This document shows, in pieces, positions 1 through 64,000 of a stretch of DNA of 64,000 nucleotides (within the stretch, counting starts at the first letter, position 1; the number at the start of each line of letters is the position of its first letter). Origin of the DNA: a virus (taxonomy: Duplodnaviria; Caudoviricetes); IMG/VR virus record IMGVR_UViG_3300044656_000027, positions 1 to 64,000 of that record; one strand, written 5' to 3'. The notes beneath the pieces were generated by a model. The model made no database searches. It worked only from the letters and a program-made list of their open reading frames with translations, and was not told the origin of the DNA. The position numbers were made by a program, and so were the translations under genes.

Positions 1-35
1 TATCGCCAGGGCACTCTTGGAAGCATATCTCTTCA

Positions 36-596
36 TTACTTTCCTAGCTCTGTACGAACACTCTGATGGTACGGGCAGTATTCACAGATGAAAGACTTAC
101 GAATCTTTGTCTCGTCGTATGTAGGCAAACCAGCCTTTCTACGCTCTTGATTGGTGTTTGGCTTGATCTCCATCTTGTGATCGAGATAGTCCGTACACTT
201 AGGCTGCGTGTTGGACTTGAATGCAGGATTCCCGTGACGCTTATAGCATTCCATAGCGTCAGACTTGAAAGTGTTCTGAGTGGCATAGAATTCGTCATCG
301 AATCCACTCTTGCCCATTCCTTCCAGAAGCTTGTGCTTGATCTGCTTCTGGTACTCAGGGTCCTTCCAGTGACGAGTCGGAACGAATGCCAGTGCTGCCC
401 ACTCCAGAATGAAGCGGTCCTCAAATGATGGGTGGCGACGTAAGTGTGTCGCGATAATGTGGTCAATGCGAGGATCGTTATCAGCGTTATCTGGATCGTA
501 ATCCGGAATCTCTTCTATAACATTACAAGGGTGGCAAAAGATTAAGCCTGTCTTGTGAACCGTCTTATCCTTATATGGATCGAATGAGTCAGTCAT
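36..596 (-). CDS. Hypothetical metal-binding protein
   Basis: 186 aa; CHPC near the N-terminus and CEYCPYH at the C-terminus; candidate promoter upstream. Confidence 0.6.
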   Translation of the reverse strand: MTDSFDPYKDKTVHKTGLIFCHPCNVIEEIPDYDPDNADNDPRIDHIIATHLRRHPSFEDRFILEWAALAFVPTRHWKDPEYQKQIKHKLLEGMGKSGFDDEFYATQNTFKSDAMECYKRHGNPAFKSNTQPKCTDYLDHKMEIKPNTNQERRKAGLPTYDETKIRKSFICEYCPYHQSVRTELGK

Positions 597-628
597 TTAA
601 GCCTTCCGAGTTGTTTCTTGACTTCCTT

Positions 629-657
629 ACTATAACAGAAAAGCCCCTACAAGTCTA
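629..657 (-). promoter_or_regulatory. Sigma70-type promoter overlapping the terminator
   Basis: TAGACT-17 nt-TATAGT on the minus strand. Confidence 0.45.
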
Positions 658-677
658 ATTAAAGACTCATAGGGGCT
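638..677 (-). terminator. Intrinsic terminator after rpf
   Basis: AGCCCCTATGAGTCT-TTAATT-AGACTTGTAGGGGCT followed by TTTC. Confidence 0.8.
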
Positions 678-682
678 AATCG

Positions 683-1321
<639 letters not shown>

Positions 1322-1864
1322 TTAGTTAATTCGTCCGTAGGAACTAGGTGTTCCGTCGTACCAGATTGGATCGATCTCAACGGAATCTCCGGTATGCGGA
1401 GCGTTGAGGAACTTACCATTCCCCACGTAAATCCCTACGTGATAGGCAGGCCATCCGAAGAAGACCAGATCACCAGGGCGAGGAGAGTACACACGGTGTG
1501 CGTAGTTCTGCTGCTCTCCCGCAGTGCGAGGAATGTGCTTCCCTGCCTTGCGGTAAGAGTAGTACACAAGTCCAGAACAGTCAAAGGACCAAGGTCCAGT
1601 AGCACCCCAACTGTATGGAGCACCTGTCTTAGACTCTGCGATCTTCAATGCGCGCAGCTCCAACGGTAGCACCCGAGTTGCGTTGTTGGCAACCTGCGGA
1701 GCGGCCATAGGCTTAGTAACCTTTGGAGCGACATTCGCGAAAGTAGGCAGCGCGTAACCTACGGTAGAACGAGTAGTGGCGTGCGACTGAGGGATTGGTC
1801 CCAACAGGGCCACGGAGCTTAGCGTAAGAGTTGCAATGGCACGCTTGAATATCTTCCCGGACAT
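1322..1864 (-). CDS. Secreted NlpC/P60 peptidoglycan endopeptidase
   Basis: Signal peptide; PYSWGATGP..FDCSGL, PGDLVFF, HVGIYVG motifs; start placed at ATG 1864 behind AGGAAGGA. Confidence 0.92.
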   Translation of the reverse strand: MSGKIFKRAIATLTLSSVALLGPIPQSHATTRSTVGYALPTFANVAPKVTKPMAAPQVANNATRVLPLELRALKIAESKTGAPYSWGATGPWSFDCSGLVYYSYRKAGKHIPRTAGEQQNYAHRVYSPRPGDLVFFGWPAYHVGIYVGNGKFLNAPHTGDSVEIDPIWYDGTPSSYGRIN

Positions 1865-1885
1865 TGCTGTCCTTCCTGTAGACAA

Positions 1886-1937
1886 TAAGGCCAGTCGCTA
1901 CAGATCAATTGTCTTGATTCTGTAACAACTGGCCTTA
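1886..1937 (-). promoter_or_regulatory. Long leader hairpin of the NlpC/P60-rpf operon
   Basis: TAAGGCCAGTTGTTACAG-A-ATCAA-GACAA-TTGAT-CTGTAGCGACTGGCCTTA; the arm mismatches are G-U compatible on the minus strand. Confidence 0.7.
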
Positions 1938-1966
1938 GCCTATCAGTACCTCTGAGAGCCTGTCAA
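1937..1966 (-). promoter_or_regulatory. Housekeeping-sigma promoter
   Basis: TTGACA-18 nt-TAGGCT. Confidence 0.75.
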
Positions 1967-1988
1967 GCGAGTAGCTGTGGTGCATGTA

Positions 1989-2279
1989 CTACCAGGAGCT
2001 TGATTGAGCATCACTGGACAAAGAGCTCAGTCTGTTCATGTAGTAGTCAGGCATAGCGGAACGCTTGCCAGCCTGCCCAGGAATCAGTTGGTCACGCTTC
2101 TCACCGATGCCATAGGTTTGTAGGTTCAGATCCTCGCGCAGATCATAAGTCAAGTTCTGCGTTCCAGGCGTAGCGTCTACAATGGAACACTCCGTATCTG
2201 GACGAACCTTCTTATATCTACCATCTGTAGAGCCTTCATGAAGGCTTGCATTCATTGATCTTAGCTGTGGGTATGCCAT
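1989..2279 (-). CDS. Hypothetical protein, possibly virion-associated
   Basis: 96 aa; last gene of the spoVS-led cluster. Confidence 0.6.
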   Translation of the reverse strand: MAYPQLRSMNASLHEGSTDGRYKKVRPDTECSIVDATPGTQNLTYDLREDLNLQTYGIGEKRDQLIPGQAGKRSAMPDYYMNRLSSLSSDAQSSSW

Positions 2280-2280
2280 A

Positions 2281-2436
2281 TTACTTCGCCTTCTTAGGTC
2301 TTCCAGCCTTGCCCTTAACGACCTTCACAGCCTTAGGAGCCTTGTACTTTGATGCTGTTGGAGTCTTCACAACAGTTGGATTCTTAGCCGTACCACTCTG
2401 TCTCTTATCATCGGCACGGCGTGGTGCATCTGCCAT
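2281..2436 (-). CDS. Small Lys-rich protein with AT-hook-like KAGRPKK (not in ORF track)
   Basis: Manual translation MADAPRRADDKRQSGTAKNPTVVKTPTASKYKAPKAVKVVKGKAGRPKKAK; TAAGGA RBS; fills the gap between neighbours exactly. Confidence 0.75.
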   Translation of the reverse strand: MADAPRRADDKRQSGTAKNPTVVKTPTASKYKAPKAVKVVKGKAGRPKKAK

Positions 2437-2447
2437 TTTAATAGTCC

Positions 2448-2789
2448 TTAAGTATTGATGCTTGGATTTTGCGGATAGCTAGTTCCCATGTACCCGCTCT
2501 CTGTACCACCATAATCACCGAAGTTAGCAGCAAAGGAATCATCTACTACGAGAATATCCGCAATGCCAGGTGGTGTTCTGTCATAGCCGAATCGATTAGG
2601 AGTCTTCCCGATATTGGGAATTGGCGGCTTAATCACATCAGCAACCGTTGAAGCAGCAGTAGCCAATTGAATATGGACTAATTCCTCTTGTAGAGACTGA
2701 AACGGTCTGGAGTAGTTATAGATCGTCTGATTCTCTTGTTGGCGCTTTAGTGGATCGTAATCAGTATTCTGTCTAGACACTTCTACCAC
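2448..2789 (-). CDS. Hypothetical protein
   Basis: About 113 aa; overlaps the upstream gene; start uncertain. Confidence 0.6.
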   Translation of the reverse strand: MVEVSRQNTDYDPLKRQQENQTIYNYSRPFQSLQEELVHIQLATAASTVADVIKPPIPNIGKTPNRFGYDRTPPGIADILVVDDSFAANFGDYGGTESGYMGTSYPQNPSINT

Positions 2790-3333
2790 TTCCAGTCCAG
2801 CCAGGGAGGTTGATGGCTCTGTGGAATGCTCTTACTTCTGGAGATACAACCTTCATCTGAGGATCTACTGCGATATTCAATTCCTCAGCCAGCTTAGCGG
2901 CTTCGGCATTAGTGATGTACTTTCCACCATGAGCCAAACGCTCCAGTGGATTGCCTTGTGCAGCGAAACGCTTTGTAGAGCCTTCTAAGCGCGCTTCAAT
3001 GGTTGAGAAGGGTGTAAGGTCATCGGGCCAGAAATAGTCCGTAGGAGCGATTCTGGAGCCCTTGTGGACCCCTCTGGAGTAGGAGCGTGCGTTGTTGCGG
3101 ACAGTCTGTAGAAGCTTGTCCTGTCTACGGTCGATAACAGAGCCCAGATAACCGTCAGGATATTGAGCTTCTGGTGTCTTTCCCGTAGCTGCTGCAAGTC
3201 TTGCATCAAGAATGGAGCGGAATCCCGAAATTGGGAGTCCTCCACCTCCACCATATTGGGTAACAGAACCCTGCTGTCCAACTGGTGGGTTGTACATAAT
3301 ATTGTTATTGCCGACATTAGGGTTCTGTGGCAT
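2773..3333 (-). CDS. Hypothetical protein, possibly virion-associated
   Basis: 186 aa; Gly/Asn-rich N-terminus; TAAGGA RBS. Confidence 0.65.
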   Translation of the reverse strand: MPQNPNVGNNNIMYNPPVGQQGSVTQYGGGGGLPISGFRSILDARLAAATGKTPEAQYPDGYLGSVIDRRQDKLLQTVRNNARSYSRGVHKGSRIAPTDYFWPDDLTPFSTIEARLEGSTKRFAAQGNPLERLAHGGKYITNAEAAKLAEELNIAVDPQMKVVSPEVRAFHRAINLPGWTGSGRSV

Positions 3334-3335
3334 GG

Positions 3336-3620
3336 TTATTCCTTATTCTTCTTAGCCGCTAGAGAAGCGGATACTGCTCCGTAATCGGTAGCAAAGTTGG
3401 CATATAGGCTAACTAGGACAAGGTAAAGCACACTTGCCGATGCCCATAAACCAGGAAAGACAAAGAATACGAATAATGCAACGCAGAAATTCACAATCCA
3501 GAAGTACGAAGCGAACTTGTGAATCTTGAACTGTAGTTCTGCGTCTGTCTCGAATCTTTCCTTATCCTTGGCCAAGGCACGGAAGAGAGCTAATACCCAT
3601 CCGTGTCTGGTCGTAAACAT
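3336..3620 (-). CDS. Small membrane protein
   Basis: Two hydrophobic segments; TAATG coupling to the upstream gene. Confidence 0.65.
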   Translation of the reverse strand: MFTTRHGWVLALFRALAKDKERFETDAELQFKIHKFASYFWIVNFCVALFVFFVFPGLWASASVLYLVLVSLYANFATDYGAVSASLAAKKNKE

Positions 3621-3940
3621 TAAAATGATCTCCCGTACTTTGCCTTAGCGCGGAATGAGTCTGTCCAGGAGCCACGAGAAGGCATCTTAAGGACGTGCTG
3701 ACCTGTCTTGGCTGGCTCTGTAGAGTTAGGCTCACTCATCTTCATGACAGGGTGCAGGGAGGCTCCCATACGCTCATATGCCATGCTTCTGTTGCTCTTG
3801 TGGGCTAGATCCCCTTGACCGCTCATTCCGCCCTTACGCGGACGGCTACGGCCTCTCTCAGGCTTGGCTACGTGAGCTAGCTGAGCAGCAGAGGTACCCA
3901 TAGTAGGGAATGCTCCCGTACCTGGTTCTGTTGAAGTCAT
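3620..3940 (-). CDS. Basic low-complexity protein
   Basis: 106 aa; AGGAG RBS. Confidence 0.6.
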   Translation of the reverse strand: MTSTEPGTGAFPTMGTSAAQLAHVAKPERGRSRPRKGGMSGQGDLAHKSNRSMAYERMGASLHPVMKMSEPNSTEPAKTGQHVLKMPSRGSWTDSFRAKAKYGRSF

Positions 3941-3948
3941 AATATCTC

Positions 3949-4173
3949 CTAGTAATTGCTTAGTGCTCTGTTAGCTGAATAAGTAAGGCCGCTCATACCA
4001 TTTTGACTAGCCCCAACAGGGGACAGAACAGAGCTTGGCTGGTATGCATTCAATACGGGTGGTGGAGCTTGCTTTACTACGTAATTGGCTCCGCTGCTCC
4101 CGCTCAAGGCACCAGAGAATTCGGCACCTCTGGATTGAAAATTGGCCCCGTTACGAAAGTCTGTTCCGGGCAT
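3949..4173 (-). CDS. Small Gly/Ser-rich protein
   Basis: 74 aa; TAAGGA RBS. Confidence 0.6.
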   Translation of the reverse strand: MPGTDFRNGANFQSRGAEFSGALSGSSGANYVVKQAPPPVLNAYQPSSVLSPVGASQNGMSGLTYSANRALSNY

Positions 4174-4183
4174 AAGTTAATCC

Positions 4184-4474
4184 TTAGTCAACGATAATCT
4201 TAAAAGTCAATGCACTGATCTCGCCATCGGCCATCTCAACAGTAGTGAAGCCAGGTCGGCAGCTAAGGACTCTTCCGCGTGGTCCTACGAAGCTCTGAGC
4301 AATGGCTACAGCCTTCATGGACTGATTGACCGCAGCAGCACCAATTGCGCGTAGAGTGACCTCACGTCCGTCATACACGTTGTTGGCAATAGCAGCAGCA
4401 AGGTTGGAAGCTGATGAAGAGGACTTTACCTTTAGTAATACCTCATTGTTAGTCAATTCCATTTGATTCTCCAT
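4184..4474 (-). CDS. spoVS: SpoVS-family (Alba-fold) protein
   Basis: LKVKSSS...LAAAIA...V.LRAIGAAAVNQSMKAVAIA....G..L...PGF matches the SpoVS pattern; start may be the second ATG at 4462. Confidence 0.9.
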   Translation of the reverse strand: MENQMELTNNEVLLKVKSSSSASNLAAAIANNVYDGREVTLRAIGAAAVNQSMKAVAIAQSFVGPRGRVLSCRPGFTTVEMADGEISALTFKIIVD

Positions 4475-4499
4475 ATGTGGTTCAGTATATGTTTCTTTG

Positions 4500-4546
4500 A
4501 TTATAAAGCAAAAGAGCCTTCCCCATAATTCTACAGGAAAGGCTCT
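4500..4546 (-). terminator. Terminator after ruvC followed directly by a TATAAT -10 box
   Basis: AGAGCCTTTCCTGTA-GAAT-TATGGGGAAGGCTCT-TTTGCTT-TATAAT. Confidence 0.7.
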
Positions 4547-4549
4547 GTA

Positions 4550-5074
4550 CTACGCTTCTGAACCATATACCGCTAAGAGGTACGCATCAGCTAGATTGTC
4601 GTTTGTGATTTCTGGATCGAATGCCTGAACCGCTTTAACCATTTGCTCTTTAGTGGCTCTTCCGGACCCAGTAGCAAATGCCTTAAGAGTTGTTGGAGCA
4701 ACGGAGGCAGGATCTCGACATAGAACGTGTCGGCAAGCAAGCTTGACGATACCTCCAAGTTCTCCAAGCTTCTCTCGATTGAGCTTCGAGCCATAAGCAT
4801 AGCCTTCCATGAATACCTTGACATTAGGGGAAAGAGATTGTGCATACGCAAAAAAGGTGACTAAGTCAGTATAGATATGCGATAATCTATCGCCTTCTCC
4901 ATCAAACTTCTTTAATTCGTATTTACGTAATGTCTTCTGATGGCAATGTCCTGTCTCATCCAACACAACAAACCCGAATCCTGAGTAAGACTGGTCAATG
5001 CCAATCACTAAGAATTCGGGCTTGTGTGGAGCATCAGGCAGTGCCTTCGTCCTTTTCGTTGACGATGGTTGCAT
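4550..5074 (-). CDS. ruvC: RuvC-like Holliday junction resolvase
   Basis: IGIDQS, FMEGY, PTTLKAFATGSGRATKEQM and DNLADA motifs. Confidence 0.9.
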   Translation of the reverse strand: MQPSSTKRTKALPDAPHKPEFLVIGIDQSYSGFGFVVLDETGHCHQKTLRKYELKKFDGEGDRLSHIYTDLVTFFAYAQSLSPNVKVFMEGYAYGSKLNREKLGELGGIVKLACRHVLCRDPASVAPTTLKAFATGSGRATKEQMVKAVQAFDPEITNDNLADAYLLAVYGSEA

Positions 5075-5195
5075 GAATGTTTCCTAGTGCTTCGTTCCAT
5101 GCTGCCTTAGTCTCTTCGCTGTGGTACTTAGCGTAGTCTTCGGCAGCCTGATCTAATAATGCTTGTGCTTCTGGGGTGATTTCCTTGTCACTCAT
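5034..5195 (-). CDS. Small acidic hypothetical protein (not in ORF track)
   Basis: 53 aa MSDKEITPEAQALLDQAAEDY...; TAATG coupling. Confidence 0.5.
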   Translation of the reverse strand: MSDKEITPEAQALLDQAAEDYAKYHSEETKAAWNEALGNIHATIVNEKDEGTA

Positions 5196-5428
5196 TATCG
5201 TGGTCTCCTAGCTACGAATAGACCGTAACCGTGGTCGTCGATCTTCTGGGCATCTTCCTCACTGACATCAGTTTGCCATGCTCGGTGGTGCTGTGTCAAG
5301 AGGTTACGAGTGTACTGCTTCTCGTTGTGGAGCTTGCCGAACTGAATGATGTCACCTTGATAACGGTGAATGGAGTACATGGAAGAGCCATCAGACTTCT
5401 TCCACTCTTGCGCCCATACTCTAGGCAT
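5195..5428 (-). CDS. Hypothetical protein
   Basis: MPRVWAQEW start behind AGGAGG. Confidence 0.6.
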   Translation of the reverse strand: MPRVWAQEWKKSDGSSMYSIHRYQGDIIQFGKLHNEKQYTRNLLTQHHRAWQTDVSEEDAQKIDDHGYGLFVARRPR

Positions 5429-5436
5429 TGCTCCTC

Positions 5437-5910
5437 CTAAATGAAATTCAAATTCCAACAAATATCGGGATCTTCCATACGAGGATTAACCTTGCGGAAC
5501 TTATAGATTTCAGGAATACCAAGCTGGTACCAGTCAGGTCCAAGCTTCTGCACCAGCATTTGTACTGTTCCACCAGGCTTATCATGAATCATAAAGGTGG
5601 TATCCAAGTAAGGAATGTCTTCCTTGTTAACTGCGGCTGCCCAGGGAACGGTGTAGAAACTATCACCAGTAACCATATCCTTGATGGTGCGCTGAATACG
5701 GCTCTTGAGAACCTTCGGCTTATCTGTAGGGGTGTTATCCTGCTGCTTAAGAGGACCCCCAATCACGAAATAAGGCTTCTCTTCCATGAAAGCTAGCTGA
5801 TCGGCGGTAGCCTCAGCAGCAATCTCGGAGATGTACCATTCGCCCGCCCGAATAGCGTCATACACGTTCTGATCAAAGCGCACAACTACATAGAAGGGGA
5901 AATCAGTCAT
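5437..5910 (-). CDS. Hypothetical two-domain protein; N-terminal domain duplicated upstream
   Basis: MTDFPFY start behind AAGGAG. Confidence 0.65.
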   Translation of the reverse strand: MTDFPFYVVVRFDQNVYDAIRAGEWYISEIAAEATADQLAFMEEKPYFVIGGPLKQQDNTPTDKPKVLKSRIQRTIKDMVTGDSFYTVPWAAAVNKEDIPYLDTTFMIHDKPGGTVQMLVQKLGPDWYQLGIPEIYKFRKVNPRMEDPDICWNLNFI

Positions 5911-6084
5911 TGCTCTCCTTAAGGTTAGCTCCAAATACCCTGTAAGAAGCTCCTAGCTCAAACTCAAACTGATCCTTAATCGCATTAGCGGCCATCTCAG
6001 AGGAGTACCAGTCACCTCTGAGAATAGCATCATAAACTGTCTCGCCGTCCTTAACAAGAACCCAGAAGGGGAAATCAGTCATTG
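5892..6084. repeat. 21-bp direct repeat at 5892-5912 and 6064-6084
   Basis: AGAAGGGGAAATCAGTCATTG twice, 172 bp apart. Confidence 0.9.
5903..6082 (-). CDS. 59-aa tandem paralog of the N-terminal domain of 5437..5910 (not in ORF track)
   Basis: MTDFPFWVLVKDGETVYDAILRGDWYSSEMAANAIKDQ...; 29/59 identical without gaps. Confidence 0.8.
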   Translation of the reverse strand: MTDFPFWVLVKDGETVYDAILRGDWYSSEMAANAIKDQFEFELGASYRVFGANLKESND

Positions 6085-6404
6085 TAGGTAGTCCGCATCA
6101 TCTCGTATCCAACAGCCATCTTAGCCTGCTCTGCATCTTCCACAGACTTCATGTAAGCAAACAGAACCGGGAAGAAGTTCAGCGGATCGCCTTCCTTCTC
6201 AATAGAGCTGTTCCAACGAGTACCATCCTCGTAATAAATACGGAAGGACAGATCAGTCTCGTGCCAAGAACAGGTCTCACAACCGCCTACAGTGTAGGTG
6301 TAACTCTCAGTCTCCCCGAACCATGCCTTGCTCGTCTCAATGTCGTGCTCAACTCGTAGGTACTCAACGAGTGCCTTCTCAACCAGGTCATCAGCGTAGC
6401 TCAT
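6075..6404 (-). CDS. Hypothetical protein with GGCETC motif
   Basis: 109 aa; ATGA coupling. Confidence 0.6.
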   Translation of the reverse strand: MSYADDLVEKALVEYLRVEHDIETSKAWFGETESYTYTVGGCETCSWHETDLSFRIYYEDGTRWNSSIEKEGDPLNFFPVLFAYMKSVEDAEQAKMAVGYEMMRTTYND

Positions 6405-6802
6405 GCGTAGTACCTTTCTATGTAAAGGCCAGCCTTCTCAGCCATGCCTACTGTCATCTTCGTTCCCCGACTCTGTGTCGGATCGTCCTTGCCTGTGATG
6501 AATGCTAGTACAACATCGGGCTTCATGTCAACCATCTTCTGATTGCGCGCAGCGAAGTCTCTGGGCGAAAGCTTTGTACGGCCTTCTGAGGGCTCCGCAG
6601 GGACAGGAATGACCCCATACCCACAACCCATCGCATAGGCGTAGGCAAAGGCATCTACGCCCCCTCCAGGGCTCATTCCCACAATCAGCTCAGGTGCATC
6701 CCAAGACAGTTCTAGGTGCTTGTCGATAGCTGCGAAAATGACCCCCAACGAATCAATCGTTGGGGGCCACTCGCGGCTCCCAGTAATGAGAACCTTAGTC
6801 AT
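6401..6802 (-). CDS. SLOG-family (DUF2493/YspA-like) protein
   Basis: KVLITGSREW, GGVD..A, ARNQKMVD, VLAF and SRGTKMTV..A.KAG motifs. Confidence 0.85.
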   Translation of the reverse strand: MTKVLITGSREWPPTIDSLGVIFAAIDKHLELSWDAPELIVGMSPGGGVDAFAYAYAMGCGYGVIPVPAEPSEGRTKLSPRDFAARNQKMVDMKPDVVLAFITGKDDPTQSRGTKMTVGMAEKAGLYIERYYA

Positions 6803-6932
6803 CTACTTCAAATTCCTTATCGCAATTAAAGCAGTCATATAGTTTGTATGTACGGGTTTCTTTTCCCGTAACGACCTTGTACTTGCCGAGAAAGACGGTT
6901 AAGTCAGACTCGCAATGCGGACAAGTAATCAT
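6795..6932 (-). CDS. 45-aa zinc-ribbon protein (not in ORF track)
   Basis: MITCPHCES...YDCFNCDKEFEVDD; overlaps both neighbours. Confidence 0.65.
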   Translation of the reverse strand: MITCPHCESDLTVFLGKYKVVTGKETRTYKLYDCFNCDKEFEVDD

Positions 6933-7132
6933 GACTTACGGTGCTTAGCACCCTTGTCCTTCCTATGCTTAGGACCATCCTCCATGGGACCATTTTCAAG
7001 AAGATTCTTGATCTTCTTATTGCGTGCTGCGTCCCAAGCCTTCTCAACTACATCTCGCATAGCCTTCTGATGTTCCTTACGACGCTTAATCGGGTCGTTT
7101 TCATCAACGTTCTTTCCCCCAGCAATAGCCAT
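6929..7132 (-). CDS. Small basic hypothetical protein
   Basis: 67 aa; C-terminal PKHRK and AKHRK repeats. Confidence 0.55.
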   Translation of the reverse strand: MAIAGGKNVDENDPIKRRKEHQKAMRDVVEKAWDAARNKKIKNLLENGPMEDGPKHRKDKGAKHRKS

Positions 7133-7186
7133 TACCAGAGCACCACCACTTCTATGTCGTAGAACCCTCTTCCTTCCATACGAAGA

Positions 7187-7384
7187 TCAGACATACTGCT
7201 TCACCCAGCGAGCCTTACCACCGTTGTCCAGGTCGATGACCTTGAGCATGGTGAACAGCGGCTTGATCTTCTGAGGGTTCTTCTTGTGCTTCTTCTTAGC
7301 AGCGCCGTTTCCACCAGTGCTCTTGTAACGACCCTTGGTCTTCTCGGCAGCGTACTTAGCCTTCATCCAGGTGACAGGCTCCAT
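7187..7384 (-). CDS. Small Lys-rich protein
   Basis: 65 aa; GGAGGAATAATG RBS. Confidence 0.65.
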   Translation of the reverse strand: MEPVTWMKAKYAAEKTKGRYKSTGGNGAAKKKHKKNPQKIKPLFTMLKVIDLDNGGKARWVKQYV

Positions 7385-7399
7385 TATTCCTCCATTTGG

Positions 7400-7466
7400 G
7401 TAGTTATTCCATACCCACTACTCTCTACACTTGCCAGGCAGAGAGGAATGAGTAAAGCTTAACTAC
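7400..7466 (-). ncRNA. Conserved intergenic structured element, copy 1
   Basis: GTAGTTA-AGCTT-TA-[stem-loop]-TA-TGGAA-TAACTAC. Confidence 0.75.
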
Positions 7467-7684
7467 TCGTCATCCTTCTCGAATGGGAAGTCAGCGTAGT
7501 AAAGGGGAGTCAGCGTACGCTCTACAGCGATCGTAGCATCTTCCCAACCCGCTCGGTAGTATGCCACAGCCAGGTTGTAAAGTTCAAGTCTCAGAGGATC
7601 TGTAAATGTTCCTGCCAAGTCATCAGGCAGGATAGTCTCTAAGAAGAACTGCTTACTAGGGAAGTTTGGCATTAGCTCAGTCAA
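7463..7684 (-). CDS. Hypothetical protein
   Basis: 73 aa; TTG start behind GGAGG. Confidence 0.55.
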   Translation of the reverse strand: MTELMPNFPSKQFFLETILPDDLAGTFTDPLRLELYNLAVAYYRAGWEDATIAVERTLTPLYYADFPFEKDDE

Positions 7685-8177
7685 AGGGAACCTCCAAATA
7701 GTTCATTAGATTTTTAAGTGTCATCATGTCGTCCTTGACTTTGCCAAGGACATGATTACAGTGCATACATAGCAAGCCGCGCACGCGGCCAGTAATATGG
7801 TCATGATCTATGTGCGCACTATTTGGAGAACCCTGGCGTTTATCTGTCAAATCGGTGCTACAACCAGGGCATTTCCAGTCTTGAGTGTTTCCTAGCTCTA
7901 TGAAATCTTTATAAGTAATCCCATATATTGCACAAGATCTGCAAATTTTGCAAATAGTAGCGTTCCCTCCAGTAGAGAAATCTCCTACTGGAAGAGTTCG
8001 CTCACATCTCTTACAGAAATCGGTACCTTCCCCCGATGCTCGCTTGTCCTGTAAAGTCTTGTACTTGTTTCTAGAGTATTCTCGTTCACAGTCTCTACAA
8101 CGTGCCCTGCCAGATCGGAAAGCGTCTAGTGACTTCTCTAGTTCACAAGTAGAGCATTTCTTACTGGAAAGGCTCAT
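7677..8177 (-). CDS. Endonuclease VII-family nuclease, probably a free-standing homing endonuclease
   Basis: Repeated CxxC zinc modules, then CPGC...HIDHDHITGRVRGLLCMHCN; start at MSLSSKKC. Confidence 0.88.
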   Translation of the reverse strand: MSLSSKKCSTCELEKSLDAFRSGRARCRDCEREYSRNKYKTLQDKRASGEGTDFCKRCERTLPVGDFSTGGNATICKICRSCAIYGITYKDFIELGNTQDWKCPGCSTDLTDKRQGSPNSAHIDHDHITGRVRGLLCMHCNHVLGKVKDDMMTLKNLMNYLEVPFD

Positions 8178-8865
8178 CAGGAAAATCCTGAAAACTCGCT
8201 GGGGCGATCTTTTGAAGTTCTTGAAGAACCAAGCCAGAGAATTCTCTGATTTCAGCATCTGCATGCACACTGTAGCGCTTGTGAAGCATATCACGCCATG
8301 CCCGCATATTTCCAGTCACCACGATGGCAGTCTCTACACCACCAGGCATTACGGCTCGTGCTGCTTCCCTAGCCTTCTTACCCTTGATTCCTACAGACTC
8401 TAGCTTCTCAACTAGCTTGTTGTAAAGCTGAATTGACTCGCGCTGATGACGACCCATCTCGGCAATACTACCAATACCGAGATTCTTGTCAATAGCGGGT
8501 GGAACAGTGATGATCGAGTCATCCATGTTCACGTATCGCTGTGACAGCTCACTATAGCTCAGATGGCGATGACGCACAAGCTCATGCGTGAGACTTCGGC
8601 TGACGCCTTCCACGTAGAAAGTAGCCGAAGCGTGCTCAAGGACACTGAAATGTCCTTGGGAGATGATGTTACTGATATACCCTTCGGCATCCGAAGTGAC
8701 AGGATTAGGCATGTGCCAGGACTGGTAACATGCTCGTCCTGCGAAATGTGCGAGTTCATCACAATCTGTTCCCGAATTCCCACTGTAGTAATCATCGAAC
8801 TTAGTTCCATGTACGGACTGAGGCGTATCAATCATCAAAGTCCGTGCAATTAGACTAACCTGCAA
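8161..8865 (-). CDS. thyX: Flavin-dependent thymidylate synthase
   Basis: GHFSVLEH and THELVRHRHLSYSELSQRY (RHRx7S) motifs; likely TTG start at 8865. Confidence 0.95.
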   Translation of the reverse strand: MQVSLIARTLMIDTPQSVHGTKFDDYYSGNSGTDCDELAHFAGRACYQSWHMPNPVTSDAEGYISNIISQGHFSVLEHASATFYVEGVSRSLTHELVRHRHLSYSELSQRYVNMDDSIITVPPAIDKNLGIGSIAEMGRHQRESIQLYNKLVEKLESVGIKGKKAREAARAVMPGGVETAIVVTGNMRAWRDMLHKRYSVHADAEIREFSGLVLQELQKIAPASFQDFPDEPFQ

Positions 8866-9220
8866 GCTCTTCTCCAAAGGTAGTTGCGTATGCGTCTCCC
8901 CAAGAAACGCCGGTGTCCTGATAAGTCTGGAGCTTAGTAAGCGCCTCAGATGCCTCATCCGTGAAATGAATTCCGTACTCGCGGAAAAGCTCGCCCTCAA
9001 GGTCTGGGAACTCCACGTTATTCAGCTTCCAGTTTTCCTCAAAGAAATCAATGGAAACCTTAAGCTTATTGATCAAGTAAACCCCGATCATACAAGAGGG
9101 GTAACCATCCTCTACATAGACGCAATCAGCGCCATCTTGCTGCTTATACACATAATTCTTGCCCTTAAGGGCGATGACGCCCGGAATATCATTCCGAACG
9201 TCATCAATGTCAATCAGCAC
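8855..9220 (-). CDS. Hypothetical protein
   Basis: 121 aa; CVY..PSCMIG and QDTG.SWG. Confidence 0.6.
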   Translation of the reverse strand: MLIDIDDVRNDIPGVIALKGKNYVYKQQDGADCVYVEDGYPSCMIGVYLINKLKVSIDFFEENWKLNNVEFPDLEGELFREYGIHFTDEASEALTKLQTYQDTGVSWGDAYATTFGEELAG

Positions 9221-9231
9221 TGTGATTTCCC

Positions 9232-9384
9232 TTACTTCTTCTCGTAGTTCTTCTCGAACTCTGCCTTGGTAATCCAGAACTCTCGTCCGGTATTACTCTC
9301 TCGAAGCTGGAAGCTATTTCCAGTCTTGCCAATCATTGTGTACTCGACATCATGGATCATCTTGTGCTTGAACTTGACAGCCAC
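9232..9384 (-). CDS. 50-aa hypothetical protein (not in ORF track)
   Basis: GTG start behind AAGGAG; MAVKFKHKM...FEKNYEKK. Confidence 0.6.
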   Translation of the reverse strand: MAVKFKHKMIHDVEYTMIGKTGNSFQLRESNTGREFWITKAEFEKNYEKK

Positions 9385-9392
9385 TAATCTCC

Positions 9393-9860
9393 TTAGGTGT
9401 TGTACTTGCCGTCTCTTTGCTCAACAGTAGCGCGAGAGGTACGTCTTGTCAACTCTCTAGATACTGCCTTACCGCACGCTTCTAGGTGGGTATAGAGGGA
9501 CTTTACCAGGATCTCATAGTTCTCACAAGTGTCCAGGTGATCCTCAGCTTCAATGTACTCAGGAGTCTGAGCTACAAGAGCCTTGGTCTCTGCCACTGTC
9601 TTGGCCTTGAGACGTACAGTAGCAGCATCACTGACTCTTTGCAAGACACGTGTGGCTTGACGAACAGCAATGGTGGCCTTTGCAACCTCATAACCGGCAT
9701 AACCAGTCCAACTGGTGAATTCGGAAAGAAGTTCCATTAGCTCAGGATCAGAAATTTCGGACAATCTTGCTGGTAGCTCCGGTTGGTCGTCGGATGGTCT
9801 GGCTGGTGCTCGTAGCCCCGTGCTCCCCAGTCCCCAACCGCTCTGTACTCTCTGGGCCAT
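9393..9860 (-). CDS. Helical protein, possibly a UvsY-like recombination mediator
   Basis: Start MAQRVQSGWG; coiled-coil character; next to an exonuclease and near recA; function inferred. Confidence 0.5.
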   Translation of the reverse strand: MAQRVQSGWGLGSTGLRAPARPSDDQPELPARLSEISDPELMELLSEFTSWTGYAGYEVAKATIAVRQATRVLQRVSDAATVRLKAKTVAETKALVAQTPEYIEAEDHLDTCENYEILVKSLYTHLEACGKAVSRELTRRTSRATVEQRDGKYNT

Positions 9861-10743
9861 AATTCTCACAATCTTTGCAAGTACCAGTAGGACATGCAGG
9901 GATAGGACCCCCGAAATCAAGTGCATTCGCAATTAGTCTCGCCATATCAATAATGGGGAAACTGTAATTGGGATCGTACTTAACTACGAATTCCTTTACT
10001 CCCTGATTAAACTTCGCTTCATAAATAAAGATGATGCGATCGTATGGAAGCCCCATCTCAGCGCACAGCGCGAGGTAGAGCTGCCCCTGACGCATGTGGG
10101 AGCTGAACGGCTCCTCAATGGCCTTCCAGAGCCCTTGTGGGTCTATCTTCTGACCTTCCGTATGGGCGTTGTAGATGTCAGGTGCCTCTATTCTAACCGT
10201 ACCCGCTCCCACGCTCTTAACCTCAATCAGAGCGCCCAAGTCTGGCACAGCGCCATCAGCATGTCCGGCAATTAGATACTGTTCATGTCGGAGAGGTACC
10301 TCGCGGTATATGAGAGTTCCAACAGTGTGGCAGTCGGGACACTTACTGGGAGAAAGGGTATCTCTAAAATAATGGGTACATGCAAGACATTCCCAATTGC
10401 CCCAAAGCTTTCCCATTTTCCATAGTCGCTTTTGCCACTTATCGTGAATGAGATGTCCTTCATCGAAGATGTTGAGGAGCTGTACCCCAATTTTCTCATC
10501 AGGCTTAAGATATGGGTTGTTGGAGTCTCGGCAAGTCTTGATTCGATAGTAGGTAGCACGTGGACACCAATTCTGCTTCGCCATTTCGGATGGATGGATA
10601 ATATCCTGTCGGCGAGTCGAAGGCTTTGAGTGTTCCTTCAACATATGAGCTTGAATGTCTCCCAGAAGGATAGTTCCCTTAGACGCGTTAGCCCAATCGC
10701 CTAGCTTTCCTTTCGCTTTTCCCCAGCCTCTTTGGATTGCCAA
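9748..10743 (-). CDS. Cas4-like PD-(D/E)xK exonuclease
   Basis: HPSE..WCPR, GHADG...IEVKS, QGQLY and C-terminal CxxxxCxxC; inserted Zn ribbon. Confidence 0.85.
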   Translation of the reverse strand: MAIQRGWGKAKGKLGDWANASKGTILLGDIQAHMLKEHSKPSTRRQDIIHPSEMAKQNWCPRATYYRIKTCRDSNNPYLKPDEKIGVQLLNIFDEGHLIHDKWQKRLWKMGKLWGNWECLACTHYFRDTLSPSKCPDCHTVGTLIYREVPLRHEQYLIAGHADGAVPDLGALIEVKSVGAGTVRIEAPDIYNAHTEGQKIDPQGLWKAIEEPFSSHMRQGQLYLALCAEMGLPYDRIIFIYEAKFNQGVKEFVVKYDPNYSFPIIDMARLIANALDFGGPIPACPTGTCKDCENYGPESTERLGTGEHGATSTSQTIRRPTGATSKIVRNF

Positions 10744-11048
10744 ATCTTTCTCTCTTTCCTTAGCTTGGCTCGTTCATCGGGCAGTAGTCCACCCCAAACT
10801 CCGTAGCGTTCATTGTTTACCATAGAGAATTCTAAGCAGGCTTCTAAGAGGGGGCAGGGTCGGCCATCGAGAGCGCCAGTGCATATATTCTTGGCGTCTT
10901 CCATCTCGTCATAGGCTTCCTCTTCCCCCTCTGTATCCCCGAACCACGGATCATAGTCCTTCGTGGCAGGGAATAACACACACTTAGCTGTCTTCTTAGT
11001 ATCGTCGCTAAACCATTGGGGAGCAACGCTACGCAGTTTCATTACCAA
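10701..11048 (-). CDS. whiB: WhiB-family Fe-S transcription factor
   Basis: Four Cys and YGVWGGL..ER; the CxxC is expanded to CTGALDGRPC. Confidence 0.88.
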   Translation of the reverse strand: MVMKLRSVAPQWFSDDTKKTAKCVLFPATKDYDPWFGDTEGEEEAYDEMEDAKNICTGALDGRPCPLLEACLEFSMVNNERYGVWGGLLPDERAKLRKERKIWQSKEAGEKRKES

Positions 11049-11358
11049 TTCCGGGACCTTCTCGTAGAGTCAGGTAATCATCGTATTGCATGATTACCCA
11101 TTTGTTTCCAGTACCCTGGAACTCTACCATAAAGATCGGAATTCGTCCATCCATAAGTGCATAGTCATAATTCTTCTGTAGGTCTGCATCCTTTAGCGAA
11201 TAGGATTTGGCTCCTGTTATCTTTGCCTCTACCAATTCGTATGCAGTCCGTATATCAGACTTACGAATCCATCCATTACCTGAACCAGAATTGACAAAGC
11301 CGGATAGCTCTTTGGCTATCCGGCGCTCTTGTCTCTGGCTGTCTTTCGTATCAGCCAT
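11029..11358 (-). CDS. Hjc-like Holliday junction resolvase (PD-(D/E)xK)
   Basis: SQRQERRIAKEL.G...SGSG...KSDI....LVEAK. Confidence 0.75.
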   Translation of the reverse strand: MADTKDSQRQERRIAKELSGFVNSGSGNGWIRKSDIRTAYELVEAKITGAKSYSLKDADLQKNYDYALMDGRIPIFMVEFQGTGNKWVIMQYDDYLTLREGPGIGNETA

Positions 11359-11705
11359 TAGTCTCCAATTAGAATACGCTGCACAATTACAGCAGACTTA
11401 TCCGCAAAGTGCTTGCGGTCATCATCGTTATACCACTGACCAGAAAGCTTGTCCAGAGTGACCGGAATCTTCTTAAGCAGCTTGGTCAGTGCCTCATCCT
11501 TCGTCAGAGGACCCTCAATGTCGCCAACCTCATGCAGGTCAAACGGAATGGGGCAGGAACAACCAGAATCGTGCGCCATGTAGAACTCGTTTGGACCAGC
11601 CATCCAAATAATGGTCTCGTCAAACTGCCAGTCCTCATAATCCCACTCCAGAATACCCAGCTCCGTCCAACCCATACGGTAAGCGTGGTCGAAGATGTAA
11701 GACAT
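11358..11705 (-). CDS. Hypothetical protein with DSGCSCP motif
   Basis: 115 aa, acidic; strong RBS. Confidence 0.65.
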   Translation of the reverse strand: MSYIFDHAYRMGWTELGILEWDYEDWQFDETIIWMAGPNEFYMAHDSGCSCPIPFDLHEVGDIEGPLTKDEALTKLLKKIPVTLDKLSGQWYNDDDRKHFADKSAVIVQRILIGD

Positions 11706-11720
11706 TATTCCTCCTATTGG

Positions 11721-11773
11721 TTAAGTAATCCATAACCGTTCTCCCTTTCGGGAGAGCGATTAAAGCTACTTAA
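11721..11773 (-). ncRNA. Conserved intergenic structured element, copy 2
   Basis: TTAAGTA-GCTT-TA-ATCGCTCTCCC-GAAA-GGGAGAACGGT-TA-TGGAT-TACTTAA. Confidence 0.8.
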
Positions 11774-12072
11774 TCAGCGATATAGATTCTATCGAGATCA
11801 TCGATAGGCTCATCAGGTTCACCGTGAAGAAGCCAGTAAATCACAGAGCGAAGCTCCGGACAACCTGACTGCTCACTACCACCCTGCGGGGCGCGTTGAT
11901 CTCCACTGACCAGCTTGTCAATGCTGAGACCATACTTGCAGTCGCAGTAACAATCCTGATCCATACGATGACCCATGTTATACACACAGATCCTACGACG
12001 TACAGCCTCAAGAGCCTGAGCAAGAGCCTCACGATCAGACTTTAGAAATCCATACGCAGGTTCGTTAATCAC
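11770..12072 (-). CDS. Hypothetical Cys-rich protein
   Basis: CVY..CDCKYG..GCPELR. Confidence 0.6.
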   Translation of the reverse strand: MINEPAYGFLKSDREALAQALEAVRRRICVYNMGHRMDQDCYCDCKYGLSIDKLVSGDQRAPQGGSEQSGCPELRSVIYWLLHGEPDEPIDDLDRIYIAD

Positions 12073-12341
12073 TTCTTACGTGCCCTCACTTCCTTGATGT
12101 CCTGGACCAGCTTGTAGATGTAGTATCCACCTAGTGTGACGGGCCAGGTTGCAATGATTGCTACTGTAAGCAAGAACTCCATCGTAGCACCGAGGGTACT
12201 ACCGTACAGCCATTGCCAATCCAGGTCAAGGGTATCAATCAACTTGATGTCATCGTTCCACGCGATGAGAGAAAACGATATGAGGACACCGACACCAAGG
12301 AAGTATAGTACCCCAAGGAATATCACGCAGCAACCTGCCAC
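12069..12341 (-). CDS. Small membrane protein
   Basis: Two hydrophobic helices. Confidence 0.55.
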   Translation of the reverse strand: MAGCCVIFLGVLYFLGVGVLISFSLIAWNDDIKLIDTLDLDWQWLYGSTLGATMEFLLTVAIIATWPVTLGGYYIYKLVQDIKEVRARKK

Positions 12342-12958
12342 TTGTGCAGATCATCGTTCTCCAGAAGCACCTTGTAGACTGCCTGAGCCTCGCGGAGCTG
12401 GACAACCATACCCTCAGCGTTGAACGCGTGCTCAACAGCGTTGGAGCCCTTGAGACGAAGCGTTTGCTTGAGACGAGTGATAGCACCCTGCTCAAAGTCT
12501 CCAGTGTAGAGGAGAGGAACAGTGCACAGCTCATGAACAGCAGTAGAGCCCGGCTGAACCTTAATGGTCTCCATCCACTTGGTAGCGTGGAACAGAGAGA
12601 ATCGCTTCTCACCCTTGGTCAGACCGTAGCCACGCTGGATACCAGAGCCCCACCACTCACCATAGTGATCACCAGGACCAAGAATATCCACGAGAGCCGT
12701 AGCGTTATCAAGAACCCATCCGGCAAAACCGAAGTTGTCCTCATTCTTAGTAGCCTTGAGGAAGCGAGAGCGAGACTGAACCCACACGTCATAAAGATAT
12801 CCAGCAGGATCGATAACAGTAGTGAGTCGTGCACTATTGTCCGGAAAGATTCCAGACGGACGAACACGAATAGCACTATTGGTACCGTCGATCTTCTCAG
12901 TGATCGTCATTCGCTCCTTAGACAGGCGCGGAATGCTGGGCCACTTCTGAAACTCCAA
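12323..12958 (-). CDS. RNA ligase (Rnl2-like adenylyltransferase domain)
   Basis: Motif I TEKIDGTN, QSRSR, YGEWWG.GIQ, FSLF, EGMVV and YK. Confidence 0.88.
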   Translation of the reverse strand: MEFQKWPSIPRLSKERMTITEKIDGTNSAIRVRPSGIFPDNSARLTTVIDPAGYLYDVWVQSRSRFLKATKNEDNFGFAGWVLDNATALVDILGPGDHYGEWWGSGIQRGYGLTKGEKRFSLFHATKWMETIKVQPGSTAVHELCTVPLLYTGDFEQGAITRLKQTLRLKGSNAVEHAFNAEGMVVQLREAQAVYKVLLENDDLHKWQVAA

Positions 12959-12979
12959 TTTATGCCTCCCGAATTAGTT

Positions 12980-13372
12980 TTACTGTGGTGTTAAGTATGG
13001 TGCAAGTACCTTGGTCAAGTCAACCGTTGATCCATAGGTGCTTGGAATCTGCACACCCTTGGTAATACGGTTGGCCATGTTGCTGACTTGCTCGATGATT
13101 GTATACGTGAAACCCTGTGGGAACAACTCAGTGTTGTCCGTGCAAGGTAAGGTGATGCTGAATGCACCAGACCCACCCGTGTTCGGTGAACCACCTTGTG
13201 TACCTGGTAGTACAGCAGTAAACGGAGTGATTGTCAAGAACTCGGAGTCTGTCTGGTCAGACAGGGATGGCACGCTCGGTACGAACTTTACCACCCCTGT
13301 CTCTCCCGCGCCACTGATGAAATTCACATACTTCCCAGTGACGATGATGGTCTTTCCACCAGTGATAGGCAT
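12980..13372 (-). CDS. Beta-rich protein resembling the N-terminal domain of actinophage tail-fibre/minor tail proteins
   Basis: Thr/Gly/Pro-rich; G.V.F.P...G.FSITLP.TD...L.P.GFTY.I.E pattern; TAAGGA RBS. Confidence 0.5.
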   Translation of the reverse strand: MPITGGKTIIVTGKYVNFISGAGETGVVKFVPSVPSLSDQTDSEFLTITPFTAVLPGTQGGSPNTGGSGAFSITLPCTDNTELFPQGFTYTIIEQVSNMANRITKGVQIPSTYGSTVDLTKVLAPYLTPQ

Positions 13373-13375
13373 AGG

Positions 13376-14413
13376 TTATTCCTTTGCGGTAGCGAAGTCA
13401 AGAGTCTTCTTGGTGATCTCTTCAAGTAGCTCTATGTTACCGCGTAGCTCCTCCACAATGGGGTTTGCACCCTGCCACTTGTAGTCTCCGTAGGAGTACC
13501 ACGAACCACCACGAGTGATGATCTTGTAGGAGATAGCCATAGTAATAACGTCACGTACTTTGTCGTAGTCGCCAGGCTTGAAGCCATTGGCAGTCTTATC
13601 AAAGTACATGTCAGCCGTCGCTGTACGACGCGGGGCACCAGCCTTGTTCTTTGTTACCTCAAACTTAACGCGCTGTCCAACGGCTACCTTTCCCTGTCCG
13701 TCTCTCGACTCATCAATGATCTCGTCAAGGGCTACCTTAATTCGCTGGTAGAACTGATAGTTCTTAGCCTTACCACCAGGCTCAGTCTTAGGTGTTCCGT
13801 ATGGAGAGAACCCACCAATCTTGTCACGGTACTGGTTGACAAAGAAACCAACATAAGGACGCTCATCGCTGAACGTATCCGGAATCTTACGGAAGAACTG
13901 CCCTACTCGTCTAGCTCCGCCACCAACGGTGAACCCTGACATGTCCTTCTCTTCTTCATCAGAAGCAATCATGGCAGGATATGAATCGATCACAATGCAA
14001 TCGTAAATATTAGCCTTAGCGGCATCAATAACGTTCTGGAAGCATAACTCCATGTTATTGTGCTCGAACACAGTAACACGGTCATTGTCTACGCCGCAAA
14101 GTGCAGCCCACTCAGGGTTATACGGCTCAGATGCTACCCAGTACACGGAATAATCAGGGTTCATTGCCTGATTAGTTGCAATGGTGTGGAGAATAGAGCT
14201 GGTCTTGGATGCGCTGGACTCTCCAACGATCTCAATCCAACGGTTAGCAGGCCAACCGCCACCTAACGCCACATCTAAGGAAAGAATTCCAGAGGACTGG
14301 CGTGGTGGAATGTAGATTTCGGACGCCATAATAAGGGGCTTTAAGCCAGCCTTAATTAGTTCCTTGTTCTTTGCAGCTTGGAACAGTCTTAACTTTTCGT
14401 GCTGATCAGACAC
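13376..14413 (-). CDS. recA: RecA recombinase
   Basis: SGILSLDVALGGGWP, variant Walker A GESSASKT, IVIDS, NQYRDKIG, PGGKA, KNK; GTG start 14413 (alternative ATG 14473). Confidence 0.93.
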   Translation of the reverse strand: MSDQHEKLRLFQAAKNKELIKAGLKPLIMASEIYIPPRQSSGILSLDVALGGGWPANRWIEIVGESSASKTSSILHTIATNQAMNPDYSVYWVASEPYNPEWAALCGVDNDRVTVFEHNNMELCFQNVIDAAKANIYDCIVIDSYPAMIASDEEEKDMSGFTVGGGARRVGQFFRKIPDTFSDERPYVGFFVNQYRDKIGGFSPYGTPKTEPGGKAKNYQFYQRIKVALDEIIDESRDGQGKVAVGQRVKFEVTKNKAGAPRRTATADMYFDKTANGFKPGDYDKVRDVITMAISYKIITRGGSWYSYGDYKWQGANPIVEELRGNIELLEEITKKTLDFATAKE

Positions 14414-14432
14414 GCATACCTCTTTCAAATAG

Positions 14433-14465
14433 AACGGGCTGGTAAGTATTACCCTACCAGCCCGG
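14433..14465 (-). terminator. Hairpin between nrdJ and recA
   Basis: CGGGCTGGTAGG-GTAATA-CTTACCAGCCCG followed by TTCTATTT. Confidence 0.6.
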
Positions 14466-14519
14466 TGTGACATTTGTCTAGTCTTCCTCGTACTACTCTC
14501 GCCAAGCGGTGTACTATTC

Positions 14520-16442
14520 CTAGATTAGATCTACTGTTTCACAGCCTCCATCGGCACTGCAAGCCAAGGTCTGTGATCCCACAGTCTGATCGTACTTCTC
14601 ATACCAGCTCAGGTCTTCCCAAGGGAGATCCTTTGGCATACGAGATAGTAGCAGCTCGTATGTCTTCTCGTCAATGTCTTCGTACGGTGCCTGAACATAC
14701 ACATGATCACTCATAGGCAGGAAGGCTACACCTGACAACTCATCAAAGTGTTCCCATACCTTTGCCCCGAGTTCCATCCATTCGTGATCTCTCACGGAGA
14801 TAGTAACAGATGGCTTGTGCTCTGTCCAGTGTCGCTGGTACGTCAACCACGTATCTAGATGCTGAACAGCAGTCAAATCATGACGGGTAATGGCTCCTTC
14901 TGGTGCTCTCATTGGAAATGAGAATACAACAGCAGAGGAATTCATCTTGTCATCCTCGTAAGGAATTCCATTGTCAATCAGGAATGCTGTAAGTGGGTCC
15001 TTCTTATCCGCACGAACTCTACGAATGAAGAACTTAGCATGCCAGGCATGTGCACCTGATGATGTGTTGGAAAGCTGAGAAGTAGTTCCCTCAGGCTTCA
15101 CACATGTTACAGCAGCAGACGCGGGAATGCCAAGTAGCTTTGCGTAGAACTCATTGGTCTTTACCGCAGCAATACGGAGGTAGTCTAGCCACTCTTCCTG
15201 GATTTGTCTACCCTGACTACCATTCAGAACAGGGTGACCCATCTGTCCAGTCATGGAGACACCCAGAAGTCTTTCCTCTTCTGTGTTCTCACGCCAGATA
15301 GGACGGAGGTACTGGAAGTCCGTAAGAGTTGACTGAATAGTCCCGAAGATCGTAGCAGCAACTACCTTTGTGTACAAGTCCTGTAGTGTGTCGCCCTCTC
15401 CCACAATTACGGTGGAGAGATTACAGAACTGATAAGGACGCAGAATTATCTCTGAGCATGGATTAGTTCCGTAATCGATATCCGGAGAGCGTCTTCCATA
15501 CTTTGCTGCCTGCTTCTGGCTAGCCTCTCGGTTGAAGATGCCTCTCTCACCCGAGTTTGAATCATAGATATTCCTCCACTCACCCATAAATGTAGAGAGT
15601 GAAGGACGTGTTTCATATACCGCAGAGATATTGCATAGTGCACGATAGGGGTGGTCCTCCCACCATTGTCCGGACTTAGCTGTAGCCAAGTCATTGTCTG
15701 ATAGATCAGTCAAGCCTATCAGAGCAGAGCGACGGACGCCACCCACTACAACAACCGATGCAATCTTGCAGACGATATCAAAGACCTCAAGTGTAGTCAA
15801 CTTACGGCCCTGAGCACCAGAGAACTTCTCGGAGACAAACTCAAAGAGTTCTTCCAGTGGCTCAGGTCCGGAGGAACGGCCTCCAAACGTCTTCAAACGG
15901 CTTCCTGCGGGGCGAACAGCGCTGGTATCCCAGTCGGGGTAGAAGCCCTGATACAAGGAGCTTACAAGCTCTCTCAGAGCCTTTGCCCAACCCTCCTTGG
16001 AGTCCTCCACGACAATGGTCCCATGGTCTCCAGAGTAGTACGGAGTCATGACTGTGGGCAGTTGGTCCACATACTTCTTCTCTACAGAGAATCCCACACC
16101 CGTGCCATTCATAAGGATGTACAGCAACTCATCGAAAGCAACCATGTCATCAATAGGAAGATAGGAACAGTTGTATCCTGCAATGTTGGATCGATCCAAT
16201 GCGGGACCAGCAGTCATCAATGCACGCATAGATCCGAAGGCTTCTAGGTTATGGAAGCTATCACGTAGGAATTCGTGAATCTCCTCTTCCATAATGTATC
16301 CGTGCTTAATGGCTTGCTTATCCATTGCTGCCATGTAGCGATCAACAGTCTCATCCCATGTCTCACGACGCTCCTTCTCATCATCCCAGCGGGCATATCT
16401 AGAAGTGGCAATGAAGGACTGATAAGGACTCATCTTAGTCAT
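14520..16442 (-). CDS. nrdJ: Class II (AdoCbl-dependent) ribonucleotide reductase, monomeric type
   Basis: SRYARW, YNCSY, VGGVRRSA, TNPCSEI, FCNL, TCVKPEGT, EHKPSVT and C-terminal CSADGGC. Confidence 0.95.
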   Translation of the reverse strand: MTKMSPYQSFIATSRYARWDDEKERRETWDETVDRYMAAMDKQAIKHGYIMEEEIHEFLRDSFHNLEAFGSMRALMTAGPALDRSNIAGYNCSYLPIDDMVAFDELLYILMNGTGVGFSVEKKYVDQLPTVMTPYYSGDHGTIVVEDSKEGWAKALRELVSSLYQGFYPDWDTSAVRPAGSRLKTFGGRSSGPEPLEELFEFVSEKFSGAQGRKLTTLEVFDIVCKIASVVVVGGVRRSALIGLTDLSDNDLATAKSGQWWEDHPYRALCNISAVYETRPSLSTFMGEWRNIYDSNSGERGIFNREASQKQAAKYGRRSPDIDYGTNPCSEIILRPYQFCNLSTVIVGEGDTLQDLYTKVVAATIFGTIQSTLTDFQYLRPIWRENTEEERLLGVSMTGQMGHPVLNGSQGRQIQEEWLDYLRIAAVKTNEFYAKLLGIPASAAVTCVKPEGTTSQLSNTSSGAHAWHAKFFIRRVRADKKDPLTAFLIDNGIPYEDDKMNSSAVVFSFPMRAPEGAITRHDLTAVQHLDTWLTYQRHWTEHKPSVTISVRDHEWMELGAKVWEHFDELSGVAFLPMSDHVYVQAPYEDIDEKTYELLLSRMPKDLPWEDLSWYEKYDQTVGSQTLACSADGGCETVDLI

Positions 16443-16468
16443 AGATTAATACTCCGCTGGGATAGTAA

Positions 16469-16855
16469 TTAGATATGGATGCCGCCACCAGCATTCAATT
16501 CGGCAATGCTGGCAGAAAGAGATTGGCCTGAATCATTCTGACGTGCAGGCGTCGCTGCCTGGCTTCTGTCAGTGGGTGCATTCAGGCCATAAGTAGACTG
16601 CTGGAAACGGGGATGCCAACCACATTCACCACAGGCTGACACATGATTTCCAGGCAGTATTAGGATCGTATCAGAACCACAGCCACCACATATAGATCCC
16701 TTCGTAGTCGCAGCAGTTGGTACGTACTGCGGGATACTTGGTTGCTGTGGTTCAGGTTGTGGGGTATGTACCGGCTGATACAGTCCGTATAATTCCCTGC
16801 TCACTGGCTGTGGGGGTGGTGTCTGTCCGTTTAACTTGTTAGCCCAGAAACTCAT
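16469..16855 (-). CDS. Hypothetical Zn-ribbon protein
   Basis: Pro/Gln-rich N-terminus; CGGC...CGECG. Confidence 0.65.
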   Translation of the reverse strand: MSFWANKLNGQTPPPQPVSRELYGLYQPVHTPQPEPQQPSIPQYVPTAATTKGSICGGCGSDTILILPGNHVSACGECGWHPRFQQSTYGLNAPTDRSQAATPARQNDSGQSLSASIAELNAGGGIHI

Positions 16856-17273
16856 TGTGTTCTCCGTATGTGATTAGCCCTCTTTGGAGCATGTGGGAAA
16901 CAACCGCTTCCGCAATCGCAGTTCCTAGTTTGTAATTGTGGAAACGGAACTTCATTTTATCCTCCTCGCTCAGTAATTTCATAGCGTCGTCACTATTAAT
17001 CAGAGCGTAAGAGGCTGCTTCCGATGCCATATAGCACAGGAAGGGGAAGTCCAAGCCAAAAGGCAGAAGGGAATTCTTTCGGCCCCACATTTCCCTAGCC
17101 TCTGCCTCAAGGACATCAAGGCTGGCAGGATTCTGGCCGAATCGAATTGGGTCCTTCTGCATTTTGATTGGACCGATCATATCCCATGTCATTGAACGGG
17201 ATATTTCCATGGCGAGCTGCTGTAGAGGCTCAATCTCCTCTACAGGCTCGACTTCTTCAAATGGATCGTACAT
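16839..17273 (-). CDS. Hypothetical protein
   Basis: 144 aa; TAATG-coupled to polA. Confidence 0.65.
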   Translation of the reverse strand: MYDPFEEVEPVEEIEPLQQLAMEISRSMTWDMIGPIKMQKDPIRFGQNPASLDVLEAEAREMWGRKNSLLPFGLDFPFLCYMASEAASYALINSDDAMKLLSEEDKMKFRFHNYKLGTAIAEAVVSHMLQRGLITYGEHNEFLG

Positions 17274-19366
17274 TAATCCTTCGCATCTGCCCAGTTGCTT
17301 ACTACAGCAATCTTCTCCCTAGTCATTGCCAGCGGTACCTTGATGAGATCCTGAATCTCTGCTCCAGACATAGCTTCCAGGAGCATTGCACAGCCCTCTT
17401 CGATCCTGTCATCAGGACACTGAATGACTAGCTCATCGTGCACAGACAGAATCATATGGATCTCTCGACCCGGATTCAGCTTGGCATCCTCTCGGGTAGC
17501 CTTGTGCATGCGAATCATCGCAAGCTTGATGATATCACCAAGTGATCCCTGAACCAAAGAGTTGATGACCTGTCGCTCTCCACGTGCCAACACCGAACGA
17601 ACAGCACTGCTGTGACGCTCAGGCTCATACCACGGGAGGTTAACGGCTTCCTGCTCTGCAATACGGGGAACAATTTCCCACACACGACGCTTACGCCCAA
17701 GGATGGTACGAATGAACGGAGTTCCATTGCGCCCGCGCTTCTGCGCAAGAGCAACAATCTTATCCTTCCATTCATAAATCTCTGGGAATGCAATTCGGTG
17801 GTCATCGAGAAGCTTATTAGCCTCTTCCACTGTAATATTCAGCGTCTTCGCAATCTTAGGAGCCTGAGCACCATAAACAATAGCGAAGTTCAGAGTCTTG
17901 GCTGCATCTCGCATCCACTTCTCTACATCTGCAACAGCTACACCGAAGACCAGCGCTGCTGTCTGAGTGTGTGCGTCAATCCCTGCATGGAAACCATCGT
18001 AAAGACCACCATACCCAATCATGGAGGCAAGGACTCGAAGCTCCATCTGTGCGTAGTCAGCCACAAGGAACTTATATCCCTCAGGCGGAGCGAACAGACC
18101 ACGGACCTTCTTACCCAGCTCAGTCTTGGGTGCAGGAATGTTCTGGAGATTAGGTTCACGGGAAGAGAAACGTCCAGTCAGAGTACCGTACTGCACCAGG
18201 TCAGTAAAGATACGACCATCGAAGATACGACACGGCTTCTTATCGTTGCCTTCCACTCCCAGATATCCGTACACATATGTACTCAGGAGCTTATTGACTT
18301 CTGCATAAGCCAGTAGCGCATCAACTACTGGATTACCTTCGAATGACTTTAGTGACTCTGCATCCGTGGAGTAATCCAGAATGGTCAGCTCTTCGTGCCT
18401 CTGCTTTTTCTTCTTCCCGCCGTCAGTCAGCTTGAAAGGCTTTAGTCCCTGACCACCTTCCTTCTTAGGTCCATAAAGGATCTCGCATTTCTGCTGAGAG
18501 GAGTTGATATTGAACAGCTTTCCAGCCGCACGATATACATTTGCCTCAAGAACTTCCAGCCGTGCAGAGAGATCCTTCTCCAGATCCAGAATCGCCTGAA
18601 CGTCCACAGGAGCCCCGATGACACGCATCTGGGAGCAGACCTCAGTCACCTGGTTTTCGAGCCCCAGAATGGCCTCTACGTCCTCCTGAGACACCATCTG
18701 ACGGAACTTGCGGTAGAGCAGCCAGTCCTTACGAACGTCATAGAGAAGATAGCGAGCCACCTTGATGAACTCGTGCTTCTCAATGCACTTACCAACCTCT
18801 TCCTTGTCGTAATCGACACCGAAGTACCACTTGGTAAGGACCTTGAGACCCTTGTTCATCGGACGCTTACGCCATCCATAGGTGAACTCACCAATGTTCT
18901 CATCGATACCCCACTGCATGACAATGGTGTCGGTGTACGGGCCACAGGGGATGTCTCCAAAGCCGTCGTACATTGACGCAGCATCAAAGGTTTCACTGTG
19001 AGCAATCTTAATGATCTCAGGATGGAAGAACAGCGGACGCAGGATCTCGTAGACCACAGAGGGCTTGAGCTGAGTCGGAGGAGCATCAAAGGTCGGAGGG
19101 AAATTCTCGAACTTCCCTGTCTCCTTATTCTTCTTCCGGTATTCCTTCTTTAGAAGTACATTTCCATTAGGGTGTCCCATGGGAATGACAATAGAGCGAC
19201 CATAAGTAGCCAACCCAATCCACACCACTCGGTTCCGTGCCGGAACACCTCGCGTATCTGGTTCACTGCCATCCATTGTTTCTACGTCGAATACAAATGC
19301 ATCCTGCTTGAGGAAATAAGCAACCTCTTCCTTAAGACGCTTAGCGTCTAGGATAATCTCTTCCAT
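17273..19366 (-). CDS. polA: Family A DNA polymerase with 3'-5' exonuclease
   Basis: FDVET, TGRFSSREPNLQNIP, motif A ADYAQMELR, motif B R..AKTLNFAIVYG, motif C VHDE. Confidence 0.96.
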   Translation of the reverse strand: MEEIILDAKRLKEEVAYFLKQDAFVFDVETMDGSEPDTRGVPARNRVVWIGLATYGRSIVIPMGHPNGNVLLKKEYRKKNKETGKFENFPPTFDAPPTQLKPSVVYEILRPLFFHPEIIKIAHSETFDAASMYDGFGDIPCGPYTDTIVMQWGIDENIGEFTYGWRKRPMNKGLKVLTKWYFGVDYDKEEVGKCIEKHEFIKVARYLLYDVRKDWLLYRKFRQMVSQEDVEAILGLENQVTEVCSQMRVIGAPVDVQAILDLEKDLSARLEVLEANVYRAAGKLFNINSSQQKCEILYGPKKEGGQGLKPFKLTDGGKKKKQRHEELTILDYSTDAESLKSFEGNPVVDALLAYAEVNKLLSTYVYGYLGVEGNDKKPCRIFDGRIFTDLVQYGTLTGRFSSREPNLQNIPAPKTELGKKVRGLFAPPEGYKFLVADYAQMELRVLASMIGYGGLYDGFHAGIDAHTQTAALVFGVAVADVEKWMRDAAKTLNFAIVYGAQAPKIAKTLNITVEEANKLLDDHRIAFPEIYEWKDKIVALAQKRGRNGTPFIRTILGRKRRVWEIVPRIAEQEAVNLPWYEPERHSSAVRSVLARGERQVINSLVQGSLGDIIKLAMIRMHKATREDAKLNPGREIHMILSVHDELVIQCPDDRIEEGCAMLLEAMSGAEIQDLIKVPLAMTREKIAVVSNWADAKD

Positions 19367-19373
19367 TATCTCC

Positions 19374-19856
19374 CTATCGCTTACGGCCTCTTCTGAAATT
19401 CGGGTCTCTTACATCGCACTCCCACACAGCGATCTCATTGACGCACTCGAAGTACCCGAGCCACCCAGCATAGTATTTCTTGCCCAGGTATGTCAACTGG
19501 CTCTGCTGCACTCTCTTACCATAGTCATGGGTGTACGCCTCTGCCAGACGCTTGAGTTCCTGTGCCTGGTTGGGGTCTTCAAAGACATCAAGTACCTGAT
19601 AGTACCCACCATCTCTACCAAAGGTGTCACCAGTGGAATAGTCAACAACTACGACATAAACTGTATTCCCAACCATGGTATCGATTTCGAATACAGAATC
19701 TCCATACCACTTCTCTTCCACTGGAAGATCGGTCTTTTGTACCTCTACGTCTACGACTCTACCGTCATAGCTTTCTCGATTTCCCCATTCAACGTCGGGC
19801 GGCTCACCAGGATCAGTCATCCATACATCAGTTTCAACTAAAACCTTTACGTGCAT
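19374..19856 (-). CDS. Hypothetical protein
   Basis: MHVKV start behind AGGAGG; YSTGDTFG and WLGYFE. Confidence 0.65.
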   Translation of the reverse strand: MHVKVLVETDVWMTDPGEPPDVEWGNRESYDGRVVDVEVQKTDLPVEEKWYGDSVFEIDTMVGNTVYVVVVDYSTGDTFGRDGGYYQVLDVFEDPNQAQELKRLAEAYTHDYGKRVQQSQLTYLGKKYYAGWLGYFECVNEIAVWECDVRDPNFRRGRKR

Positions 19857-19873
19857 TTCTATTCCTCCTATGG

Positions 19874-19907
19874 GAAAGCCCCCCACCTAATTAAAGGCAG
19901 GGGGCTT
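19874..19907 (-). terminator. Terminator-like hairpin after ssb
   Basis: AAGCCCCCTGCCT-TTAATT-AGGTGGGGGGCTT-TCC. Confidence 0.75.
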
Positions 19908-19916
19908 AACAATTAA

Positions 19917-20615
19917 TTACTTAGTGTCCTTGTTGTAGGACAGACCCTCAGCGATCTCAGCCACCTTGCTCGGAGTATTGATGAACACAGTCTCCTCACC
20001 ATAGCAACGAGTCTGCGCCTCTTCAATCTCAGAGTCAGTCATCGGAATGATGCCGAACTCCTCTTCCACCATGCTGCGGTTCAGCGGGACAACAGTCACA
20101 CCATTACCACGAACGTACATGAGCTGGAAGTAACGACGCGGGTCATTGAGATCCATCTTCTCCATGTAACCCTGGAGAGCACGTGCAACCGGGAAGGTAA
20201 AGTCCCAGACCTTGACAGTCCAACCGTCCTCAGTAGCAGAGTTGGGGTCACTCATCTCAACAACGTTGATACGGTAGACCTCAGCCGCCTTGTAGTTCTT
20301 GGCGCACAGCGGGCAGTTGCCACCGTGGCAGTAGATCGGAGGACGACCCGGAATAAAGTGACGACGCCAACGAGCCACAGGCTCATCATCGAGAATCTTG
20401 ACGATCTTGTCACCAGACTGCTTGCCGAAGTCGATGTAAGGAGCCTTGACAGTCTCACGGCGCTCCTCAGTCTCACCAGCAGAGCCCCAACCCTTGCTCA
20501 CCTTACGGGTAACAGAAGGGCGAACGGGAGTCTCGTCGTAAGACTCCTGAGTGTTCTCCTCGTAGGAGTCCTCAGTGTTCTCGTCAACAACAGCAGTGCG
20601 GGTAATCTTAGCCAT
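19917..20615 (-). CDS. Phage single-stranded DNA-binding protein (gp32-like)
   Basis: Acidic N-terminus; RHF...C.GG.CPLC Zn site; replication context; strongly biased codons. Confidence 0.75.
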   Translation of the reverse strand: MAKITRTAVVDENTEDSYEENTQESYDETPVRPSVTRKVSKGWGSAGETEERRETVKAPYIDFGKQSGDKIVKILDDEPVARWRRHFIPGRPPIYCHGGNCPLCAKNYKAAEVYRINVVEMSDPNSATEDGWTVKVWDFTFPVARALQGYMEKMDLNDPRRYFQLMYVRGNGVTVVPLNRSMVEEEFGIIPMTDSEIEEAQTRCYGEETVFINTPSKVAEIAEGLSYNKDTK

Positions 20616-20670
20616 AAATATTTCTCCTAGTTAGTTTGGCACTTACGCCGATATCAGGAATTAGTTGGAA

Positions 20671-21018
20671 TTACTCAGCGCTAAAGTCAACCTGCTTAGC
20701 AATTGACCGTGGCTGCTTGGTCAGCATCTTGAACATTGTCATGTCGGGATGCTGAATGGAGTCTAGCACATGGCCGAACCGTGTGCTTAGGGCTCCCAGG
20801 TCAGTATCTGTGGGAACCTCTACAGTAACAGACGCGAAGCTGTCTGCACTCTCGTAGTCTCCCATGTTGACCTTGAAGGAACGACTAATCGCTACCTTCA
20901 TTGTGTCACCAAGTATATCAGTCGTAACTGTCACTGGCGTCTCAACAAACTCTGGAACAGTTCGTGTGCCCTCTGCTGGAACTTCGTCTCGCTCAACCTT
21001 ACGCCTTTGTGCGGCCAA
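20671..21018 (-). CDS. Hypothetical protein
   Basis: FKVNMGDYES motif; start uncertain. Confidence 0.6.
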   Translation of the reverse strand: MAAQRRKVERDEVPAEGTRTVPEFVETPVTVTTDILGDTMKVAISRSFKVNMGDYESADSFASVTVEVPTDTDLGALSTRFGHVLDSIQHPDMTMFKMLTKQPRSIAKQVDFSAE

Positions 21019-21365
21019 AGTACGCCTTCCTCTCTAGCAATCTTGATCAGGCCCTCAACCATAGCACGTGTGTACATGCGTCGTCTACCATTCGGCGTGC
21101 TGGAGGGCTTGACGTATGGGGACTTGGGGATGATACCTTCTTTCTCCCACGCACGCAAGGTGTTACTTGACCTGTTGCCAAGTGCCTTGCCGAGTTGGCC
21201 GATGGAAAAGAACTCCTGCTCTTTTCCACCGACCGTGAAGATATTAGGCTTGTCATCCCATTTCTCAATGTATTCCTCTTGGACTTCTCGAAATTCCTTA
21301 TGAAGAATAGGAGTTCGAGAACCGGGAAACATTCTATTTAGTTCTTCTTGCCAGGATGTAGCCAT
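20931..21365 (-). CDS. MerR-type HTH DNA-binding protein
   Basis: FSIGQLGKALG..SNTLRAWEKEGIIP...GRRRMYT. Confidence 0.85.
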   Translation of the reverse strand: MATSWQEELNRMFPGSRTPILHKEFREVQEEYIEKWDDKPNIFTVGGKEQEFFSIGQLGKALGNRSSNTLRAWEKEGIIPKSPYVKPSSTPNGRRRMYTRAMVEGLIKIAREEGVLWPHKGVRLSETKFQQRAHELFQSLLRRQ

Positions 21366-21372
21366 TTATTCC

Positions 21373-21879
21373 TTAGTCGTGATCGTATTCGAACTGAACA
21401 ACACGGTCAGGAGTCACAACGACAGTAGTATGATCTCCGAAAGTCTCACACAGCACACGCTCAAACTCACTCATGTTGGGAAACACAATATCACCCTTTA
21501 CAAAACCATCCGGGTGAGGATACTTCACAGACCATGGCTTCTCGTAGGAGTAGAAGTCCGTAGGCACATAGTCAGCGATGATCTCACCGTTCTCGTCGTA
21601 ACGGTCGTCCTCATCTCCGTCTTCCTCCCTCAACCAGGCGTTTGCTACGTGCGGATTAGAGGTGTAAGAGATATCACCAACGCCAAACTCACACGGCTCA
21701 CCATCATTGAAGTAAGGAGTGTACTGACGCCATGCAATTGCCTTGATGCCCTTAGCAAATGCCTCCTTGAAATAAGGAACCAGCTCCTCCATAGGACGCT
21801 GGTCGTAATAGCTGCGACCAAAGTTGTAGTATCCCTCAACAGGAATACCCATAAACGTACGGTTATCAGACTTACCCAT
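21373..21879 (-). CDS. Hypothetical protein, partner of the DUF6915-like gene
   Basis: WRQYTPYFNDGEPCEF, FGDH and terminal EYDHD; ATG 21879 behind AAGGAG. Confidence 0.7.
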   Translation of the reverse strand: MGKSDNRTFMGIPVEGYYNFGRSYYDQRPMEELVPYFKEAFAKGIKAIAWRQYTPYFNDGEPCEFGVGDISYTSNPHVANAWLREEDGDEDDRYDENGEIIADYVPTDFYSYEKPWSVKYPHPDGFVKGDIVFPNMSEFERVLCETFGDHTTVVVTPDRVVQFEYDHD

Positions 21880-22240
21880 TACTCTCCTTGTTGAATACAT
21901 CGTCAAAACTACCGTGATCCTTACGCTTTGCCCCAGACATCCAAGGCTTTAGGAGCATACCATCGATGTAGTCCTTGGGGCTAGGCAGCCAACCAAGATC
22001 CTCTTCTATGTGCTGCTCTGCAATAAGTCGCACAGGAACTTCCTTGCGGCCAACCTGGAGTACCTTACCAAAGATTTGCTGGCAAAGGAAGACCCCCAGT
22101 GTGTGGTGATACAGACTACGATGCCGAGCGTCACCGATTACCTGCTTGGACGAATCAATAAATTCATGAATGGCAAGGTAATCTTCTGGAGTACCACCCC
22201 ACTTATGCGCACTAGACTTAGCGTGGTACCAGGAATTCAC
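21872..22240 (-). CDS. DUF6915-like His-rich protein
   Basis: HAKSS..KWGG.PEDY..IH.F.D.SK....D.RHR...HH..G and AEQHI.ED.G..PS..D. Confidence 0.8.
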   Translation of the reverse strand: MNSWYHAKSSAHKWGGTPEDYLAIHEFIDSSKQVIGDARHRSLYHHTLGVFLCQQIFGKVLQVGRKEVPVRLIAEQHIEEDLGWLPSPKDYIDGMLLKPWMSGAKRKDHGSFDDVFNKESNG

Positions 22241-22449
22241 AGAGAATACAGCTCCTTGAGGTAGTTACGCTCATCCTTGTACTCCTTGTGGAGCATCTTG
22301 AAATGCTTGTACAGACGCTCAGTGAAATCCCAGTCCACCATCATGGCGTCAAGGTCAACGATGAACTCGAACAGAGCATCATCATCTCGCGTCTGGATCA
22401 GTGCGTCAAGCACATCAGCAGGGTCAATAGCAACATTCAGGTCCAGCAT
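22237..22449 (-). CDS. Hypothetical protein
   Basis: MLDLNV start behind GAGGAG. Confidence 0.55.
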   Translation of the reverse strand: MLDLNVAIDPADVLDALIQTRDDDALFEFIVDLDAMMVDWDFTERLYKHFKMLHKEYKDERNYLKELYSL

Positions 22450-22451
22450 TC

Positions 22452-22763
22452 TTACTCCTCTTCGAAATACTTGTACAGGTAAAATCCGTCTACCAACTTG
22501 ATGTCGTCCACCAGCATCCATGGACTGTAGGCTAGGTTATAACCTCCGTTACCAGAGCGCAACTCATCGAATACCTCTCGGCATTTGATGATGTAATAGC
22601 GCTCCTTGTCCTCAGGGTCCAACCAAGTGTGTACAATCTCTACACGAATAGAGTTGTAGGTGGTTTCAAAGCTATTATTGAACATCGAATCCACTTCATA
22701 AAGTGGAATGTCATAGGGCACTGACGGGAGTCCATTCATACTTGACAACAGGAAGCTTGACAA
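22452..22763 (-). CDS. Hypothetical protein
   Basis: ORF within the operon; true start probably downstream of 22763. Confidence 0.5.
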   Translation of the reverse strand: MSSFLLSSMNGLPSVPYDIPLYEVDSMFNNSFETTYNSIRVEIVHTWLDPEDKERYYIIKCREVFDELRSGNGGYNLAYSPWMLVDDIKLVDGFYLYKYFEEE

Positions 22764-22998
22764 CCTCTACAGCTTCAATTACATCTGCGTCGTACCAAAG
22801 ATCTTCGCCTTCCTGGTATTCAGTAGCACCTTGCTGCCATTGAACTTGGTAATGCTTCTTCTCGTACTCGAAGACACCCTCATAATGCACTGCCCAACGG
22901 CTGGTGTCAATGATTGTCTCATCGATACAGTTGTCAGGAATCTCCAACTCTTCTAGAAGATCCCTGTGGAATTCACGAGTAACTAGTTTAGTAACCAT
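22711..22998 (-). CDS. Hypothetical protein
   Basis: DTSRW and GATEYQ motifs typical of small phage proteins. Confidence 0.65.
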   Translation of the reverse strand: MVTKLVTREFHRDLLEELEIPDNCIDETIIDTSRWAVHYEGVFEYEKKHYQVQWQQGATEYQEGEDLWYDADVIEAVEVVKLPVVKYEWTPVSAL

Positions 22999-23311
22999 AC
23001 AGATCCCTTTCTAGACACCATGCCCAAGCCTCATAGGGGTCACACTCTTTATGCCCCATCATGCCACATATCTGTCCACATTCTCCACAATGGTAATGGG
23101 ACTCACCAGCGTAATCATCTGTGCAGCAAATGTCACAATAATCGTAGTCTTCATCCTCGTAGTAGTGCTCTTCCTCCTCTTCCTCAACCTCAGGGTTCAG
23201 GAGACGAAGCATAGCATCTGCTTCCAATCTTGCCAAGCGCTCATTGCGCTCATCAATCTTCTTCTGTTCTGCGTCTTCTTCACAATAGATACAGCGACAT
23301 TCGTCGTACAT
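22988..23311 (-). CDS. Acidic Cys/His-rich protein
   Basis: CRCIYC, CDICC, HCGECG..CGMMGH; poly-Glu tract. Confidence 0.6.
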   Translation of the reverse strand: MYDECRCIYCEEDAEQKKIDERNERLARLEADAMLRLLNPEVEEEEEEHYYEDEDYDYCDICCTDDYAGESHYHCGECGQICGMMGHKECDPYEAWAWCLERDLYGY

Positions 23312-23322
23312 TATTACCTCCT

Positions 23323-23374
23323 CTAATTATCCATAGCTACCTCCCTTTTCAGGGAGATAACTAAAGCTAATTAG
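23323..23374 (-). ncRNA. Conserved intergenic structured element, copy 3
   Basis: CTAATTA-GCTT-TA-GTTATCTCCCT-GAAA-AGGGAGGTAGC-TA-TGGA-TAATTAG. Confidence 0.8.
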
Positions 23375-23802
23375 CGACGACCCGAGCGAGAACCACCGCT
23401 CGAACCAAAGCCACTACGCGGACCAGAACCGTAGCGAGTACCGCCACCACCTGCACGGCAAGAGTTGCAGCCCTGAACCTTGTAGCCACGCGAAGTGGAC
23501 ACCATACCAGATCCCAGACGCGGACGACCAACCGTGACACCCTTTGGCACAGTCACGTGAATGTGCAACGGGTTAGCGTACAGGTAGGTGTGGGAACGGT
23601 AGTAAGTGGGAGAAACATAGACCAGTCGCGGAGACGGGTACTCAACCCACACGTGCGTGGTGCTGTAGTAACCGTACTCATACTCAGCGATGTTACCGCT
23701 GTCGTCGTTGGTGTAGTTGTCTCCCTGACCATCACAGGCAACCGCTCCGCTGAGAACAGCCAGAGCCAGGACCGTGCTAGCGAGCGCCTTGCCAACCTTC
23801 AT
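23371..23802 (-). CDS. Lipoprotein with Tyr-rich core and Gly/Arg-rich tail
   Basis: Signal peptide with lipobox-like AVA-C; tail GGGGTRYGSGPRSGFGSSGGSRSGRR. Confidence 0.75.
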   Translation of the reverse strand: MKVGKALASTVLALAVLSGAVACDGQGDNYTNDDSGNIAEYEYGYYSTTHVWVEYPSPRLVYVSPTYYRSHTYLYANPLHIHVTVPKGVTVGRPRLGSGMVSTSRGYKVQGCNSCRAGGGGTRYGSGPRSGFGSSGGSRSGRR

Positions 23803-23814
23803 TGCTACTCCTTA

Positions 23815-24024
23815 TTAGATGCCGAGTTCCTGTATGAACAAATCTTTGTCGCCAAAGTCGTGCATTTGGTACCCAATGTAGAGGTTAACTTCGTTCCCCT
23901 CTGGCTTTGCGTAGACAGCATATCCATCTGCGCTAGCTTCGTCAAGCAGTTCACCAAGGACTGTTGCCCATTGCTCTAACGATCGGAAGGCCACCATTAC
24001 TCCTTCGTAGGTAGGAAGCTCCAT
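23815..24024 (-). CDS. Hypothetical protein
   Basis: 69 aa. Confidence 0.5.
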   Translation of the reverse strand: MELPTYEGVMVAFRSLEQWATVLGELLDEASADGYAVYAKPEGNEVNLYIGYQMHDFGDKDLFIQELGI

Positions 24025-24440
24025 GTGACGGTAGTGTCAAAGAAGCTGTCGAGCTCTTCCTGAGTGAGCATATCATTGACGAACATTTCCCACAACCCGT
24101 CCTGATCAACTTCCCAGGTCTGGTGCAGAACCTTGATGCCGTTCACCATACCATCCTTACGTCCGGCTGATGTGCACTCAAGGATATATTCAATGACGCG
24201 TTCCTCGTTGAGTACCTTACTCTCCTTGCGGACTCTTTGCAAGCCCTTGTACTTCTGGCCGAAGACCTCTAGTGGCTCTTCGAACCCGATCACGAGTGAT
24301 CCTCTCGCATTAGGCTCTGCGTTGTCAAGGTAGGGAGCTAGCTGCTCCTTCACGGCTTCCTGCTGTGCCTTGGCATCCTTGATCTCCTGAGCCAGAAGAA
24401 GATACTTGCCAGTCATGGCCTTTACTACTGCATCATCCAT
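23997..24440 (-). CDS. Hypothetical protein with N-terminal coiled coil
   Basis: 147 aa; coupled to the helicase gene. Confidence 0.6.
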   Translation of the reverse strand: MDDAVVKAMTGKYLLLAQEIKDAKAQQEAVKEQLAPYLDNAEPNARGSLVIGFEEPLEVFGQKYKGLQRVRKESKVLNEERVIEYILECTSAGRKDGMVNGIKVLHQTWEVDQDGLWEMFVNDMLTQEELDSFFDTTVTWSFLPTKE

Positions 24441-25992
24441 TTAAATAGTCCTTAAGGAATTTGGTTAGGCTAGTGACGTCATTGTCTAAATTACCAGCAC
24501 GGTCTGACAATCCAGTTAAAACCGCACTTGATACTCTGCCTTTATAGGCAAGTCTTTGTTGTTGATATTCTTCAATGCTTCCTTTGACCAAGAGATTGTC
24601 AATGTAGACGTGCCGAAACTTAGAATTAGCTCTGACGTGTCGCCCGTTTCGCTGTTTAAGTGCTCCCGAAGAGTCTGGGAGATTGAAGTTGATAAGGTGC
24701 GAAGCTGCGTAAAGATCAACTCCGTATCCTCCTGCGTCAGAGGATAGAAATAGCCTGCAATCACTATCGTTTGTAAATCGGGAGATAGCCTCTCCACGTT
24801 GTCTTCCATTTAAATCTCCTGAAAATAGAACAGGATTGTATTCTTTTAATTCCTTTTCAAGCATAGGAAGAATTCCCTTGTACTTTGAAAAGACAATTAC
24901 TTTATGAGAGCTATTTGCTTTTAAATATTCCTCTGCCAATTCAACGCACGCTTCAAGCTTCGGACCCACTGAGAGCCCTCTGAGGGCATCAAGGAGTCCT
25001 GCGGCGTACTTACTACCTCCGTCGTCTCCTGACTCGTTGTAGCGTTCTCCAGAGGCTCTGAGCAGCGTTGGAGAAGAGAGGAGTAGTTGCGCTGCACCAA
25101 GTCTCGATCCGATAGGCCCAAGTTGATGGTCAGATCCACCTTGCCTTCCTCCAGAATAGTGCGCATCAAGGTCAATACTTGCTCTGTCTCCAGCGGAGTA
25201 GAGAACGTCCAAGAGGTCTCGGGCGATCCGTCGATAGACCAAGTCAATGTCGTCATCCATTTCTACATAGCAATTGTATTCTTCTACTGTTGGCATGAAT
25301 TCAGCTACGTCTTTATCATCTCTACGCTTCACAAAACACGCAGTAAGGAATTGCTTATTCAATTCAGGTACATTTCTATATCCTGTAATGATTCCTGCTG
25401 AATTCCTCTTGATGTAATTCAATTCAAAGTCACGCCAGTTACCAAAGACAGAGCGATCAATCCACTCCATGATGGAGAACATTTCCTCTGCCTTACCATT
25501 CTCAATCGGCTCGGCGGTTAAGCCAATACGATAGGTTGACTTCAACTTCTTTATAGCTTTGGTCTGCTGTGTGGAGAAGTTCTTTATCGACGTAACTTCG
25601 TCTACTAGAACTAAATCGGGAGCCATACCAATTATCAAGTCTATGTTTTGGACCACTTGCCGGATTCCCATAATCAAGTATTCCGGCGTATGTTCCATAG
25701 CGTTGCTTAATATATTCGAGCGCTTCGTAGGTGTCAGAGATCCATCCACTAACACCACGCTCTCCGAATCCGTAAACTGGTGGATTCGTTCTACCCATTG
25801 AGCCGTCAGGCTGCTGCTCATTATCAGGAGTGCGCATTTCACCTTTCCTTGTGCTCGCAACTCTTCAATGGCTGCGATAGATACGACTGTCTTTCCTGTC
25901 CCTAGGTCCAACGCAAGCAGGGCGCTTCCACGATTAAGTAGAAACGCCCTGGCTTGATCTTGATAGGGCCGTAATTCTCCAAGAAAACTCAT
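24433..25992 (-). CDS. SNF2-like SF2 helicase
   Basis: LRPYQ, DLGTGKT, VDEV, GLTAEP, SSDAGGYGVDL and QRNGR. Confidence 0.92.
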   Translation of the reverse strand: MSFLGELRPYQDQARAFLLNRGSALLALDLGTGKTVVSIAAIEELRAQGKVKCALLIMSSSLTAQWVERIHQFTDSESVVLVDGSLTPTKRSNILSNAMEHTPEYLIMGIRQVVQNIDLIIGMAPDLVLVDEVTSIKNFSTQQTKAIKKLKSTYRIGLTAEPIENGKAEEMFSIMEWIDRSVFGNWRDFELNYIKRNSAGIITGYRNVPELNKQFLTACFVKRRDDKDVAEFMPTVEEYNCYVEMDDDIDLVYRRIARDLLDVLYSAGDRASIDLDAHYSGGRQGGSDHQLGPIGSRLGAAQLLLSSPTLLRASGERYNESGDDGGSKYAAGLLDALRGLSVGPKLEACVELAEEYLKANSSHKVIVFSKYKGILPMLEKELKEYNPVLFSGDLNGRQRGEAISRFTNDSDCRLFLSSDAGGYGVDLYAASHLINFNLPDSSGALKQRNGRHVRANSKFRHVYIDNLLVKGSIEEYQQQRLAYKGRVSSAVLTGLSDRAGNLDNDVTSLTKFLKDYLNG

Positions 25993-25999
25993 GCTCGGT

Positions 26000-26008
26000 A
26001 TCTTAGCA
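26000..26008 (-). promoter_or_regulatory. Extended -10 promoter, probably giving a leaderless helicase mRNA
   Basis: TGC-TAAGAT 7 nt before the ATG; no SD. Confidence 0.5.
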
Positions 26009-26020
26009 GAGATTTCGCTT

Positions 26021-26452
26021 CTAAGCCAGTAGTGCAGGCCGATATGTCTTTAGGATTTCTATAGCCCACTCAATTTTATCTTCCACACGTTGACCAGATG
26101 GCTGGGAGCGAGACCACAGCTCAAGATTTTCTATACGGTTATCTAATCTATCGCCATTCTTGTGATGGACATTTTCGTTAGCCAGTAATGGTCTGCCTAA
26201 GTGCTTAGACATTACTAAAACATGCTCTAGAATTTGTCCATCTTTTCTAGCATTAGGATGGTCACTGTGATTGGGTATAACCAGATATCCGTTACTCGTC
26301 TTATACGGCTTACCTGCTCCCTTATCTGCTATTAGTTTTATATTAGGATCACCGTGGGTCAAGTTACGCACGTAATGTTTACGACACCAACCTTTAGCGT
26401 AGTGCTTTATATCGCAGATAGAACAGGTTTTATTTGATTTAGGTCTTGGCAT
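26021..26452 (-). CDS. HNH endonuclease (free-standing)
   Basis: CSIC..HYAKGWC..HY; EH.LVM..HLGR.L...ENVHHKNGDRLDNRIENLEL. Confidence 0.92.
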   Translation of the reverse strand: MPRPKSNKTCSICDIKHYAKGWCRKHYVRNLTHGDPNIKLIADKGAGKPYKTSNGYLVIPNHSDHPNARKDGQILEHVLVMSKHLGRPLLANENVHHKNGDRLDNRIENLELWSRSQPSGQRVEDKIEWAIEILKTYRPALLA

Positions 26453-26505
26453 GACAAACTCTCTGCTAGATTACTTTTATAAAAGTATAGCAGAGAGTTT
26501 GTCAT
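26451..26505. repeat. Inverted repeat covering the HNH translation start
   Basis: 18-bp perfect arms ATGACAAACTCTCTGCTA/TAGCAGAGAGTTTGTCAT plus inner TACTTTT/AAAAGTA. Confidence 0.9.
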
Positions 26506-26513
26506 TTATGGGA

Positions 26514-27506
26514 CTATCTATATCTAAGGATAGATTTCGCTTCTAGGATAGCCCTCTGTATTTCGTTATCACTTACTCCATCAGTGCCAAGATCCTTGGC
26601 GTCTGGAATGTGATCGTAATTAGCAAAGCGAATTCTACGACCACTCTTTAGGAACTTCTGCCTAAGCTCCAATGACTTCTTTATTCCAGCTTCGTCATTG
26701 TCAAGAGCAAAGATGACTACCTCAGCGTAGTCGAATAGAAGTTCCAACTGTCTATCCGAGACCTGTACACCGAAGCTGGAAACGGCTCCGTCAAGTCCGG
26801 CAGTGTACAACCGTAGACAGTCAAGAGGACTCTCTACCAGAATCAGGGTTGTACCTCTGAGACAGTGCAGTCCGAAGAGTGTATCACCCTTCTGAACTTG
26901 GCTGGGCTTGTTGGATACCCAGCCTTTCCCCTTCTCTTGATAGCCCAAGAACTTACCAGATTCATCTCTGATTGGCAAGATCCAACGGCTATTCTCTGTG
27001 TCCCAAAGGACACCGTAATGGCTTACACTTCCCGAAGAAAGCCCTCGCTGTTGAAGCTCTTCGTCCGGCGGATCAGTGAAGAGCGCCAGTCTAGCTTCGT
27101 TCCACGCTCGTAGCCCCTGTTCTGGCTGCTCACGGTCAGCGGAAACTCCCAAAGCTCTACGAAGTCGTTGAACTCCACCGCGACGACGGACCCATGACTC
27201 TGCGTCTGAACGGTCATAACCAAGAACCTCCTGCACTAGAGTACCGAATGAACCACGGAAACCACAACTGAAACAGGAATGTTGACCTGTCTCAAGATTT
27301 ACAGACCACTTATTCGGGTGCTGATTGGGCTTACCCAATCTTTTGAGATGGCCTGGACAGTACGCCCAAGCCTCTCCATGAACTACTCTGACTACTTGTA
27401 TGTTGAGTTCCAACAAACAAGATAGTACATCACCAGGGGCGGCTTGTCCACCCCCGTTACCCCAACCCTTAGTAATACTGGTCGAAGTCGTCCGTCTCGT
27501 CGCCAT
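26514..27506 (-). CDS. DNA primase (Zn-binding + TOPRIM)
   Basis: CPGH...CFSCG; LVESPLD; ALDNDEAG; KD; start estimated at MATRR. Confidence 0.9.
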   Translation of the reverse strand: MATRRTTSTSITKGWGNGGGQAAPGDVLSCLLELNIQVVRVVHGEAWAYCPGHLKRLGKPNQHPNKWSVNLETGQHSCFSCGFRGSFGTLVQEVLGYDRSDAESWVRRRGGVQRLRRALGVSADREQPEQGLRAWNEARLALFTDPPDEELQQRGLSSGSVSHYGVLWDTENSRWILPIRDESGKFLGYQEKGKGWVSNKPSQVQKGDTLFGLHCLRGTTLILVESPLDCLRLYTAGLDGAVSSFGVQVSDRQLELLFDYAEVVIFALDNDEAGIKKSLELRQKFLKSGRRIRFANYDHIPDAKDLGTDGVSDNEIQRAILEAKSILRYR

Positions 27507-28734
27507 CGTCATCCTCTTCGTCGTTCCAACCCTCAAGTTCCTGGAAGTCTCCAGTGTCATAATCGAACTTGATCATAACATCACAGGGAGCATAAGACCT
27601 ACCCATGATGATCTTGAGGCGACGAACACAGACATCCTCAGTGCGCTCAATACCAATCACGCAGTACGAATACTGTACGAAGGCACGAGAGCCCATGATG
27701 GAGTCAGTGTTCAGCGTCTCCCCCTTGGTACGCGCGGGAGTTGACTGAGTGACAGCAAGGACAACCTTGTTGCGGGACATAGCTAGATTATGCAGTCCCT
27801 TGACGATGTGTGTCAAGGCTTGCGGACTCTGCGGAGGCTCACCATACTCGTCATCCAGCAGGTATGCACCATCAATGACAACGAGATCTGGCTCCTCCTG
27901 CTCCACCTTGGCATTGAGTGCCGAGATGGTCTTACAGTCCTGAGAGATGATCATCTTGGGCAGAGAAGCAGTCTTCTCAATTCCAAGCTTGAGCTTCTTC
28001 TCATCCTCAGCGTCAAACTTACCACTGAGCAGCTTGTTATCGTTGAAGCCAGCACGATAGGCATCAAGCCTACGCTCCTGCTCCTCTACGGACATCTCAT
28101 ATGTGCAATAGAGAACCTTCTTACCATCCTCCTGCGCAGCCATAGCGAACAGCATAGCAGCCGTTGACTTGGATGCCTTGGCAAGACCTGTAAGAGTGAT
28201 GAGCTGACCACCCTGAAAGCCCAGAGTAGCCCTGTCAAGCGTCGGAAACCCTGTCGGGATACCAATCATCTTCCCAGGGTTTGCACGGCGCTCTAGGTAC
28301 CGCTCAAGCCTCTCATGACCGTTCTCTGTAACGTCCACATCCCTGCTTGTGACAACAGACGTGTGAACCTTAGTCAGAGTCATACCAAGGAAGTTTACAG
28401 CAGTTTCAATATCATTCTTCTCAATGGCTTCCCCGACCTTATCGAGATTTTCATTGAGAACACCAGTGAGATACTGACTAGTCAGTCGCTTTACCAGTGA
28501 GGAGAAAGTTTCATTGACATTCTTAAGGATCGGAACCTTTGGATAGTCAACCTTGAACTCACGTGCTGTTGGCGTAGCACCATGCTCATTGTAGTGAGCA
28601 CGAATCCCTTCAAATGCTTCTCGACAATCCTCATTAGCGAAGAAGAATGGCTGAATATCACCGACTTCCTTAATGCTTCCAGTCTCGATAATCTTTGAGA
28701 TTACCAGCTTTTCGACGTTGAACGTCGTATCCAA
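27469..28734 (-). CDS. dnaB: DnaB-like replicative helicase
   Basis: GIPTGFPTLD, GLAKASKS, YEMS, VVIDG; acidic tail. Confidence 0.92.
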   Translation of the reverse strand: MDTTFNVEKLVISKIIETGSIKEVGDIQPFFFANEDCREAFEGIRAHYNEHGATPTAREFKVDYPKVPILKNVNETFSSLVKRLTSQYLTGVLNENLDKVGEAIEKNDIETAVNFLGMTLTKVHTSVVTSRDVDVTENGHERLERYLERRANPGKMIGIPTGFPTLDRATLGFQGGQLITLTGLAKASKSTAAMLFAMAAQEDGKKVLYCTYEMSVEEQERRLDAYRAGFNDNKLLSGKFDAEDEKKLKLGIEKTASLPKMIISQDCKTISALNAKVEQEEPDLVVIDGAYLLDDEYGEPPQSPQALTHIVKGLHNLAMSRNKVVLAVTQSTPARTKGETLNTDSIMGSRAFVQYSYCVIGIERTEDVCVRRLKIIMGRSYAPCDVMIKFDYDTGDFQELEGWNDEEDDDGDETDDFDQYY

Positions 28735-28746
28735 TCAATGCCTCCC

Positions 28747-29199
28747 TTAGACGATCAGTTTAAGCAAGTTAAGCTGAGATGCATCGCAGTAGCGACCCTT
28801 GCTACCCCACGTTAGCACGCGGCTAGGCTCTGGATCAAGCACTGCCAAGATGGAGGGATCATACGTCAGATCCCCTAGTAGTTCTTGCTTGTCGTAGTAG
28901 TGTACTCCACCGAAGAGCAGGTTCCTGCTATCCAAACGATCACGCATAGGGATAACAAAAGCGGGATCTATAAATGTAATCACGTCAACATTAAAGTTGC
29001 GATTAAAATATAGATCCCGCATTCCCTGTGAAGTTTGAATATTGAGCTGATAATAGCCTGCTGCCTGATCCCACTTCTTACGCTTAATAGCTATATCGTG
29101 GGCTAACTTTGTCTTTCTATCAGGCAGCAGACCTACCAAGTTCTCAAATACAATGTACGCTCTAGGGAGTCTCACATTAGAGAGCTCACCGTTGCGCAC
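28747..29199 (-). CDS. Hypothetical protein, possibly a degenerate HAD fold
   Basis: 150 aa directly upstream of dnaB. Confidence 0.6.
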   Translation of the reverse strand: MRNGELSNVRLPRAYIVFENLVGLLPDRKTKLAHDIAIKRKKWDQAAGYYQLNIQTSQGMRDLYFNRNFNVDVITFIDPAFVIPMRDRLDSRNLLFGGVHYYDKQELLGDLTYDPSILAVLDPEPSRVLTWGSKGRYCDASQLNLLKLIV

Positions 29200-29353
29200 T
29201 TGGGGTACCTGCCAGGAACTCTGCGAATCTGGCTACCTCACGATCTATTACATCGGGATCTGTGTAACCAAATACGCTGTTCTCAAAGATGGATTCTATT
29301 TCAGCTTCCATCTCTGGATACCAATCTTCGGCATCAAATTCTGCCGTTCCCAT
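29186..29353 (-). CDS. 55-aa acidic hypothetical protein (not in ORF track)
   Basis: MGTAEFDAEDWYPEMEAEIES...; GGAG RBS; fills the gap. Confidence 0.55.
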   Translation of the reverse strand: MGTAEFDAEDWYPEMEAEIESIFENSVFGYTDPDVIDREVARFAEFLAGTPSAQR

Positions 29354-29356
29354 GTT

Positions 29357-29743
29357 CTACTCCAGACAACATCCATCACAGCCGTGAACACCCATGTGCT
29401 CTTGGCCTACCGACTCGAAATAGCGAAGACTGTCCGGGTCGGGATGTCCGACTCCGTGAGAACAGTGACGCTCTATCAGTGTACTAGCTCTCATGATCTG
29501 AGGCAAGTCCCTCATGTGATGGTTGGAGGGCGCGTGAATAGCACAGCCGTCGCGACACTCAGGCTTCCACCTGTGGACCCAGAAGACCACTCCTGCATCA
29601 TCTGTCCATTGGTCGTGTGTGGCAGCATCAGGCTTCCGCCTAGGAGCCTTGTTGGCCATACTGGCGGAAGCTTCTGCTTCCATCTGCTGGTTGTTATCCA
29701 TAAGCTCCTGAAACAACTGAGCCTTTAACTTACGCGCCATCAA
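29357..29743 (-). CDS. His/Cys-rich hypothetical protein
   Basis: CAIHAPSNHHM, ERHCSHGVGHPDPD and HGCDGCC. Confidence 0.7.
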   Translation of the reverse strand: MMARKLKAQLFQELMDNNQQMEAEASASMANKAPRRKPDAATHDQWTDDAGVVFWVHRWKPECRDGCAIHAPSNHHMRDLPQIMRASTLIERHCSHGVGHPDPDSLRYFESVGQEHMGVHGCDGCCLE

Positions 29744-29945
29744 GTCTCCTTAGATCAGCCGCAATGGCCTCATCATCTTCCTGGCAGTAATACCAATTGA
29801 AATTGATATCAACAATGTACGTGTCATTGCCACAGAAGAAACATGAGCCCGCCCTTTCCACAATAAATGCGGAAGAGTTGACCCATGTTACTCCATCAAC
29901 TGTCTGAGGGTACTCAGAAGTCGCCATCAGCCACCTGCAAGACAT
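29730..29945 (-). CDS. Small Cys-containing protein
   Basis: CFFCG...YC. Confidence 0.5.
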   Translation of the reverse strand: MSCRWLMATSEYPQTVDGVTWVNSSAFIVERAGSCFFCGNDTYIVDINFNWYYCQEDDEAIAADLRRLDGA

Positions 29946-30801
29946 TCAGACCAAGCTTACGCATACGCCGTACAACACGGTCACGGTCGTCAAACCAGGC
30001 GTGAACCCAGTAATTATCACGAACGTGCTCATCAAAGAGATCCTGCTTCACGTCTGCGTCATTACGCTTGTCGTCCTTATCACGCATAAACAGCGCAGTG
30101 TACTTTACACTATGATCCTTAAGCCACTTCTCAGTCTCAGTACGACATGAATCAGGACGACCAGACATGATGATGATTTCGTAACCCTCATCCCAGTACA
30201 GCTGATTCAGATTAGCGATGTGCTGAATCAAAGCATCCGTGTGGACACGGCTGTAATCGTACGGAGAGCGGGCAACATGCTCAGCAAGAGTGCCATCGAT
30301 ATCGAAGACAACACATGCATCTGAACCAGCCTTAGGCTTGTACACAGGGGACAGCTTTACATCGTTCAGCCAATCCTCCGTGATAGAAACCTTCTGCAAG
30401 CGTGCGTGCATACGCCGAATAACATCAGCACCAACGTGGGCAGAACCCACACGCTGCTGATCCCTCTCAAGACAATGCCCCAGAGGCACATCAGTGAAGT
30501 CCTTAATCTTGAAAAGAACATCTCCATCAAAGAGCTTCTTGATGCGCGTCGGCATCTTCTTCTCAATGTGCGTGTTATCAACGATTACATCTCGTCCCGA
30601 CTTGACAGCACTGAGAATCGCTTGGTCCTGAACGCGAAGAGCAAGCTCCTCAGCGTAGACGGAGTAAGGGAGTCCAAGCATGGATCGAATGTCATCCATG
30701 TTGACACGAACAATCTTACCGTTTCCATTTACCACCTGCTCCTTAGCCCAAGTGCTCTTACCCGACGCTGGCAAGCCTCGCGTGAAGGTAATGGTCTGCA
30801 T
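29914..30801 (-). CDS. pseT: Polynucleotide 5'-kinase / 3'-phosphatase (T4 PseT-like)
   Basis: P-loop GLPASGKST, VDNT; HAD motifs FDIDGTLA, SGR and FDDR. Confidence 0.93.
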   Translation of the reverse strand: MQTITFTRGLPASGKSTWAKEQVVNGNGKIVRVNMDDIRSMLGLPYSVYAEELALRVQDQAILSAVKSGRDVIVDNTHIEKKMPTRIKKLFDGDVLFKIKDFTDVPLGHCLERDQQRVGSAHVGADVIRRMHARLQKVSITEDWLNDVKLSPVYKPKAGSDACVVFDIDGTLAEHVARSPYDYSRVHTDALIQHIANLNQLYWDEGYEIIIMSGRPDSCRTETEKWLKDHSVKYTALFMRDKDDKRNDADVKQDLFDEHVRDNYWVHAWFDDRDRVVRRMRKLGLNVLQVADGDF

Positions 30802-30979
30802 TTCTAGTCCTCCTAGGTTGTGACGTGAGATGATATCCCTTGCAATTAGGGCAACGATATGCTCTAACTTCTGTCCTGCGATCTCCCTTAACGTGTTGCT
30901 TATGCGCTACACGATCAATGTCTGCTAGAGCAATCTTAGCGCCCAGCTCATCTCTATACCGTCGCTTTCGACACCTCAC
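30758..30979 (-). CDS. Small basic zinc-finger protein
   Basis: C.KRRY.....A and RAYRCPNCKGYHLTS. Confidence 0.75.
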   Translation of the reverse strand: MRCRKRRYRDELGAKIALADIDRVAHKQHVKGDRRTEVRAYRCPNCKGYHLTSQPRRTRNADHYLHARLASVG

Positions 30980-30987
30980 AGTCCTCC

Positions 30988-31046
30988 TTAAGATAGAGCC
31001 AATCGAACGGAGAGACTTGCTCTCCGCTCTGTTGGTCCTACCTTAA
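30988..31046 (-). promoter_or_regulatory. Long irregular intergenic hairpin abutting an RBS
   Basis: TTAAGGTAG-GA-CCAA-CA-GAGCGGAGAG-CAAGT-CTCTCCGTTC-GA-TTGG-CT-CTATCTTAA then GGAGG. Confidence 0.7.
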
Positions 31047-31047
31047 C

Positions 31048-31320
31048 TCACATACCCAGTGCAGTCAAGACATCGCCCTTGGCATCCTCGTAGCCCTCTT
31101 CAAAGCCTGCCTCACGGCCAGCATCATAGCCGTAGTCATATCCCTCATCCTTGCCATCGCTGTATCCATCGCTGTATGCCTCATTAGCAGCGTCAGAAGC
31201 AAACTCCTCAAGAGCCTCATTCAGCTCCTCAACAAGCATCTTCAAATCAAACGGATGCAGGTCGTTGATCGGAAAGAACTTCCCGAACGCCGCAAGGATC
31301 GAGTCCTGGATGTCATGCAT
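31048..31320 (-). CDS. Acidic protein with GxxxG repeats
   Basis: MHDIQD start; GYSDGKDEGYDYGYDAGREAGFEEGYED. Confidence 0.65.
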   Translation of the reverse strand: MHDIQDSILAAFGKFFPINDLHPFDLKMLVEELNEALEEFASDAANEAYSDGYSDGKDEGYDYGYDAGREAGFEEGYEDAKGDVLTALGM

Positions 31321-31528
31321 TTCGCTTCTCCTCTTCGATAAGGGCATACACTGTCGCACGGATATCCGAGAATGCTTCATAAGCATCCTCCATCTCATAC
31401 CATGCCGCCTCCAACTCGGAGGAGACATCGTACTCATGAATCTTAACACCATAGTCTAGGGCGGAGTCAATACCACCCTCCCAATCGATCTTGGCGTCAA
31501 GGTCATAAATGTCTTGCTTGTCACTCAT
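31313..31528 (-). CDS. Small acidic hypothetical protein
   Basis: KIDWEGG....LDYG. Confidence 0.6.
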   Translation of the reverse strand: MSDKQDIYDLDAKIDWEGGIDSALDYGVKIHEYDVSSELEAAWYEMEDAYEAFSDIRATVYALIEEEKRNA

Positions 31529-31530
31529 AG

Positions 31531-32202
31531 TTAATCCTTAAGAAGTCGTGTGTCATCACCCAGAATCGGGTGAAGGTTGAATGCATCATGACGGAAAGAA
31601 TCGAAAGACTCTCCGTAAATTCTGCCGAACGACTTCTCGTCTACATTAGTAGTGACCTCTGTCGGGCGGGCAGACTCATAACGGATACGCAGAAGCTCAT
31701 GGAACTCCTTCTCCGTAAAGCCTGTCGCAGTTCGGTGCTCCTGTCCCATGTCATCAAGGACAAGGAAGTGTGCAAGCTCTACGTGACGCAGAAGCTCTCG
31801 TGCCTGAACTGTTCGCTCGGTAACCTCATTGGCAAACGAGTCAGTCATAGCACGCTTCCAATCCGCCATGCGGATATAGAGTACATCAGCCTGAGGATAC
31901 TTGTAAATGATTTCCGTCAGAGTGATGGAAGCAAGCGTCGTCTTACGCGTACCGTTCGGTCCATAGAGTAGCATACCCTTGCCGATATCGCTACGGTCCT
32001 CTGGGAACCTTCCTGCCTTTGCCCGCTTCGCTGACACGTAGTGGTTAGTAAAGTTCTCTACGAAATTGCGCGCATTCGCGAGAGCCATCCTCCCAGTAGG
32101 GTGCGGATGACTGTAGTCATCGAAACGCATTCCCCTGAACTTGATAGGGATTCGTGCACGGTCCCACTTGTTGACATAGAAATCATGGGGCATCTGATCC
32201 AT
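31531..32202 (-). CDS. DnaC/IstB-like AAA+ helicase loader
   Basis: ARIP..FR...FDDY, GMLLYGPNGTRKT, LVLDDMGQE and VTTN. Confidence 0.88.
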   Translation of the reverse strand: MDQMPHDFYVNKWDRARIPIKFRGMRFDDYSHPHPTGRMALANARNFVENFTNHYVSAKRAKAGRFPEDRSDIGKGMLLYGPNGTRKTTLASITLTEIIYKYPQADVLYIRMADWKRAMTDSFANEVTERTVQARELLRHVELAHFLVLDDMGQEHRTATGFTEKEFHELLRIRYESARPTEVTTNVDEKSFGRIYGESFDSFRHDAFNLHPILGDDTRLLKD

Positions 32203-32572
32203 ACTTCTCCATCCACTCCTTTTCAAGTGCTGCCCACTTGTCCTGTGGGGTAACTTCGTTGAGCTTAGCATGGATCTGTTCCAAGCGATAGAGGAAGTCC
32301 TGCCAACCAGGATTCTTCCCGCGCAGCTCGGGATCGTCCATATACAGATCAATACAACTCTTGATCGTGTCAGAGTCTACCTTACCCTTCCAGCGATTGA
32401 ACTGTGCTGCAAGAGCTGTAAGGTTTACCATACCGAACCCAGACCATATGGCTCTATCCAACTTCATCTTGAAGTATTTTGCAAGAGCCATTCCACTAAA
32501 CGAAACTACGGGGATCTCCTCTTCTGGAGACCCCCATAGTTCCTTGTATAAATCACTCACCAGGATTACCAC
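32183..32572 (-). CDS. Hypothetical protein, possible loader/initiator partner
   Basis: Directly upstream of and overlapping the dnaC-like gene. Confidence 0.6.
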   Translation of the reverse strand: MVILVSDLYKELWGSPEEEIPVVSFSGMALAKYFKMKLDRAIWSGFGMVNLTALAAQFNRWKGKVDSDTIKSCIDLYMDDPELRGKNPGWQDFLYRLEQIHAKLNEVTPQDKWAALEKEWMEKYGSDAP

Positions 32573-32657
32573 CTAGTACGATAAACACTCCAGCAAGCAA
32601 ACACGCTGCGATGATACACATCGCGAATGGGAACAGAAGTCCCATGACTATCATCAT
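32553..32657 (-). CDS. 34-aa single-pass membrane micropeptide (not in ORF track)
   Basis: MMIVMGLLFPFAMCIIAACLLAGVFIVLGGNPGE; TAATG coupling. Confidence 0.5.
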   Translation of the reverse strand: MMIVMGLLFPFAMCIIAACLLAGVFIVLGGNPGE

Positions 32658-32902
32658 TACTTGTCCTTACTATGAACGGGTCGCGCACGGCAAGTCAGAC
32701 CAGTGGCAAGGCCATCCTCATAGAGGACAAAGAAGCCCTTGAGAATAGTCTCCCAAGTGAGAACACCATCAACAGCAAAGGCATCCATATAGTCTGACAT
32801 ACCGCATTCCTTGGCATAAGGAACTGTATCATACAGCTCGTTACCGGGAAATCCTTCCCAAGTCTCGTGCCGAATCTCCCAGACGAAATCTTCCTTAGCC
32901 AT
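32657..32902 (-). CDS. Hypothetical protein
   Basis: MAKEDF start. Confidence 0.55.
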   Translation of the reverse strand: MAKEDFVWEIRHETWEGFPGNELYDTVPYAKECGMSDYMDAFAVDGVLTWETILKGFFVLYEDGLATGLTCRARPVHSKDK

Positions 32903-33284
32903 TCTGCTTAGCCCTCTCAATCATGCGCTCAAGGTAGTGCTTGGCCTTCTCAAGATCCTCAACACCATTCTTGTCTGGTGCTCGCAGGATGTACTTTATG
33001 GCGTTACCCGCATAAAAGTCAAGCCCATACTCATCAATGATGTCCCAAGGCATGATCTTGTGCTTGGTGTAATGGTCTCCACCAACCTGCTTCTTATCCT
33101 GAGTTTCTGGCATACCAATTATCCATCCGTAGTCTTCGAAGTCTGAATGAGTAATCCAAGATGTTGAATAGGACTTACCCTTTATGCGCATCCAAATGGA
33201 CTGAACACTAGTTTCATAAACTTCGTAAAACTTATCAGGATCAGTAGGATGCCAAATGATATCTCCCACCTTTGGCTCAGCCAT
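32895..33284 (-). CDS. DUF3310-domain protein with N-terminal extension
   Basis: QVGGDHY...PWDII......FY.GNAIKY..R...KNG.EDL.KA.HY. Confidence 0.85.
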   Translation of the reverse strand: MAEPKVGDIIWHPTDPDKFYEVYETSVQSIWMRIKGKSYSTSWITHSDFEDYGWIIGMPETQDKKQVGGDHYTKHKIMPWDIIDEYGLDFYAGNAIKYILRAPDKNGVEDLEKAKHYLERMIERAKQNG

Positions 33285-34488
33285 TACGAATGTCCTCCAC
33301 AAGTGCGGCGTAAGTACGAATAGTCCGAGAGAACGCGTCACCCATAGCAGCGATGTCCTCTCCAAGCTGCATAACCAGCTCGTTACGAGTAGACTCTACA
33401 GCCTTCGGAGCGTTCTTGGCAACATCCGCCCAGATATCCTCAGACGAAACCACAGACAGGTTCTCGGGCATACCCTTGGCAGCACCCAGAGACTTCGGCA
33501 TCGGTCGCTCAAGAGCCACAGTGGCCTTAAGCTTAGTCTCAACCAGCTTGATCTCTTCGTCTACCTCAGCCTGAGTCATGACACCCATGTCAACAACAGT
33601 CTTACGCTGCTCAGGAGACAGACGATCCACGGTGGAGTGCTTGATTAGTTCAGCAGCACTCCAGAAATCCCTCTCGTCCATACCACAGTGCTCGCAGAAC
33701 GAACCATCCTTCCCATTCTCGTCGTCAAACCACACAAACTTGTGCTTGTGTGCAGGGTCCTTCGCAACTGCGTCAGAGATAAGCTTGTCGAGCCCTGCAA
33801 GGGGCTTCTCAGGCTCCTTCACAGGCTCAGCGGGCTTCTTTGCCACAGTCTTCTTTGCAGCCGTCTTACGGGGCGCTGCGGCCTTCTTAGCAGGCTTGGC
33901 AGCAGCCTTCTCCTCCGCTTCCTTCTTAGCGAATTCAGCCTCAAGCTTCTCACGCTTGATTCGGTCGTCAGTGGACTCGTAGTTGGGGAACGTGTCACCC
34001 ATGACCTCAGAGTTCAGAGTCTTGAGCCACGTGTAATTCTTTGCCTCGCACAGGATCTCAAGATCAGACATGGAGCTGTCACCCTGAGTGTAGATGGAAT
34101 CTTCGTTGTAGTGCATGAGGAAGACAGTCTCGTGACCATCCTTCTCCAGCTCAAGCAGTCGAGAGAAAGCCTTCTCCAGAGTCTCACGCTCGTTGTCAGA
34201 GACCTCAATGTCCGGAAGACCAGAGAGTTCCTTGGTCATAGGCTTGCCCTTGGTCTGAAAGACCTGAACATCCGCATCAACATCAATAGCCCAGTCCACC
34301 ATGAAGCGCATACCCGGAGAGGGCTTGTCCATGATCGGGAAGATGATGGTAACCTCTCGACTCTCCACCGAATTGGCAGCGTCAACAGGACCGAAGACCC
34401 AATCGTCCAGCTCTGCACGCAGGTTGCGCTTGTCCACAGGACCAGTACCCGTGACCATAATGGCGACAGGCTTAGTAAAGTCTCGCAT
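33277..34488 (-). CDS. Multidomain protein with histone-like AKK repeats and H/C Zn motif
   Basis: AKPAKKAAAPRKTAAKKTVAKKP; HKHKF...CEHCG. Confidence 0.7.
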   Translation of the reverse strand: MRDFTKPVAIMVTGTGPVDKRNLRAELDDWVFGPVDAANSVESREVTIIFPIMDKPSPGMRFMVDWAIDVDADVQVFQTKGKPMTKELSGLPDIEVSDNERETLEKAFSRLLELEKDGHETVFLMHYNEDSIYTQGDSSMSDLEILCEAKNYTWLKTLNSEVMGDTFPNYESTDDRIKREKLEAEFAKKEAEEKAAAKPAKKAAAPRKTAAKKTVAKKPAEPVKEPEKPLAGLDKLISDAVAKDPAHKHKFVWFDDENGKDGSFCEHCGMDERDFWSAAELIKHSTVDRLSPEQRKTVVDMGVMTQAEVDEEIKLVETKLKATVALERPMPKSLGAAKGMPENLSVVSSEDIWADVAKNAPKAVESTRNELVMQLGEDIAAMGDAFSRTIRTYAALVEDIRNG

Positions 34489-34506
34489 GTAAATTCCCTT
34501 CGTTCG

Positions 34507-34773
34507 TTATGGCAACGGAGGTACCTTAGATTGGTACTTCGGTTGCTTCTGCCTCTTCGTTCGTTTCGGTGTCACCGTGGCGACGAGAAGAACTATGACA
34601 CAGGGAGCCAGTGTTGTCAACACAATCACTGGACAGAACCAGAGACCTAGCGACATCAGTGGGATCGCGAAGAAGTGTATCACCCAGTCTGGTAGTTCTG
34701 GGAACGATGTGTTAATGTAAGCCCACAGGTATGCGAGAGCCATGCCAACGAGTATCACGTGTATTAGAATCAT
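34507..34773 (-). CDS. Small membrane protein, probably leaderless
   Basis: Hydrophobic helices and basic tail; TGG-TAGCAT -10 box 6 nt before the ATG. Confidence 0.65.
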   Translation of the reverse strand: MILIHVILVGMALAYLWAYINTSFPELPDWVIHFFAIPLMSLGLWFCPVIVLTTLAPCVIVLLVATVTPKRTKRQKQPKYQSKVPPLP

Positions 34774-34791
34774 GAGGGGATGCTACCACAC

Positions 34792-34820
34792 TTGACAGCC
34801 GTTGGGTACCCTGCTACCCT
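34792..34820 (+). promoter_or_regulatory. Counter-oriented sigma70-type promoter
   Basis: TTGACA-17 nt-TACCCT with an extended TG. Confidence 0.6.
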
Positions 34821-34846
34821 AATCTTTAATATATGTATATAAAGAA

Positions 34847-34879
34847 AAAGAGAGATATAGAAATTCTATATCTCTCTTT
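34847..34879. terminator. Perfect 16-bp AT-rich inverted repeat ending the structural operon
   Basis: AAAGAGAGATATAGAA-A-TTCTATATCTCTCTTT. Confidence 0.7.
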
Positions 34880-34885
34880 AACTAT

Positions 34886-37294
34886 TTATGGAGTTATTGG
34901 TTGAGCAAATTGTAGATTATAAGTAGATCCTAAAGGCATTACAGAAGGTAGAGCTACATTCAATCTGTTTATCTTATTGGTGTAGTTCTTGTAGTAGTAG
35001 GATCTACCAGCATTAGCACTAGCTCCAGATTCCCAGAGGTAATCATTAGTGGCTGTATTTCCATCAAAGAAACTACCTGCGGTAGTAGATTCTTCCAACA
35101 GAATATCGTCTACCCAGAAAGAGAAGTTCTGTCCTGCTCCTATGTAGTCAATGTAGTTCACATAGAAGTACAATCCCATGTCTGGTAATCCATTAAACGG
35201 AACTGTGAATGTTCCAGAAATCTGAGTCCATCCATTAACAGTGTTACCTGCGGACTTCGCAGCATTTGTACTTACAGCGGATACACCATTACCAGAGGCG
35301 GCAAAGTTCTGATCAAGACAATTCATGAATACATCTGGACAGTTAGCGCCTTGCTTTACCCATGCTGAAATCGTATAGGTGTGTCCTACCTTTAGTCCTT
35401 GGATCACAGGAATAGCTCCACCAGATAATCTGAATGGAGTTCCGAATCCCATCTGGGAATTAGATCCTCCACTGAATGTACCTGAGGCTGTAACGAAGGT
35501 CATCTTTGCAGAGCCCAAAGAGTTATAGCCTGTGGTCCCATCCCATGAAAGTGTTGCTGGGCTAGGAGACCCTGTGGTATTTGTATTTACTGCGGAATAG
35601 TAATTAATGTTTGTATTGAATCCGCCATTCCATACATAATTCACACGATCAGCCTTGATATTGATATTCAAAGTATTTGGCTGATTGAAGGTTGTCGGTA
35701 CATCCAAGTTATAAACATCTGCGCCCACTACAGAGTGGCCACTGATGTAAACCGTTTCCACCAAGTTAGACGGATTAGCGATGAAAGGAACTACAGCTAC
35801 CCATGCTGTATTAGTTGGCGCGAACTGTGGAATGGTTGCGGCTGTTTGCCAAACTCCTCCACCAGGATGCGTCATGATGGAGTAAGATGCCACACCGCTT
35901 GTTGGGCTGTTCGTAATATTGAAGTTGGCATCGTAATAAATTAACTGCGCATACCAAGTGGTATTCGCTCTAGTTGTAGACAGAGATACATATCCTACGA
36001 ACTCTTCATAAATAGTTCCATTGTGTCTTACTGGAATCAATCCCACGGTGGATGGATACGGATAGTATCCATTGTACGCTCCACCGTTAATCGATACCGG
36101 AGAGCTGCTACTGGTTAGCGCACCTGAATACTGACCGCTCAATACTGTAGTAGTTGAACGAGTCAATGTCTGCGTACCTGGTCCAGGAACAAAGTACGTT
36201 CCGTTTACATAATTGGATACGTTAGCTGTATATCTATTACTAAACCCTGGAGTGAATTCCATCTGCGCATTAGCAATGAAGTTATTGGAGGTCTCAGGAT
36301 TAGTCATGGAGTAAGTTCCTAGAGCCACACGTGCTACTGGGAAGTACGAACCATCACGATAAGCAGTAGGTACGACATACGTATTGTTTGTGCGTCCCCA
36401 GGAAGTAACTGGATTAGATACAGGAACAGTAACCGGCTGCTGATATCCGCCAGTCTGAGTAGTGATCAGAGGATCAATGGGTGTGCTACCACTGGCTAGT
36501 TGGCTGTAAGAGAAGTCAGTTAAACCGCCCTCAGGCAGCCCTAGAGTGGCTGTGAACTTGGCAGCGACGTTGAACTTGTTAGTGGTTCTCGCAGCCAGCG
36601 AGAAGGGCACTGTAGCGCTTCCTAGACCCCATGCAGAGGCAGTGTTAACCGTCTTGGCAGAAAGCTGGAGAGTAGTACCTGGCAGATTTACATTAGAGAT
36701 GTAAGCATTCTGTCCAGAATTCTCACTGCCCGTGAATCCTGCAAAGAACATAACGGTTACATTTGTGGCGTCCCAAGAATAGGGAACATTACCTAGCTCT
36801 GTCCATGTGGAACCATCTGGTGAGGTATCGAAGTGGAATAGAATTCCATCATTACGAATACGCCAGAAGGCATGGGACGTAGGATTGTATGCAGGCATTG
36901 CAGAGCTTGGATAAACAATGTTGTTATTGTTTGATCCGAATGCGGAGAATACACCCTGTGGTCCTACAGCCATTTCTACATAGTTAATCGCGTCAAACTT
37001 AACCACAAGGGCAGTCTGAATATTACCCCCACCAAATGGGGCAGGGGTAACCTTTGCAAAGAAGCTGTCGTAAGAAATGTCGTAGCCCGAAGCACCCACA
37101 TAGCTAGGTGTAGAGGTGGCTTGTACGTAGCTGGCTCCAACGATTGGATCGAAGCCATAGGTACCGCTTACTGTATTCCATTGAGGATTCAGTAATTCGA
37201 AGGTACCACCATAGCCTCCCTGACCGAATTGGAAAGCTCCAAAACCGTCAGGGAGGAATACATCAATAAGTGTATGTGCTTTTGGTGTCGCCAT
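34886..37294 (-). CDS. Tail fibre / minor tail protein with carbohydrate-binding-like domains
   Basis: 802 aa, T/S/G/N-rich; GHTYTISAWVK and FWVDDILLE jelly-roll motifs; last gene of the baseplate cluster. Confidence 0.75.
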   Translation of the reverse strand: MATPKAHTLIDVFLPDGFGAFQFGQGGYGGTFELLNPQWNTVSGTYGFDPIVGASYVQATSTPSYVGASGYDISYDSFFAKVTPAPFGGGNIQTALVVKFDAINYVEMAVGPQGVFSAFGSNNNNIVYPSSAMPAYNPTSHAFWRIRNDGILFHFDTSPDGSTWTELGNVPYSWDATNVTVMFFAGFTGSENSGQNAYISNVNLPGTTLQLSAKTVNTASAWGLGSATVPFSLAARTTNKFNVAAKFTATLGLPEGGLTDFSYSQLASGSTPIDPLITTQTGGYQQPVTVPVSNPVTSWGRTNNTYVVPTAYRDGSYFPVARVALGTYSMTNPETSNNFIANAQMEFTPGFSNRYTANVSNYVNGTYFVPGPGTQTLTRSTTTVLSGQYSGALTSSSSPVSINGGAYNGYYPYPSTVGLIPVRHNGTIYEEFVGYVSLSTTRANTTWYAQLIYYDANFNITNSPTSGVASYSIMTHPGGGVWQTAATIPQFAPTNTAWVAVVPFIANPSNLVETVYISGHSVVGADVYNLDVPTTFNQPNTLNINIKADRVNYVWNGGFNTNINYYSAVNTNTTGSPSPATLSWDGTTGYNSLGSAKMTFVTASGTFSGGSNSQMGFGTPFRLSGGAIPVIQGLKVGHTYTISAWVKQGANCPDVFMNCLDQNFAASGNGVSAVSTNAAKSAGNTVNGWTQISGTFTVPFNGLPDMGLYFYVNYIDYIGAGQNFSFWVDDILLEESTTAGSFFDGNTATNDYLWESGASANAGRSYYYKNYTNKINRLNVALPSVMPLGSTYNLQFAQPITP

Positions 37295-39670
37295 TTACAA
37301 TGCTCCTGTTGCTGAATACTTCTGAATAAGTCCGAACTGATTACCGGAGGTAGGACCAGTAGTTCCACCAGGATTCAGAGGAATCCATGTTCCCAAGCCG
37401 TCTCTGGCGTATGCATACACAAATACAACGTTGTTCGCTGCCACAAGGACCACCATGCGGTCACCAGTCTTCAAGCGTGACCAGGTGGCCATGGAGGTTT
37501 CTACTCCAGCCACTACCTTCCATAATGTAGTTCTTGTAGCGTACCAGAAGTTGTTAGCATCTACCCATGCGAATACAATTCCATGAGTCTTGTGTGCCGT
37601 ATCTACAAAGTCATTTGCGAAAGTTACACAGTAAAGACCTTGCTGTGCTCCGACTCCACCGTTATTCAGTAACGCATAACTGTACGTAGTGGTACCTACG
37701 ATAGACTGGTTAGCCGCAGCCATACCATACTTGGTGTACCAAGCACCGTTAGTCAAAGGCGTCTGAGCCCATGCACTAGAGTTTGCCAAGCTGTAATTAA
37801 GCAGGGCAGGCTCAGATGTCTGACCTAGACTAGCTACATCATTCTGGAATCTAGCGGTAAGGCCAACACCAATAGCAAAGACGTTTCCTCCACCTTGGAT
37901 AACATTTCTGGCCTGGTTAACAGAGCCGTCATAGAACAGCACGCTAGAGCTAGCTGTTGACGCTCCCTGAGCATTGGTGGACTTAGCCAAGTATGCAGAG
38001 ACATTGAGCATTTGCTGTACTGGACCAATGCAAATCCAATACTTAGTGGAATAGTAGTATCCAGAGGGCTGCTGATTGATGTGATTCAAAGCGGCTTGAT
38101 AAAGAATACCCTGATACTGAACCTGCTGACCTGCTACATAAGAAATAGTGGAACCCCAGGATACAGGTTGAATGAGTGGAGCTCCATCCTTAATATAGTT
38201 CGGCTGATCTGTTACAAGCGGTGCTGAATACTGGAAGGGTCTCCAATAAGCTTCATTAGTTCCAGGCGTAATAGCTCCTGCTGTTGTAGCAGGACCAGAT
38301 GCCTTAACGCACTGATAATAAATGCTGTTCAAAACTACATAATTATTGATCACATAGTTTGTACCGTTAGTCCATGTTGGTGTAGTAATTGAACTGGCAG
38401 AGTAGAAGGTCAATCCTGGTTGCGCTGAATTCGGTACAGCAGCGAGAGCATTCATAGTGTTATTACCAGGAACGGAAGGATTAGGTAGTCCCGTTGCAAT
38501 TCCGTTATAGGTAACAGCAATTGTAGAACTTGCAGCCCAAGTGGAATAGTGTGTGGTAGTTGGATTGTACAGCGTCGTGGTATCGAACGTTTGTATCTGT
38601 ACCTGCCACCAAGTATTACTGGAGTTAGTTCCAGTAGGAGCCTGAGCAGTACCGGTTGCCTGTACCAAACACTTGTAGTTGTAGTTTCCATACTGAACAA
38701 GTGCGTTCACCTGATAAGTGGTATTCGCATTCCATGTTGGATTCAGCGGATGCAGGAAGTTAGCCTGATCAGCAGAGACATACAGGTTGGAGGTCTCTGT
38801 GATAGTAGAATCCCATCCTGTAAGCTGCGCTACAAGGTTGTGAATGGACTGTGGTTCTCCACGTAGCTGATAGTTCGTCGTAGCTGTCTTAACGCGCTGA
38901 CGACGCTGCTGTGGCGTTGCCATGTAATCGGTAGCAAGACCCAACTGCTGCCCAAGAATATCTAGATCGGTAGCAGATACTACGTCTGGATTATTCAGGT
39001 TAAGGAAACTGTCGTATCTATTCTTCAAGGTATCCAAACCAAATCCCAGAACGTTCAAGTAGTTCTGTAGAGAAGGATTGTCTACTGCTGTATTGCCGAA
39101 AGTATCGGACCCCGCAATCTTATATGGTTGTGGGGTTCTGTTGTATAGCTGATTACCATAACCCTCATTGGCGAGAGCCAGGTTGGCAGCATATCCAGCA
39201 GGATTCCAGGTAGGCACATATGGACCCGTGGCCCACCACACACCACCCTGAACAGGCGTGTTGTTAGTGTTGGATGCCTGCAAGCTGGTCCAGTATTGTC
39301 CATTGTAAAGAACCTGATAGTTCGCAGGGTAAGTAGTTCCGGAATTCCATGCTGGCGCTTCGGCAGACAGGAAGATCGCGTAGTAATAGATCAGTCCGGG
39401 TGTCAAGCCAGTATCGTCATAAGACTTCTGAATCGTAGACGGAGTGAACTGCTGTAGCAGTGTTCCGTCTAATGGAGTAGTCGGATAACCATACTGGCTA
39501 CGAACCAGCTGCATGTACTTCCAGGAAGTTGCATTGGGGGCATTCCACGATAGCGTGATCTCCCCATAGTCTGCCTGTGTTGCAGTGAAGGGAGTTACGC
39601 TGTAGTCAATTGGCTGTGAGTATCCATAGAACGGAATTCCATAGATATCAACACCAAATCCTTGGCTCAT
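37295..39670 (-). CDS. Baseplate wedge/tail protein with four CBM5/12-like modules
   Basis: Repeated W...T.Y.....V.Y.G..Y.......N..P.....W; central LDILGQQLGL segment like P2 gpI. Confidence 0.75.
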   Translation of the reverse strand: MSQGFGVDIYGIPFYGYSQPIDYSVTPFTATQADYGEITLSWNAPNATSWKYMQLVRSQYGYPTTPLDGTLLQQFTPSTIQKSYDDTGLTPGLIYYYAIFLSAEAPAWNSGTTYPANYQVLYNGQYWTSLQASNTNNTPVQGGVWWATGPYVPTWNPAGYAANLALANEGYGNQLYNRTPQPYKIAGSDTFGNTAVDNPSLQNYLNVLGFGLDTLKNRYDSFLNLNNPDVVSATDLDILGQQLGLATDYMATPQQRRQRVKTATTNYQLRGEPQSIHNLVAQLTGWDSTITETSNLYVSADQANFLHPLNPTWNANTTYQVNALVQYGNYNYKCLVQATGTAQAPTGTNSSNTWWQVQIQTFDTTTLYNPTTTHYSTWAASSTIAVTYNGIATGLPNPSVPGNNTMNALAAVPNSAQPGLTFYSASSITTPTWTNGTNYVINNYVVLNSIYYQCVKASGPATTAGAITPGTNEAYWRPFQYSAPLVTDQPNYIKDGAPLIQPVSWGSTISYVAGQQVQYQGILYQAALNHINQQPSGYYYSTKYWICIGPVQQMLNVSAYLAKSTNAQGASTASSSVLFYDGSVNQARNVIQGGGNVFAIGVGLTARFQNDVASLGQTSEPALLNYSLANSSAWAQTPLTNGAWYTKYGMAAANQSIVGTTTYSYALLNNGGVGAQQGLYCVTFANDFVDTAHKTHGIVFAWVDANNFWYATRTTLWKVVAGVETSMATWSRLKTGDRMVVLVAANNVVFVYAYARDGLGTWIPLNPGGTTGPTSGNQFGLIQKYSATGAL

Positions 39671-39680
39671 GCGTTACTCC

Positions 39681-40358
39681 TTATAGGTTGTTAACAGTAG
39701 GTGCATCACGCTCGTAGGTGATAGACATGAATGCGGTTGCAGTAATTCCAGTAGTTAAGCAGTTCTGGTATGCCTGCATATTGACGGAGACTCCCTTGGT
39801 CCACGGGAAGGTAAGGGATGCGGCCTGGTGATTAGAACGCTGCCAACCCTGTGGGAAGAAGCCAATAGTGTCTACAATCTCCCAGTTCTGTCCAGCCTGT
39901 AGAGCCTTAATGCCAAGAGCACCAGAGCGATCGAAAGCAGGTTGCTGGTTATCAGCGGGAAGATTGTCCGCATGCCATCTGATATAAATATCAAAGCGGT
40001 ACACACCTGTTCTTGGACATGTAAGGTTTGGACCGCCTGTAAACATTCCGTGAGTGTCCCAGGTCACAGCAGACCAGTTCATTGTCTTTGACTGGTTGTA
40101 AGGAACTACTACATTGTGCAGGTGTGCATTTACATAAGGCTTCGATACCCCTTGGCGCACAGCAGTAATTCTATTACTAACTGAGGACCACTTGTTAACT
40201 TTGCCGTCAATGGTGTCCCACATTGGATTAGGACCCAGTGTGTTTTCCAGTGCGGTTACTTCATCATAAAGAACATTGACATCGGCTGCGTCTACGATAT
40301 TCGTAAAGTCCGTTCTGTAATTGAACTTCTTTATCGCTGCCGGATAAATCGCTACCAT
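39681..40358 (-). CDS. Minor tail protein
   Basis: VDAADVN.L.DEV.ALE..LG anchor; C1q-like WDTHGMF...CPRTGVY. Confidence 0.7.
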   Translation of the reverse strand: MVAIYPAAIKKFNYRTDFTNIVDAADVNVLYDEVTALENTLGPNPMWDTIDGKVNKWSSVSNRITAVRQGVSKPYVNAHLHNVVVPYNQSKTMNWSAVTWDTHGMFTGGPNLTCPRTGVYRFDIYIRWHADNLPADNQQPAFDRSGALGIKALQAGQNWEIVDTIGFFPQGWQRSNHQAASLTFPWTKGVSVNMQAYQNCLTTGITATAFMSITYERDAPTVNNL

Positions 40359-40367
40359 TAGGACTCC

Positions 40368-41903
40368 TTAGAATGGTGAGGCGCTGACGTTTACTACGAT
40401 AGTACCAGCGCTAGGTAGCTCATTCGGACGAAGGAGAATATCATTTGCACCAGTCTGAGAGGTGGCATCGTTTCTTACTAGCAGAGGAATATTCACATAC
40501 TGTACGCCTGGAATATTGTACAGAGCTGAGTAGAAAGCAGACAATGGAACACGTGCTCCAAGTGTTGCGTTCGCAGTAGAGAATAGATTCTGAATAGCCT
40601 GAACGGCTGCCGTCTGAATTGTTGAAGGTGTGTAGCGAGAACTACAAGTAATAACTACAGGTGAAGAGTTGTTGCCTACGTTAATTGGGATCAATGAACA
40701 TGGGGCAGCAGCCACTACAGTTCCCGCCAATGCTCTCGCTTGTAGATATGTGGTTACAGAATCCAAGATAGCCTGAGTAGGAATAGTGTTTCCTGTAGCA
40801 GCCACATAGCAGGTCACATTGGAATAGCTGTTAGCCACTGCGTTGGCCTGTGAGACAGCCGGAAGAGCCAGAGCAAGGTTTCCATAGTCCTGTAGCGTTA
40901 CGGCTCTCTGCTGGGCTGTGAAGCTCTTTGGTGCGTTGACTCTGATGTGGTCGATGGTTTCTGCGTTCGCTCCACCAGTCGTCTGGGAAGATCCAGAGAT
41001 GGTGATACCTAGGATTGGGGAAGCGATATCCACAATAGAGTTAGCGGTCAAGTTACCAATGGTTCCTCCACCCACACGATAGTTCGCATAGATAGCAAGA
41101 CCAGCAGGAGGGATGAACCCATTAATACCATCACCAAACTGAATCGTTACTACACCATTGGCGTTCGTAGAATCAGACCAAGCAAGATCAGATCCTAGAG
41201 AGGACTGTAGAGAATTCACCTGGTTCCATGGGACGATTGGATCTGATCCTGGAGTAGCAGGGTAGTTTGGATTCTGTACATAGATAGTGATAGAGCTCTG
41301 GATAACAGGATTGTTAGCCAGGTTGAATGTTTGTAGCGGAGCACCCGTAGAAGTACCCAGTAACTCTGTAGTAATAGAGGTAGGTGTGCTAGTTGAATTT
41401 CCGATAGTGAATACAGCAGAACCCTGAGTCACACCCTGAATAACGGGGATAGCAAGAGTTCCACCATTACCAGGAACAGTACCCGTAGCAGTAGTTTCGA
41501 ATACAAGTGGACCATTCAAGCTGGTGATGTAGTTAGTAGTTACCTGCGTAGCAGCCGGAACAACTACAGCGGCCCCACCAGGATTGGTTTGGAAAGTTAC
41601 TGTACCCGTAGCGGCTAAAGCTGGTCCCGGAGTATATCCGAGTAACTGAGCTAATAGGATTACAGACTCTAGTTGAGTAGCAGTACCAATATATGACTCT
41701 CCTACAATGCGATCACCGTAGTAGCTCAAGACATCAAGCTCTCGCGCCAAAGACTCCAAGAGCATGACTTCAAGAGCGCCTGGATTCTGATTGGTCCATT
41801 CAGGGAACGCCACCTTGGCGTACGCCATCATGGCATTGAGAAAGCCTGTGTAGTCCTTCCCGGTGTAATCAATAGCGGGAACTCCCGCACTAACTTGCGC
41901 CAT
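40368..41903 (-). CDS. Baseplate wedge (gpJ/gp6-like)
   Basis: IDYT.KDY, PEWT, FGDG.NG.IP, YRVGGG..GN, GGA.AET and RAVT..DY. Confidence 0.92.
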   Translation of the reverse strand: MAQVSAGVPAIDYTGKDYTGFLNAMMAYAKVAFPEWTNQNPGALEVMLLESLARELDVLSYYGDRIVGESYIGTATQLESVILLAQLLGYTPGPALAATGTVTFQTNPGGAAVVVPAATQVTTNYITSLNGPLVFETTATGTVPGNGGTLAIPVIQGVTQGSAVFTIGNSTSTPTSITTELLGTSTGAPLQTFNLANNPVIQSSITIYVQNPNYPATPGSDPIVPWNQVNSLQSSLGSDLAWSDSTNANGVVTIQFGDGINGFIPPAGLAIYANYRVGGGTIGNLTANSIVDIASPILGITISGSSQTTGGANAETIDHIRVNAPKSFTAQQRAVTLQDYGNLALALPAVSQANAVANSYSNVTCYVAATGNTIPTQAILDSVTTYLQARALAGTVVAAAPCSLIPINVGNNSSPVVITCSSRYTPSTIQTAAVQAIQNLFSTANATLGARVPLSAFYSALYNIPGVQYVNIPLLVRNDATSQTGANDILLRPNELPSAGTIVVNVSASPF

Positions 41904-42309
41904 TTAGTGTTACCTCCGTAACGGTTCCTCCAACCTCTACGGTCACCATGTGAGCCACAGAGCTAGTACGTGAAGCCTGGAGAATTGGTTGATAGTTTAC
42001 ATTGATGGAGGCAGACCCTCCGCCACTGTCCTGTACGTTTTGTGTCACGGAGACAGCCTTGATACCTGGCTCATATCTGGTGAGCTGAGCATCAACCAAG
42101 GTAGCCAGGTTAGAAGAGATTACATCGTTGCTAGGAGCAAAGAGCATCTGAGACAAAGGAAGCCCCAAGCCAGCACGCATAGCGCGCCCGCCTTGTTCGG
42201 TGGACACGAGTGCATTTACTCTCTGAGCTACCTGAGTATCAGGATCAGATTCCGTAGATACCGCTCCGTTCTGGAGAACTGTAAACGGTATTGTCATTTG
42301 AATTCCCAT
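41890..42309 (-). CDS. Baseplate wedge gp25/gpW-like
   Basis: IPF....G.V, ST..G.R.MR...G and L.RYEP.I. Confidence 0.8.
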   Translation of the reverse strand: MGIQMTIPFTVLQNGAVSTESDPDTQVAQRVNALVSTEQGGRAMRAGLGLPLSQMLFAPSNDVISSNLATLVDAQLTRYEPGIKAVSVTQNVQDSGGGSASINVNYQPILQASRTSSVAHMVTVEVGGTVTEVTLNGAS

Positions 42310-42323
42310 AGCTATATTATCCC

Positions 42324-43076
42324 TTAGATTTGGTACGTGATATTCACGTTCATGACGGAACCAGCCACCCAAGAATACGCAGGAGTACCAGGAGTTACCC
42401 AACCAATGTCAGTCTGTCGAATAGCGAATACAGTCATATTGTTGCTGTTAGGTCCCAGCCAGGTATTGAGTGGATGCCAGGCATTACCACCAGTAGGATT
42501 GTATCTGCCATTACCAACCCAGCCGAAGTTTCCGTTAGGCACATTAGTGGAAGTAAACGGAATAGTTACAGTGATATTTCCCGTTCCAAGAGAAGTACCT
42601 GTTCCACCAATCAGCATAGCGGAAACAAATACAGTTCGTCCACTAAGCTGATAGTAACCTTGTGCGGTAAAACCAGTTCCTAGAGCAGACAGCCCAGACC
42701 ATGTTGGCGTGTAAGAGTACCAAGGAGTATACACAGACTGCCAGGCTGTCCCATCATATACTTCCAAATCATTGATATCAGTTGCAAAAGCTAGCTGTCC
42801 CGCATATGGCGTAGCTGGCAAAGTAGAGGATGTCACCGTTGCTGGCACAGCCTGATTGGTAAAGTACACAGGCTTGGTAATGTCCCCACCACTGAAAGCA
42901 ACCCAAACTGTAGAACCCACAGGAGGAATTGGCTCTTGAGGATTAGCCGGTTCGGCAGAACGAATCTCTGCGGTACCTGCAATTTGTGGACACTGGACCC
43001 TGATCAAACCCTTATTTGTTGGATCAGTATTACTAGTTACCAGTGATCTATATAGTGCATCATACTTAGGTTGCAT
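42324..43076 (-). CDS. Baseplate spike (gp5/gpV OB fold) with a fibre-like C-terminal domain
   Basis: YR..V..N.DP...G.IRV.CPQ and P.VG..VWVAF.GGD...PVY. Confidence 0.8.
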   Translation of the reverse strand: MQPKYDALYRSLVTSNTDPTNKGLIRVQCPQIAGTAEIRSAEPANPQEPIPPVGSTVWVAFSGGDITKPVYFTNQAVPATVTSSTLPATPYAGQLAFATDINDLEVYDGTAWQSVYTPWYSYTPTWSGLSALGTGFTAQGYYQLSGRTVFVSAMLIGGTGTSLGTGNITVTIPFTSTNVPNGNFGWVGNGRYNPTGGNAWHPLNTWLGPNSNNMTVFAIRQTDIGWVTPGTPAYSWVAGSVMNVNITYQI

Positions 43077-44298
43077 AGATATTTGCTCCCATGTTACTTG
43101 AGACCCATACGCCGCCAATGAGCTTGGCAGGTACAGTCTGTGTTACGGAGGATGTTTCGGACAGTGCAGAATTCAATGTCGTGTAAACCTGATCTCTGCC
43201 CAAGCAAGTATACATTCTATAGTCTGCATTCTGCGGAACAAAACCAGGGAGCGGCATGGTCAGGCAATGCTCTACTTCTTCCACAATCCATGTACCCGCC
43301 TCGTTCTGTGGCAGAGCATTTCCAACTAGGTTCACGAGAGTATTTGGTTTTACTCGCGCGTCTCCATATAACTCAGCCTTAGCAGTATTCCAATATAGAT
43401 TTCTGTTGAAGTCCGCTTGAGCCTTCTGGCTTGCTTCGTAGTAAGACTCGGCAGGATGCTCATTGTAATACTGAGTAATTACTGGAGCAATGGTAGAGGA
43501 GTCAGTAGCGGAGACCGTTAGATTAGGACTGACCTGCGCCTGAGTAATCTGATTGGTTCTAGGATTCAGACCAACCACGTTACGGCTAGCGGAGATTCCA
43601 CCATCAGGAGTGATCGTTCCTACGACTGGCTGAAAGTCTCTGATGGTATCCCATACACCTGGCAGATTGTGTGACCAGAACTCTGGGATATTTCTGATGT
43701 TCCCTCTGTCGAGAATGAGATTAGGATTTACGAAATATAGATCAGTGTTGTCTACATAGAACTTGTAACCGATTTCATGTGCCAACTGGTTGAGGAACAT
43801 GAAGTCAGAAGAGTTCTGGAGACGATACTGAATGGCCGCAGGGTAGGAATGGATGATGGAACGCATACCATTCTTGATCGCGATGTTACCTGCGATTGTA
43901 GAAGGACTAGTGTTCTTCCATGCGATATTACGGGTACTCTGCATTACCTGAGAACTACCAATGATCGTGTACTGAACAGTAGTAGTTGTCAGGTTGTTGT
44001 ACCCGATGTCCTTACCCGTTCTGATCAACTTGTAGGAAGCTGTGTATCCCACGAAGGAAGACAGAAAGTGTGGACGCATCCCATAGTTGATCTGGATAGG
44101 AGTATGCTCCGGTAGATACTGCCAAGAGTTGTTCTTGGCGTTCTGCAAGTATTCACCCACATACATAACATCCAGAAAAGCAACAGCGTGAGCGTTGGTC
44201 TTCTGGATGATACGCACCTTAGGCGTGTACTGTGTGAGCTGCGTGTTTCCGTTATAGAACACCTCAAAGTACGGTACGGAAGGTAAGTTACTAAGCAC
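43066..44298 (-). CDS. Baseplate hub (gp27/gpD-like)
   Basis: SDF.FL.QLA..IGY, A.LYGD..VKP and G.W.V..V.H. Confidence 0.8.
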   Translation of the reverse strand: MLSNLPSVPYFEVFYNGNTQLTQYTPKVRIIQKTNAHAVAFLDVMYVGEYLQNAKNNSWQYLPEHTPIQINYGMRPHFLSSFVGYTASYKLIRTGKDIGYNNLTTTTVQYTIIGSSQVMQSTRNIAWKNTSPSTIAGNIAIKNGMRSIIHSYPAAIQYRLQNSSDFMFLNQLAHEIGYKFYVDNTDLYFVNPNLILDRGNIRNIPEFWSHNLPGVWDTIRDFQPVVGTITPDGGISASRNVVGLNPRTNQITQAQVSPNLTVSATDSSTIAPVITQYYNEHPAESYYEASQKAQADFNRNLYWNTAKAELYGDARVKPNTLVNLVGNALPQNEAGTWIVEEVEHCLTMPLPGFVPQNADYRMYTCLGRDQVYTTLNSALSETSSVTQTVPAKLIGGVWVSSNMGANIYAT

Positions 44299-44572
44299 GT
44301 GGCACTCTTATCTGTTGTCCGGGCTGAACGGAATTCCAGAATAGAACTTCCGGATTCGCGTTAGCAATTCTCCACCACTGAGTTTCGTCTCCGTATGCAG
44401 AGAAGGCAAGATATTCTATTTGATCCCCAACCTTCCATGTGTAGATAGAGACGTTATACGTTACAGCTTGATCTACAGGTTCAATGATAATCGTAGGCTT
44501 CACTACGCCATTGCTTCCCTGGATAGCCACTACCGTGTTGTCGGCATAGCGACTGAATGGACTAATAGCCAC
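44291..44572 (-). CDS. LysM-like baseplate protein (gpX/gp53-like)
   Basis: SRY; GD....LA...YGD...WWRIA.ANP...PG..IRVP; GTG start behind TAGGAG. Confidence 0.8.
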   Translation of the reverse strand: MAISPFSRYADNTVVAIQGSNGVVKPTIIIEPVDQAVTYNVSIYTWKVGDQIEYLAFSAYGDETQWWRIANANPEVLFWNSVQPGQQIRVPRA

Positions 44573-44580
44573 GATAACTC

Positions 44581-45387
44581 CTATCCTACAGGGTTGAGCA
44601 AATTGGAATCGGTGATTGGAAGGATATTGAATTGAATATCGATACCACATCTCTGAGGGACCATTGCCGAAGTAAAGTGTGTCCACGTTACGTCAAAGCC
44701 AGTAATGAAACCATAGTAGGACAGTGACCACTGGTTGGTGGCTCCAAAGAACAGGTGGACAGGCTGCACAGACATTGGTCCTGCTTGCACAGTTACATTA
44801 GCTGATGCCTGAGCACCACCCGTACCAGCTCCGGTAGATGCAGTAGACGTAGCAGGAGCGTTAATACCTAAGAGGTTGTACATAGCTTCTACGTCTACAC
44901 GGACCCCATACTTACCGGCGTCAGTGCTGGCGTATCCACTATCCCATAGTTCAAAAGTTCTGTCGAACAATAGAGAGAATCCTAATGTTGCATTAAGAGG
45001 AACCTTGAACGCCCCGGGATCTCCCTGTACTCGATACTGAGATGGGAGTGGCGTATTGTTCAGGTCCAAGTTACGGGACTCAGCAATAGTGGAAGGATTG
45101 TATAGGAAGTTCACCTGGCGAATAATGCTATGTGTTTCCTTAGCTCCACTAGTAAGGGGAGCCAAGTCAGTAATGAGTCTTCCTCTTTGGAGATTGCCTC
45201 CAGAGTTATATCCGAAACCACTAGCCAAGGGGGGATCAACAGATCGGTTGGTCCCCGCCTTGTAGCTATTGGTTATATTCAAAATGTTTGGGTGGAACGG
45301 GGGATTACTAAAGATAGTAGTCCCCGGCGTTCCTGATAAAGCAGGATACGGAGTACCCTGAATTGGTGCATTAACTGGTGTTGACAT
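44581..45387 (-). CDS. Tail tube initiator
   Basis: FLYNPSTI, LLFDRT and YG.I....V..THF...MVP.R. Confidence 0.75.
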   Translation of the reverse strand: MSTPVNAPIQGTPYPALSGTPGTTIFSNPPFHPNILNITNSYKAGTNRSVDPPLASGFGYNSGGNLQRGRLITDLAPLTSGAKETHSIIRQVNFLYNPSTIAESRNLDLNNTPLPSQYRVQGDPGAFKVPLNATLGFSLLFDRTFELWDSGYASTDAGKYGVRVDVEAMYNLLGINAPATSTASTGAGTGGAQASANVTVQAGPMSVQPVHLFFGATNQWSLSYYGFITGFDVTWTHFTSAMVPQRCGIDIQFNILPITDSNLLNPVG

Positions 45388-48300
45388 TAGACTCCGACCT
45401 GTATGTTCTTTACTCGGGTGTACTCTTCGATTGCGTCAACGATAAGCTTACCAGTCGCCTTAGCTTCTGTTGGCGTACCAGAGTATCCCTCAGGTAGGTT
45501 TACATTTATATTGCCAATTGAGATGGTGCCGCCATTTCCACGAGAGCTAAGTCCTGGATTGAACTGGTTGTTCATAAGTACCTGACGAATTGATTCAGCC
45601 TGCTGAGCAGGAATGATCATCTCGCCCTTGTGGACAATAGCTTGCTGATCCTTATCAATGTTGTAAGCACCAGCAGCATACCAATTGTTCTTCTGGTGGA
45701 AGGACCATGCCTTAGTTGGATCTCCATAGCGGTCAGCAATGTAACCCATCATCCACTGGAGCTGTGTGTCTCCGTTGGTCTGCCAATCCTTACCAGCGCT
45801 AGCCATCTTGGAACCTGGTAGAGCCTGAGGAATTCCATAGGCCCCAGAGCTTGGGTTGGTAGCGTGGACATCCCAGCCAGACTCAGACATGACCAAAGCA
45901 TTGAAGTCATCCCACTCATTACCCCAACCCCTTGCATTAAGAAGCTGCTTGGCGTATGCCTGTAGAGACGCCTTGTCGTTTTGCCCATTACCAGTAGGTA
46001 TGTTTCCTGCACCCGCAGTTGCTCCCGTAGAAGCAGCAGATCCAGTAGAAGATCCAGCAACTACAGAAGTTCCGGCTGTTGAGGTAAGAGCAGCCATTAA
46101 GTTCTGCAACTCTGATGTGCCACCATATGCTCCACCATCTCCACCAGCACCCGGCATGCTGCCTAGAGTTTGTGGAGTCACCTGGTTGTTGGCTGACTGT
46201 CCTGTGCTGGTGTTGTTCAGGAATCTACCAGCATTGGTGAACTCACCAGGGTTCTTAGCGCGAATACGAACATCAGCACCAGTGTGCGGAGCCTCAATGA
46301 TCTGTCCGCCACCAATATCCATAACAACGTGGTGAGCAGGATTACCAACGAATAGCAAGTCACCAGGAAGAGTGTTGTTCAGATCAACACGCTGAGATGC
46401 AGACTGCTGGTCAGCAGCAACACGAGGAATCTTTACACCCGCCTGACCGTAAGCCCACTGAGTAAGACCAGAGCAGTCAAAGCCAACTCCAGGTGTTTCT
46501 CCACCCCAAACGTATGGAACACCAAGTTCTTTCTTAGCGAAACCAATAACAGTTCCCGCGCTTACTCCCATATTGGAAGCACCATTACCAGGAGTATTAC
46601 CTACTACAGAAGAGGAACCTCCACCAGAACGTCCAGTGGTTCCAGATCCTCGGTGAGTTGCGATGAAGTTATTAATCCACGCGTCTCTCTTCTTTTGATC
46701 CTTCCACCCAATCGGAGAGTTCAGACCGTATTGGTACTGGGACATGAAGTCTTCGAAGTTGCCCTTTGTCCAATCTGCTGGTCGAGGGATCTTGGAGAAT
46801 GGAATGTTCTTGGAGTGGTTGTACATCCAATCCCAGGTAACACGCTGAGTTGTATCTCCTGCACCAGCAGCAGCTAACAAAGTAAGACCAACTGGATTAG
46901 CAGCGGTCATAGCTGCTTCGGTTCCACCCGCAGCCGTAAGTCCGGGTTCCATAGACGTGATGTTGTAAGCGCCACCAGGACCGGGGGTCCCACCAATTGG
47001 ACCTGTTGGAAGTCCACGGCTAGCCGCCGCAGCGCCACCAGAACCAAACCCCATGTTCTTCATAAGCCCTGACAGGCTTCCTAAGCCACCGAAAAGTTTC
47101 ATGGCACCGAAGAGTCCGGCACCCATTCCAAAGGCTCCTGAGAAGCCACTGAGAGCGTTTGAGATAGGTGCTGCGATTCCAGCAGAAGTACCAACAAGCT
47201 TGTCCAATCCAGTGGTCTTCATCAAATCAGTAAGGGCCTGACTGAACTTGTTAACTACATCTGTTGTGTTCTTGAAGGCTGTAGCCATGGATTCATTGAT
47301 ATCTTCCTGGCGGTTCATTCTTGTGGAGTTCAAGTTACGTTGAGCTTCAAAGGCAGACTGGCCAACCCCAATGGACTTAAGCTGATTGCGTGCTGCTAAG
47401 CCTGCCTTGGAATTGGAGGACGCTTGATTCATCAGAGAGACATACTGGCTCTGGGACATTCCCTTGTTCTGAGCAAGAACCATTCCTTGTAGGTATCCCA
47501 TGTACTCTTGCTGAGTTTGTCCACTCCAACCCATCTGCGCACCAAGACTTCTCAAGGTTGTAGCCAAGGAACCGTTTTGAGTTATGGACTTACCAAATCC
47601 TTGAGAGGTGATCTTCTGATTTCCAAAGACATAACTATACAGACTTTGAGCAACATCTCCTACGTTCTGAGTATTGGGATTAATGTTCAGTCCGAATGCT
47701 TGTCCCATCATAATGCTTCGTGCAGAGAACGTCTGCTGTGCAGTAGTAGCCGCAGTGCTGAAACCTAGAGTTGGGTTAGCATATGCAAAACCACCAACAG
47801 CACTCATCTGCTGACGGTAGTAAGCATTCTGAGAACCATTAGCATTCATCGAAGGACCGAAAGTGTACTGCCCCGTGTACTGACCCTTGTAAAGATCCTG
47901 TGCGGATAGTGCTCCATAGGATTGCTGCATTGCATAACGCGCGGCATTGTTGATATTTGCTTGGGTTACATTACCAGCAAGTTGAGAAGCCTGGACACCG
48001 TAGTAATCCTGCTGCATCATGCCAGCCATGTTCTTGTTACCGTAATCAGCCGCAGCCGTTCCAATGGCAGCTAGAGCAGCAAATCCAGCAGACAGGCGAG
48101 ATCCAGAACCCAAAGCACCAAAGCTTCCGCCCCCACCATTAGCATTGCGGTTAAGCATTCCTCCAAGAGTGAACTTACCGCCGCCCCCATTAGCGGAGTA
48201 GTTAGCGCGATTAGATGACGAGTTCCAATTGTAGGAGCTAGTAGATCCAGTGGCACGGTTGTTGGAGCTGGTCAGTGCATTCATCGCACCAGCCAACTTC

Positions 48301-48410
48301 TCCACATTCATATTCAGTTTATCGATTTTGGCATCTAATGAATCAACCGCCTGTTGAAGACCATTGGTCCCCAACAAGCGGCTGGCTCCGATGTTGTTTT
48401 CCTCAGCCAC
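45387..48410 (-). CDS. Tape measure protein with NlpC/P60 and lytic transglycosylase domains
   Basis: 1007 aa, A/G-rich; PYVWGG..P..GFDCSGL; ESGW...A.NPSSGAYGIPQALP. Confidence 0.9.
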   Translation of the reverse strand: MAEENNIGASRLLGTNGLQQAVDSLDAKIDKLNMNVEKLAGAMNALTSSNNRATGSTSSYNWNSSSNRANYSANGGGGKFTLGGMLNRNANGGGGSFGALGSGSRLSAGFAALAAIGTAAADYGNKNMAGMMQQDYYGVQASQLAGNVTQANINNAARYAMQQSYGALSAQDLYKGQYTGQYTFGPSMNANGSQNAYYRQQMSAVGGFAYANPTLGFSTAATTAQQTFSARSIMMGQAFGLNINPNTQNVGDVAQSLYSYVFGNQKITSQGFGKSITQNGSLATTLRSLGAQMGWSGQTQQEYMGYLQGMVLAQNKGMSQSQYVSLMNQASSNSKAGLAARNQLKSIGVGQSAFEAQRNLNSTRMNRQEDINESMATAFKNTTDVVNKFSQALTDLMKTTGLDKLVGTSAGIAAPISNALSGFSGAFGMGAGLFGAMKLFGGLGSLSGLMKNMGFGSGGAAAASRGLPTGPIGGTPGPGGAYNITSMEPGLTAAGGTEAAMTAANPVGLTLLAAAGAGDTTQRVTWDWMYNHSKNIPFSKIPRPADWTKGNFEDFMSQYQYGLNSPIGWKDQKKRDAWINNFIATHRGSGTTGRSGGGSSSVVGNTPGNGASNMGVSAGTVIGFAKKELGVPYVWGGETPGVGFDCSGLTQWAYGQAGVKIPRVAADQQSASQRVDLNNTLPGDLLFVGNPAHHVVMDIGGGQIIEAPHTGADVRIRAKNPGEFTNAGRFLNNTSTGQSANNQVTPQTLGSMPGAGGDGGAYGGTSELQNLMAALTSTAGTSVVAGSSTGSAASTGATAGAGNIPTGNGQNDKASLQAYAKQLLNARGWGNEWDDFNALVMSESGWDVHATNPSSGAYGIPQALPGSKMASAGKDWQTNGDTQLQWMMGYIADRYGDPTKAWSFHQKNNWYAAGAYNIDKDQQAIVHKGEMIIPAQQAESIRQVLMNNQFNPGLSSRGNGGTISIGNINVNLPEGYSGTPTEAKATGKLIVDAIEEYTRVKNIQVGV

Positions 48411-48431
48411 TTGGTCTCCTATGTTAAGTCG

Positions 48432-48692
48432 TTACCTTCCATTATACCTAAATGGCTTTCCGCTGAAAGTAACTCCCTGACCAATAGAGCCAGTGACGAC
48501 CTGAGGCGCGTTATTCTGTTGGTGCATTCTCTGGTATTTCTGTTCCAATTCCCAGAGCACTCTGTTAACCCAATGTAGGCGTTCTCTTCTATTAAGTCTT
48601 TTAATATCGGAGAGTGGCCAATTGTAATTATCTACTAATTGTTCATAATCTTTATAGAGTAATTCTAAATTAGATACCGCGAAATAGGGCAC
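48432..48692 (-). CDS. Second tail-assembly chaperone ORF, possibly made by +1 frameshift
   Basis: Y..L...Y.W.LSDIK.L..RER..W; overlaps the upstream stop in the +1 frame. Confidence 0.65.
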   Translation of the reverse strand: MPYFAVSNLELLYKDYEQLVDNYNWPLSDIKRLNRRERLHWVNRVLWELEQKYQRMHQQNNAPQVVTGSIGQGVTFSGKPFRYNGR

Positions 48693-49542
48693 CCACGCTT
48701 AGAGGAATGGTTAGCTCCCCTTCGCAACTTGGGCAAGAACCTGAGACCTCATCATAGCGAGGACCAGGATTGATGTTGTAAATGAAATCCTGTACAGCTC
48801 TGCGGTCAGCTAGACCTAGCTTCTTCACATCATTCAACCCGTTGCATGGAGTCTCATTGCCTGTAGCGTCTACGAAAGACAGAATGCAATGGGCAAGAGT
48901 TACCGTATTCATTTCGGGAATGGTCAGTGGCTTCTTGAAAAGCTCCGTCTGTAGAGCACCCGTAGGCAGAGTAATACGAGCCTTGCGACCCTTACGCAGG
49001 TCAACAACATATTCTCTCTGCTCTGGATCTTCCAGCTTACGTACTGGGATATCAGAGAGATTAAGCTGGAGATCATTAGCCTCACCACAGTGAGGACACT
49101 CAAGACCATTAAGCTCAAAGTCTTCTCCGAAGGTAGCACGACGAATACCAAGGATCAGCATGTCTAGGTCTCCCTGTAGCATGCCGTCCAGAATGGCTGG
49201 AGTGGCCTTTACATCGCCGATCGATACCACGCCGCACTGGAGTAGCGTGCTGATGAACTTAGCAGGGTTAGGAGCCTGTCTGGCCTTTGCCAACAACTCT
49301 TCATGCTCTCCAGTAAGTTCCTGTACCTCAGCGTCCTGAAGAACTTCTCCGTCATCTGCTACAAGTCCACCAGGAAGCTGGACATAACATTCTGGATATG
49401 GCTCGATGACAGGGGCAGATTGCGGAGTAAGAGAACTCAGTACCTTCTTAGTCAATGCATTAAGGTCTGATGTTTCTGCCGTGTGAATCTGCCCCTGATC
49501 ATCATCAAAGGACATACTGTATTGTGGCTTCTCGTATTCCAT
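48670..49542 (-). CDS. Tail/baseplate assembly chaperone (gp26-like)
   Basis: V.ELTG..EE, GD...L.LGIR..TFG, CPHC and CPSC; lies between tube and tape measure. Confidence 0.8.
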   Translation of the reverse strand: MEYEKPQYSMSFDDDQGQIHTAETSDLNALTKKVLSSLTPQSAPVIEPYPECYVQLPGGLVADDGEVLQDAEVQELTGEHEELLAKARQAPNPAKFISTLLQCGVVSIGDVKATPAILDGMLQGDLDMLILGIRRATFGEDFELNGLECPHCGEANDLQLNLSDIPVRKLEDPEQREYVVDLRKGRKARITLPTGALQTELFKKPLTIPEMNTVTLAHCILSFVDATGNETPCNGLNDVKKLGLADRRAVQDFIYNINPGPRYDEVSGSCPSCEGELTIPLSVGALFRGI

Positions 49543-49580
49543 TTAAACTTCCTTTAGTAGTTCGATTTCAGACTAGCTCT

Positions 49581-50156
49581 TTAGAATGATACTCCATTTA
49601 GGCCCGTCTTAGAAGCGAGCTTGAAGTCGAATCCTTCGTGTGCCAAGGACATCTGCTGCATAAGAACTGCATTAGCTCCAGCGTCCAAGTCAGAGAAGGC
49701 GATGCTTGTTGGCCATGCGTTGTACACACGATAGATTGCCTTTACAGGAACCTGTGGTGTAGTAACAGGGTGATCAAGAACCATGATGTCAACCGTTGCG
49801 CGGAAGTCCGCACCTGGGAAACCGGTTCCTGTTCCCTGCATAACAGCGAACAATTCCTGCATCCATTGCCATAATGGACCAGAGCCGACAGCTACTCCTT
49901 GGCTCAACGTGATCGGGGCGAAGTCGCTCTGACCAGGCATCTTCTGAGTTGTCGTGTTCATTCCACCCTCACGGTACGGAATTACTTCCGTCGTGATGTT
50001 TAGTCCACTGACTGTCATGAATCCTAGGTTAGCGAAGCCGCTAATCTTAGGGTGCATGATATTTACGTTGAACTTAAAGTTTCTCAACGGATCAGTGGCA
50101 AGGTGGGCAATAGAGGGAGTCGCCTTTAGGATTGGCGCATTACCTACTGTAGCCAT
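49581..50156 (-). CDS. Tail tube protein (gp19 family)
   Basis: DPLRNFKF.V, GF..VSGL, YREGG, PG...F..ITL..GV, NAWP and L.HEG. Confidence 0.95.
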   Translation of the reverse strand: MATVGNAPILKATPSIAHLATDPLRNFKFNVNIMHPKISGFANLGFMTVSGLNITTEVIPYREGGMNTTTQKMPGQSDFAPITLSQGVAVGSGPLWQWMQELFAVMQGTGTGFPGADFRATVDIMVLDHPVTTPQVPVKAIYRVYNAWPTSIAFSDLDAGANAVLMQQMSLAHEGFDFKLASKTGLNGVSF

Positions 50157-50169
50157 TTATCTATTCTCC

Positions 50170-52089
50170 TTAGGCTGAGGTGGTTGTGGAAGCAGCCATC
50201 TGGTTGATGTTAATGACGATGAACTCAGCAGGTGTATTCAAGGCAATACCAACCTGAACGTGAACTTCACCAGCGGCGATTGTGGTTGGGGTATTTACTC
50301 CAGAGTCACACTGTACGTAGTAAGCCTGCTGTGGAGTGTCACCCTGTAGAACTCCTGCCTGCCAAATTCCCTGTAGGTACTGAGCAACTACAGCAGACAG
50401 GCGAGCCCATAGCTGAGAGTTGTTGTTCTCGAATACCGCGAACTGAGTCAGGTTGTTCAAGTTGTAGGTGATGTTCAACAGCGTACGCTCAATAGATACA
50501 TAACGTGTTGGAAGATTTGTCAGGGTAGTACGTGCACCCATTACGCAATATCCATAGGAAGCTACGTTACGAATTACGTTGATACCCTGAACATTCAGTG
50601 TATCCAGGTTGGAGTTCTGGAATGTTAATTCTGTAGAAGCCACACGAAGAAGTGGAATGGTTACACCAGCAGGGGACTTCTGTACTCCGTAGAGAGCATC
50701 AGTCTGGCTGATCAAACCAAGTACAGCGCCACCAGGAGGCAGCGTACGCGTAGCACCAGGAGTCGTAGAGATTGGATCAGGTACATTCAACCAAGGACCA
50801 TAGATAGCGGCTCCAGAAGTCAATGGTGAGATTGAGTTGGAACCAACCACCATAGACAGGTAGTTGTTAACTGTGGAAGTTTCGTTAGGCGTTACACCAT
50901 CAGATCCAATTACTGCCTGAGGAGTATCCACAACCACAAACATGTTCGGAGTTGAGGAGGTGTAAGCAAGTAGAGGATTCAGTGTAGAGGTGGAACTGAT
51001 TCCTGGGAAGTTGATATCAAGCGTTCCCTGGATTGTTCCAAGCTGTTGTACCGCAGTTAGTAGAGAAGGTGAAGCTACACCATCAGAACCAGATGCCAGT
51101 GCTACACCGCTTTGAGCTTGTGGCGTCATAGCAGAGGTCCATGTGGTGTATGTTCCTAGGTCAACTGCACGAATGTACTTAGATCCCAGAAGTGTGGAGT
51201 TGATCATAGATACAGCGTATCTTTGGTCAGTGCGGTTCATGGACATATCTAGGAAACGCTCTACGATTGTGGCGTCTGTAGTTCCACCGTAGTGGACAAT
51301 TAAGTTGAAGCGCCCGGCTCCAGTGTTGGAGTCAACGATGTCAACGTAGATATTGTTTCCCCACGCACCAGCGGATACACAAGAAAGCTTTAGGATTGGA
51401 ACTGGAGTACCTGTGGTGTTGTACAGAGGAATAGCACCAAGAGGTGTGTAGGAACCATTGTCAGTAAAGGTTAAGGTTCCTGCTGCTACAGAGCTGAGCT
51501 TCAATGGTGTAGCAAGCGGTCCACCAGTAGTCAGGTTACGACGGTAGATGTTGTAACCCGTAATGGTTCCAGAGGTGGCAGTCCATGTCAGTACAACGTT
51601 GTTCGTGTTGGAAAGAGTCTGATTAGCCACAGCAGTTGCAACTACAGAGCCATTGGTCTCTCCACCAGCAGTGGTAGCTGTTACGGTGTACTCGTAAGTG
51701 TAAGAAGGAGTTACAGTTCCACCCGGAGTAGCTACAAGGTTAGTAGGCGGAAGAACAGCGCCAGCTCCAGCCTCACGGTCATTCATGGTTAGCGTTGCAG
51801 TTACAGCGTCAGAAGCAGTAGCGCGAACTACATAGCACTGGTTACCGTTGTTCTGGAAGTACTGCCATACCGCAAAAGGCAAGTAGTTGGTAGAGCTGGA
51901 AGCAGTAGCGTTTCCGAATCCACCAAAGAGGTTCTGGAAGTCATTCCAGCTCTTTAGAAGGGTAGGGGTGGTTGGTCCCTGTGTGTGAACTCCGACGAAG
52001 GCAGCGGTAGATTGTCCGGGTGATGTACTCCCCGTTGTAATCGGAGTCAAGAGCGTATTAACATATACGCCTGGACGAGAGTAAGGCAT
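50170..52089 (-). CDS. Tail sheath protein with an FN3/Ig-like insertion
   Basis: YSRPGVYV, GP..PT...SW..F...FG, GINVIR, GART, YVSI.R, FAVFE.N and PAEFIVI. Confidence 0.95.
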   Translation of the reverse strand: MPYSRPGVYVNTLLTPITTGSTSPGQSTAAFVGVHTQGPTTPTLLKSWNDFQNLFGGFGNATASSSTNYLPFAVWQYFQNNGNQCYVVRATASDAVTATLTMNDREAGAGAVLPPTNLVATPGGTVTPSYTYEYTVTATTAGGETNGSVVATAVANQTLSNTNNVVLTWTATSGTITGYNIYRRNLTTGGPLATPLKLSSVAAGTLTFTDNGSYTPLGAIPLYNTTGTPVPILKLSCVSAGAWGNNIYVDIVDSNTGAGRFNLIVHYGGTTDATIVERFLDMSMNRTDQRYAVSMINSTLLGSKYIRAVDLGTYTTWTSAMTPQAQSGVALASGSDGVASPSLLTAVQQLGTIQGTLDINFPGISSTSTLNPLLAYTSSTPNMFVVVDTPQAVIGSDGVTPNETSTVNNYLSMVVGSNSISPLTSGAAIYGPWLNVPDPISTTPGATRTLPPGGAVLGLISQTDALYGVQKSPAGVTIPLLRVASTELTFQNSNLDTLNVQGINVIRNVASYGYCVMGARTTLTNLPTRYVSIERTLLNITYNLNNLTQFAVFENNNSQLWARLSAVVAQYLQGIWQAGVLQGDTPQQAYYVQCDSGVNTPTTIAAGEVHVQVGIALNTPAEFIVININQMAASTTTSA

Positions 52090-52099
52090 TTAATATCTC

Positions 52100-52720
52100 C
52101 TAGTTTTGAGGCGGCAGGACAGTAATGTTGTTAACTGTCTTCTGGACCTGGTAGTAGGTATCGATCTCTACTGGCAATAGTTCAGTAGATACACGAACAG
52201 TGTATACATTGTGGAACAATCTCTTGCCATCGGCATCATGAGTGTTCTGTCTTTCTGGACCTGCCATCAGATCCATTCTGCGCACCGTGCCATCTTCGGG
52301 TATAGCTAGATAGCCATGACGTACGCTGAGGAAATCCGGACCGGACAATATTGCTGTAAGCAAAGTAGAGTGCTTATTGTTCTGGGATAGGACTTCTATT
52401 TGATAATCAATATTATACGGGATTGGCGTGAAAGCCCAGTACGGGCTATTAGTCACATCTAGATTACCATCATTGATCCATTGTGTGAAATTCTCCGGAG
52501 TATATGGTAATTGGTACCAACCTGACCCAGCTCTCTCTGCATCGAATGAGAGCCCAACATTACAGATAACGATGGATGGGTAGGTCAGGTTGACTAGTTC
52601 AACATCGGGGTCCAACCAAATAGCTTGGACTGGTCTACCCGTGTCTGGCGCGTTCACGTCCGGTACTACTAGGTTGGAGAACTTGTCCTTCATTGCTCTG
52701 TCTTCATTGAAGATAAACAT
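52100..52720 (-). CDS. Tail terminator / tail completion protein
   Basis: Upstream of the sheath; YPSI and P.PYNIDYQI. Confidence 0.7.
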   Translation of the reverse strand: MFIFNEDRAMKDKFSNLVVPDVNAPDTGRPVQAIWLDPDVELVNLTYPSIVICNVGLSFDAERAGSGWYQLPYTPENFTQWINDGNLDVTNSPYWAFTPIPYNIDYQIEVLSQNNKHSTLLTAILSGPDFLSVRHGYLAIPEDGTVRRMDLMAGPERQNTHDADGKRLFHNVYTVRVSTELLPVEIDTYYQVQKTVNNITVLPPQN

Positions 52721-52736
52721 TGTTCTCCTTTAGGGA

Positions 52737-53012
52737 TTAGTAATTAGCAGAAACGTCAGTTTCAGTCTCAGTTATAAATTCTACTTGGAATAAGCTTAGA
52801 TGCGCACCAGTTCCATAAAGGCTTACCCAGTTAAAACTAGTTAAGTCAGCCTTTATAGCAGAGATCATTCTATTGAGTTGCGTAGATGTAGCAGAATATT
52901 GATTGATGTATATACCAACATTTTCTACTATACTGCCAGAACCGTCTTGTACCTGATATCCAATTAGATATACTGGATAATCAAATGTCTGACCATTTCT
53001 AAATAGAGACAT
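52737..53012 (-). CDS. Small AT-rich protein after the spike gene, possible chaperone
   Basis: MSLFRNGQ start just after the spike stop. Confidence 0.55.
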   Translation of the reverse strand: MSLFRNGQTFDYPVYLIGYQVQDGSGSIVENVGIYINQYSATSTQLNRMISAIKADLTSFNWVSLYGTGAHLSLFQVEFITETETDVSANY

Positions 53013-53013
53013 A

Positions 53014-55296
53014 TTAAGCCATTCTTCTAATGTCCCCACCCAACAAGCTTACAGTCTGAGCAGAACTCAGGTTGATCTGTACAGCTAGAGCAGATGTGGA
53101 CGTGGTTACGATGGTGACTGGTGCGCTTGATGTGATCAAGAATGGGGTAAGAGCACCTGTAGTTGATGAAGTTCCGATCTGGAATTCCAGAACACCTACA
53201 GCAGAAGTAGTGCTTCGGATGTTTACTACTCCTCTAAACGCAAATGGATACGTCAGAGAAGCAGTTAGAGAAGGAGCAGTACCTATAGTTGCCAACGCTG
53301 TACCTGCCCAGTACAATCCAAAGCCCATTGTAGTGGCCGTGGAGTTCGTAGTGATTGTTCCATATCCATTAATCTCGTATACAGCACCAGCAATAGCATC
53401 GTTAGCAGGAACATTGAAGGTGTATAACGCCTGCAAACCTGTAGTAGTTACGGAGGCCGTAGCCGTTACCTGGTTTGCTAGACCCGCCTCAGTAAGAACA
53501 AGACCATTTGAATTACGTGTCTTTAAGTTTCCACCTTGGCTATACAGCAAACCTCCACCAGTAGGATTGGTAGTTGGAACAGTCGTAGCGTTAGCTAGCT
53601 TAAGCTCACCAACACCATTATCTCCCAGATCCGTAGCCGTACCTACAAGAAGGTTGGGCTGAGCATAGAACACAGTTGCCGCTGCACGGCCCGTAAAGGC
53701 ATCTCTGGCGGCCGATCCTGACCCGTAAGCCTGAGAACCATCTCCGAGCAGTCTGTATCGGTCAAACGTGTCCGCACCGTTTACGTTGCTGGAGATAATA
53801 GTGTTTCCTACAACTGTTGGCTGCGAGGCAATCAGACCGTTGGTAATGATGGCGTTACCTGAGGCAGGCAGGAATCTAGTGGTAGTAGCAAAGGTGTACT
53901 GACCGCTGGTTGCCTCTAGCACTCCCAAGGGGGAATTAGTAAACCAGTTGGTAGAAGAAGCACCAGTTCCACCAAACGCACAGTTGAATACACGAACAGG
54001 AGCAGAAGCCGGGAAGTTGATAGTCTGCTGAACTCCAGCTACACCAGTGGAAACAATAGGAGAATCGAAACGACATCCACTGATGTACCCATTGGAAGAA
54101 CCAGACCAGTTGATGTCATAGTTCGTACCCGTTGCACCAGCACCAGAAGTGGAGAAGAACACGTCAGTGAAGTGAACTACAGCACCAGTACCCGTAATGG
54201 CAGCGCCATGTGTCTGGTTGTTGATGAAGCGCAAGGTATTGAAGCGAAGCTGTGTAGCTCCACCTGTTACATTCAAACCAATAAGACCCTGCTGAATAAC
54301 TCCACCATTGAGCTGAACGTTTTGCGGAGAACCATTGGGTCCGTCCTCAATCAATACACAGTTACCCGTGCTTGGTCCGAGACCGTCGAAGTTCTTGATG
54401 AACTGCGCTGCACAGTTTCCCTTAATGTGGAGTGACGCACCAGTTCCCAAAGAAGTCCAGACCAGGTTGTTGCTAGTCAGAACATCCCAAGAGTCTTCGA
54501 TGTGAATACCGTCAAGGTTGGCAGAAGCTCCCGTGGTGACACCACCAGAGATGATCTCGTTGTTCAGAATGAAGGAGTTGACAGCGAAACCTGATGCAGT
54601 GTTTCCGATGAATCTAATTCCCCCAGCAGAAGAGCGGATGATGTTGTGGGAGATCATCGTTCCGTCAGGGTTGTTGCTTGTTCCAGTTCCACCAATGATG
54701 TTGACTGCCCAACCGTTAATGAACCAGAACACACAACGAGAAACCTTACCTCTACGAACCGAGTTGACTTGGATAGCATCAGCCACAGGGTTGCTGGTGG
54801 TCGTAGAGTTGTTTCCCTGGATAGTCAAGTCAGTAACTTCACAGGTATTGGCTGTGATGTTGAAGACGGTAGAACCCGCGAAGGATGTACCAATAGTAAT
54901 CTTGGCGGCTTCGGCCCCAGCACCCATAATCTTGGTGCCCACATTGGAGACCGTTACGGCTGAGCTGTTGAACAGGTAGTTACCTGGTGGAACGTATACA
55001 GTTCCTCCCGCAGTGGCAGCATTACACGCAGCCTGGAAGGCAGCAGTGTCATCAGCGACACCATTACCTAAAGCGCCATAGTCCTTGACGTTGTAGTTGT
55101 TTACACCAGAGACGGCACCTGAGGAGATACCTAGATTCTGTCTGGCGAGAGGAACGTTAGTCAGGTCAGATAGATTGTTGGCAGCCTGTAGAGAGGACGC
55201 AATGGCACCAGTAGTATTCGCGTCCAATTGCGCCAAGATGGTATTAAGAGGTGCGTCCCAGTTAAGGGTTCCTCTTGCGATAGGAGTAATAGCCAT
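53014..55296 (-). CDS. Beta-helix (pectate-lyase-like) spike/depolymerase
   Basis: NVKDYGALGNGVADDTAAFQAA......GGTVYVPPGNY followed by beta-helix repeats. Confidence 0.88.
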   Translation of the reverse strand: MAITPIARGTLNWDAPLNTILAQLDANTTGAIASSLQAANNLSDLTNVPLARQNLGISSGAVSGVNNYNVKDYGALGNGVADDTAAFQAACNAATAGGTVYVPPGNYLFNSSAVTVSNVGTKIMGAGAEAAKITIGTSFAGSTVFNITANTCEVTDLTIQGNNSTTTSNPVADAIQVNSVRRGKVSRCVFWFINGWAVNIIGGTGTSNNPDGTMISHNIIRSSAGGIRFIGNTASGFAVNSFILNNEIISGGVTTGASANLDGIHIEDSWDVLTSNNLVWTSLGTGASLHIKGNCAAQFIKNFDGLGPSTGNCVLIEDGPNGSPQNVQLNGGVIQQGLIGLNVTGGATQLRFNTLRFINNQTHGAAITGTGAVVHFTDVFFSTSGAGATGTNYDINWSGSSNGYISGCRFDSPIVSTGVAGVQQTINFPASAPVRVFNCAFGGTGASSTNWFTNSPLGVLEATSGQYTFATTTRFLPASGNAIITNGLIASQPTVVGNTIISSNVNGADTFDRYRLLGDGSQAYGSGSAARDAFTGRAAATVFYAQPNLLVGTATDLGDNGVGELKLANATTVPTTNPTGGGLLYSQGGNLKTRNSNGLVLTEAGLANQVTATASVTTTGLQALYTFNVPANDAIAGAVYEINGYGTITTNSTATTMGFGLYWAGTALATIGTAPSLTASLTYPFAFRGVVNIRSTTSAVGVLEFQIGTSSTTGALTPFLITSSAPVTIVTTSTSALAVQINLSSAQTVSLLGGDIRRMA

Positions 55297-55305
55297 TAAA
55301 ACCTC

Positions 55306-57198
55306 TTATACAGTAAACCACTTAGTAGTATTGCCCCCGCCAGGAACAACCTTTACGTGCTGGTATTGGGTGGTTAGGGAAACAGTTGCAGCACCATCAA
55401 TAGTATCTCCTGCGTGTGCCGCAACGGTTACTGCGTTAGCGGTACTGTCGATCTTCTTAACTGTATACGTATTAGGAGTCCACGCTGCTGGAATCAATGT
55501 AATGGTTACAGGTCCAGCAGTAGCATCAACTAGGATCGTGTCATCTACTACGCTAACCGTGTAGTTAGCAGTCTTCGTAACGATCGGATAAGCACTCTGA
55601 CCATTGATGATCTTCAAACCTGTAGGGGAAGTTGTCACGTTGGCCACGGTGTACAGACCGGTCAGCTTGATAGTTCCCAAACAAGACTGCAAAGCTGCGC
55701 CACTTTGTCTGTCTACGAATGTAGGTGCACCAGCTTCAGTGTCTAGTTGAACAATGTCAATGAACGGACCAATACCAGCGGAACCCGCACCGAAAACATT
55801 CATGACATTAGTGCAAGCCTCAATGGAAAGCTGGGCTGCATAGAAAGCGTGTGTGGCACCAACTCCACCAAAGTAAGCCCCCGTTGGACAGTAACCAGAC
55901 CAGCAGTAAAGGATACGTGCTGAATCAATAACTGTGTGTTCAGTAGCCAGGAATCCGAAGGTGTACCCACCGTGACAGGTCAGGTTGCGAACCTCACACA
56001 GGTCATTGTTTCCATTGGCAGGCATAAGCCAACCGATAACCACACCGTTAGCCAGTAGTCCACCGACATTAAGCTCGTTGGATGGAACAGTCCCCGTGGT
56101 TCCATATCCGAAATCAATTAGAGTGCAGTTGGACATTCCACTCATGTCTCCCGCGCTGTATCCGATTCCATAAGCCGTGTACGCAGTAAGGATAGACATG
56201 TTGGTGAAGGTCACACCCATGTTGCTGAATACACCAGGGCTGACCCCATATCCACCTGGCTGAGACGGACCACCAATAACACACGCATTTCCGTTGTTAT
56301 TGATAGCAGTATTCTGTGCAGCAACGCTGGCAAAGGAACCGAAGGATACCCAGGTAGATCCAGAGAACTGTGGAATAGTCTGCTGCCAGTGCTCAAGCAG
56401 TGCACCGTTTCCAATTCCACGGAATGTGATGTTGGACTTGTTTCCAGTGGTTACAACAGGTGGCAAGTAAAGCTGAGCGTTCCCATTGTGGGAGGTGTTA
56501 AGCGGGCCAGCGATTACATAGAACAGCTTAGAGGGTGCAGGAGTGAATACCTCAGCGGCACCGTGCGATGCTGCGTAGCTCACAGCATTATTAATCGCCG
56601 TCTGAATAGCTAAAGTGTCGTCTGTTCCCCAGAAGAAGTTAACATTGGAAACTGTGGTAGACGCAGTAGCGCTAACGACAATTTGATTTGCGCTGTTAAC
56701 CGTAGTAATAGTTCCGGTCAAAACATACTGTGCTGTTGTGCCTGCCTTGTGGAGCATGAAGCTCTTGCCTTGGTCCGCAACAGTGAATGAACCTCCAGTG
56801 AAATTAATGACATTCTGTCCGGAGGTCATAGAGGCGGTACCAATGATCTGTCCATCACCGACAGCACCATAGGACTGAACGTTAAACTGATCTGTGCGCG
56901 CTGGGGCAAACGCACTAGCGGAAGCTGTTGCAGCGGTTCCTAGACCTAGGTTCGTACGTGCGGTGGATACATTGGTCAAGTCACTCAAGTTATTGGCTGC
57001 AACAAGGCTTCCAGGCGTTCCTGTGGTCCATGCGGCGGTAGCTGTACCTGTGGCAGCGAGAACTTGTCCAACCGCTGGTGCATTTGTGACAGAGACACCG
57101 TTGATTTGCCCTGTTTGAGCGTCTAGGTACAGCAAAGCATTATTCAGGGTCACATCCCAGCCGGGCTGCCCTGCTGTTGGTAATACAAATCCTGTCAT
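55306..57198 (-). CDS. Second beta-helix spike/depolymerase-like virion protein
   Basis: FNVQSYGAVGDG...GTDDTLAIQTAI; C-terminal TKTANYT....DD.ILVDAT.G..TITL module. Confidence 0.8.
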   Translation of the reverse strand: MTGFVLPTAGQPGWDVTLNNALLYLDAQTGQINGVSVTNAPAVGQVLAATGTATAAWTTGTPGSLVAANNLSDLTNVSTARTNLGLGTAATASASAFAPARTDQFNVQSYGAVGDGQIIGTASMTSGQNVINFTGGSFTVADQGKSFMLHKAGTTAQYVLTGTITTVNSANQIVVSATASTTVSNVNFFWGTDDTLAIQTAINNAVSYAASHGAAEVFTPAPSKLFYVIAGPLNTSHNGNAQLYLPPVVTTGNKSNITFRGIGNGALLEHWQQTIPQFSGSTWVSFGSFASVAAQNTAINNNGNACVIGGPSQPGGYGVSPGVFSNMGVTFTNMSILTAYTAYGIGYSAGDMSGMSNCTLIDFGYGTTGTVPSNELNVGGLLANGVVIGWLMPANGNNDLCEVRNLTCHGGYTFGFLATEHTVIDSARILYCWSGYCPTGAYFGGVGATHAFYAAQLSIEACTNVMNVFGAGSAGIGPFIDIVQLDTEAGAPTFVDRQSGAALQSCLGTIKLTGLYTVANVTTSPTGLKIINGQSAYPIVTKTANYTVSVVDDTILVDATAGPVTITLIPAAWTPNTYTVKKIDSTANAVTVAAHAGDTIDGAATVSLTTQYQHVKVVPGGGNTTKWFTV

Positions 57199-57207
57199 TT
57201 AAATTCC

Positions 57208-57984
57208 TTATGAGGTAGGTTGGTAGCCACCATAGCCACCCGCACCATATAGCCCAGAGCCATACGTACCGATTGGATATTGTAGATAGGCTCCATTCAA
57301 TCGGGGAGTTACCTGAGCCAACTGCTTAGCAAAATTAGCCGCAGGGGCAGGAGTCTTGTAAGTCAGTGGATAAACGTTCTGGCCTACATTAACTGGATCG
57401 TACTTGGCTACGTTTAGGTTCCACTGCTGCTCAAAGTTATCACCAGACTGAGATACATGAGGGATAGCGTACTGAGCGAATTGAACATCATTGACCATTT
57501 CACTAGGCTTTACCTGTGTAGCGTCAACAGCAACAATGATATCTCGCTGCTGGATCTGACCAAGGATCTGGAAGCTCGTTACTCTGAATACTTTACCATC
57601 ATAAACGAATCTATCCTTTAGGTAATTCTGAGTATTGATATCCATATTATTCAGACCAAGGCGCTTTAGCTGGTCGAAAGACATAGTGACATGGGCTCTG
57701 TCGTTGGAATAGAAACCATACTCAGTATTGTCGTTGTCACCCTCAACGTGGATGACATGGAGAGCGGGAATTAATCCCTGCTCAAAGTAAATACGCCCAA
57801 GGGGGGAGTCAGCTTCTCCATAGACGGGATCTACAGAGGACTGATCATAAGCGAATCTGTAGTAGTAGATTTGGTCGCCTGTCCATCTCTGCCAATCACG
57901 AAGACCCCCATAGATAGAGCCTGTCTCGAAATCGACAGAGAAGCGACCACCTTTCCAACCAGCACGGTCAATCAAGGGAATCAC
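57208..57984 (-). CDS. Head-closure/neck protein
   Basis: Position; DPVYGE and LKDRFVYDGKVFRV; start approximate (GTG 57984 or TTG 57975). Confidence 0.65.
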   Translation of the reverse strand: MIPLIDRAGWKGGRFSVDFETGSIYGGLRDWQRWTGDQIYYYRFAYDQSSVDPVYGEADSPLGRIYFEQGLIPALHVIHVEGDNDNTEYGFYSNDRAHVTMSFDQLKRLGLNNMDINTQNYLKDRFVYDGKVFRVTSFQILGQIQQRDIIVAVDATQVKPSEMVNDVQFAQYAIPHVSQSGDNFEQQWNLNVAKYDPVNVGQNVYPLTYKTPAPAANFAKQLAQVTPRLNGAYLQYPIGTYGSGLYGAGGYGGYQPTS

Positions 57985-58024
57985 CACACTCTTTCTATGA
58001 GGGTCTTCAAGTAGGATGGGGAGG

Positions 58025-58849
58025 TTATAGACCCCACATCCCTCCATAAATCGGGCTTTGTATATTTGATTCGTCTTCGTCTCTTGTAGAGATCGGAGGC
58101 AACTGACGGCGTGGTAGCTCGTAGTCGTCGTACTCTCTGTCTTCGAAGATCGGTACCAGACGGTTTGTGGTCTTGGATACGCGACGAATCTTAGATACTT
58201 CGATTGCGTCAAGTCCTACATTCAGCATTGCACAGAGATGGTTGTATCTCTCGGTCATTCCGTCAATCTGCTCACGGAGCTGCTGATAACGCTGGCTACG
58301 GGGCACTGTAGTCCCGTCAGCGGAGGAGATGTCAATATCTGTGGAAGCGTCCGTTGCAAGCGCCCAGAGGGCATCTATGGACGCTCTGATGGCCACTAGG
58401 GACTCTTCTATCGGAGGAAGGTTTGATAGATCCATAGGGACACGTACGTACTTGATAAATCCGTTATTGTCCTTGAATCTCGTCTCCACGTAACGCCCGT
58501 TGGTGTGCTGGAGAACTGCTCCATTGATGAACTGCGTTAGCTCATCATCAGAGAACATTCCACCTGCTTGCCCAGAAACTACTAAGGTGTCTCCCTGAGG
58601 CAAGGGTGAGGATGGTCCTTGTAGATAGACTCTTCCCTCTTGGGTGTTCAATGTGTAGTCCGTATTAAGGACCAGCACGATTGGAGACTGGTTGTGAATC
58701 CATGTGATAGTGACATTCCATACATTGAAATCAGTCAAGTCATACGTGGAGACCATTCCCGTACCCAAGAAAGTGTTTGAGAACGGGGCTCCAGTATCAC
58801 CTAACTCCATGCGGACTCTGTTAATGATGTCCTGAGTAGTGAAACCCAT
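58025..58849 (-). CDS. Head-tail adaptor
   Basis: I.RVR.ELGD, FSDDEL..FI and DG..VPRSQRY.QL. Confidence 0.75.
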   Translation of the reverse strand: MGFTTQDIINRVRMELGDTGAPFSNTFLGTGMVSTYDLTDFNVWNVTITWIHNQSPIVLVLNTDYTLNTQEGRVYLQGPSSPLPQGDTLVVSGQAGGMFSDDELTQFINGAVLQHTNGRYVETRFKDNNGFIKYVRVPMDLSNLPPIEESLVAIRASIDALWALATDASTDIDISSADGTTVPRSQRYQQLREQIDGMTERYNHLCAMLNVGLDAIEVSKIRRVSKTTNRLVPIFEDREYDDYELPRRQLPPISTRDEDESNIQSPIYGGMWGL

Positions 58850-58857
58850 GGCACCCC

Positions 58858-59310
58858 TTACTGTAGCGTGAAGGTCAGGTTACCAATTGGAATAGTGATT
58901 GACTGATTCTGTGGAGCCAGAATTGGGGTGTCCCACTGCCAAGTAAGGATAACCTCACCAGTAGTACCAGATGCAGCGTTTACCAGCGCACCAAATGTAG
59001 TGGCTGTACCCGAACCATTGGCAGAGGTGAAGACACCAAAGCTGACAAGGTTGGCGTTCTGAATCTGTGAGACTCCACCAGTAGGAGTAGTAGCAGACGT
59101 AAAGGTAACCACCTGACGGGAGTACCCAGTTGCTACTAACTCAGTAAGCTCAGAGAGCTGAGGATTAGTAGGGATCGCAGCAGTAGTTGTTGGGTCAGCA
59201 GTCAAAAGCATGATGTATGCAGTTGATGGAGGAGTCCAACCACCAAGAGAGGTACCTGTAATCCAGTTGAGAATAGCGCGATCCGTCGCGTCGGTGCAAT
59301 TACCTGCCAT
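58858..59310 (-). CDS. Virion structural protein
   Basis: Y..L.TADP....EL...GYSRQ.V.F pattern of small actinophage virion proteins. Confidence 0.7.
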   Translation of the reverse strand: MAGNCTDATDRAILNWITGTSLGGWTPPSTAYIMLLTADPTTTAAIPTNPQLSELTELVATGYSRQVVTFTSATTPTGGVSQIQNANLVSFGVFTSANGSGTATTFGALVNAASGTTGEVILTWQWDTPILAPQNQSITIPIGNLTFTLQ

Positions 59311-59321
59311 TAGTTAGTTCC

Positions 59322-59702
59322 TTATCTAACGTATCCACCAGTCCATAGCAATCCCTTTGACTCAAGGTGCTTCGCCAATTCTACAGGAACAACGTACTTA
59401 CGTCCCTCTTCGAAATTGTAATGCTTACCTGCGCCGAAAGTCATGGACTCTAGAGTGGTGTTTGGAATGATGGTACGAGTAGGAGCCTCAAGCTCAATGT
59501 CCTTAAGGACAGTTAGGTCATCCTCTACTGGCTGAACGATAGGACCGTTTGAGTAATCAACTGGAGTAGCCGCTTCTTCATCGCGGACCTCCTGCATCAT
59601 GGAGATTTCCTTGGCGCGCTCCTTTAGCGCTTCCTGGTTCTCCTTCTGTAGACGCTCAGTCTCAATACCGGTCAAGTCTCCTGCACGCTTACGTGGTGGC
59701 AT
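59322..59702 (-). CDS. Hypothetical head-associated protein
   Basis: Follows the capsid gene; Y.F.EG.KY.VP..LA.HL..KG. Confidence 0.7.
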   Translation of the reverse strand: MPPRKRAGDLTGIETERLQKENQEALKERAKEISMMQEVRDEEAATPVDYSNGPIVQPVEDDLTVLKDIELEAPTRTIIPNTTLESMTFGAGKHYNFEEGRKYVVPVELAKHLESKGLLWTGGYVR

Positions 59703-59736
59703 TCTGTTCTCCTAATAAGTCACGATTGTTAGTTAG

Positions 59737-59785
59737 ATTATATCAAGAAGAAAAGCCCCGCCCGAATATAGAAGGCAGGGCTTTT
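59737..59785 (-). terminator. Terminator after the capsid gene followed by an extended -10 box
   Basis: AAAAGCCCTGCC-loop-GGCGGGGCTTTT-CTTCT-TGA-TATAAT. Confidence 0.8.
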
Positions 59786-59796
59786 CTAAACAAGAA

Positions 59797-60834
59797 TTAG
59801 TTGGTGGATGCGATAACCACAGAGATGTCTGTGATCAAACCAAGTCCCCAGATAGCGTACCACGCCAAGGCGTGCTCTCTTCCGAAATCTAGGATACCAC
59901 CATCACGCAATTCTACTGGAAGAGAAATAGCGTGACCGAATGCATTATCTCCAATAAAGATGGAGTCATAACGGTTAGCGGAACCATTACCAGTGGTTAC
60001 TCCACCAGTTGTAGTATCAGCGGTCCAACCAGTTCCGGCACCACCGACTACATTTCTAACCTGAGTAGTTTCGATAAATACTACGTCATTCAATCTACCA
60101 ATTTCACCAAGCATGAAATTCCCTGGGGCCGCATACTTAGTCATTTCGATAAATTGAGGATCGTTTCTCAACCAACGGCTCTGGTGAGGGTGTACGAAAC
60201 ATACATATGTCTCGCCCAAACGTGGAACATTCTTCGTAGCCAAAGTTTCTACGGCATCGAATACAACCTGAGAAGTCAAGTTGAAGTCACCAGTCATAGA
60301 AGCGTTAGAAGTACCAGGAGTACCGATGTTGTAGTAAACCTGGTTGTTAAGTGCGCCAGTGTCCTTCTGGTATCCGAAGATTTGTGAAGAAGCCTGTAGA
60401 AGAGTGTTACGTGCACTAACGTCTAGGTAGGTGGCCATGTTACGCCCTAGAAGACGAGAAGCAGAAGCCATAACGTCATCGAAGGAAGCGTTAAGCAATA
60501 GCTCAGAAACAGCAACAGCGAATCCCTGCTCAGCCACGGTGATGGAGAACTGAGAAGCTGTCAATGGAGCAGTCTGCATACGAATACCTTCAACAAGCTG
60601 GCTAGCCTGTCCTAGGTTATTGTAACGCATAAAGTTAATTGTGAGACCAGGAGTTACCCCGAGCTCAGTCTTCTTTACGGCAAATTGCTCGAATCTTAGA
60701 ATCGGCATTGCCTGGAAGAGGATTTCCTTTGACCATATGGTCTGAATTGCTGGGGATAGCGCGGTGCTACCACCAGGGTAGGAAGTAGGGGCACCAGAGA
60801 TATTCGGAGTACCCGTGATGGCTGATCCTGCCAT
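59797..60834 (-). CDS. Major capsid protein (N4-gp56-like)
   Basis: P.LRFEQFA, L.EG, YVCFVHPHQ...LR.DP, GEIGR...V.FIET and DFGR...LAWY. Confidence 0.93.
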   Translation of the reverse strand: MAGSAITGTPNISGAPTSYPGGSTALSPAIQTIWSKEILFQAMPILRFEQFAVKKTELGVTPGLTINFMRYNNLGQASQLVEGIRMQTAPLTASQFSITVAEQGFAVAVSELLLNASFDDVMASASRLLGRNMATYLDVSARNTLLQASSQIFGYQKDTGALNNQVYYNIGTPGTSNASMTGDFNLTSQVVFDAVETLATKNVPRLGETYVCFVHPHQSRWLRNDPQFIEMTKYAAPGNFMLGEIGRLNDVVFIETTQVRNVVGGAGTGWTADTTTGGVTTGNGSANRYDSIFIGDNAFGHAISLPVELRDGGILDFGREHALAWYAIWGLGLITDISVVIASTN

Positions 60835-60892
60835 ATTTAGTCCTTATCATTTGTATGGGCTAGGCACCAGCCGCCCAGAGATGTTCTTAAAC

Positions 60893-61708
60893 TTAGCCTA
60901 GGATGCCACGGTCACTAGCTGCTGTACGGGCAGCCATTCCCGACTCCTGGCGGAACTTCGCATACTCACTCATGGACATGTTTGCAATGTCCTGTGGGGA
61001 GAGCTGCTTCTGTCCCATAGCCCCGTCCATTGGACCAAGGGCGGTATATCCCGTAGCTGATACTCCACGCATCTGGGACATCTGTTGTTGTCTAGCCGCA
61101 GCCACTTCATCGGCAATGGACTGAGTAGCAATCTTTGCCTGTGCTATAGCGTTATCGATCTGTTCCTTAGTTTCACCTGTGATGAAGTTATGGAACTGCG
61201 GTGCGATCTCGTTAGAGTTAGCCGATAGTGCCTGGCTTCTGTACTCTACAAGTTCATTATATGCTCTTTCCTTGGCAAGTAGTGCACGCTCATTCTCGCG
61301 CTCCATCTGGAGCTGATTAAAGCGGGATTCCCAAGTCTCGTTGGTCTCCTTAAGCTTGGCCTCTAGGAGAGCCTTTGCAGACATCTCTTCTTCCTTTTTG
61401 GCCTTCTTAGCGGATTCCTTTTCCTGACGTTCACGCTCTAAGACGCTGAGCTCTTCCTGGCGCTGCTTCTGTAGATCCTGCAATAGCTTCTGAGAGCTAC
61501 TGAACTGCTCCTTTAGGGAAGTGATCTCACTGTATAGCTTATCCTTCTCCTGCTTGCGTGCTGCGGCGATATCTGCCTCAGTGAATGTACGCTCTCCCGT
61601 AGCTCCATGCTGGAATGCTACTGGGGAAGGAGCTGGACTCTGTGCGCCGTTGTCTGGGGTTGGAGACCCAATTGCCGCGTCCAAACCCGGTTGTACTGGA
61701 GTGCCCAT
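60893..61708 (-). CDS. Capsid scaffolding protein
   Basis: Coiled coil; ARKQEKDKLY; C-terminal I..MSM.EYAK.R; lies between portal and capsid. Confidence 0.85.
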   Translation of the reverse strand: MGTPVQPGLDAAIGSPTPDNGAQSPAPSPVAFQHGATGERTFTEADIAAARKQEKDKLYSEITSLKEQFSSSQKLLQDLQKQRQEELSVLERERQEKESAKKAKKEEEMSAKALLEAKLKETNETWESRFNQLQMERENERALLAKERAYNELVEYRSQALSANSNEIAPQFHNFITGETKEQIDNAIAQAKIATQSIADEVAAARQQQMSQMRGVSATGYTALGPMDGAMGQKQLSPQDIANMSMSEYAKFRQESGMAARTAASDRGILG

Positions 61709-61775
61709 TATATTATCTCCTGAATTCTCACTGTAAGTTTTCCGAATATATCCCGAATGAATTAACTTCTAAGTC

Positions 61776-63497
61776 TTACTTATTATCGTCTGTAGGAAGC
61801 TGACGTGAACCTAGCTTCGTACCGTAAGCGTCGTTTACCATTGCTCTAAGAGCTTCCATGGAACCCGCACCATCCATAGCCTGTAGGTTAGGGCTGTTGT
61901 CGATGGTTCCTGGTCCTCCGCCTGTTGGCTTCGGATTACCCTCAGAATCTAGCTGAGGTTGTGCGTTCGGGTTAGGCTCTGATCCGTCAGGACCAGGCAT
62001 AAGCCCAGTGGTCTCAACCACAATGGAATCAATCTGTGCTCTCAGCATACGTAGAGCACCGTCACGAATTGCATCCTCGTGTAGTTCGTCGTAAATTTCC
62101 TGTAGCTTGTCGTCTGGGAATTGCTCTCCCAGGTCCTTAAGCGCACCGCGACGTGATTCCAGATCCAGATTCATCATTGCCATAATCTCATTCAGCTTGA
62201 CAAGTCTGTCTACTGGCAGTGGAGATGGCCATGTGATATCTGAGAAATAAACTAGAGGGTCATTAGGATCTAATACTGGAGGCTGACCCTCTTGCATAAT
62301 TCCTTCTGTATCAGGATTATACACTAATGCTTCCGGCTCGAAGATAAATAGAGTTCTTAAAGCTAACTCATTAATCTTCTGTAGTCCCTTACCATATTGT
62401 ATCTTCTTTAATTCGAACTTTTGGATAAGGGGGAAGAATTGAATTGCTAGAGCTACACCTGATGTATTTGAAATAGGCTGGCTCTGTCCAAGTGCAGACT
62501 CAGGTACTCCAGTCATCTCGTGCATAGCACGCTTGATGGTGTTCAGTACCTCTAGTGGCCACTGTAGGTCTACACCGTTCTCAAGGTTCTGTACAGATAC
62601 TTCCTTGTTTCCGATGGACCATACTCGGTTGGTACCCTTCTCAAGCTGAGATGGCTTGGCACCGATAACCACAGTAATGGGAGCTGCGTGGTAATTAACA
62701 ATGTCAGCAATGTCCGTAGCAGTTTCATTGTACTGACGATTAAGCGTAATCAAGTCCTGCACATCGGACATTCCCCAAGGAGATCCGGAAGCAGGGTGAT
62801 TAGCAATGTGAACGATAGGAATAACGCCAAGTACGTTTGGACGCTCGTCAATAAGCTCGTCATTTACATACTCGCGAATAACATCAGAACGAATCAACTC
62901 AGTGTATGTGTAAACACTTCTGGTTCCCTCTGTGTTGGTTCCCCAAAAGCGATACTTTAGTTTGAACTCTAGCAAACGGTCACGGTCGTGTGGGTGCCAA
63001 GTGGGGAAGCAGAATGCAGAGTTAAGCGGGAGGATACGTACTCTACCCTCATGCATATTTCCTGCGTTGTCTTCCCAAGCTGGTTCGTAGGCCACCTTGA
63101 TAAACGTATCTCCAGAGACACCACCTTGCTGACCCATCTCCCAGATTACGGACTTCATATTGTTATCCTGCTGCCAAATGCGCTTTAGCAGTGCAGGAAC
63201 AATGTGGTCGTATTCCTTAACGGTGTCGAATGTGATGCCTCTGGAGAAACAGAAGTTATTGATATAGTCAGCAAAAGCCTTGATGTAATTGAAGACAAGT
63301 TGTGGATCACCAAATTCACGACGGGTTCCCCAGTGATGTCCAAGATACCAAGCCCAGTATTCTGCATAGCGATTGAGTCTTGGTCCGTGCATTTCAAATT
63401 CTTCATCGGAAAGCTCAACTAGACCTAGTGGCGAAATTGCAATCGCTAGGTCTGAGGCTGCTGCTCTCATTGATGGAGAGTAGAAAGATGTTGACAT
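61776..63497 (-). CDS. Portal protein
   Basis: Y..YW.WY.G.HW, GD.FIKV, G.IPIVHI.N, WG.SD and SNTSGVAL. Confidence 0.92.
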   Translation of the reverse strand: MSTSFYSPSMRAAASDLAIAISPLGLVELSDEEFEMHGPRLNRYAEYWAWYLGHHWGTRREFGDPQLVFNYIKAFADYINNFCFSRGITFDTVKEYDHIVPALLKRIWQQDNNMKSVIWEMGQQGGVSGDTFIKVAYEPAWEDNAGNMHEGRVRILPLNSAFCFPTWHPHDRDRLLEFKLKYRFWGTNTEGTRSVYTYTELIRSDVIREYVNDELIDERPNVLGVIPIVHIANHPASGSPWGMSDVQDLITLNRQYNETATDIADIVNYHAAPITVVIGAKPSQLEKGTNRVWSIGNKEVSVQNLENGVDLQWPLEVLNTIKRAMHEMTGVPESALGQSQPISNTSGVALAIQFFPLIQKFELKKIQYGKGLQKINELALRTLFIFEPEALVYNPDTEGIMQEGQPPVLDPNDPLVYFSDITWPSPLPVDRLVKLNEIMAMMNLDLESRRGALKDLGEQFPDDKLQEIYDELHEDAIRDGALRMLRAQIDSIVVETTGLMPGPDGSEPNPNAQPQLDSEGNPKPTGGGPGTIDNSPNLQAMDGAGSMEALRAMVNDAYGTKLGSRQLPTDDNK

Positions 63498-63611
63498 GGA
63501 ATCCCATTCTACGAATTAGTGTCTCTTGGTGTAAATCTTATCACATATTAGTATTCGGCCCAGAGTATCTGTAGGTTCCAAACCTGATTAGTATTTCCTG
63601 CTGCTGTGCTA

Positions 63612-63911
63612 TTAGACACCTACCTGCACAGTGAAGTTAGCTGCTGCTGCGGAAATAAGTCTTACATCAGTGCTGGAGGTAATTCCAGATCCAACCTGTG
63701 GACTGACCTTAGGATTGTTAACAGAGAGAGCGCTGTTAGCTGCAATGAAGAAACAGTCATCTCCTGCAATAGTTGGATCAATTCCATCAAAGCGAGCCCA
63801 CATATCTCCTGTGGATCTGTTCTCTACTTCAATGCCACGGAACCAACCGAAGGTGAGGCGCGATACTGTGTTTGCCACAGTCGTACCGCTAGTGATGTGT
63901 ACACCAGCCAT
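63612..63911 (-). CDS. Small beta-rich virion-type protein
   Basis: 99 aa; TAAGGAG RBS. Confidence 0.65.
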   Translation of the reverse strand: MAGVHITSGTTVANTVSRLTFGWFRGIEVENRSTGDMWARFDGIDPTIAGDDCFFIAANSALSVNNPKVSPQVGSGITSSTDVRLISAAAANFTVQVGV

Positions 63912-63920
63912 AGTTACTCC

Positions 63921-64000
63921 TTAGGAAGCATATACAGTGAAAGGAATGGCTGTATCAGATACAAGCAATACGCTAGTACCGTTTACGCTTCGGGTAATTG
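63921..64000 (-). CDS. 3' end of a gene running off the window, probable paralog of 63612..63911
   Basis: ...NGTSVLLVSDTAIPFTVYAS resembles SSTDVRLISAAAANFTVQVGV. Confidence 0.5.
   Translation of the reverse strand, partial: ITRSVNGTSVLLVSDTAIPFTVYAS

Follow-up and report, generated by a model that had tools for sequence, protein, structure and literature searches.

Intergenic regions of BRock-like Streptomyces phages carry a hitherto undescribed family of folded RNA signals, three copies of which lie on the minus strand of the stretch of DNA analysed here (the window; positions 1 to 64,000 of the metagenomic IMG/VR record IMGVR_UViG_3300044656_000027, for which a Streptomyces host is presumed from its relatives). 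The elements have a common structure selected on the sense strand, occupy a fixed place between one stop codon and the next start codon, and resemble an RNase III site of the host. By analogy with the early region of phage T7, we see about an even chance that they are processing and stabilising signals for host RNase III. The three copies and their adjoining signals are as follows.

7382..7393, minus strand: GGAGGAAUAAUG, Shine-Dalgarno sequence and start codon of ORF 7187-7384 (65 aa), from the sequence and the ORF list
7400..7466, minus strand: element copy 1 (67 nt; long apical stem; -33.1 kcal/mol, z -5.3; 51.9 bits with covariance model R2)
7463..7465, minus strand: stop codon TAG of ORF 7463-7684 (73 aa), in the 5' outer arm of copy 1 (element positions 2-4)
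11703..11714, minus strand: GGAGGAAUAAUG, Shine-Dalgarno sequence and start codon of ORF 11358-11705 (115 aa, phrog_6881), from the sequence
11721..11773, minus strand: element copy 2 (53 nt; GAAA loop; -26.4 kcal/mol, z -6.0; 53.0 bits)
11770-11772, minus strand: stop codon TAA of ORF 11770-12072, in copy 2 (element positions 2-4)
23309..23321, minus strand: GGAGGUAAUAAUG, Shine-Dalgarno sequence and start codon of ORF 22988-23311 (107 aa), from the sequence
23323..23374, minus strand: element copy 3 (52 nt; GAAA loop; -28.6 kcal/mol, z -6.3; 62.5 bits)
23371-23373, minus strand: stop codon TAA of ORF 23371-23802, in copy 3 (element positions 2-4)

The original prediction, made from the three segments, described one shared minus-strand layout, and the sequence agrees: copy 1 reads GTAGTTA-A-GCTTTA...TATGGA-A-TAACTAC, copy 2 TTAAGTA-GCTTTA...TATGGA-T-TACTTAA and copy 3 CTAATTA-GCTTTA...TATGGA-TAATTAG, with one additional unpaired base adjoining the outer stem in copies 1 and 2. 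In the RNA the outer stems are GUAGUUA/UAACUAC, UUAAGUA/UACUUAA and CUAAUUA/UAAUUAG, and the cores are GCUUUA (7458-7453) with UAUGGA (7413-7408) in copy 1, GCUUUAAUCG / CGGUUAUGGA in copy 2 and GCUUUAGUU / AGCUAUGGA in copy 3. The prediction was also right in placing a stop codon in each 5' outer arm, in seeing GAAA loops in two copies and G.U pairs on the sense strand, and in noting a GGAGG(T)AATAATG module downstream of all three copies: the entire genome has just three instances of GGAGG(N)AATAATG, each downstream of one of these copies (GGAGG begins 7 nt past the hairpin of copy 1). None of 200 shuffles folds as well as window copies 1-3. The pattern GCTTTA-N(10-40)-TATGGA has four matches in the window versus 0.2 expected; the fourth (4470-4509) is without stems and was set aside as a chance match. 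All three copies are inside a long co-directional array of replication genes.

Three copies proved to be an undercount. The covariance-model search that the original prediction had proposed found 8 copies in this 111-kb phage (the remaining five are at 99-103 kb, outside the window) and 3-9 copies in each of 13 related genomes of ∼111-116 kb, giving a family of 76 distinct copies in 14 genomes. Related genomes hold a copy at the place matching copy 3, and copies at matching positions across genomes retain the fold despite wholly changed stems. The motif, which the original prediction did not recognise, is absent from Rfam: the 64-kb window gives 0 matches at the curated gathering score, and when E values up to 5 are allowed, the 12 kb surrounding the copies give just three chance matches.

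Each element is a rod with a median of 22 bp (17-27), whose outer stem is a fixed 7 bp, where the pairing ends (the next position is paired in 28 of 76 copies). The core consists of GCUU-nn-RUC(G) in the 5' arm and (C)GGY-nn-UGG in the 3' arm, pairing in the order C-G, U.G, UxU, two variable pairs, R-Y, U.G, C-G; beyond it the apical stem-loop varies freely. Among 72 distinct rows, 91.4% of positions pair versus 65.6% in shuffles, and sliding the partners by 1-3 columns lowers pairing to 38-48%. Compensatory double changes are found in 21 of 22 pairs, bearing out the covariation first noticed in the inner and outer stems. The UxU mismatch, in contrast to the free helix around it, is present in 75/76 copies, and the two U.G wobbles in 73/76 and about 65-70/76. 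Across the family, invariance is confined to (G)CUU / UGG together with UxU and U.G: the last A of the predicted UGGA is variable, and the supposedly invariant UA/UA is wrong, since these pairs covary to GC/GC in some copies. Hairpin stabilities range from -21 to -41 kcal/mol, and the sense fold is stabler than the antisense fold in every one of the 76 copies (median -29.4 versus -19.1 kcal/mol; G.U 119 versus A/C 35), as expected of the sense-strand RNA element that had been proposed.

The upstream stop codon begins at element position 2 in 51/76 copies, and nearly all others lie ≤12 nt upstream; the start codon is 0-46 nt past the hairpin, its median distance from the 3' arm being 15 nt; the element lies between stop and start in 72-76 of the 76 copies, and every copy follows the direction of its flanking genes. 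In the right-end region of the relative Alone3, a hairpin is found in nearly every gap. The feet GTAG/CTAG...CTAC/CTAG recall the REP tetranucleotide, and the structure is strand-specific with a conserved mismatch, features that would suit a hairpin acting on single-stranded DNA rather than RNA (REP/RAYT-like, IS200/IS605-like, or a priming signal). We regard this as very improbable: besides their placing between stop and start in the direction of the flanking genes, the copies contain many G.U pairs and are positionally kept across genomes, not scattered. A REP/RAYT or IS200/IS605 identity was rejected, as the Y1 (HUH) transposase PF01797 is absent from six genomes in which controls match.

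Because the start codon follows the 3' arm at a median distance of 15 nt, the helix base brings the Shine-Dalgarno sequence next to the stop codon, and together with the stop at element position 2 this could indicate translational coupling, in which the fold joins the stop to the next ribosome-binding site or a terminating ribosome melts the stem. Such a role is improbable: modelled Shine-Dalgarno/AUG accessibility is the same whether the 5' arm is free or masked (0.48 versus 0.53), CUAG is retained even in copies with an in-frame stop upstream, and neither the conserved core nor the fixed stem length is explained. The folding models likewise lend no support to a switch that hides the ribosome-binding site, and the broader description of the elements as a phage-wide switch goes beyond these results.

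The elements are not intrinsic terminators, as had been recognised from the three segments: no copy among the 76 has a U-tract (4 T within 10 nt downstream). U-tract-less attenuators/insulators have reportedly been found in the phiC31 early region, and the elements might similarly attenuate or insulate transcription between gene blocks, with some copies adding a promoter as in T4 PeSL. Stable hairpins directly after stop codons would fit, as would the hairpins in the gaps of Alone3, and TTGAC(A/T) is found in 15/76 copies (about 12 of them in the apical loop), most of which have a TTGRCT-like hexamer 17-18 nt on, in the 3' arm. We nevertheless consider attenuation unlikely. Apart from the lack of T-runs, a conserved UxU/U.G box and a basal stem fixed at 7 bp are not needed for termination, and the -10-like hexamers are without A at position 2. 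The window copies have no sigma-70 promoter or terminator match and lie within the co-directional replication array; promoter-like matches occur near them (e.g. 23236-23208), but none overlaps a copy. Mycobacterial RNA polymerase requires a U-tract (PMC3993855).

PeSLs are promoter + stem-loop units spanning stop codon to start codon (PMC2839356). The elements resemble them (PMC2839356, PMC4122927) in having a stem-loop with a Shine-Dalgarno sequence, with TTGACA in the loop of a subset, and apparently in lying beside small variable genes and mosaic joints. The conserved part of a PeSL is a sigma-70 promoter, that of the elements is a two-strand core within a helix, and a promoter match is missing from most copies, among them all three window copies. 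Given this and the weakness of the -10-like hexamers in the copies with TTGAC(A/T), a T4-type PeSL identity was rejected. As for the PeSL-like cassette boundary of the original prediction, mosaic breakpoints do adjoin elements: at two sites homology between genomes breaks ≤ about 17 nt from the element ends, one upstream gene is joined to differing downstream genes and one downstream gene to differing upstream genes, the collinear relative G001 lacks copies 1 and 2, and the three window copies have their private ribosome-binding-site module. The elements might thus be mainly homologous-recombination linkers that move small gene cassettes (of the PeSL or cluster M CR3 type), their RNA fold being secondary. 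This is quite improbable, as surviving phage mosaic joints are at gene boundaries anyway, so the breakpoints may merely follow from those boundaries; at just about 9+8 nt, interrupted by a variable stem, the common core offers poor homology; and recombination leaves the compensatory changes, conserved wobbles and sense-strand bias unexplained.

Parallels in actinophages are the cluster K SAS/ESAS (PMC3203893) and the cluster M CR3/CR4 repeats (PMC7953290), which like the elements are repeats in one orientation that directly precede start codons in the non-structural half of the genome, with inverted repeats and a conserved Shine-Dalgarno module. Their sequences differ from that of the elements, and no fusion to stop codons is described for them. 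ESAS are 17-bp imperfect inverted repeats adjoining the 13-bp SAS GGGATAGGAGCCC, and their arms are conserved in sequence, with free arm covariation not described (PMC3203893), whereas the arms of the elements covary freely save for the ∼9-nt core. For this reason, and because the Shine-Dalgarno module is different and private to this genome, identity with the cluster K ESAS was rejected.

The elements do have the geometry of RNase III-type hairpins (irregular, about two helical turns, intercistronic). Such processing signals are known at the early-region sites R0.3, R0.5, R1, R1.1 and R1.3 of coliphage T7 and at sites of the Bacillus phages SP82/SPO1. Like the elements, these are long irregular intercistronic hairpins with a core common within a phage; they have no U-tract, adjoin the next ribosome-binding site and rely on the host enzyme. 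They differ in several ways: the T7/SP82/SPO1 signals are cleaved by host RNase III, whereas the elements are putative sites for another enzyme in another host (Streptomyces AbsB); in place of an open loop, the elements have a near-paired UxU/U.G box as their core; their basal stem includes the stop codon; and there is neither sequence similarity nor a common Rfam family. RNase III processing does not call for a stop codon at so precise a point in the stem, which counts against that reading.

Each element is a stretch of polycistronic phage mRNA that folds into a ∼22-bp rod, which, if the elements are such signals, host RNase III would bind and cut. On the model of the host site, cleavage would take place mainly in the 3' arm, close to UAUG. 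This would leave a protective hairpin at the end of the upstream message, and the downstream message would begin with a leader of ∼10 nt and a spacer before a strong ribosome-binding site. The phages encode no RNase III or dsRBD genes, and would therefore need the host enzyme.

The RNase III-type processing suggested by the original prediction draws its support from a likeness of the core to the host rpsO-pnp hairpin, the autoregulatory site of RNase III (AbsB) (PMC10126417; PMC4681348). In this hairpin, cuts by Streptomyces RNase III were reported on both sides of a 4/4 internal loop (Chang et al. 2005, reviewed in PMC10126417), and sites upstream of pnp are seen in vivo (PMC4681348). The hairpin is conserved genus-wide in Streptomyces and reads ..UCGGU-AGUG-GC.. 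/ ..GC-UUCG-AUCGA.. in five genomes. It shares with the phage elements, in the same register, G-C, C-G, U.G, UxU, two central positions, A-U, U.G, C-G and G-C, with similar helix lengths on either side of the box. The two are inverted relative to each other: the strand with GCUU forms the 5' arm of the phage helix and the 3' arm of the host helix, and a phage-orientation model found nothing in 126 Streptomyces genomes. The two central positions also differ (UA/UA or GC/GC in the phage, CG/AG in the host), and nearly all of the phage box is paired, the host site being depicted with an open 4/4 loop. A two-strand profile set in advance from phage copies only gives the host helix 6.8 bits (p about 1e-3, a conservative value over 50 registers for one host site); without the two central pairs, an omission decided on once the match was known, the host helix reaches 22.4 bits and exceeds the median phage copy (p about 6e-7).

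A more elaborate account is that the phage copied the host rpsO-pnp site, inverted it and fused it to stop codons, so that cutting became gated by translation, and that the copies could also soak up RNase III. Ribosomes terminating in the 5' arm would melt the site and leave the operon intact; when upstream translation falls, the rod would form and be cut; and up to nine copies per genome on abundant transcripts could titrate RNase III, disturbing the host's control of PNPase. We think this distinctly unlikely.

On the usual view, the sequence requirements of bacterial RNase III are slight, so the fixed core of the elements could equally point to another protein. The first candidate is encoded in the window itself.

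4196..4438, minus strand: SpoVS-family (Alba-fold) gene (79.1 bits, above the Pfam cut-off), a candidate RNA-binding partner

SpoVS is a member of the Alba DNA/RNA-binding superfamily (PMC11621453). As the operator or protective site of such a phage protein, the element would have its UxU/U.G box read by SpoVS, which would then control downstream translation or shield the mRNA. This is unlikely to be the explanation. A helix that is free to vary except for a core of constant sequence and shape is consistent with it, as is a ribosome-binding site that begins a few nt past the hairpin. SpoVS is encoded in all 12 complete clade genomes, is 79-80% identical where DNA polymerase is about 60%, and is found among 50,697 phage records in this clade and two gut contigs only. 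What speaks for the partnership put forward in the original prediction is co-occurrence, which within one clade is trivial, being true of every core gene; an operator would hardly be expected at start distances as loose as 0-46 nt, and the likeness between the core and the host's RNase III site is left unexplained.

The elements would add a defined, covariation-supported RNA family to actinophage genomes, in which most intergenic signals are unannotated. Processing by host RNase III would supply a testable specificity rule for AbsB, namely a UxU/U.G box placed ∼9 bp from one end of the helix. What determines AbsB specificity is poorly defined, though the enzyme controls antibiotic production. 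Tests are straightforward with the isolated relatives (Alone3 and LuckySocke on S. lividans; BRock), and if confirmed, the elements would provide compact operon-processing parts for Streptomyces engineering.

All three intergenic segments in which the original prediction placed the element, a stop-fused RNA hairpin, carry the expected layout on the minus strand: GCUUUA and UAUGGA, with a variable stem-loop between them, are enclosed by the two complementary arms of a 7-bp outer stem. The three copies are as follows:

7400-7466, minus strand: copy 1, single long hairpin, -33.1 kcal/mol
11721-11773, minus strand: copy 2, single long hairpin, -26.4 kcal/mol
23323-23374, minus strand: copy 3, single long hairpin, -28.6 kcal/mol

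Their fold z-scores range from -5.3 to -6.3, and no shuffle was equally stable. The bare core pattern is matched four times in the window (0.2 expected). The fourth match (4470-4509) lacks the stems and was rejected as a chance match, because it belongs to a terminator/promoter-like stretch just upstream of spoVS (4470-4567, minus strand), where a strong hairpin is followed by UUUUGCUUUAUAAUC and the whole resembles a terminator combined with a -10-like TATAAT. The upstream stop codon lies in the 5' outer arm, as had been proposed: element positions 2-4 end the ORFs at 7463-7684, 11770-12072 and 23371-23802. Each window copy is followed by GGAGG(N)AAUAAUG (7382-7393, 11703-11714 and 23309-23321, minus strand), a sequence with only these three occurrences in all 111 kb of the genome; it is a private ribosome-binding-site module of this genome, comparable to the start-associated sequences that cluster K phages carry. 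Sigma-70-like or terminator-like matches overlap none of the three window copies, and Pfam and PHROGs gave no function for the flanking proteins. A further stop-to-Shine-Dalgarno hairpin (30988-31046, minus strand; -32.6 kcal/mol) has a different core, UUAAGGUAG...CUAUCUUAA, with GGAGG directly 3' of it, and is not matched by the covariance model described below. Genome-wide local folding combined with a crude ORF caller was too noisy for listing every intergenic hairpin.

The complete phage record has 111,289 bp with terminal repeats, 48.8% G+C and 32 tRNA genes; the latter lie beyond the window (73-84 kb, minus strand) amid many near-consensus TTGACA-N17-TAnnnT promoters. Searching the phage collection for near-identical DNA gave no match, and relatives were recovered by protein search. 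The DNA polymerase is ~60% identical to those of the Streptomyces phages BRock, pSt2308, GiJojo, Alone3 and LuckySocke (112-116 kb), from which we infer that the host is a Streptomyces. MAFFT misaligned copy 1, and the covariance model was therefore seeded from three gap-free copies with a hand-written structure, and then refined on 29 copies. The element had been described as three-copy; the model raises the count for this genome to eight, with five at 99-103 kb, beyond the window. As anticipated, related phages carry further copies: 5-7 in each of the five named relatives, seven in a complete, collinear IMG/VR relative (plus one each in two fragments) and 3-9 in each of seven further IMG/VR genomes. 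In IMG/VR and metagenomes, matches to a strict DNA pattern with CTAG feet are confined to contigs of ~110-115 kb or their fragments. A loose core pattern matched more than 117 stretches of IMG/VR, of which three of the 80 screened were genuine, and this pattern was discarded. The element has no match in Rfam, in line with the novelty first suggested, and no description of it was found in the BRock paper or the other literature searched. It is a genuine, well-supported RNA element, and its family is new.

The structure of the element is under selection, on the sense strand. Over 72 distinct rows, 91.4% of the cells pair, compared with 65.6% after shuffling and 38-48% with partners slid (figures somewhat favoured by an alignment fitted to the covariance model), and double changes are seen at 21 of 22 pairs. 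Among the 76 distinct copies from this genome and 13 related genomes, the sense fold beats the antisense fold every time (median -29.4 vs -19.1 kcal/mol), and G.U outnumber A/C oppositions by 119 to 35, the two fixed wobbles left out. A UxU mismatch is present in 75 of these copies, the adjoining U.G wobble in 73 and a second U.G, five pairs further along, in about 65-70; GCUU, UGG and the foot NUAG/CUAN are also near-invariant. The UA/UA steps, first described as invariant, are not: both pairs switch jointly to GC/GC in a subclass. The rod has a median length of 22 bp, with pairing ending where the 7-bp outer stem ends, and 19 of the 76 copies have a GAAA loop. K-turn, loop E, boxA/nut, ribozyme, CRISPR-repeat mimic and translational bypass were dropped on sequence grounds.

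There is also a second class of stop-fused hairpins, whose core, G(C)UUGCAUC / GGUGYnG, has GC/GC in place of UA/UA. In the right-end small-gene region of Alone3 a long, stop-fused hairpin occupies almost every 70-95-nt gap, and the second class is found in the following gaps:

Alone3, 103204-103286: second-class hairpin
Alone3, 104049-104125: second-class hairpin
Alone3, 109233-109301: second-class hairpin
Alone3, 109709-109790: second-class hairpin
Alone3, 109929-110008: second-class hairpin

The position of the element between two genes is nearly fixed. In 51 of the 76 copies an upstream ORF (at least 40 codons) has its stop codon beginning at element position 2; in nearly all the others this codon lies at most 12 nt upstream of the element. 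This stop is TAG in 52 of 72 cases, compared with 26-34% genome-wide; CTAG is under-represented in the whole genomes of this phage and Alone3 (0.64-0.70 of expectation), and most elements have two copies of it, one per foot. Past the 3' arm, at a distance of 0-46 nt (median 15), comes a start codon (ORF of 30 codons or more), preceded by a Shine-Dalgarno-like sequence in 65 of 76 copies. None of the 76 has a T-run, which bears out the reported lack of a U-tract. A switch hiding the ribosome-binding site, another of the early proposals, is not borne out: masking the 5' arm by a terminating ribosome brought no consistent change in modelled accessibility.

A subset of 15 of the 76 copies contains TTGAC(A/T), about 12 with the motif in the apical loop, and most of these have a weak -10-like hexamer (TTGRCT-like) 17-18 nt on, in the 3' outer arm; beyond it lies a second CUAG segment able to pair with the 3' arm. 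Examples with a TTGACA or TTGACT loop are (L labels denote related-phage DNA):

L189, 6744-6801, minus strand: TTGACA/TTGACT-loop hairpin
L166, 9787-9844, minus strand: TTGACA/TTGACT-loop hairpin
L177, 8048-8106, minus strand: TTGACA/TTGACT-loop hairpin
L178, 9592-9650, plus strand: TTGACA/TTGACT-loop hairpin
L190, 17567-17625, plus strand: TTGACA/TTGACT-loop hairpin
This genome, 103774-103831, minus strand, beyond the window: TTGACA/TTGACT-loop hairpin

Judged by sequence, this subset suggests a promoter-in-stem-loop or a two-state design, and it resembles the T4 PeSLs (PMC2839356). In overall layout the nearest known elements are the T4 PeSLs and, in mycobacteriophages, the ESAS of cluster K (PMC3203893) and the CR repeats of cluster M (PMC7953290).

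Elements are also found at mosaic joints. At two sites homology between relatives (W02-W04) ends within about 17 nt of the element ends, with partner genes swapped:

W03 104798-104816 vs W04 102538: mosaic joint
W02 70814-70894 vs W03 71517-71597: mosaic joint

In the collinear relative, copies 1 and 2 are missing and a counterpart of copy 3 is present. The Alone3 element behind the ArdA gene carries the final 16 nt of an upstream gene of foreign origin, a remnant that looks like a recombination scar. Y1 transposase (PF01797) was not found in six genomes of these phages.

The SpoVS-family gene (4196-4438, minus strand) encodes a protein with the Alba fold (PMC11621453). It is found in 12 of 12 complete genomes, with 79-80% identity (which ranks it among the clade's best conserved proteins), and outside the clade in two gut contigs only, among about 50,000 phage records. 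On co-occurrence alone, SpoVS is a fair candidate partner of the element.

The core also resembles a host RNase III site. S. coelicolor RNase III (AbsB) is reported to cut the rpsO-pnp hairpin at both flanks of its 4/4 internal loop, with the 5' side as the main one (PMC10126417), and sites upstream of pnp have been observed in vivo (PMC4681348). This hairpin is kept genus-wide; in five Streptomyces genomes its arms read ..UCGGU-AGUG-GC.. (5') and ..GC-UUCG-AUCGA.. (3'). The two helices compare as follows:

Host helix: GCUU-side strand GCUU-CG-AUCG, partner CGGU-AG-UGGC
Phage helix: GCUU-side strand GCUU-UA-RUCG, partner CGGY-UA-UGGN

Common to both are G-C, C-G, U.G and UxU on one side and R-Y, U.G, C-G and G-C on the other, the difference being limited to two central positions. 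Helix lengths agree too (8-9 positions past the GCUU side, at least 11-13 past the AUCG side), but the phage helix is inverted: the GCUU strand forms the 5' arm there, with the loop on the long side. A phage-only two-strand profile gives the host helix 6.8 bits, a random-register frequency of 2e-5 (about 1e-3 over 50 registers); minus the two central pairs, an omission chosen post hoc, it gives 22.4 bits, above the median phage copy (about 6e-7). Random registers from S. venezuelae DNA (400 kb, evenly spaced) served as background; a first host-DNA scan was dropped for bias from redundant rRNA loci and pattern-picked loci. Because of the inversion, the phage-orientation model had no match in 126 Streptomyces genomes (5, then 121; part of the candidates scored). 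The host-orientation box is never used in the phages, and RNase III (PF14622) and dsRBD (PF00035) are absent from them.

In presumed function, the nearest known counterparts are T7 and SP82 RNase III sites. By analogy with them and with the host hairpin we infer a whole cutting scheme (the cut, its place and the fate of the messages), in which the most likely role of the elements is that of host RNase III signals cutting long phage messages between cistrons. If rpsO-pnp is a valid guide, the main cut would be expected in the 3' arm, and the fixed 7-bp basal stem would fit an enzyme measuring along the helix. Cutting there would leave a hairpin at the 3' end of the upstream message and give the downstream message a start just ahead of its Shine-Dalgarno sequence, an arrangement like that of the T7 R sites.

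What the first reader, a model, noticed from the sequence alone, without database searches (positions are those of the whole stretch)
9831..27467. Shared [K/R/S]GWG peptide in the N-terminal tails of four unrelated replication/recombination proteins
Seen: primase SITKGWGNG (27459-27467), SSB KVSKGWGSA (20484-20492), Cas4-like exonuclease AIQRGWGKA (10720-10728) and the UvsY-like protein RVQSGWGLG (9831-9839). The pattern [IV]-x-[KRS]-G-W-G lies in frame, ahead of the folded domain, in all four. In three of them the N-terminal extension overlaps the upstream gene, which suggests it is kept at a cost. Inference: a phage-specific short linear motif docking these proteins on one hub (DnaB, PolA, RecA, a host factor or SSB itself), analogous to clamp-binding or SSB-tail motifs. 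The DNA is also similar (GG[T/C]TGGGG), so a nucleic-acid signal is an alternative.
Basis: partly seen in the sequence, partly recalled or inferred. Interest (0 to 1): 0.7.

Follow-up and report, generated by a model that had tools for sequence, protein, structure and literature searches.

The report
Shared Gly-Trp docking tag on replication proteins
A large Streptomyces-type phage puts the same short Gly-Trp peptide on the floppy front ends of its DNA-coating protein, primase, a nuclease and a recombination helper; related phages keep it, so it is very probably a shared docking tag, though its binding partner is still unknown.

Summary
All four GWG sites are in frame, ahead of the folded domain and downstream of usable start codons.

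- **Conservation.** The motif is kept in about 20 BRock-like phages at 30-60% protein identity. The conserved core is G-W, not [K/R/S]GWG.
- **Peptide, not DNA.** The Gly codons use all four synonyms.
- **UvsY-like protein.** Its N-terminal extension overlaps the Cas4-like gene by 113-134 nt. Substitutions there are mostly synonymous in the UvsY frame and mostly not in the Cas4 frame, so it is translated. GenBank annotations of the orthologues miss it.
- **Folds.** The SSB folds like T4 gp32. The small protein folds like T4 UvsY.
- **Origin.** G-W sits at a fixed distance before the zinc site in 90% of 153 representatives of this SSB family. Primase, UvsY-like and Cas4-like proteins carry it only in some lineages, so it looks ancestral in the SSB and copied onto partners.

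Best reading: the tag docks on one shared site. The SSB core is the likeliest site, as in gp32 self-association; the family A polymerase is next. No binding was tested. This is a new variant of a known kind.

The parts
19917..20615 (-). gp32-like zinc/OB-fold SSB gene; start ATG 20615
   Evidence: AGGAG lies before the ATG. The AlphaFold model has mean pLDDT 80. Its top PDB matches are the RB69 and T4 gp32 cores, probability 1.0, E 4e-5. His86, Cys96, Cys101 and Cys104 are conserved.
20484..20492 (-). G42-W43-G44 in the disordered N-terminal tail of the SSB
   Evidence: G42 is invariant and W43 nearly so in a tail that otherwise does not align, across 19 sequences. G-W is present in 138 of 153 family representatives, 28-45 residues before the zinc-ligand His.
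26514..27506 (-). DnaG-type primase gene (zinc ribbon plus Toprim); start ATG 27506 (27512 also possible)
   Evidence: Pfam Toprim_2 E 1.5e-12; PHROG 47. GAGGA lies before the ATG, and there is no in-frame start between the motif and the conserved PGDV. Annotated orthologues also overlap dnaB by 26 nt.
27459..27467 (-). G-W-G at residues 14-16 of the primase, immediately after the dnaB-like stop
   Evidence: G-W (R-W in GiJojo and pSt2308) lies a few to about 14 residues before P[IV]PGDV in about 25 primases, including some at only 40-46% identity.
9748..10743 (-). Cas4-family exonuclease gene; start TTG 10743
   Evidence: PHROG 2506 exonuclease, E 1e-44. A TTG or ATG lies 3-7 codons before GWG in 18 of 19 loci. 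The stretch GWGPKLTGRLA.YANASKGT is conserved, so ATG 10644 is internal.
10720..10728 (-). G-W-G at residues 6-8 of the Cas4-like protein, inside the overlap with whiB
   Evidence: Conserved in all 19 BRock-like loci. This includes two loci where whiB ends before the motif. It is absent in the more distant high-GC and low-GC groups.
9393..9860 (-). UvsY-like recombination mediator gene with its full N-terminal extension; start ATG 9860
   Evidence: Model mean pLDDT 86: tail 1-13 is disordered, the linker at residues 21-37 is confidently modelled without helix or strand, then a helical hairpin follows. Nine of the top ten PDB matches are T4 UvsY, TM 0.39-0.74 (0.57-0.74 for the best chains), but E is only 0.09-0.2. 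P22, P27, L29 and P30 are invariant across 16 sequences.
9831..9839 (-). G-W-G at residues 8-10 of the UvsY-like protein, inside the overlap with the Cas4-like gene
   Evidence: M-A-x-R...[IV]-Q-x-G-W-[G/L] is found in 20 loci. In the overlap, substitutions are mostly synonymous in this frame and non-synonymous in the Cas4 frame.
27469..28734 (-). DnaB-like helicase gene; the last 38 nt also encode the primase N-terminus in another frame
   Evidence: Pfam DnaB_C E 3e-18. It has an acidic C-terminal tail ending in aromatic residues.
10701..11048 (-). WhiB-family regulator gene; its 3' end is overlapped by the Cas4-like start
   Evidence: Pfam Whib E 6e-11; stop at 10701-10703.
17273..19366 (-). 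Family A DNA polymerase gene, a candidate alternative docking partner
   Evidence: Pfam DNA_pol_A E 1.4e-86. It is a candidate only by analogy with the prediction for phage TG1 (PMC11795197).

Best explanation
**What it is.** A short linear peptide motif with core Gly-Trp. It usually follows a Ser, Lys or Arg and sits in a flexible N-terminal tail.

**Where it belongs.** Its home is the N-terminal tail of the phage's gp32-like single-strand DNA-binding protein, about 40 residues before the zinc-ligand His. In BRock-like phages, copies also sit within the first 6-16 residues of the primase, the Cas4-like exonuclease and the UvsY-like recombination mediator.

**Shown here.**
- The motif is translated.
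- It is selected at the protein level.
- It is nearly universal in the SSB family.
- It is present in the partner proteins only in some lineages.

**Inferred mechanism.** The Trp is an anchor that docks in one shared pocket. The likeliest pocket is on the SSB core, so that SSB molecules hold each other on ssDNA, as the N-terminal region of T4 gp32 does. The primase, nuclease and mediator would then carry a copy of that handle to dock on, or break into, SSB-coated ssDNA.

**Confidence by tier.** About 0.8 that this is a real protein-level docking motif. About 0.4 that the pocket is on the SSB core.
For: 1. **All four sites are conserved.** They hold in 5 GenBank and 15-30 IMG/VR relatives, inside tails that are otherwise variable.
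2. **Gly codons vary freely**.
3. **The Cas4/UvsY overlap evolves as UvsY coding sequence.** Synonymous:non-synonymous counts are 11:3 vs 2:12 (L003/L004), 7:0 vs 0:7 (L012/L013) and 7:1 vs 2:6 (L006/L007). The extension also keeps invariant Pro and Leu positions at 28-34% identity.
4. **Start codons lie just upstream** of the Cas4 and UvsY motifs in nearly all loci.
5. **The SSB is gp32-like**, and G-W is found in 90% of 153 representatives at a fixed spacing.
6. **Lineage pattern**. In the high-GC group, SSB has KGWGSY, primase has GWDA[VI] and UvsY-like has GWEAV. In the low-GC group only the SSB has IQ[ST]GW.
7. **Joint loss in one genome.** In G001 the SSB has GGFDSF, the primase has PGYDNL, and the UvsY-like and Cas4-like proteins have no Trp.
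8. **Precedents.** The gp32 N-terminus binds the neighbouring core near helix 141-152 (PMC11551737). The N-tail of the gp32-like SSB of Streptomyces phage TG1 is predicted to bind another SSB copy and the family A polymerase through F4, L6 and W7 (PMC11795197).
9. **T4 gp32 has a positional equivalent.** G22-F23 lies 41 residues before His64, and the F/Y is kept in all 112 close relatives that could be assessed.
Against: - No binding was tested, and no multimer model could be run.
- The AlphaFold monomer gives only pLDDT of about 62 at the motif, so a docked pose is neither supported nor excluded.
- In T4 the self-association element is an alpha-helix in residues 1-21. The fragment that keeps G22-F23 has lost cooperativity, so the positional equivalent in T4 is not sufficient for self-association (PMC11551737).
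- Residues flanking G-W do not clearly co-vary between the proteins of one genome. The joint loss of Trp rests on a single lineage.
- One genome (G005) keeps G-W in the SSB and a Trp in the UvsY-like and Cas4-like tails, but has none in the primase.
- The within-genome statistic is modest.
Confidence: 0.45

Rival explanations
1. It is the same kind of docking tag, but the shared pocket is on another replisome protein. Candidates are the family A polymerase (17273-19366), the DnaB-like helicase or the RecA-like recombinase. The tag would gather the SSB, primase, nuclease and mediator around that protein.
For: For the gp32-like SSB of phage TG1, an AlphaFold virtual pull-down predicted that the N-tail binds a family A polymerase as well as another SSB copy (PMC11795197). 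Here polA lies directly downstream of ssb. The primase has no C-terminal helicase-binding domain (330 aa), so it needs some other link.
Against: In the low-GC group only the SSB carries the motif. That fits a self-contact at least as well as a polymerase contact. Nothing here points to one particular partner.
Confidence: 0.22
2. The motif is a small ssDNA-contacting arm. A Trp between flexible Gly residues, next to Lys/Arg, would stack on bases. All four proteins work on ssDNA and each uses it directly, with no protein partner.
For: All four carriers act on ssDNA. Basic residues often precede the motif, and in many SSBs a second aromatic follows (GWGSY, GWDGY). Lys-Trp-Lys stacking on ssDNA is classical chemistry (my own knowledge, not checked here).
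Against: A single Trp in a disordered tail would add little affinity to proteins that already have full DNA-binding domains. The basic Ser/Thr flank of the primase is largely a by-product of reading the acidic dnaB tail codons in another frame. The strict spacing to the SSB core suggests a defined protein contact.
Confidence: 0.12
3. The tag is a signal for turnover or processing, for example recognition by a protease or chaperone, or cleavage that exposes an N-terminal Trp. It would tune the levels of these proteins together.
For: Three of the four copies lie within 6-16 residues of the N-terminus. That is where degradation signals usually sit.
Against: In the SSB the motif lies 35 to more than 100 residues from the N-terminus, but at a fixed distance from the core. 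No phage protease is linked to it. Nothing was tested.
Confidence: 0.05
4. It is a nucleic-acid signal (GGNTGGGG in DNA or mRNA), or simply chance combined with over-long ORF calls.
For: The DNA word is similar at the four sites. An apparent fifth case, RSGW before the DnaC-like loader, did turn out to be Shine-Dalgarno sequence read as protein.
Against: The word is not enriched (10 vs 6.6). Both Gly codons use all four synonyms, and the second position can be N, S, A, L, D or E. W is replaced by F or Y in some SSBs. The overlap evolves as coding sequence in the motif's frame. The motif is conserved across about 1000 SSB clusters.
Confidence: 0.03

Closest known systems
[quoted passage not shown]
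   Same: The SSB fold is the same (zinc-bearing OB core). Both have a flexible N-terminal segment ahead of the core. In T4 that segment binds the neighbouring core (PMC11551737). T4 also has a conserved aromatic, G22-F23, at the same spacing from the zinc-ligand His.
   Different: The T4 element is a basic alpha-helix (the LAST motif region), not a Gly-Trp turn. T4 partner proteins are recruited by the acidic C-terminal A domain. This SSB has no such domain; its acidic stretch is N-terminal. No T4 partner is known to copy the N-terminal element.
N-terminal tail of the gp32-like SSB (RDF gp25) of Streptomyces phage TG1 (PMC11795197)
   Same: It is a gp32-like SSB of a Streptomyces phage with a disordered N-terminal tail. 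A Trp-containing patch in that tail is predicted to bind both another SSB copy and the family A polymerase.
   Different: The motif differs (F4, L6, W7 at the very N-terminus). The protein is too distant for BLAST to link it to this family. The TG1 result is a prediction only, and no sharing of the motif with other replication proteins was reported.
Bacterial SSB C-terminal tip (…DDDIPF) and the T7 gp2.5/gp4 acidic C-terminal tails
   Same: The logic is the same: a short peptide on a floppy tail, with an aromatic anchor, connects several replication and recombination proteins to one surface.
   Different: Those tags are C-terminal and acidic, and they need the free carboxyl end. This one is N-terminal or internal, neutral to basic, and anchored by Trp next to Gly.
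RAD51 FxxA polymerisation motif copied by the BRCA2 BRC repeats
   Same: It is the proposed working principle: a partner carries a copy of the filament protein's own self-association peptide.
   Different: The proteins and the domain of life are unrelated. Here the mimicry is inferred, not shown.

Membership tests
Shared docking peptide of replication proteins (SSB-Ct / T7 acidic-tail type) | Short conserved peptide in a disordered tail, outside the folded domain | tested here: met
   pLDDT is below 50-62 around the motif in the SSB and UvsY-like models. The motif is conserved while the rest of the tail is not.
Shared docking peptide of replication proteins (SSB-Ct / T7 acidic-tail type) | Same peptide on several unrelated replication/recombination proteins of one genome | tested here: met
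   Four proteins carry it in BRock-like phages and three in the high-GC group.
Shared docking peptide of replication proteins (SSB-Ct / T7 acidic-tail type) | C-terminal, acidic, ending in a hydrophobic residue with a free carboxylate | tested here: not met
   The motif is N-terminal or internal and neutral to basic.
Shared docking peptide of replication proteins (SSB-Ct / T7 acidic-tail type) | Demonstrated binding to a common partner surface | not testable with these tools
   No multimer prediction or binding assay was available.
gp32-type SSB (T4 gene 32 protein) | OB fold with an inserted zinc site (His plus three Cys) | tested here: met
   Foldseek hits 2A1K, 1GPC and 8GME with probability 1.0 and E from 4e-5 to 6e-4. 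H86, C96, C101 and C104 are conserved. The Pfam gp32 model does not match at E 0.01.
gp32-type SSB (T4 gene 32 protein) | N-terminal element that mediates cooperative self-association | tested here: inconclusive
   A conserved G-W lies in the N-tail at the T4 G22-F23 spacing. No function was tested.
gp32-type SSB (T4 gene 32 protein) | Acidic C-terminal A domain that recruits partners | tested here: not met
   The C-terminus is short and not acidic. The acidic run is at residues 11-28 of the N-tail.
T4 UvsY recombination mediator | Small helical-hairpin fold | tested here: met
   Nine of the top ten PDB matches are UvsY chains; TM is 0.39-0.74 and rmsd 2.7-3.0 A for the best chains. E-values are weak (0.09-0.2), as is usual for helical hairpins.
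T4 UvsY recombination mediator | Sequence membership (profile match) | tested here: not met
   There is no Pfam, PHROG or PDB sequence match.
Cas4/RecB-like PD-(D/E)XK exonuclease | Profile match, plus one N-terminal and three C-terminal cluster cysteines | tested here: met
   PHROG 2506 E 1e-44 and PHROG 1706 E 2e-14. The Cys motifs are seen directly in the sequence. There is no Pfam match at E 0.01.
Argonaute-hook GW/WG repeats | Multiple GW/WG repeats in one disordered protein that bind Argonaute PIWI pockets | tested here: not met
   Each protein has a single copy. No search for an Argonaute was made. This family was considered only as a name-alike.

The most novel reading that the evidence does not exclude
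The Gly-Trp peptide is the handle by which this whole family of gp32-like SSBs self-associates on ssDNA. The primase, the UvsY-like mediator and the Cas4-like nuclease have each copied that handle, written into gene overlaps, so that they can dock on or pry open the SSB filament. This would be mimicry of a cooperativity peptide, in the manner of BRC repeats and RAD51. The conserved G22-F23 of T4 gp32 would then be the same anchor, so far unrecognised.
Probability: 0.3. Interest if true: 0.8.

Novelty: new variant of a known kind. Interest (0 to 1): 0.62.

Why it matters
How proteins gain access to SSB-coated ssDNA is a central question in replication and recombination. Phage systems (T4, T7) supplied the paradigms, and all of them use acidic C-terminal tails.

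This case differs in four ways:
- The tag is N-terminal and anchored by Trp.
- It is near-universal in a family of more than 1000 clusters of gp32-like SSBs from uncultured phages. Those examined here resemble actinobacterial phages.
- In some lineages the primase, the mediator and a nuclease also carry it.
- In two of these genes the motif itself lies inside a gene overlap, and in the third it follows one directly.

The hypothesis is directly testable with W-to-A mutants, peptide binding and a multimer screen. The work also corrects gene starts in five published Streptomyces phage genomes. It further suggests an experiment in T4 itself, on gp32 F23.

Tried and rejected
- **Fifth carrier rejected.** RSGW upstream of the DnaC-like loader (ORF 31531-32352) is Shine-Dalgarno sequence read as protein. 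The real start is downstream, as in GiJojo and pSt2308.
- **Other GW sites in the replication module** (HJ resolvase, dnaB tail and others) lie inside domains or are not conserved.
- **DNA/RNA signal rejected**.
- **Sequence searches against PDB** with SSB and UvsY-like profiles found nothing useful.
- **Literature searches** for a GW or GWG motif in phage or SSB proteins found nothing.
- **Co-variation could not be extended.**
  - IMG/VR scans with two SSBs that have F/Y in place of W found nothing.
  - The one metagenome scan gave mostly short contigs without neighbouring genes.
- **Column-association test not attempted.** Comparing W-type with F/Y-type SSB cores was dropped. The F/Y variants are few and sit on long branches.
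- **Within-genome co-variation of the flanking residues** was looked for and is weak. Only one lineage (G001) shows joint loss of Trp.

Full report
**Setting**

The window is the first 64 kb of a 111,289-bp single-contig phage genome with about 48% G+C. Its replication and recombination genes all lie on the minus strand. They are syntenic with Streptomyces phages BRock, Alone3, LuckySocke, GiJojo and pSt2308, at about 30% (SSB) to 57% (primase) protein identity.

Gene identities:
- DnaB-like helicase 27469-28734, Toprim primase and WhiB regulator.
- Cas4-family exonuclease.
- RecA 13376-14473, family A polymerase 17273-19366, SNF2 helicase 24433-25992 and ThyX 8161-9000.

**Observation**

GWG is read at exactly the four stated places, in frame with the long ORFs. 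Usable starts lie upstream of each motif:

| Gene | Start | Upstream signal | Overlap with upstream gene |
|---|---|---|---|
| SSB | ATG 20615 | AGGAG | none |
| Primase | ATG 27506 | GAGGA | 38 nt (dnaB-like) |
| Cas4-like | TTG 10743 | purine-rich stretch | 43 nt (whiB) |
| UvsY-like | ATG 9860 | weak | 113 nt (Cas4-like) |

Within this genome alone the evidence is modest:
- Four proteins have GWG in their first 60 residues, against 1.06 expected, and about 0.8% of shuffles reach four.
- GW alone is not enriched.
- The DNA word GGNTGGGG is not enriched.

**Conservation**

BRock, Alone3, GiJojo and pSt2308 carry the motif in frame at all four places. This includes sites upstream of the annotated starts of the Cas4 gene (BRock, Alone3) and of the small downstream gene (all four annotated records examined). 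Fifteen IMG/VR relatives show the same for Cas4 and the small gene. Further loci show it for the SSB and the primase.

The invariant part is G-W. The next residue can be G, N, S, A, L, K, D or E, and GiJojo/pSt2308 primase has R-W-G. The Gly codons on both sides of TGG use GGT, GGC, GGA and GGG in every family. Selection is therefore on the peptide, not on DNA or RNA.

**Are the extensions translated?**

*UvsY-like gene.* The stretch from the conserved ATG (M-A-Q-R...) to the Cas4 stop is 110-134 nt in 20 loci. Between close pairs, substitutions there are mostly synonymous in the UvsY frame and non-synonymous in the Cas4 frame:

| Pair | UvsY frame (syn:non) | Cas4 frame (syn:non) |
|---|---|---|
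| L003/L004 | 11:3 | 2:12 |
| L012/L013 | 7:0 | 0:7 |
| L006/L007 | 7:1 | 2:6 |

Further points on this gene:
- The Cas4 tail behaves almost like a non-coding frame.
- The extension keeps invariant Pro and Leu positions down to 28% identity.
- In the closer relatives the Shine-Dalgarno sequence and the ATG are written into the conserved Cys-motif codons of Cas4.

*Cas4-like gene.*
- A TTG or ATG lies 3-7 codons before GWG in 18 of 19 loci.
- The following 20 residues are conserved.
- In two loci whiB ends before the motif, so whiB is not what conserves it.

*Primase.*
- No in-frame start lies between the motif and the universally conserved P-x-P-G-D-V.
- The region evolves as coding sequence.
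- The basic Ser/Thr-rich flank of the primase tail is largely the acidic dnaB tail read in another frame.

**What the carriers are**

- *SSB.* The model (mean pLDDT 80; tail 1-34 disordered, about 62 at the motif) matches the RB69 and T4 gp32 cores with probability 1.0.
- *Small protein.* The model (pLDDT 86) has a disordered tail bearing GWG, a confidently modelled Pro-rich linker without helix or strand, and a helical hairpin. Nine of its top ten PDB matches are T4 UvsY, with weak E-values.

With the RecA-like protein, this gives a T4-style SSB/recombinase/mediator set.

**Where the motif belongs**

A profile of the SSB finds 1046 cluster representatives. Of 153 assessable ones:
- 138 have G-W, 28-45 residues (median 40.5) before the zinc-ligand His.
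- 5 have G-F or G-Y.
- 6 have a Trp in the tail without a preceding Gly. Only three of these sit at the motif's place (K-W, S-W, A-W), and one of the six also carries G-Y there.
- 4 have none.

The F/Y variants are scattered on the tree.

In 80 IMG/VR loci with flanks:
- A high-GC group has SSB KGWGSY, primase GWDA[VI] and UvsY-like GWEAV, but no motif on Cas4.
- A low-GC group has IQ[ST]GW on the SSB only, and its primase has no tail.
- In one genome (G001) the SSB has GGFDSF, the primase has PGYDNL, and the other two proteins have no Trp.

So the motif looks ancestral in the SSB and was added to partner proteins in some lineages.

**Mechanism**

*Shown:* a conserved, translated, peptide-level motif on flexible tails of proteins that act on ssDNA.

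*Inferred:* it docks by its Trp on a shared surface. I favour the SSB core, for these reasons:
- The SSB is the universal carrier.
- The N-terminus of gp32 binds the neighbouring gp32 core (PMC11551737).
- The N-tail of the gp32-like SSB of Streptomyces phage TG1 is predicted to bind another SSB copy, and also the family A polymerase, through F4, L6 and W7 (PMC11795197).
- T4 gp32 has G22-F23 41 residues before His64, with the F/Y kept in all 112 close relatives that could be assessed.

*Caveats:*
- The cooperativity element of T4 is a helix in residues 1-21, and the fragment that keeps F23 is non-cooperative.
- Flanking residues do not clearly co-vary within genomes.
- The joint loss of Trp is a single case.
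- Nothing was bound to anything.

The rivals are a polymerase or helicase hub, direct ssDNA stacking, and a turnover signal. They are scored separately.

**Known or new**

Shared docking tails on phage replication proteins are established for T4, T7 and the bacterial SSB C-terminal tip. An N-terminal Gly-Trp version was not found in the searchable literature. Nor was its spread across this SSB family, or its copying onto primase, mediator and nuclease through gene overlaps. I verified those sites myself.

**Limits**

- No multimer modelling was available.

Noticed in passing
window 9393-9860 (-); L001 23603-24088, L002 23361-23846, L003 38877-39362, L004 38391-38876: GenBank annotations of the UvsY-like gene start about 40 codons too far downstream. 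This affects BRock gp66, Alone3 gp162 ('SSB protein'), GiJojo gp151 ('DNA binding protein') and the pSt2308 orthologue. The conserved, selected N-terminal extension is left out. The annotated Met (M42 here) is itself nearly invariant, so a second, short isoform is possible.
   Followed up: partly
L001 22810 and L002 22532 (annotated Cas4 starts) versus window 10743: The BRock and Alone3 Cas4 genes are annotated from a downstream start. GiJojo and pSt2308 use the upstream start that includes GWG. In pSt2308 the primase is annotated only as an 87-residue C-terminal piece (L004 20658-20918), although the full frame is open.
   Followed up: partly
window 27469-27530 (-): The DnaB-like helicase ends in a long acidic tail that finishes with aromatic residues (…DDFDQYY). 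BRock ends in F and Alone3 in Y. This resembles the T7 gp4/gp2.5 acidic tails and may be a second docking tag. The same DNA read in another frame gives the basic N-terminus of the primase.
   Followed up: no
window 9748-9860 (-): The last 37 or so codons of the Cas4-like gene, after its final Cys motif, evolve almost without protein-level constraint. They behave as a passenger frame over the UvsY-like N-terminus.
   Followed up: yes
window 27432-27452 (-): Just after the primase GWG, the sequence GGGGTGG-ACAAG-CCGCCCC can form a 7-bp hairpin followed by a T-rich stretch, inside the coding region. I saw it only in this genome and did not fold or compare it.
   Followed up: no
window 26021-26452 (-): A small ORF lies between the primase and the SNF2 helicase, at the place where GiJojo carries an annotated HNH endonuclease (gp115). 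BRock and Alone3 have no gene there. This looks like a mobile insertion. The window ORF itself was not searched against any family.
   Followed up: no
loci L099, L105, L107 (IMG/VR): In this lineage the WhiB-type C-terminal motif (G[IV]WGG.TERER) and the Cas4-like protein lie in one open frame with no stop between them. They may form a WhiB-Cas4 fusion, or be merely adjacent in frame.
   Followed up: no
phages collection: Among 50,697 sequenced phage records, only the six BRock-like Streptomyces phage records carry this SSB family. Metagenomes hold more than 1000 clusters of it, so the family is almost unrepresented in culture.
   Followed up: partly
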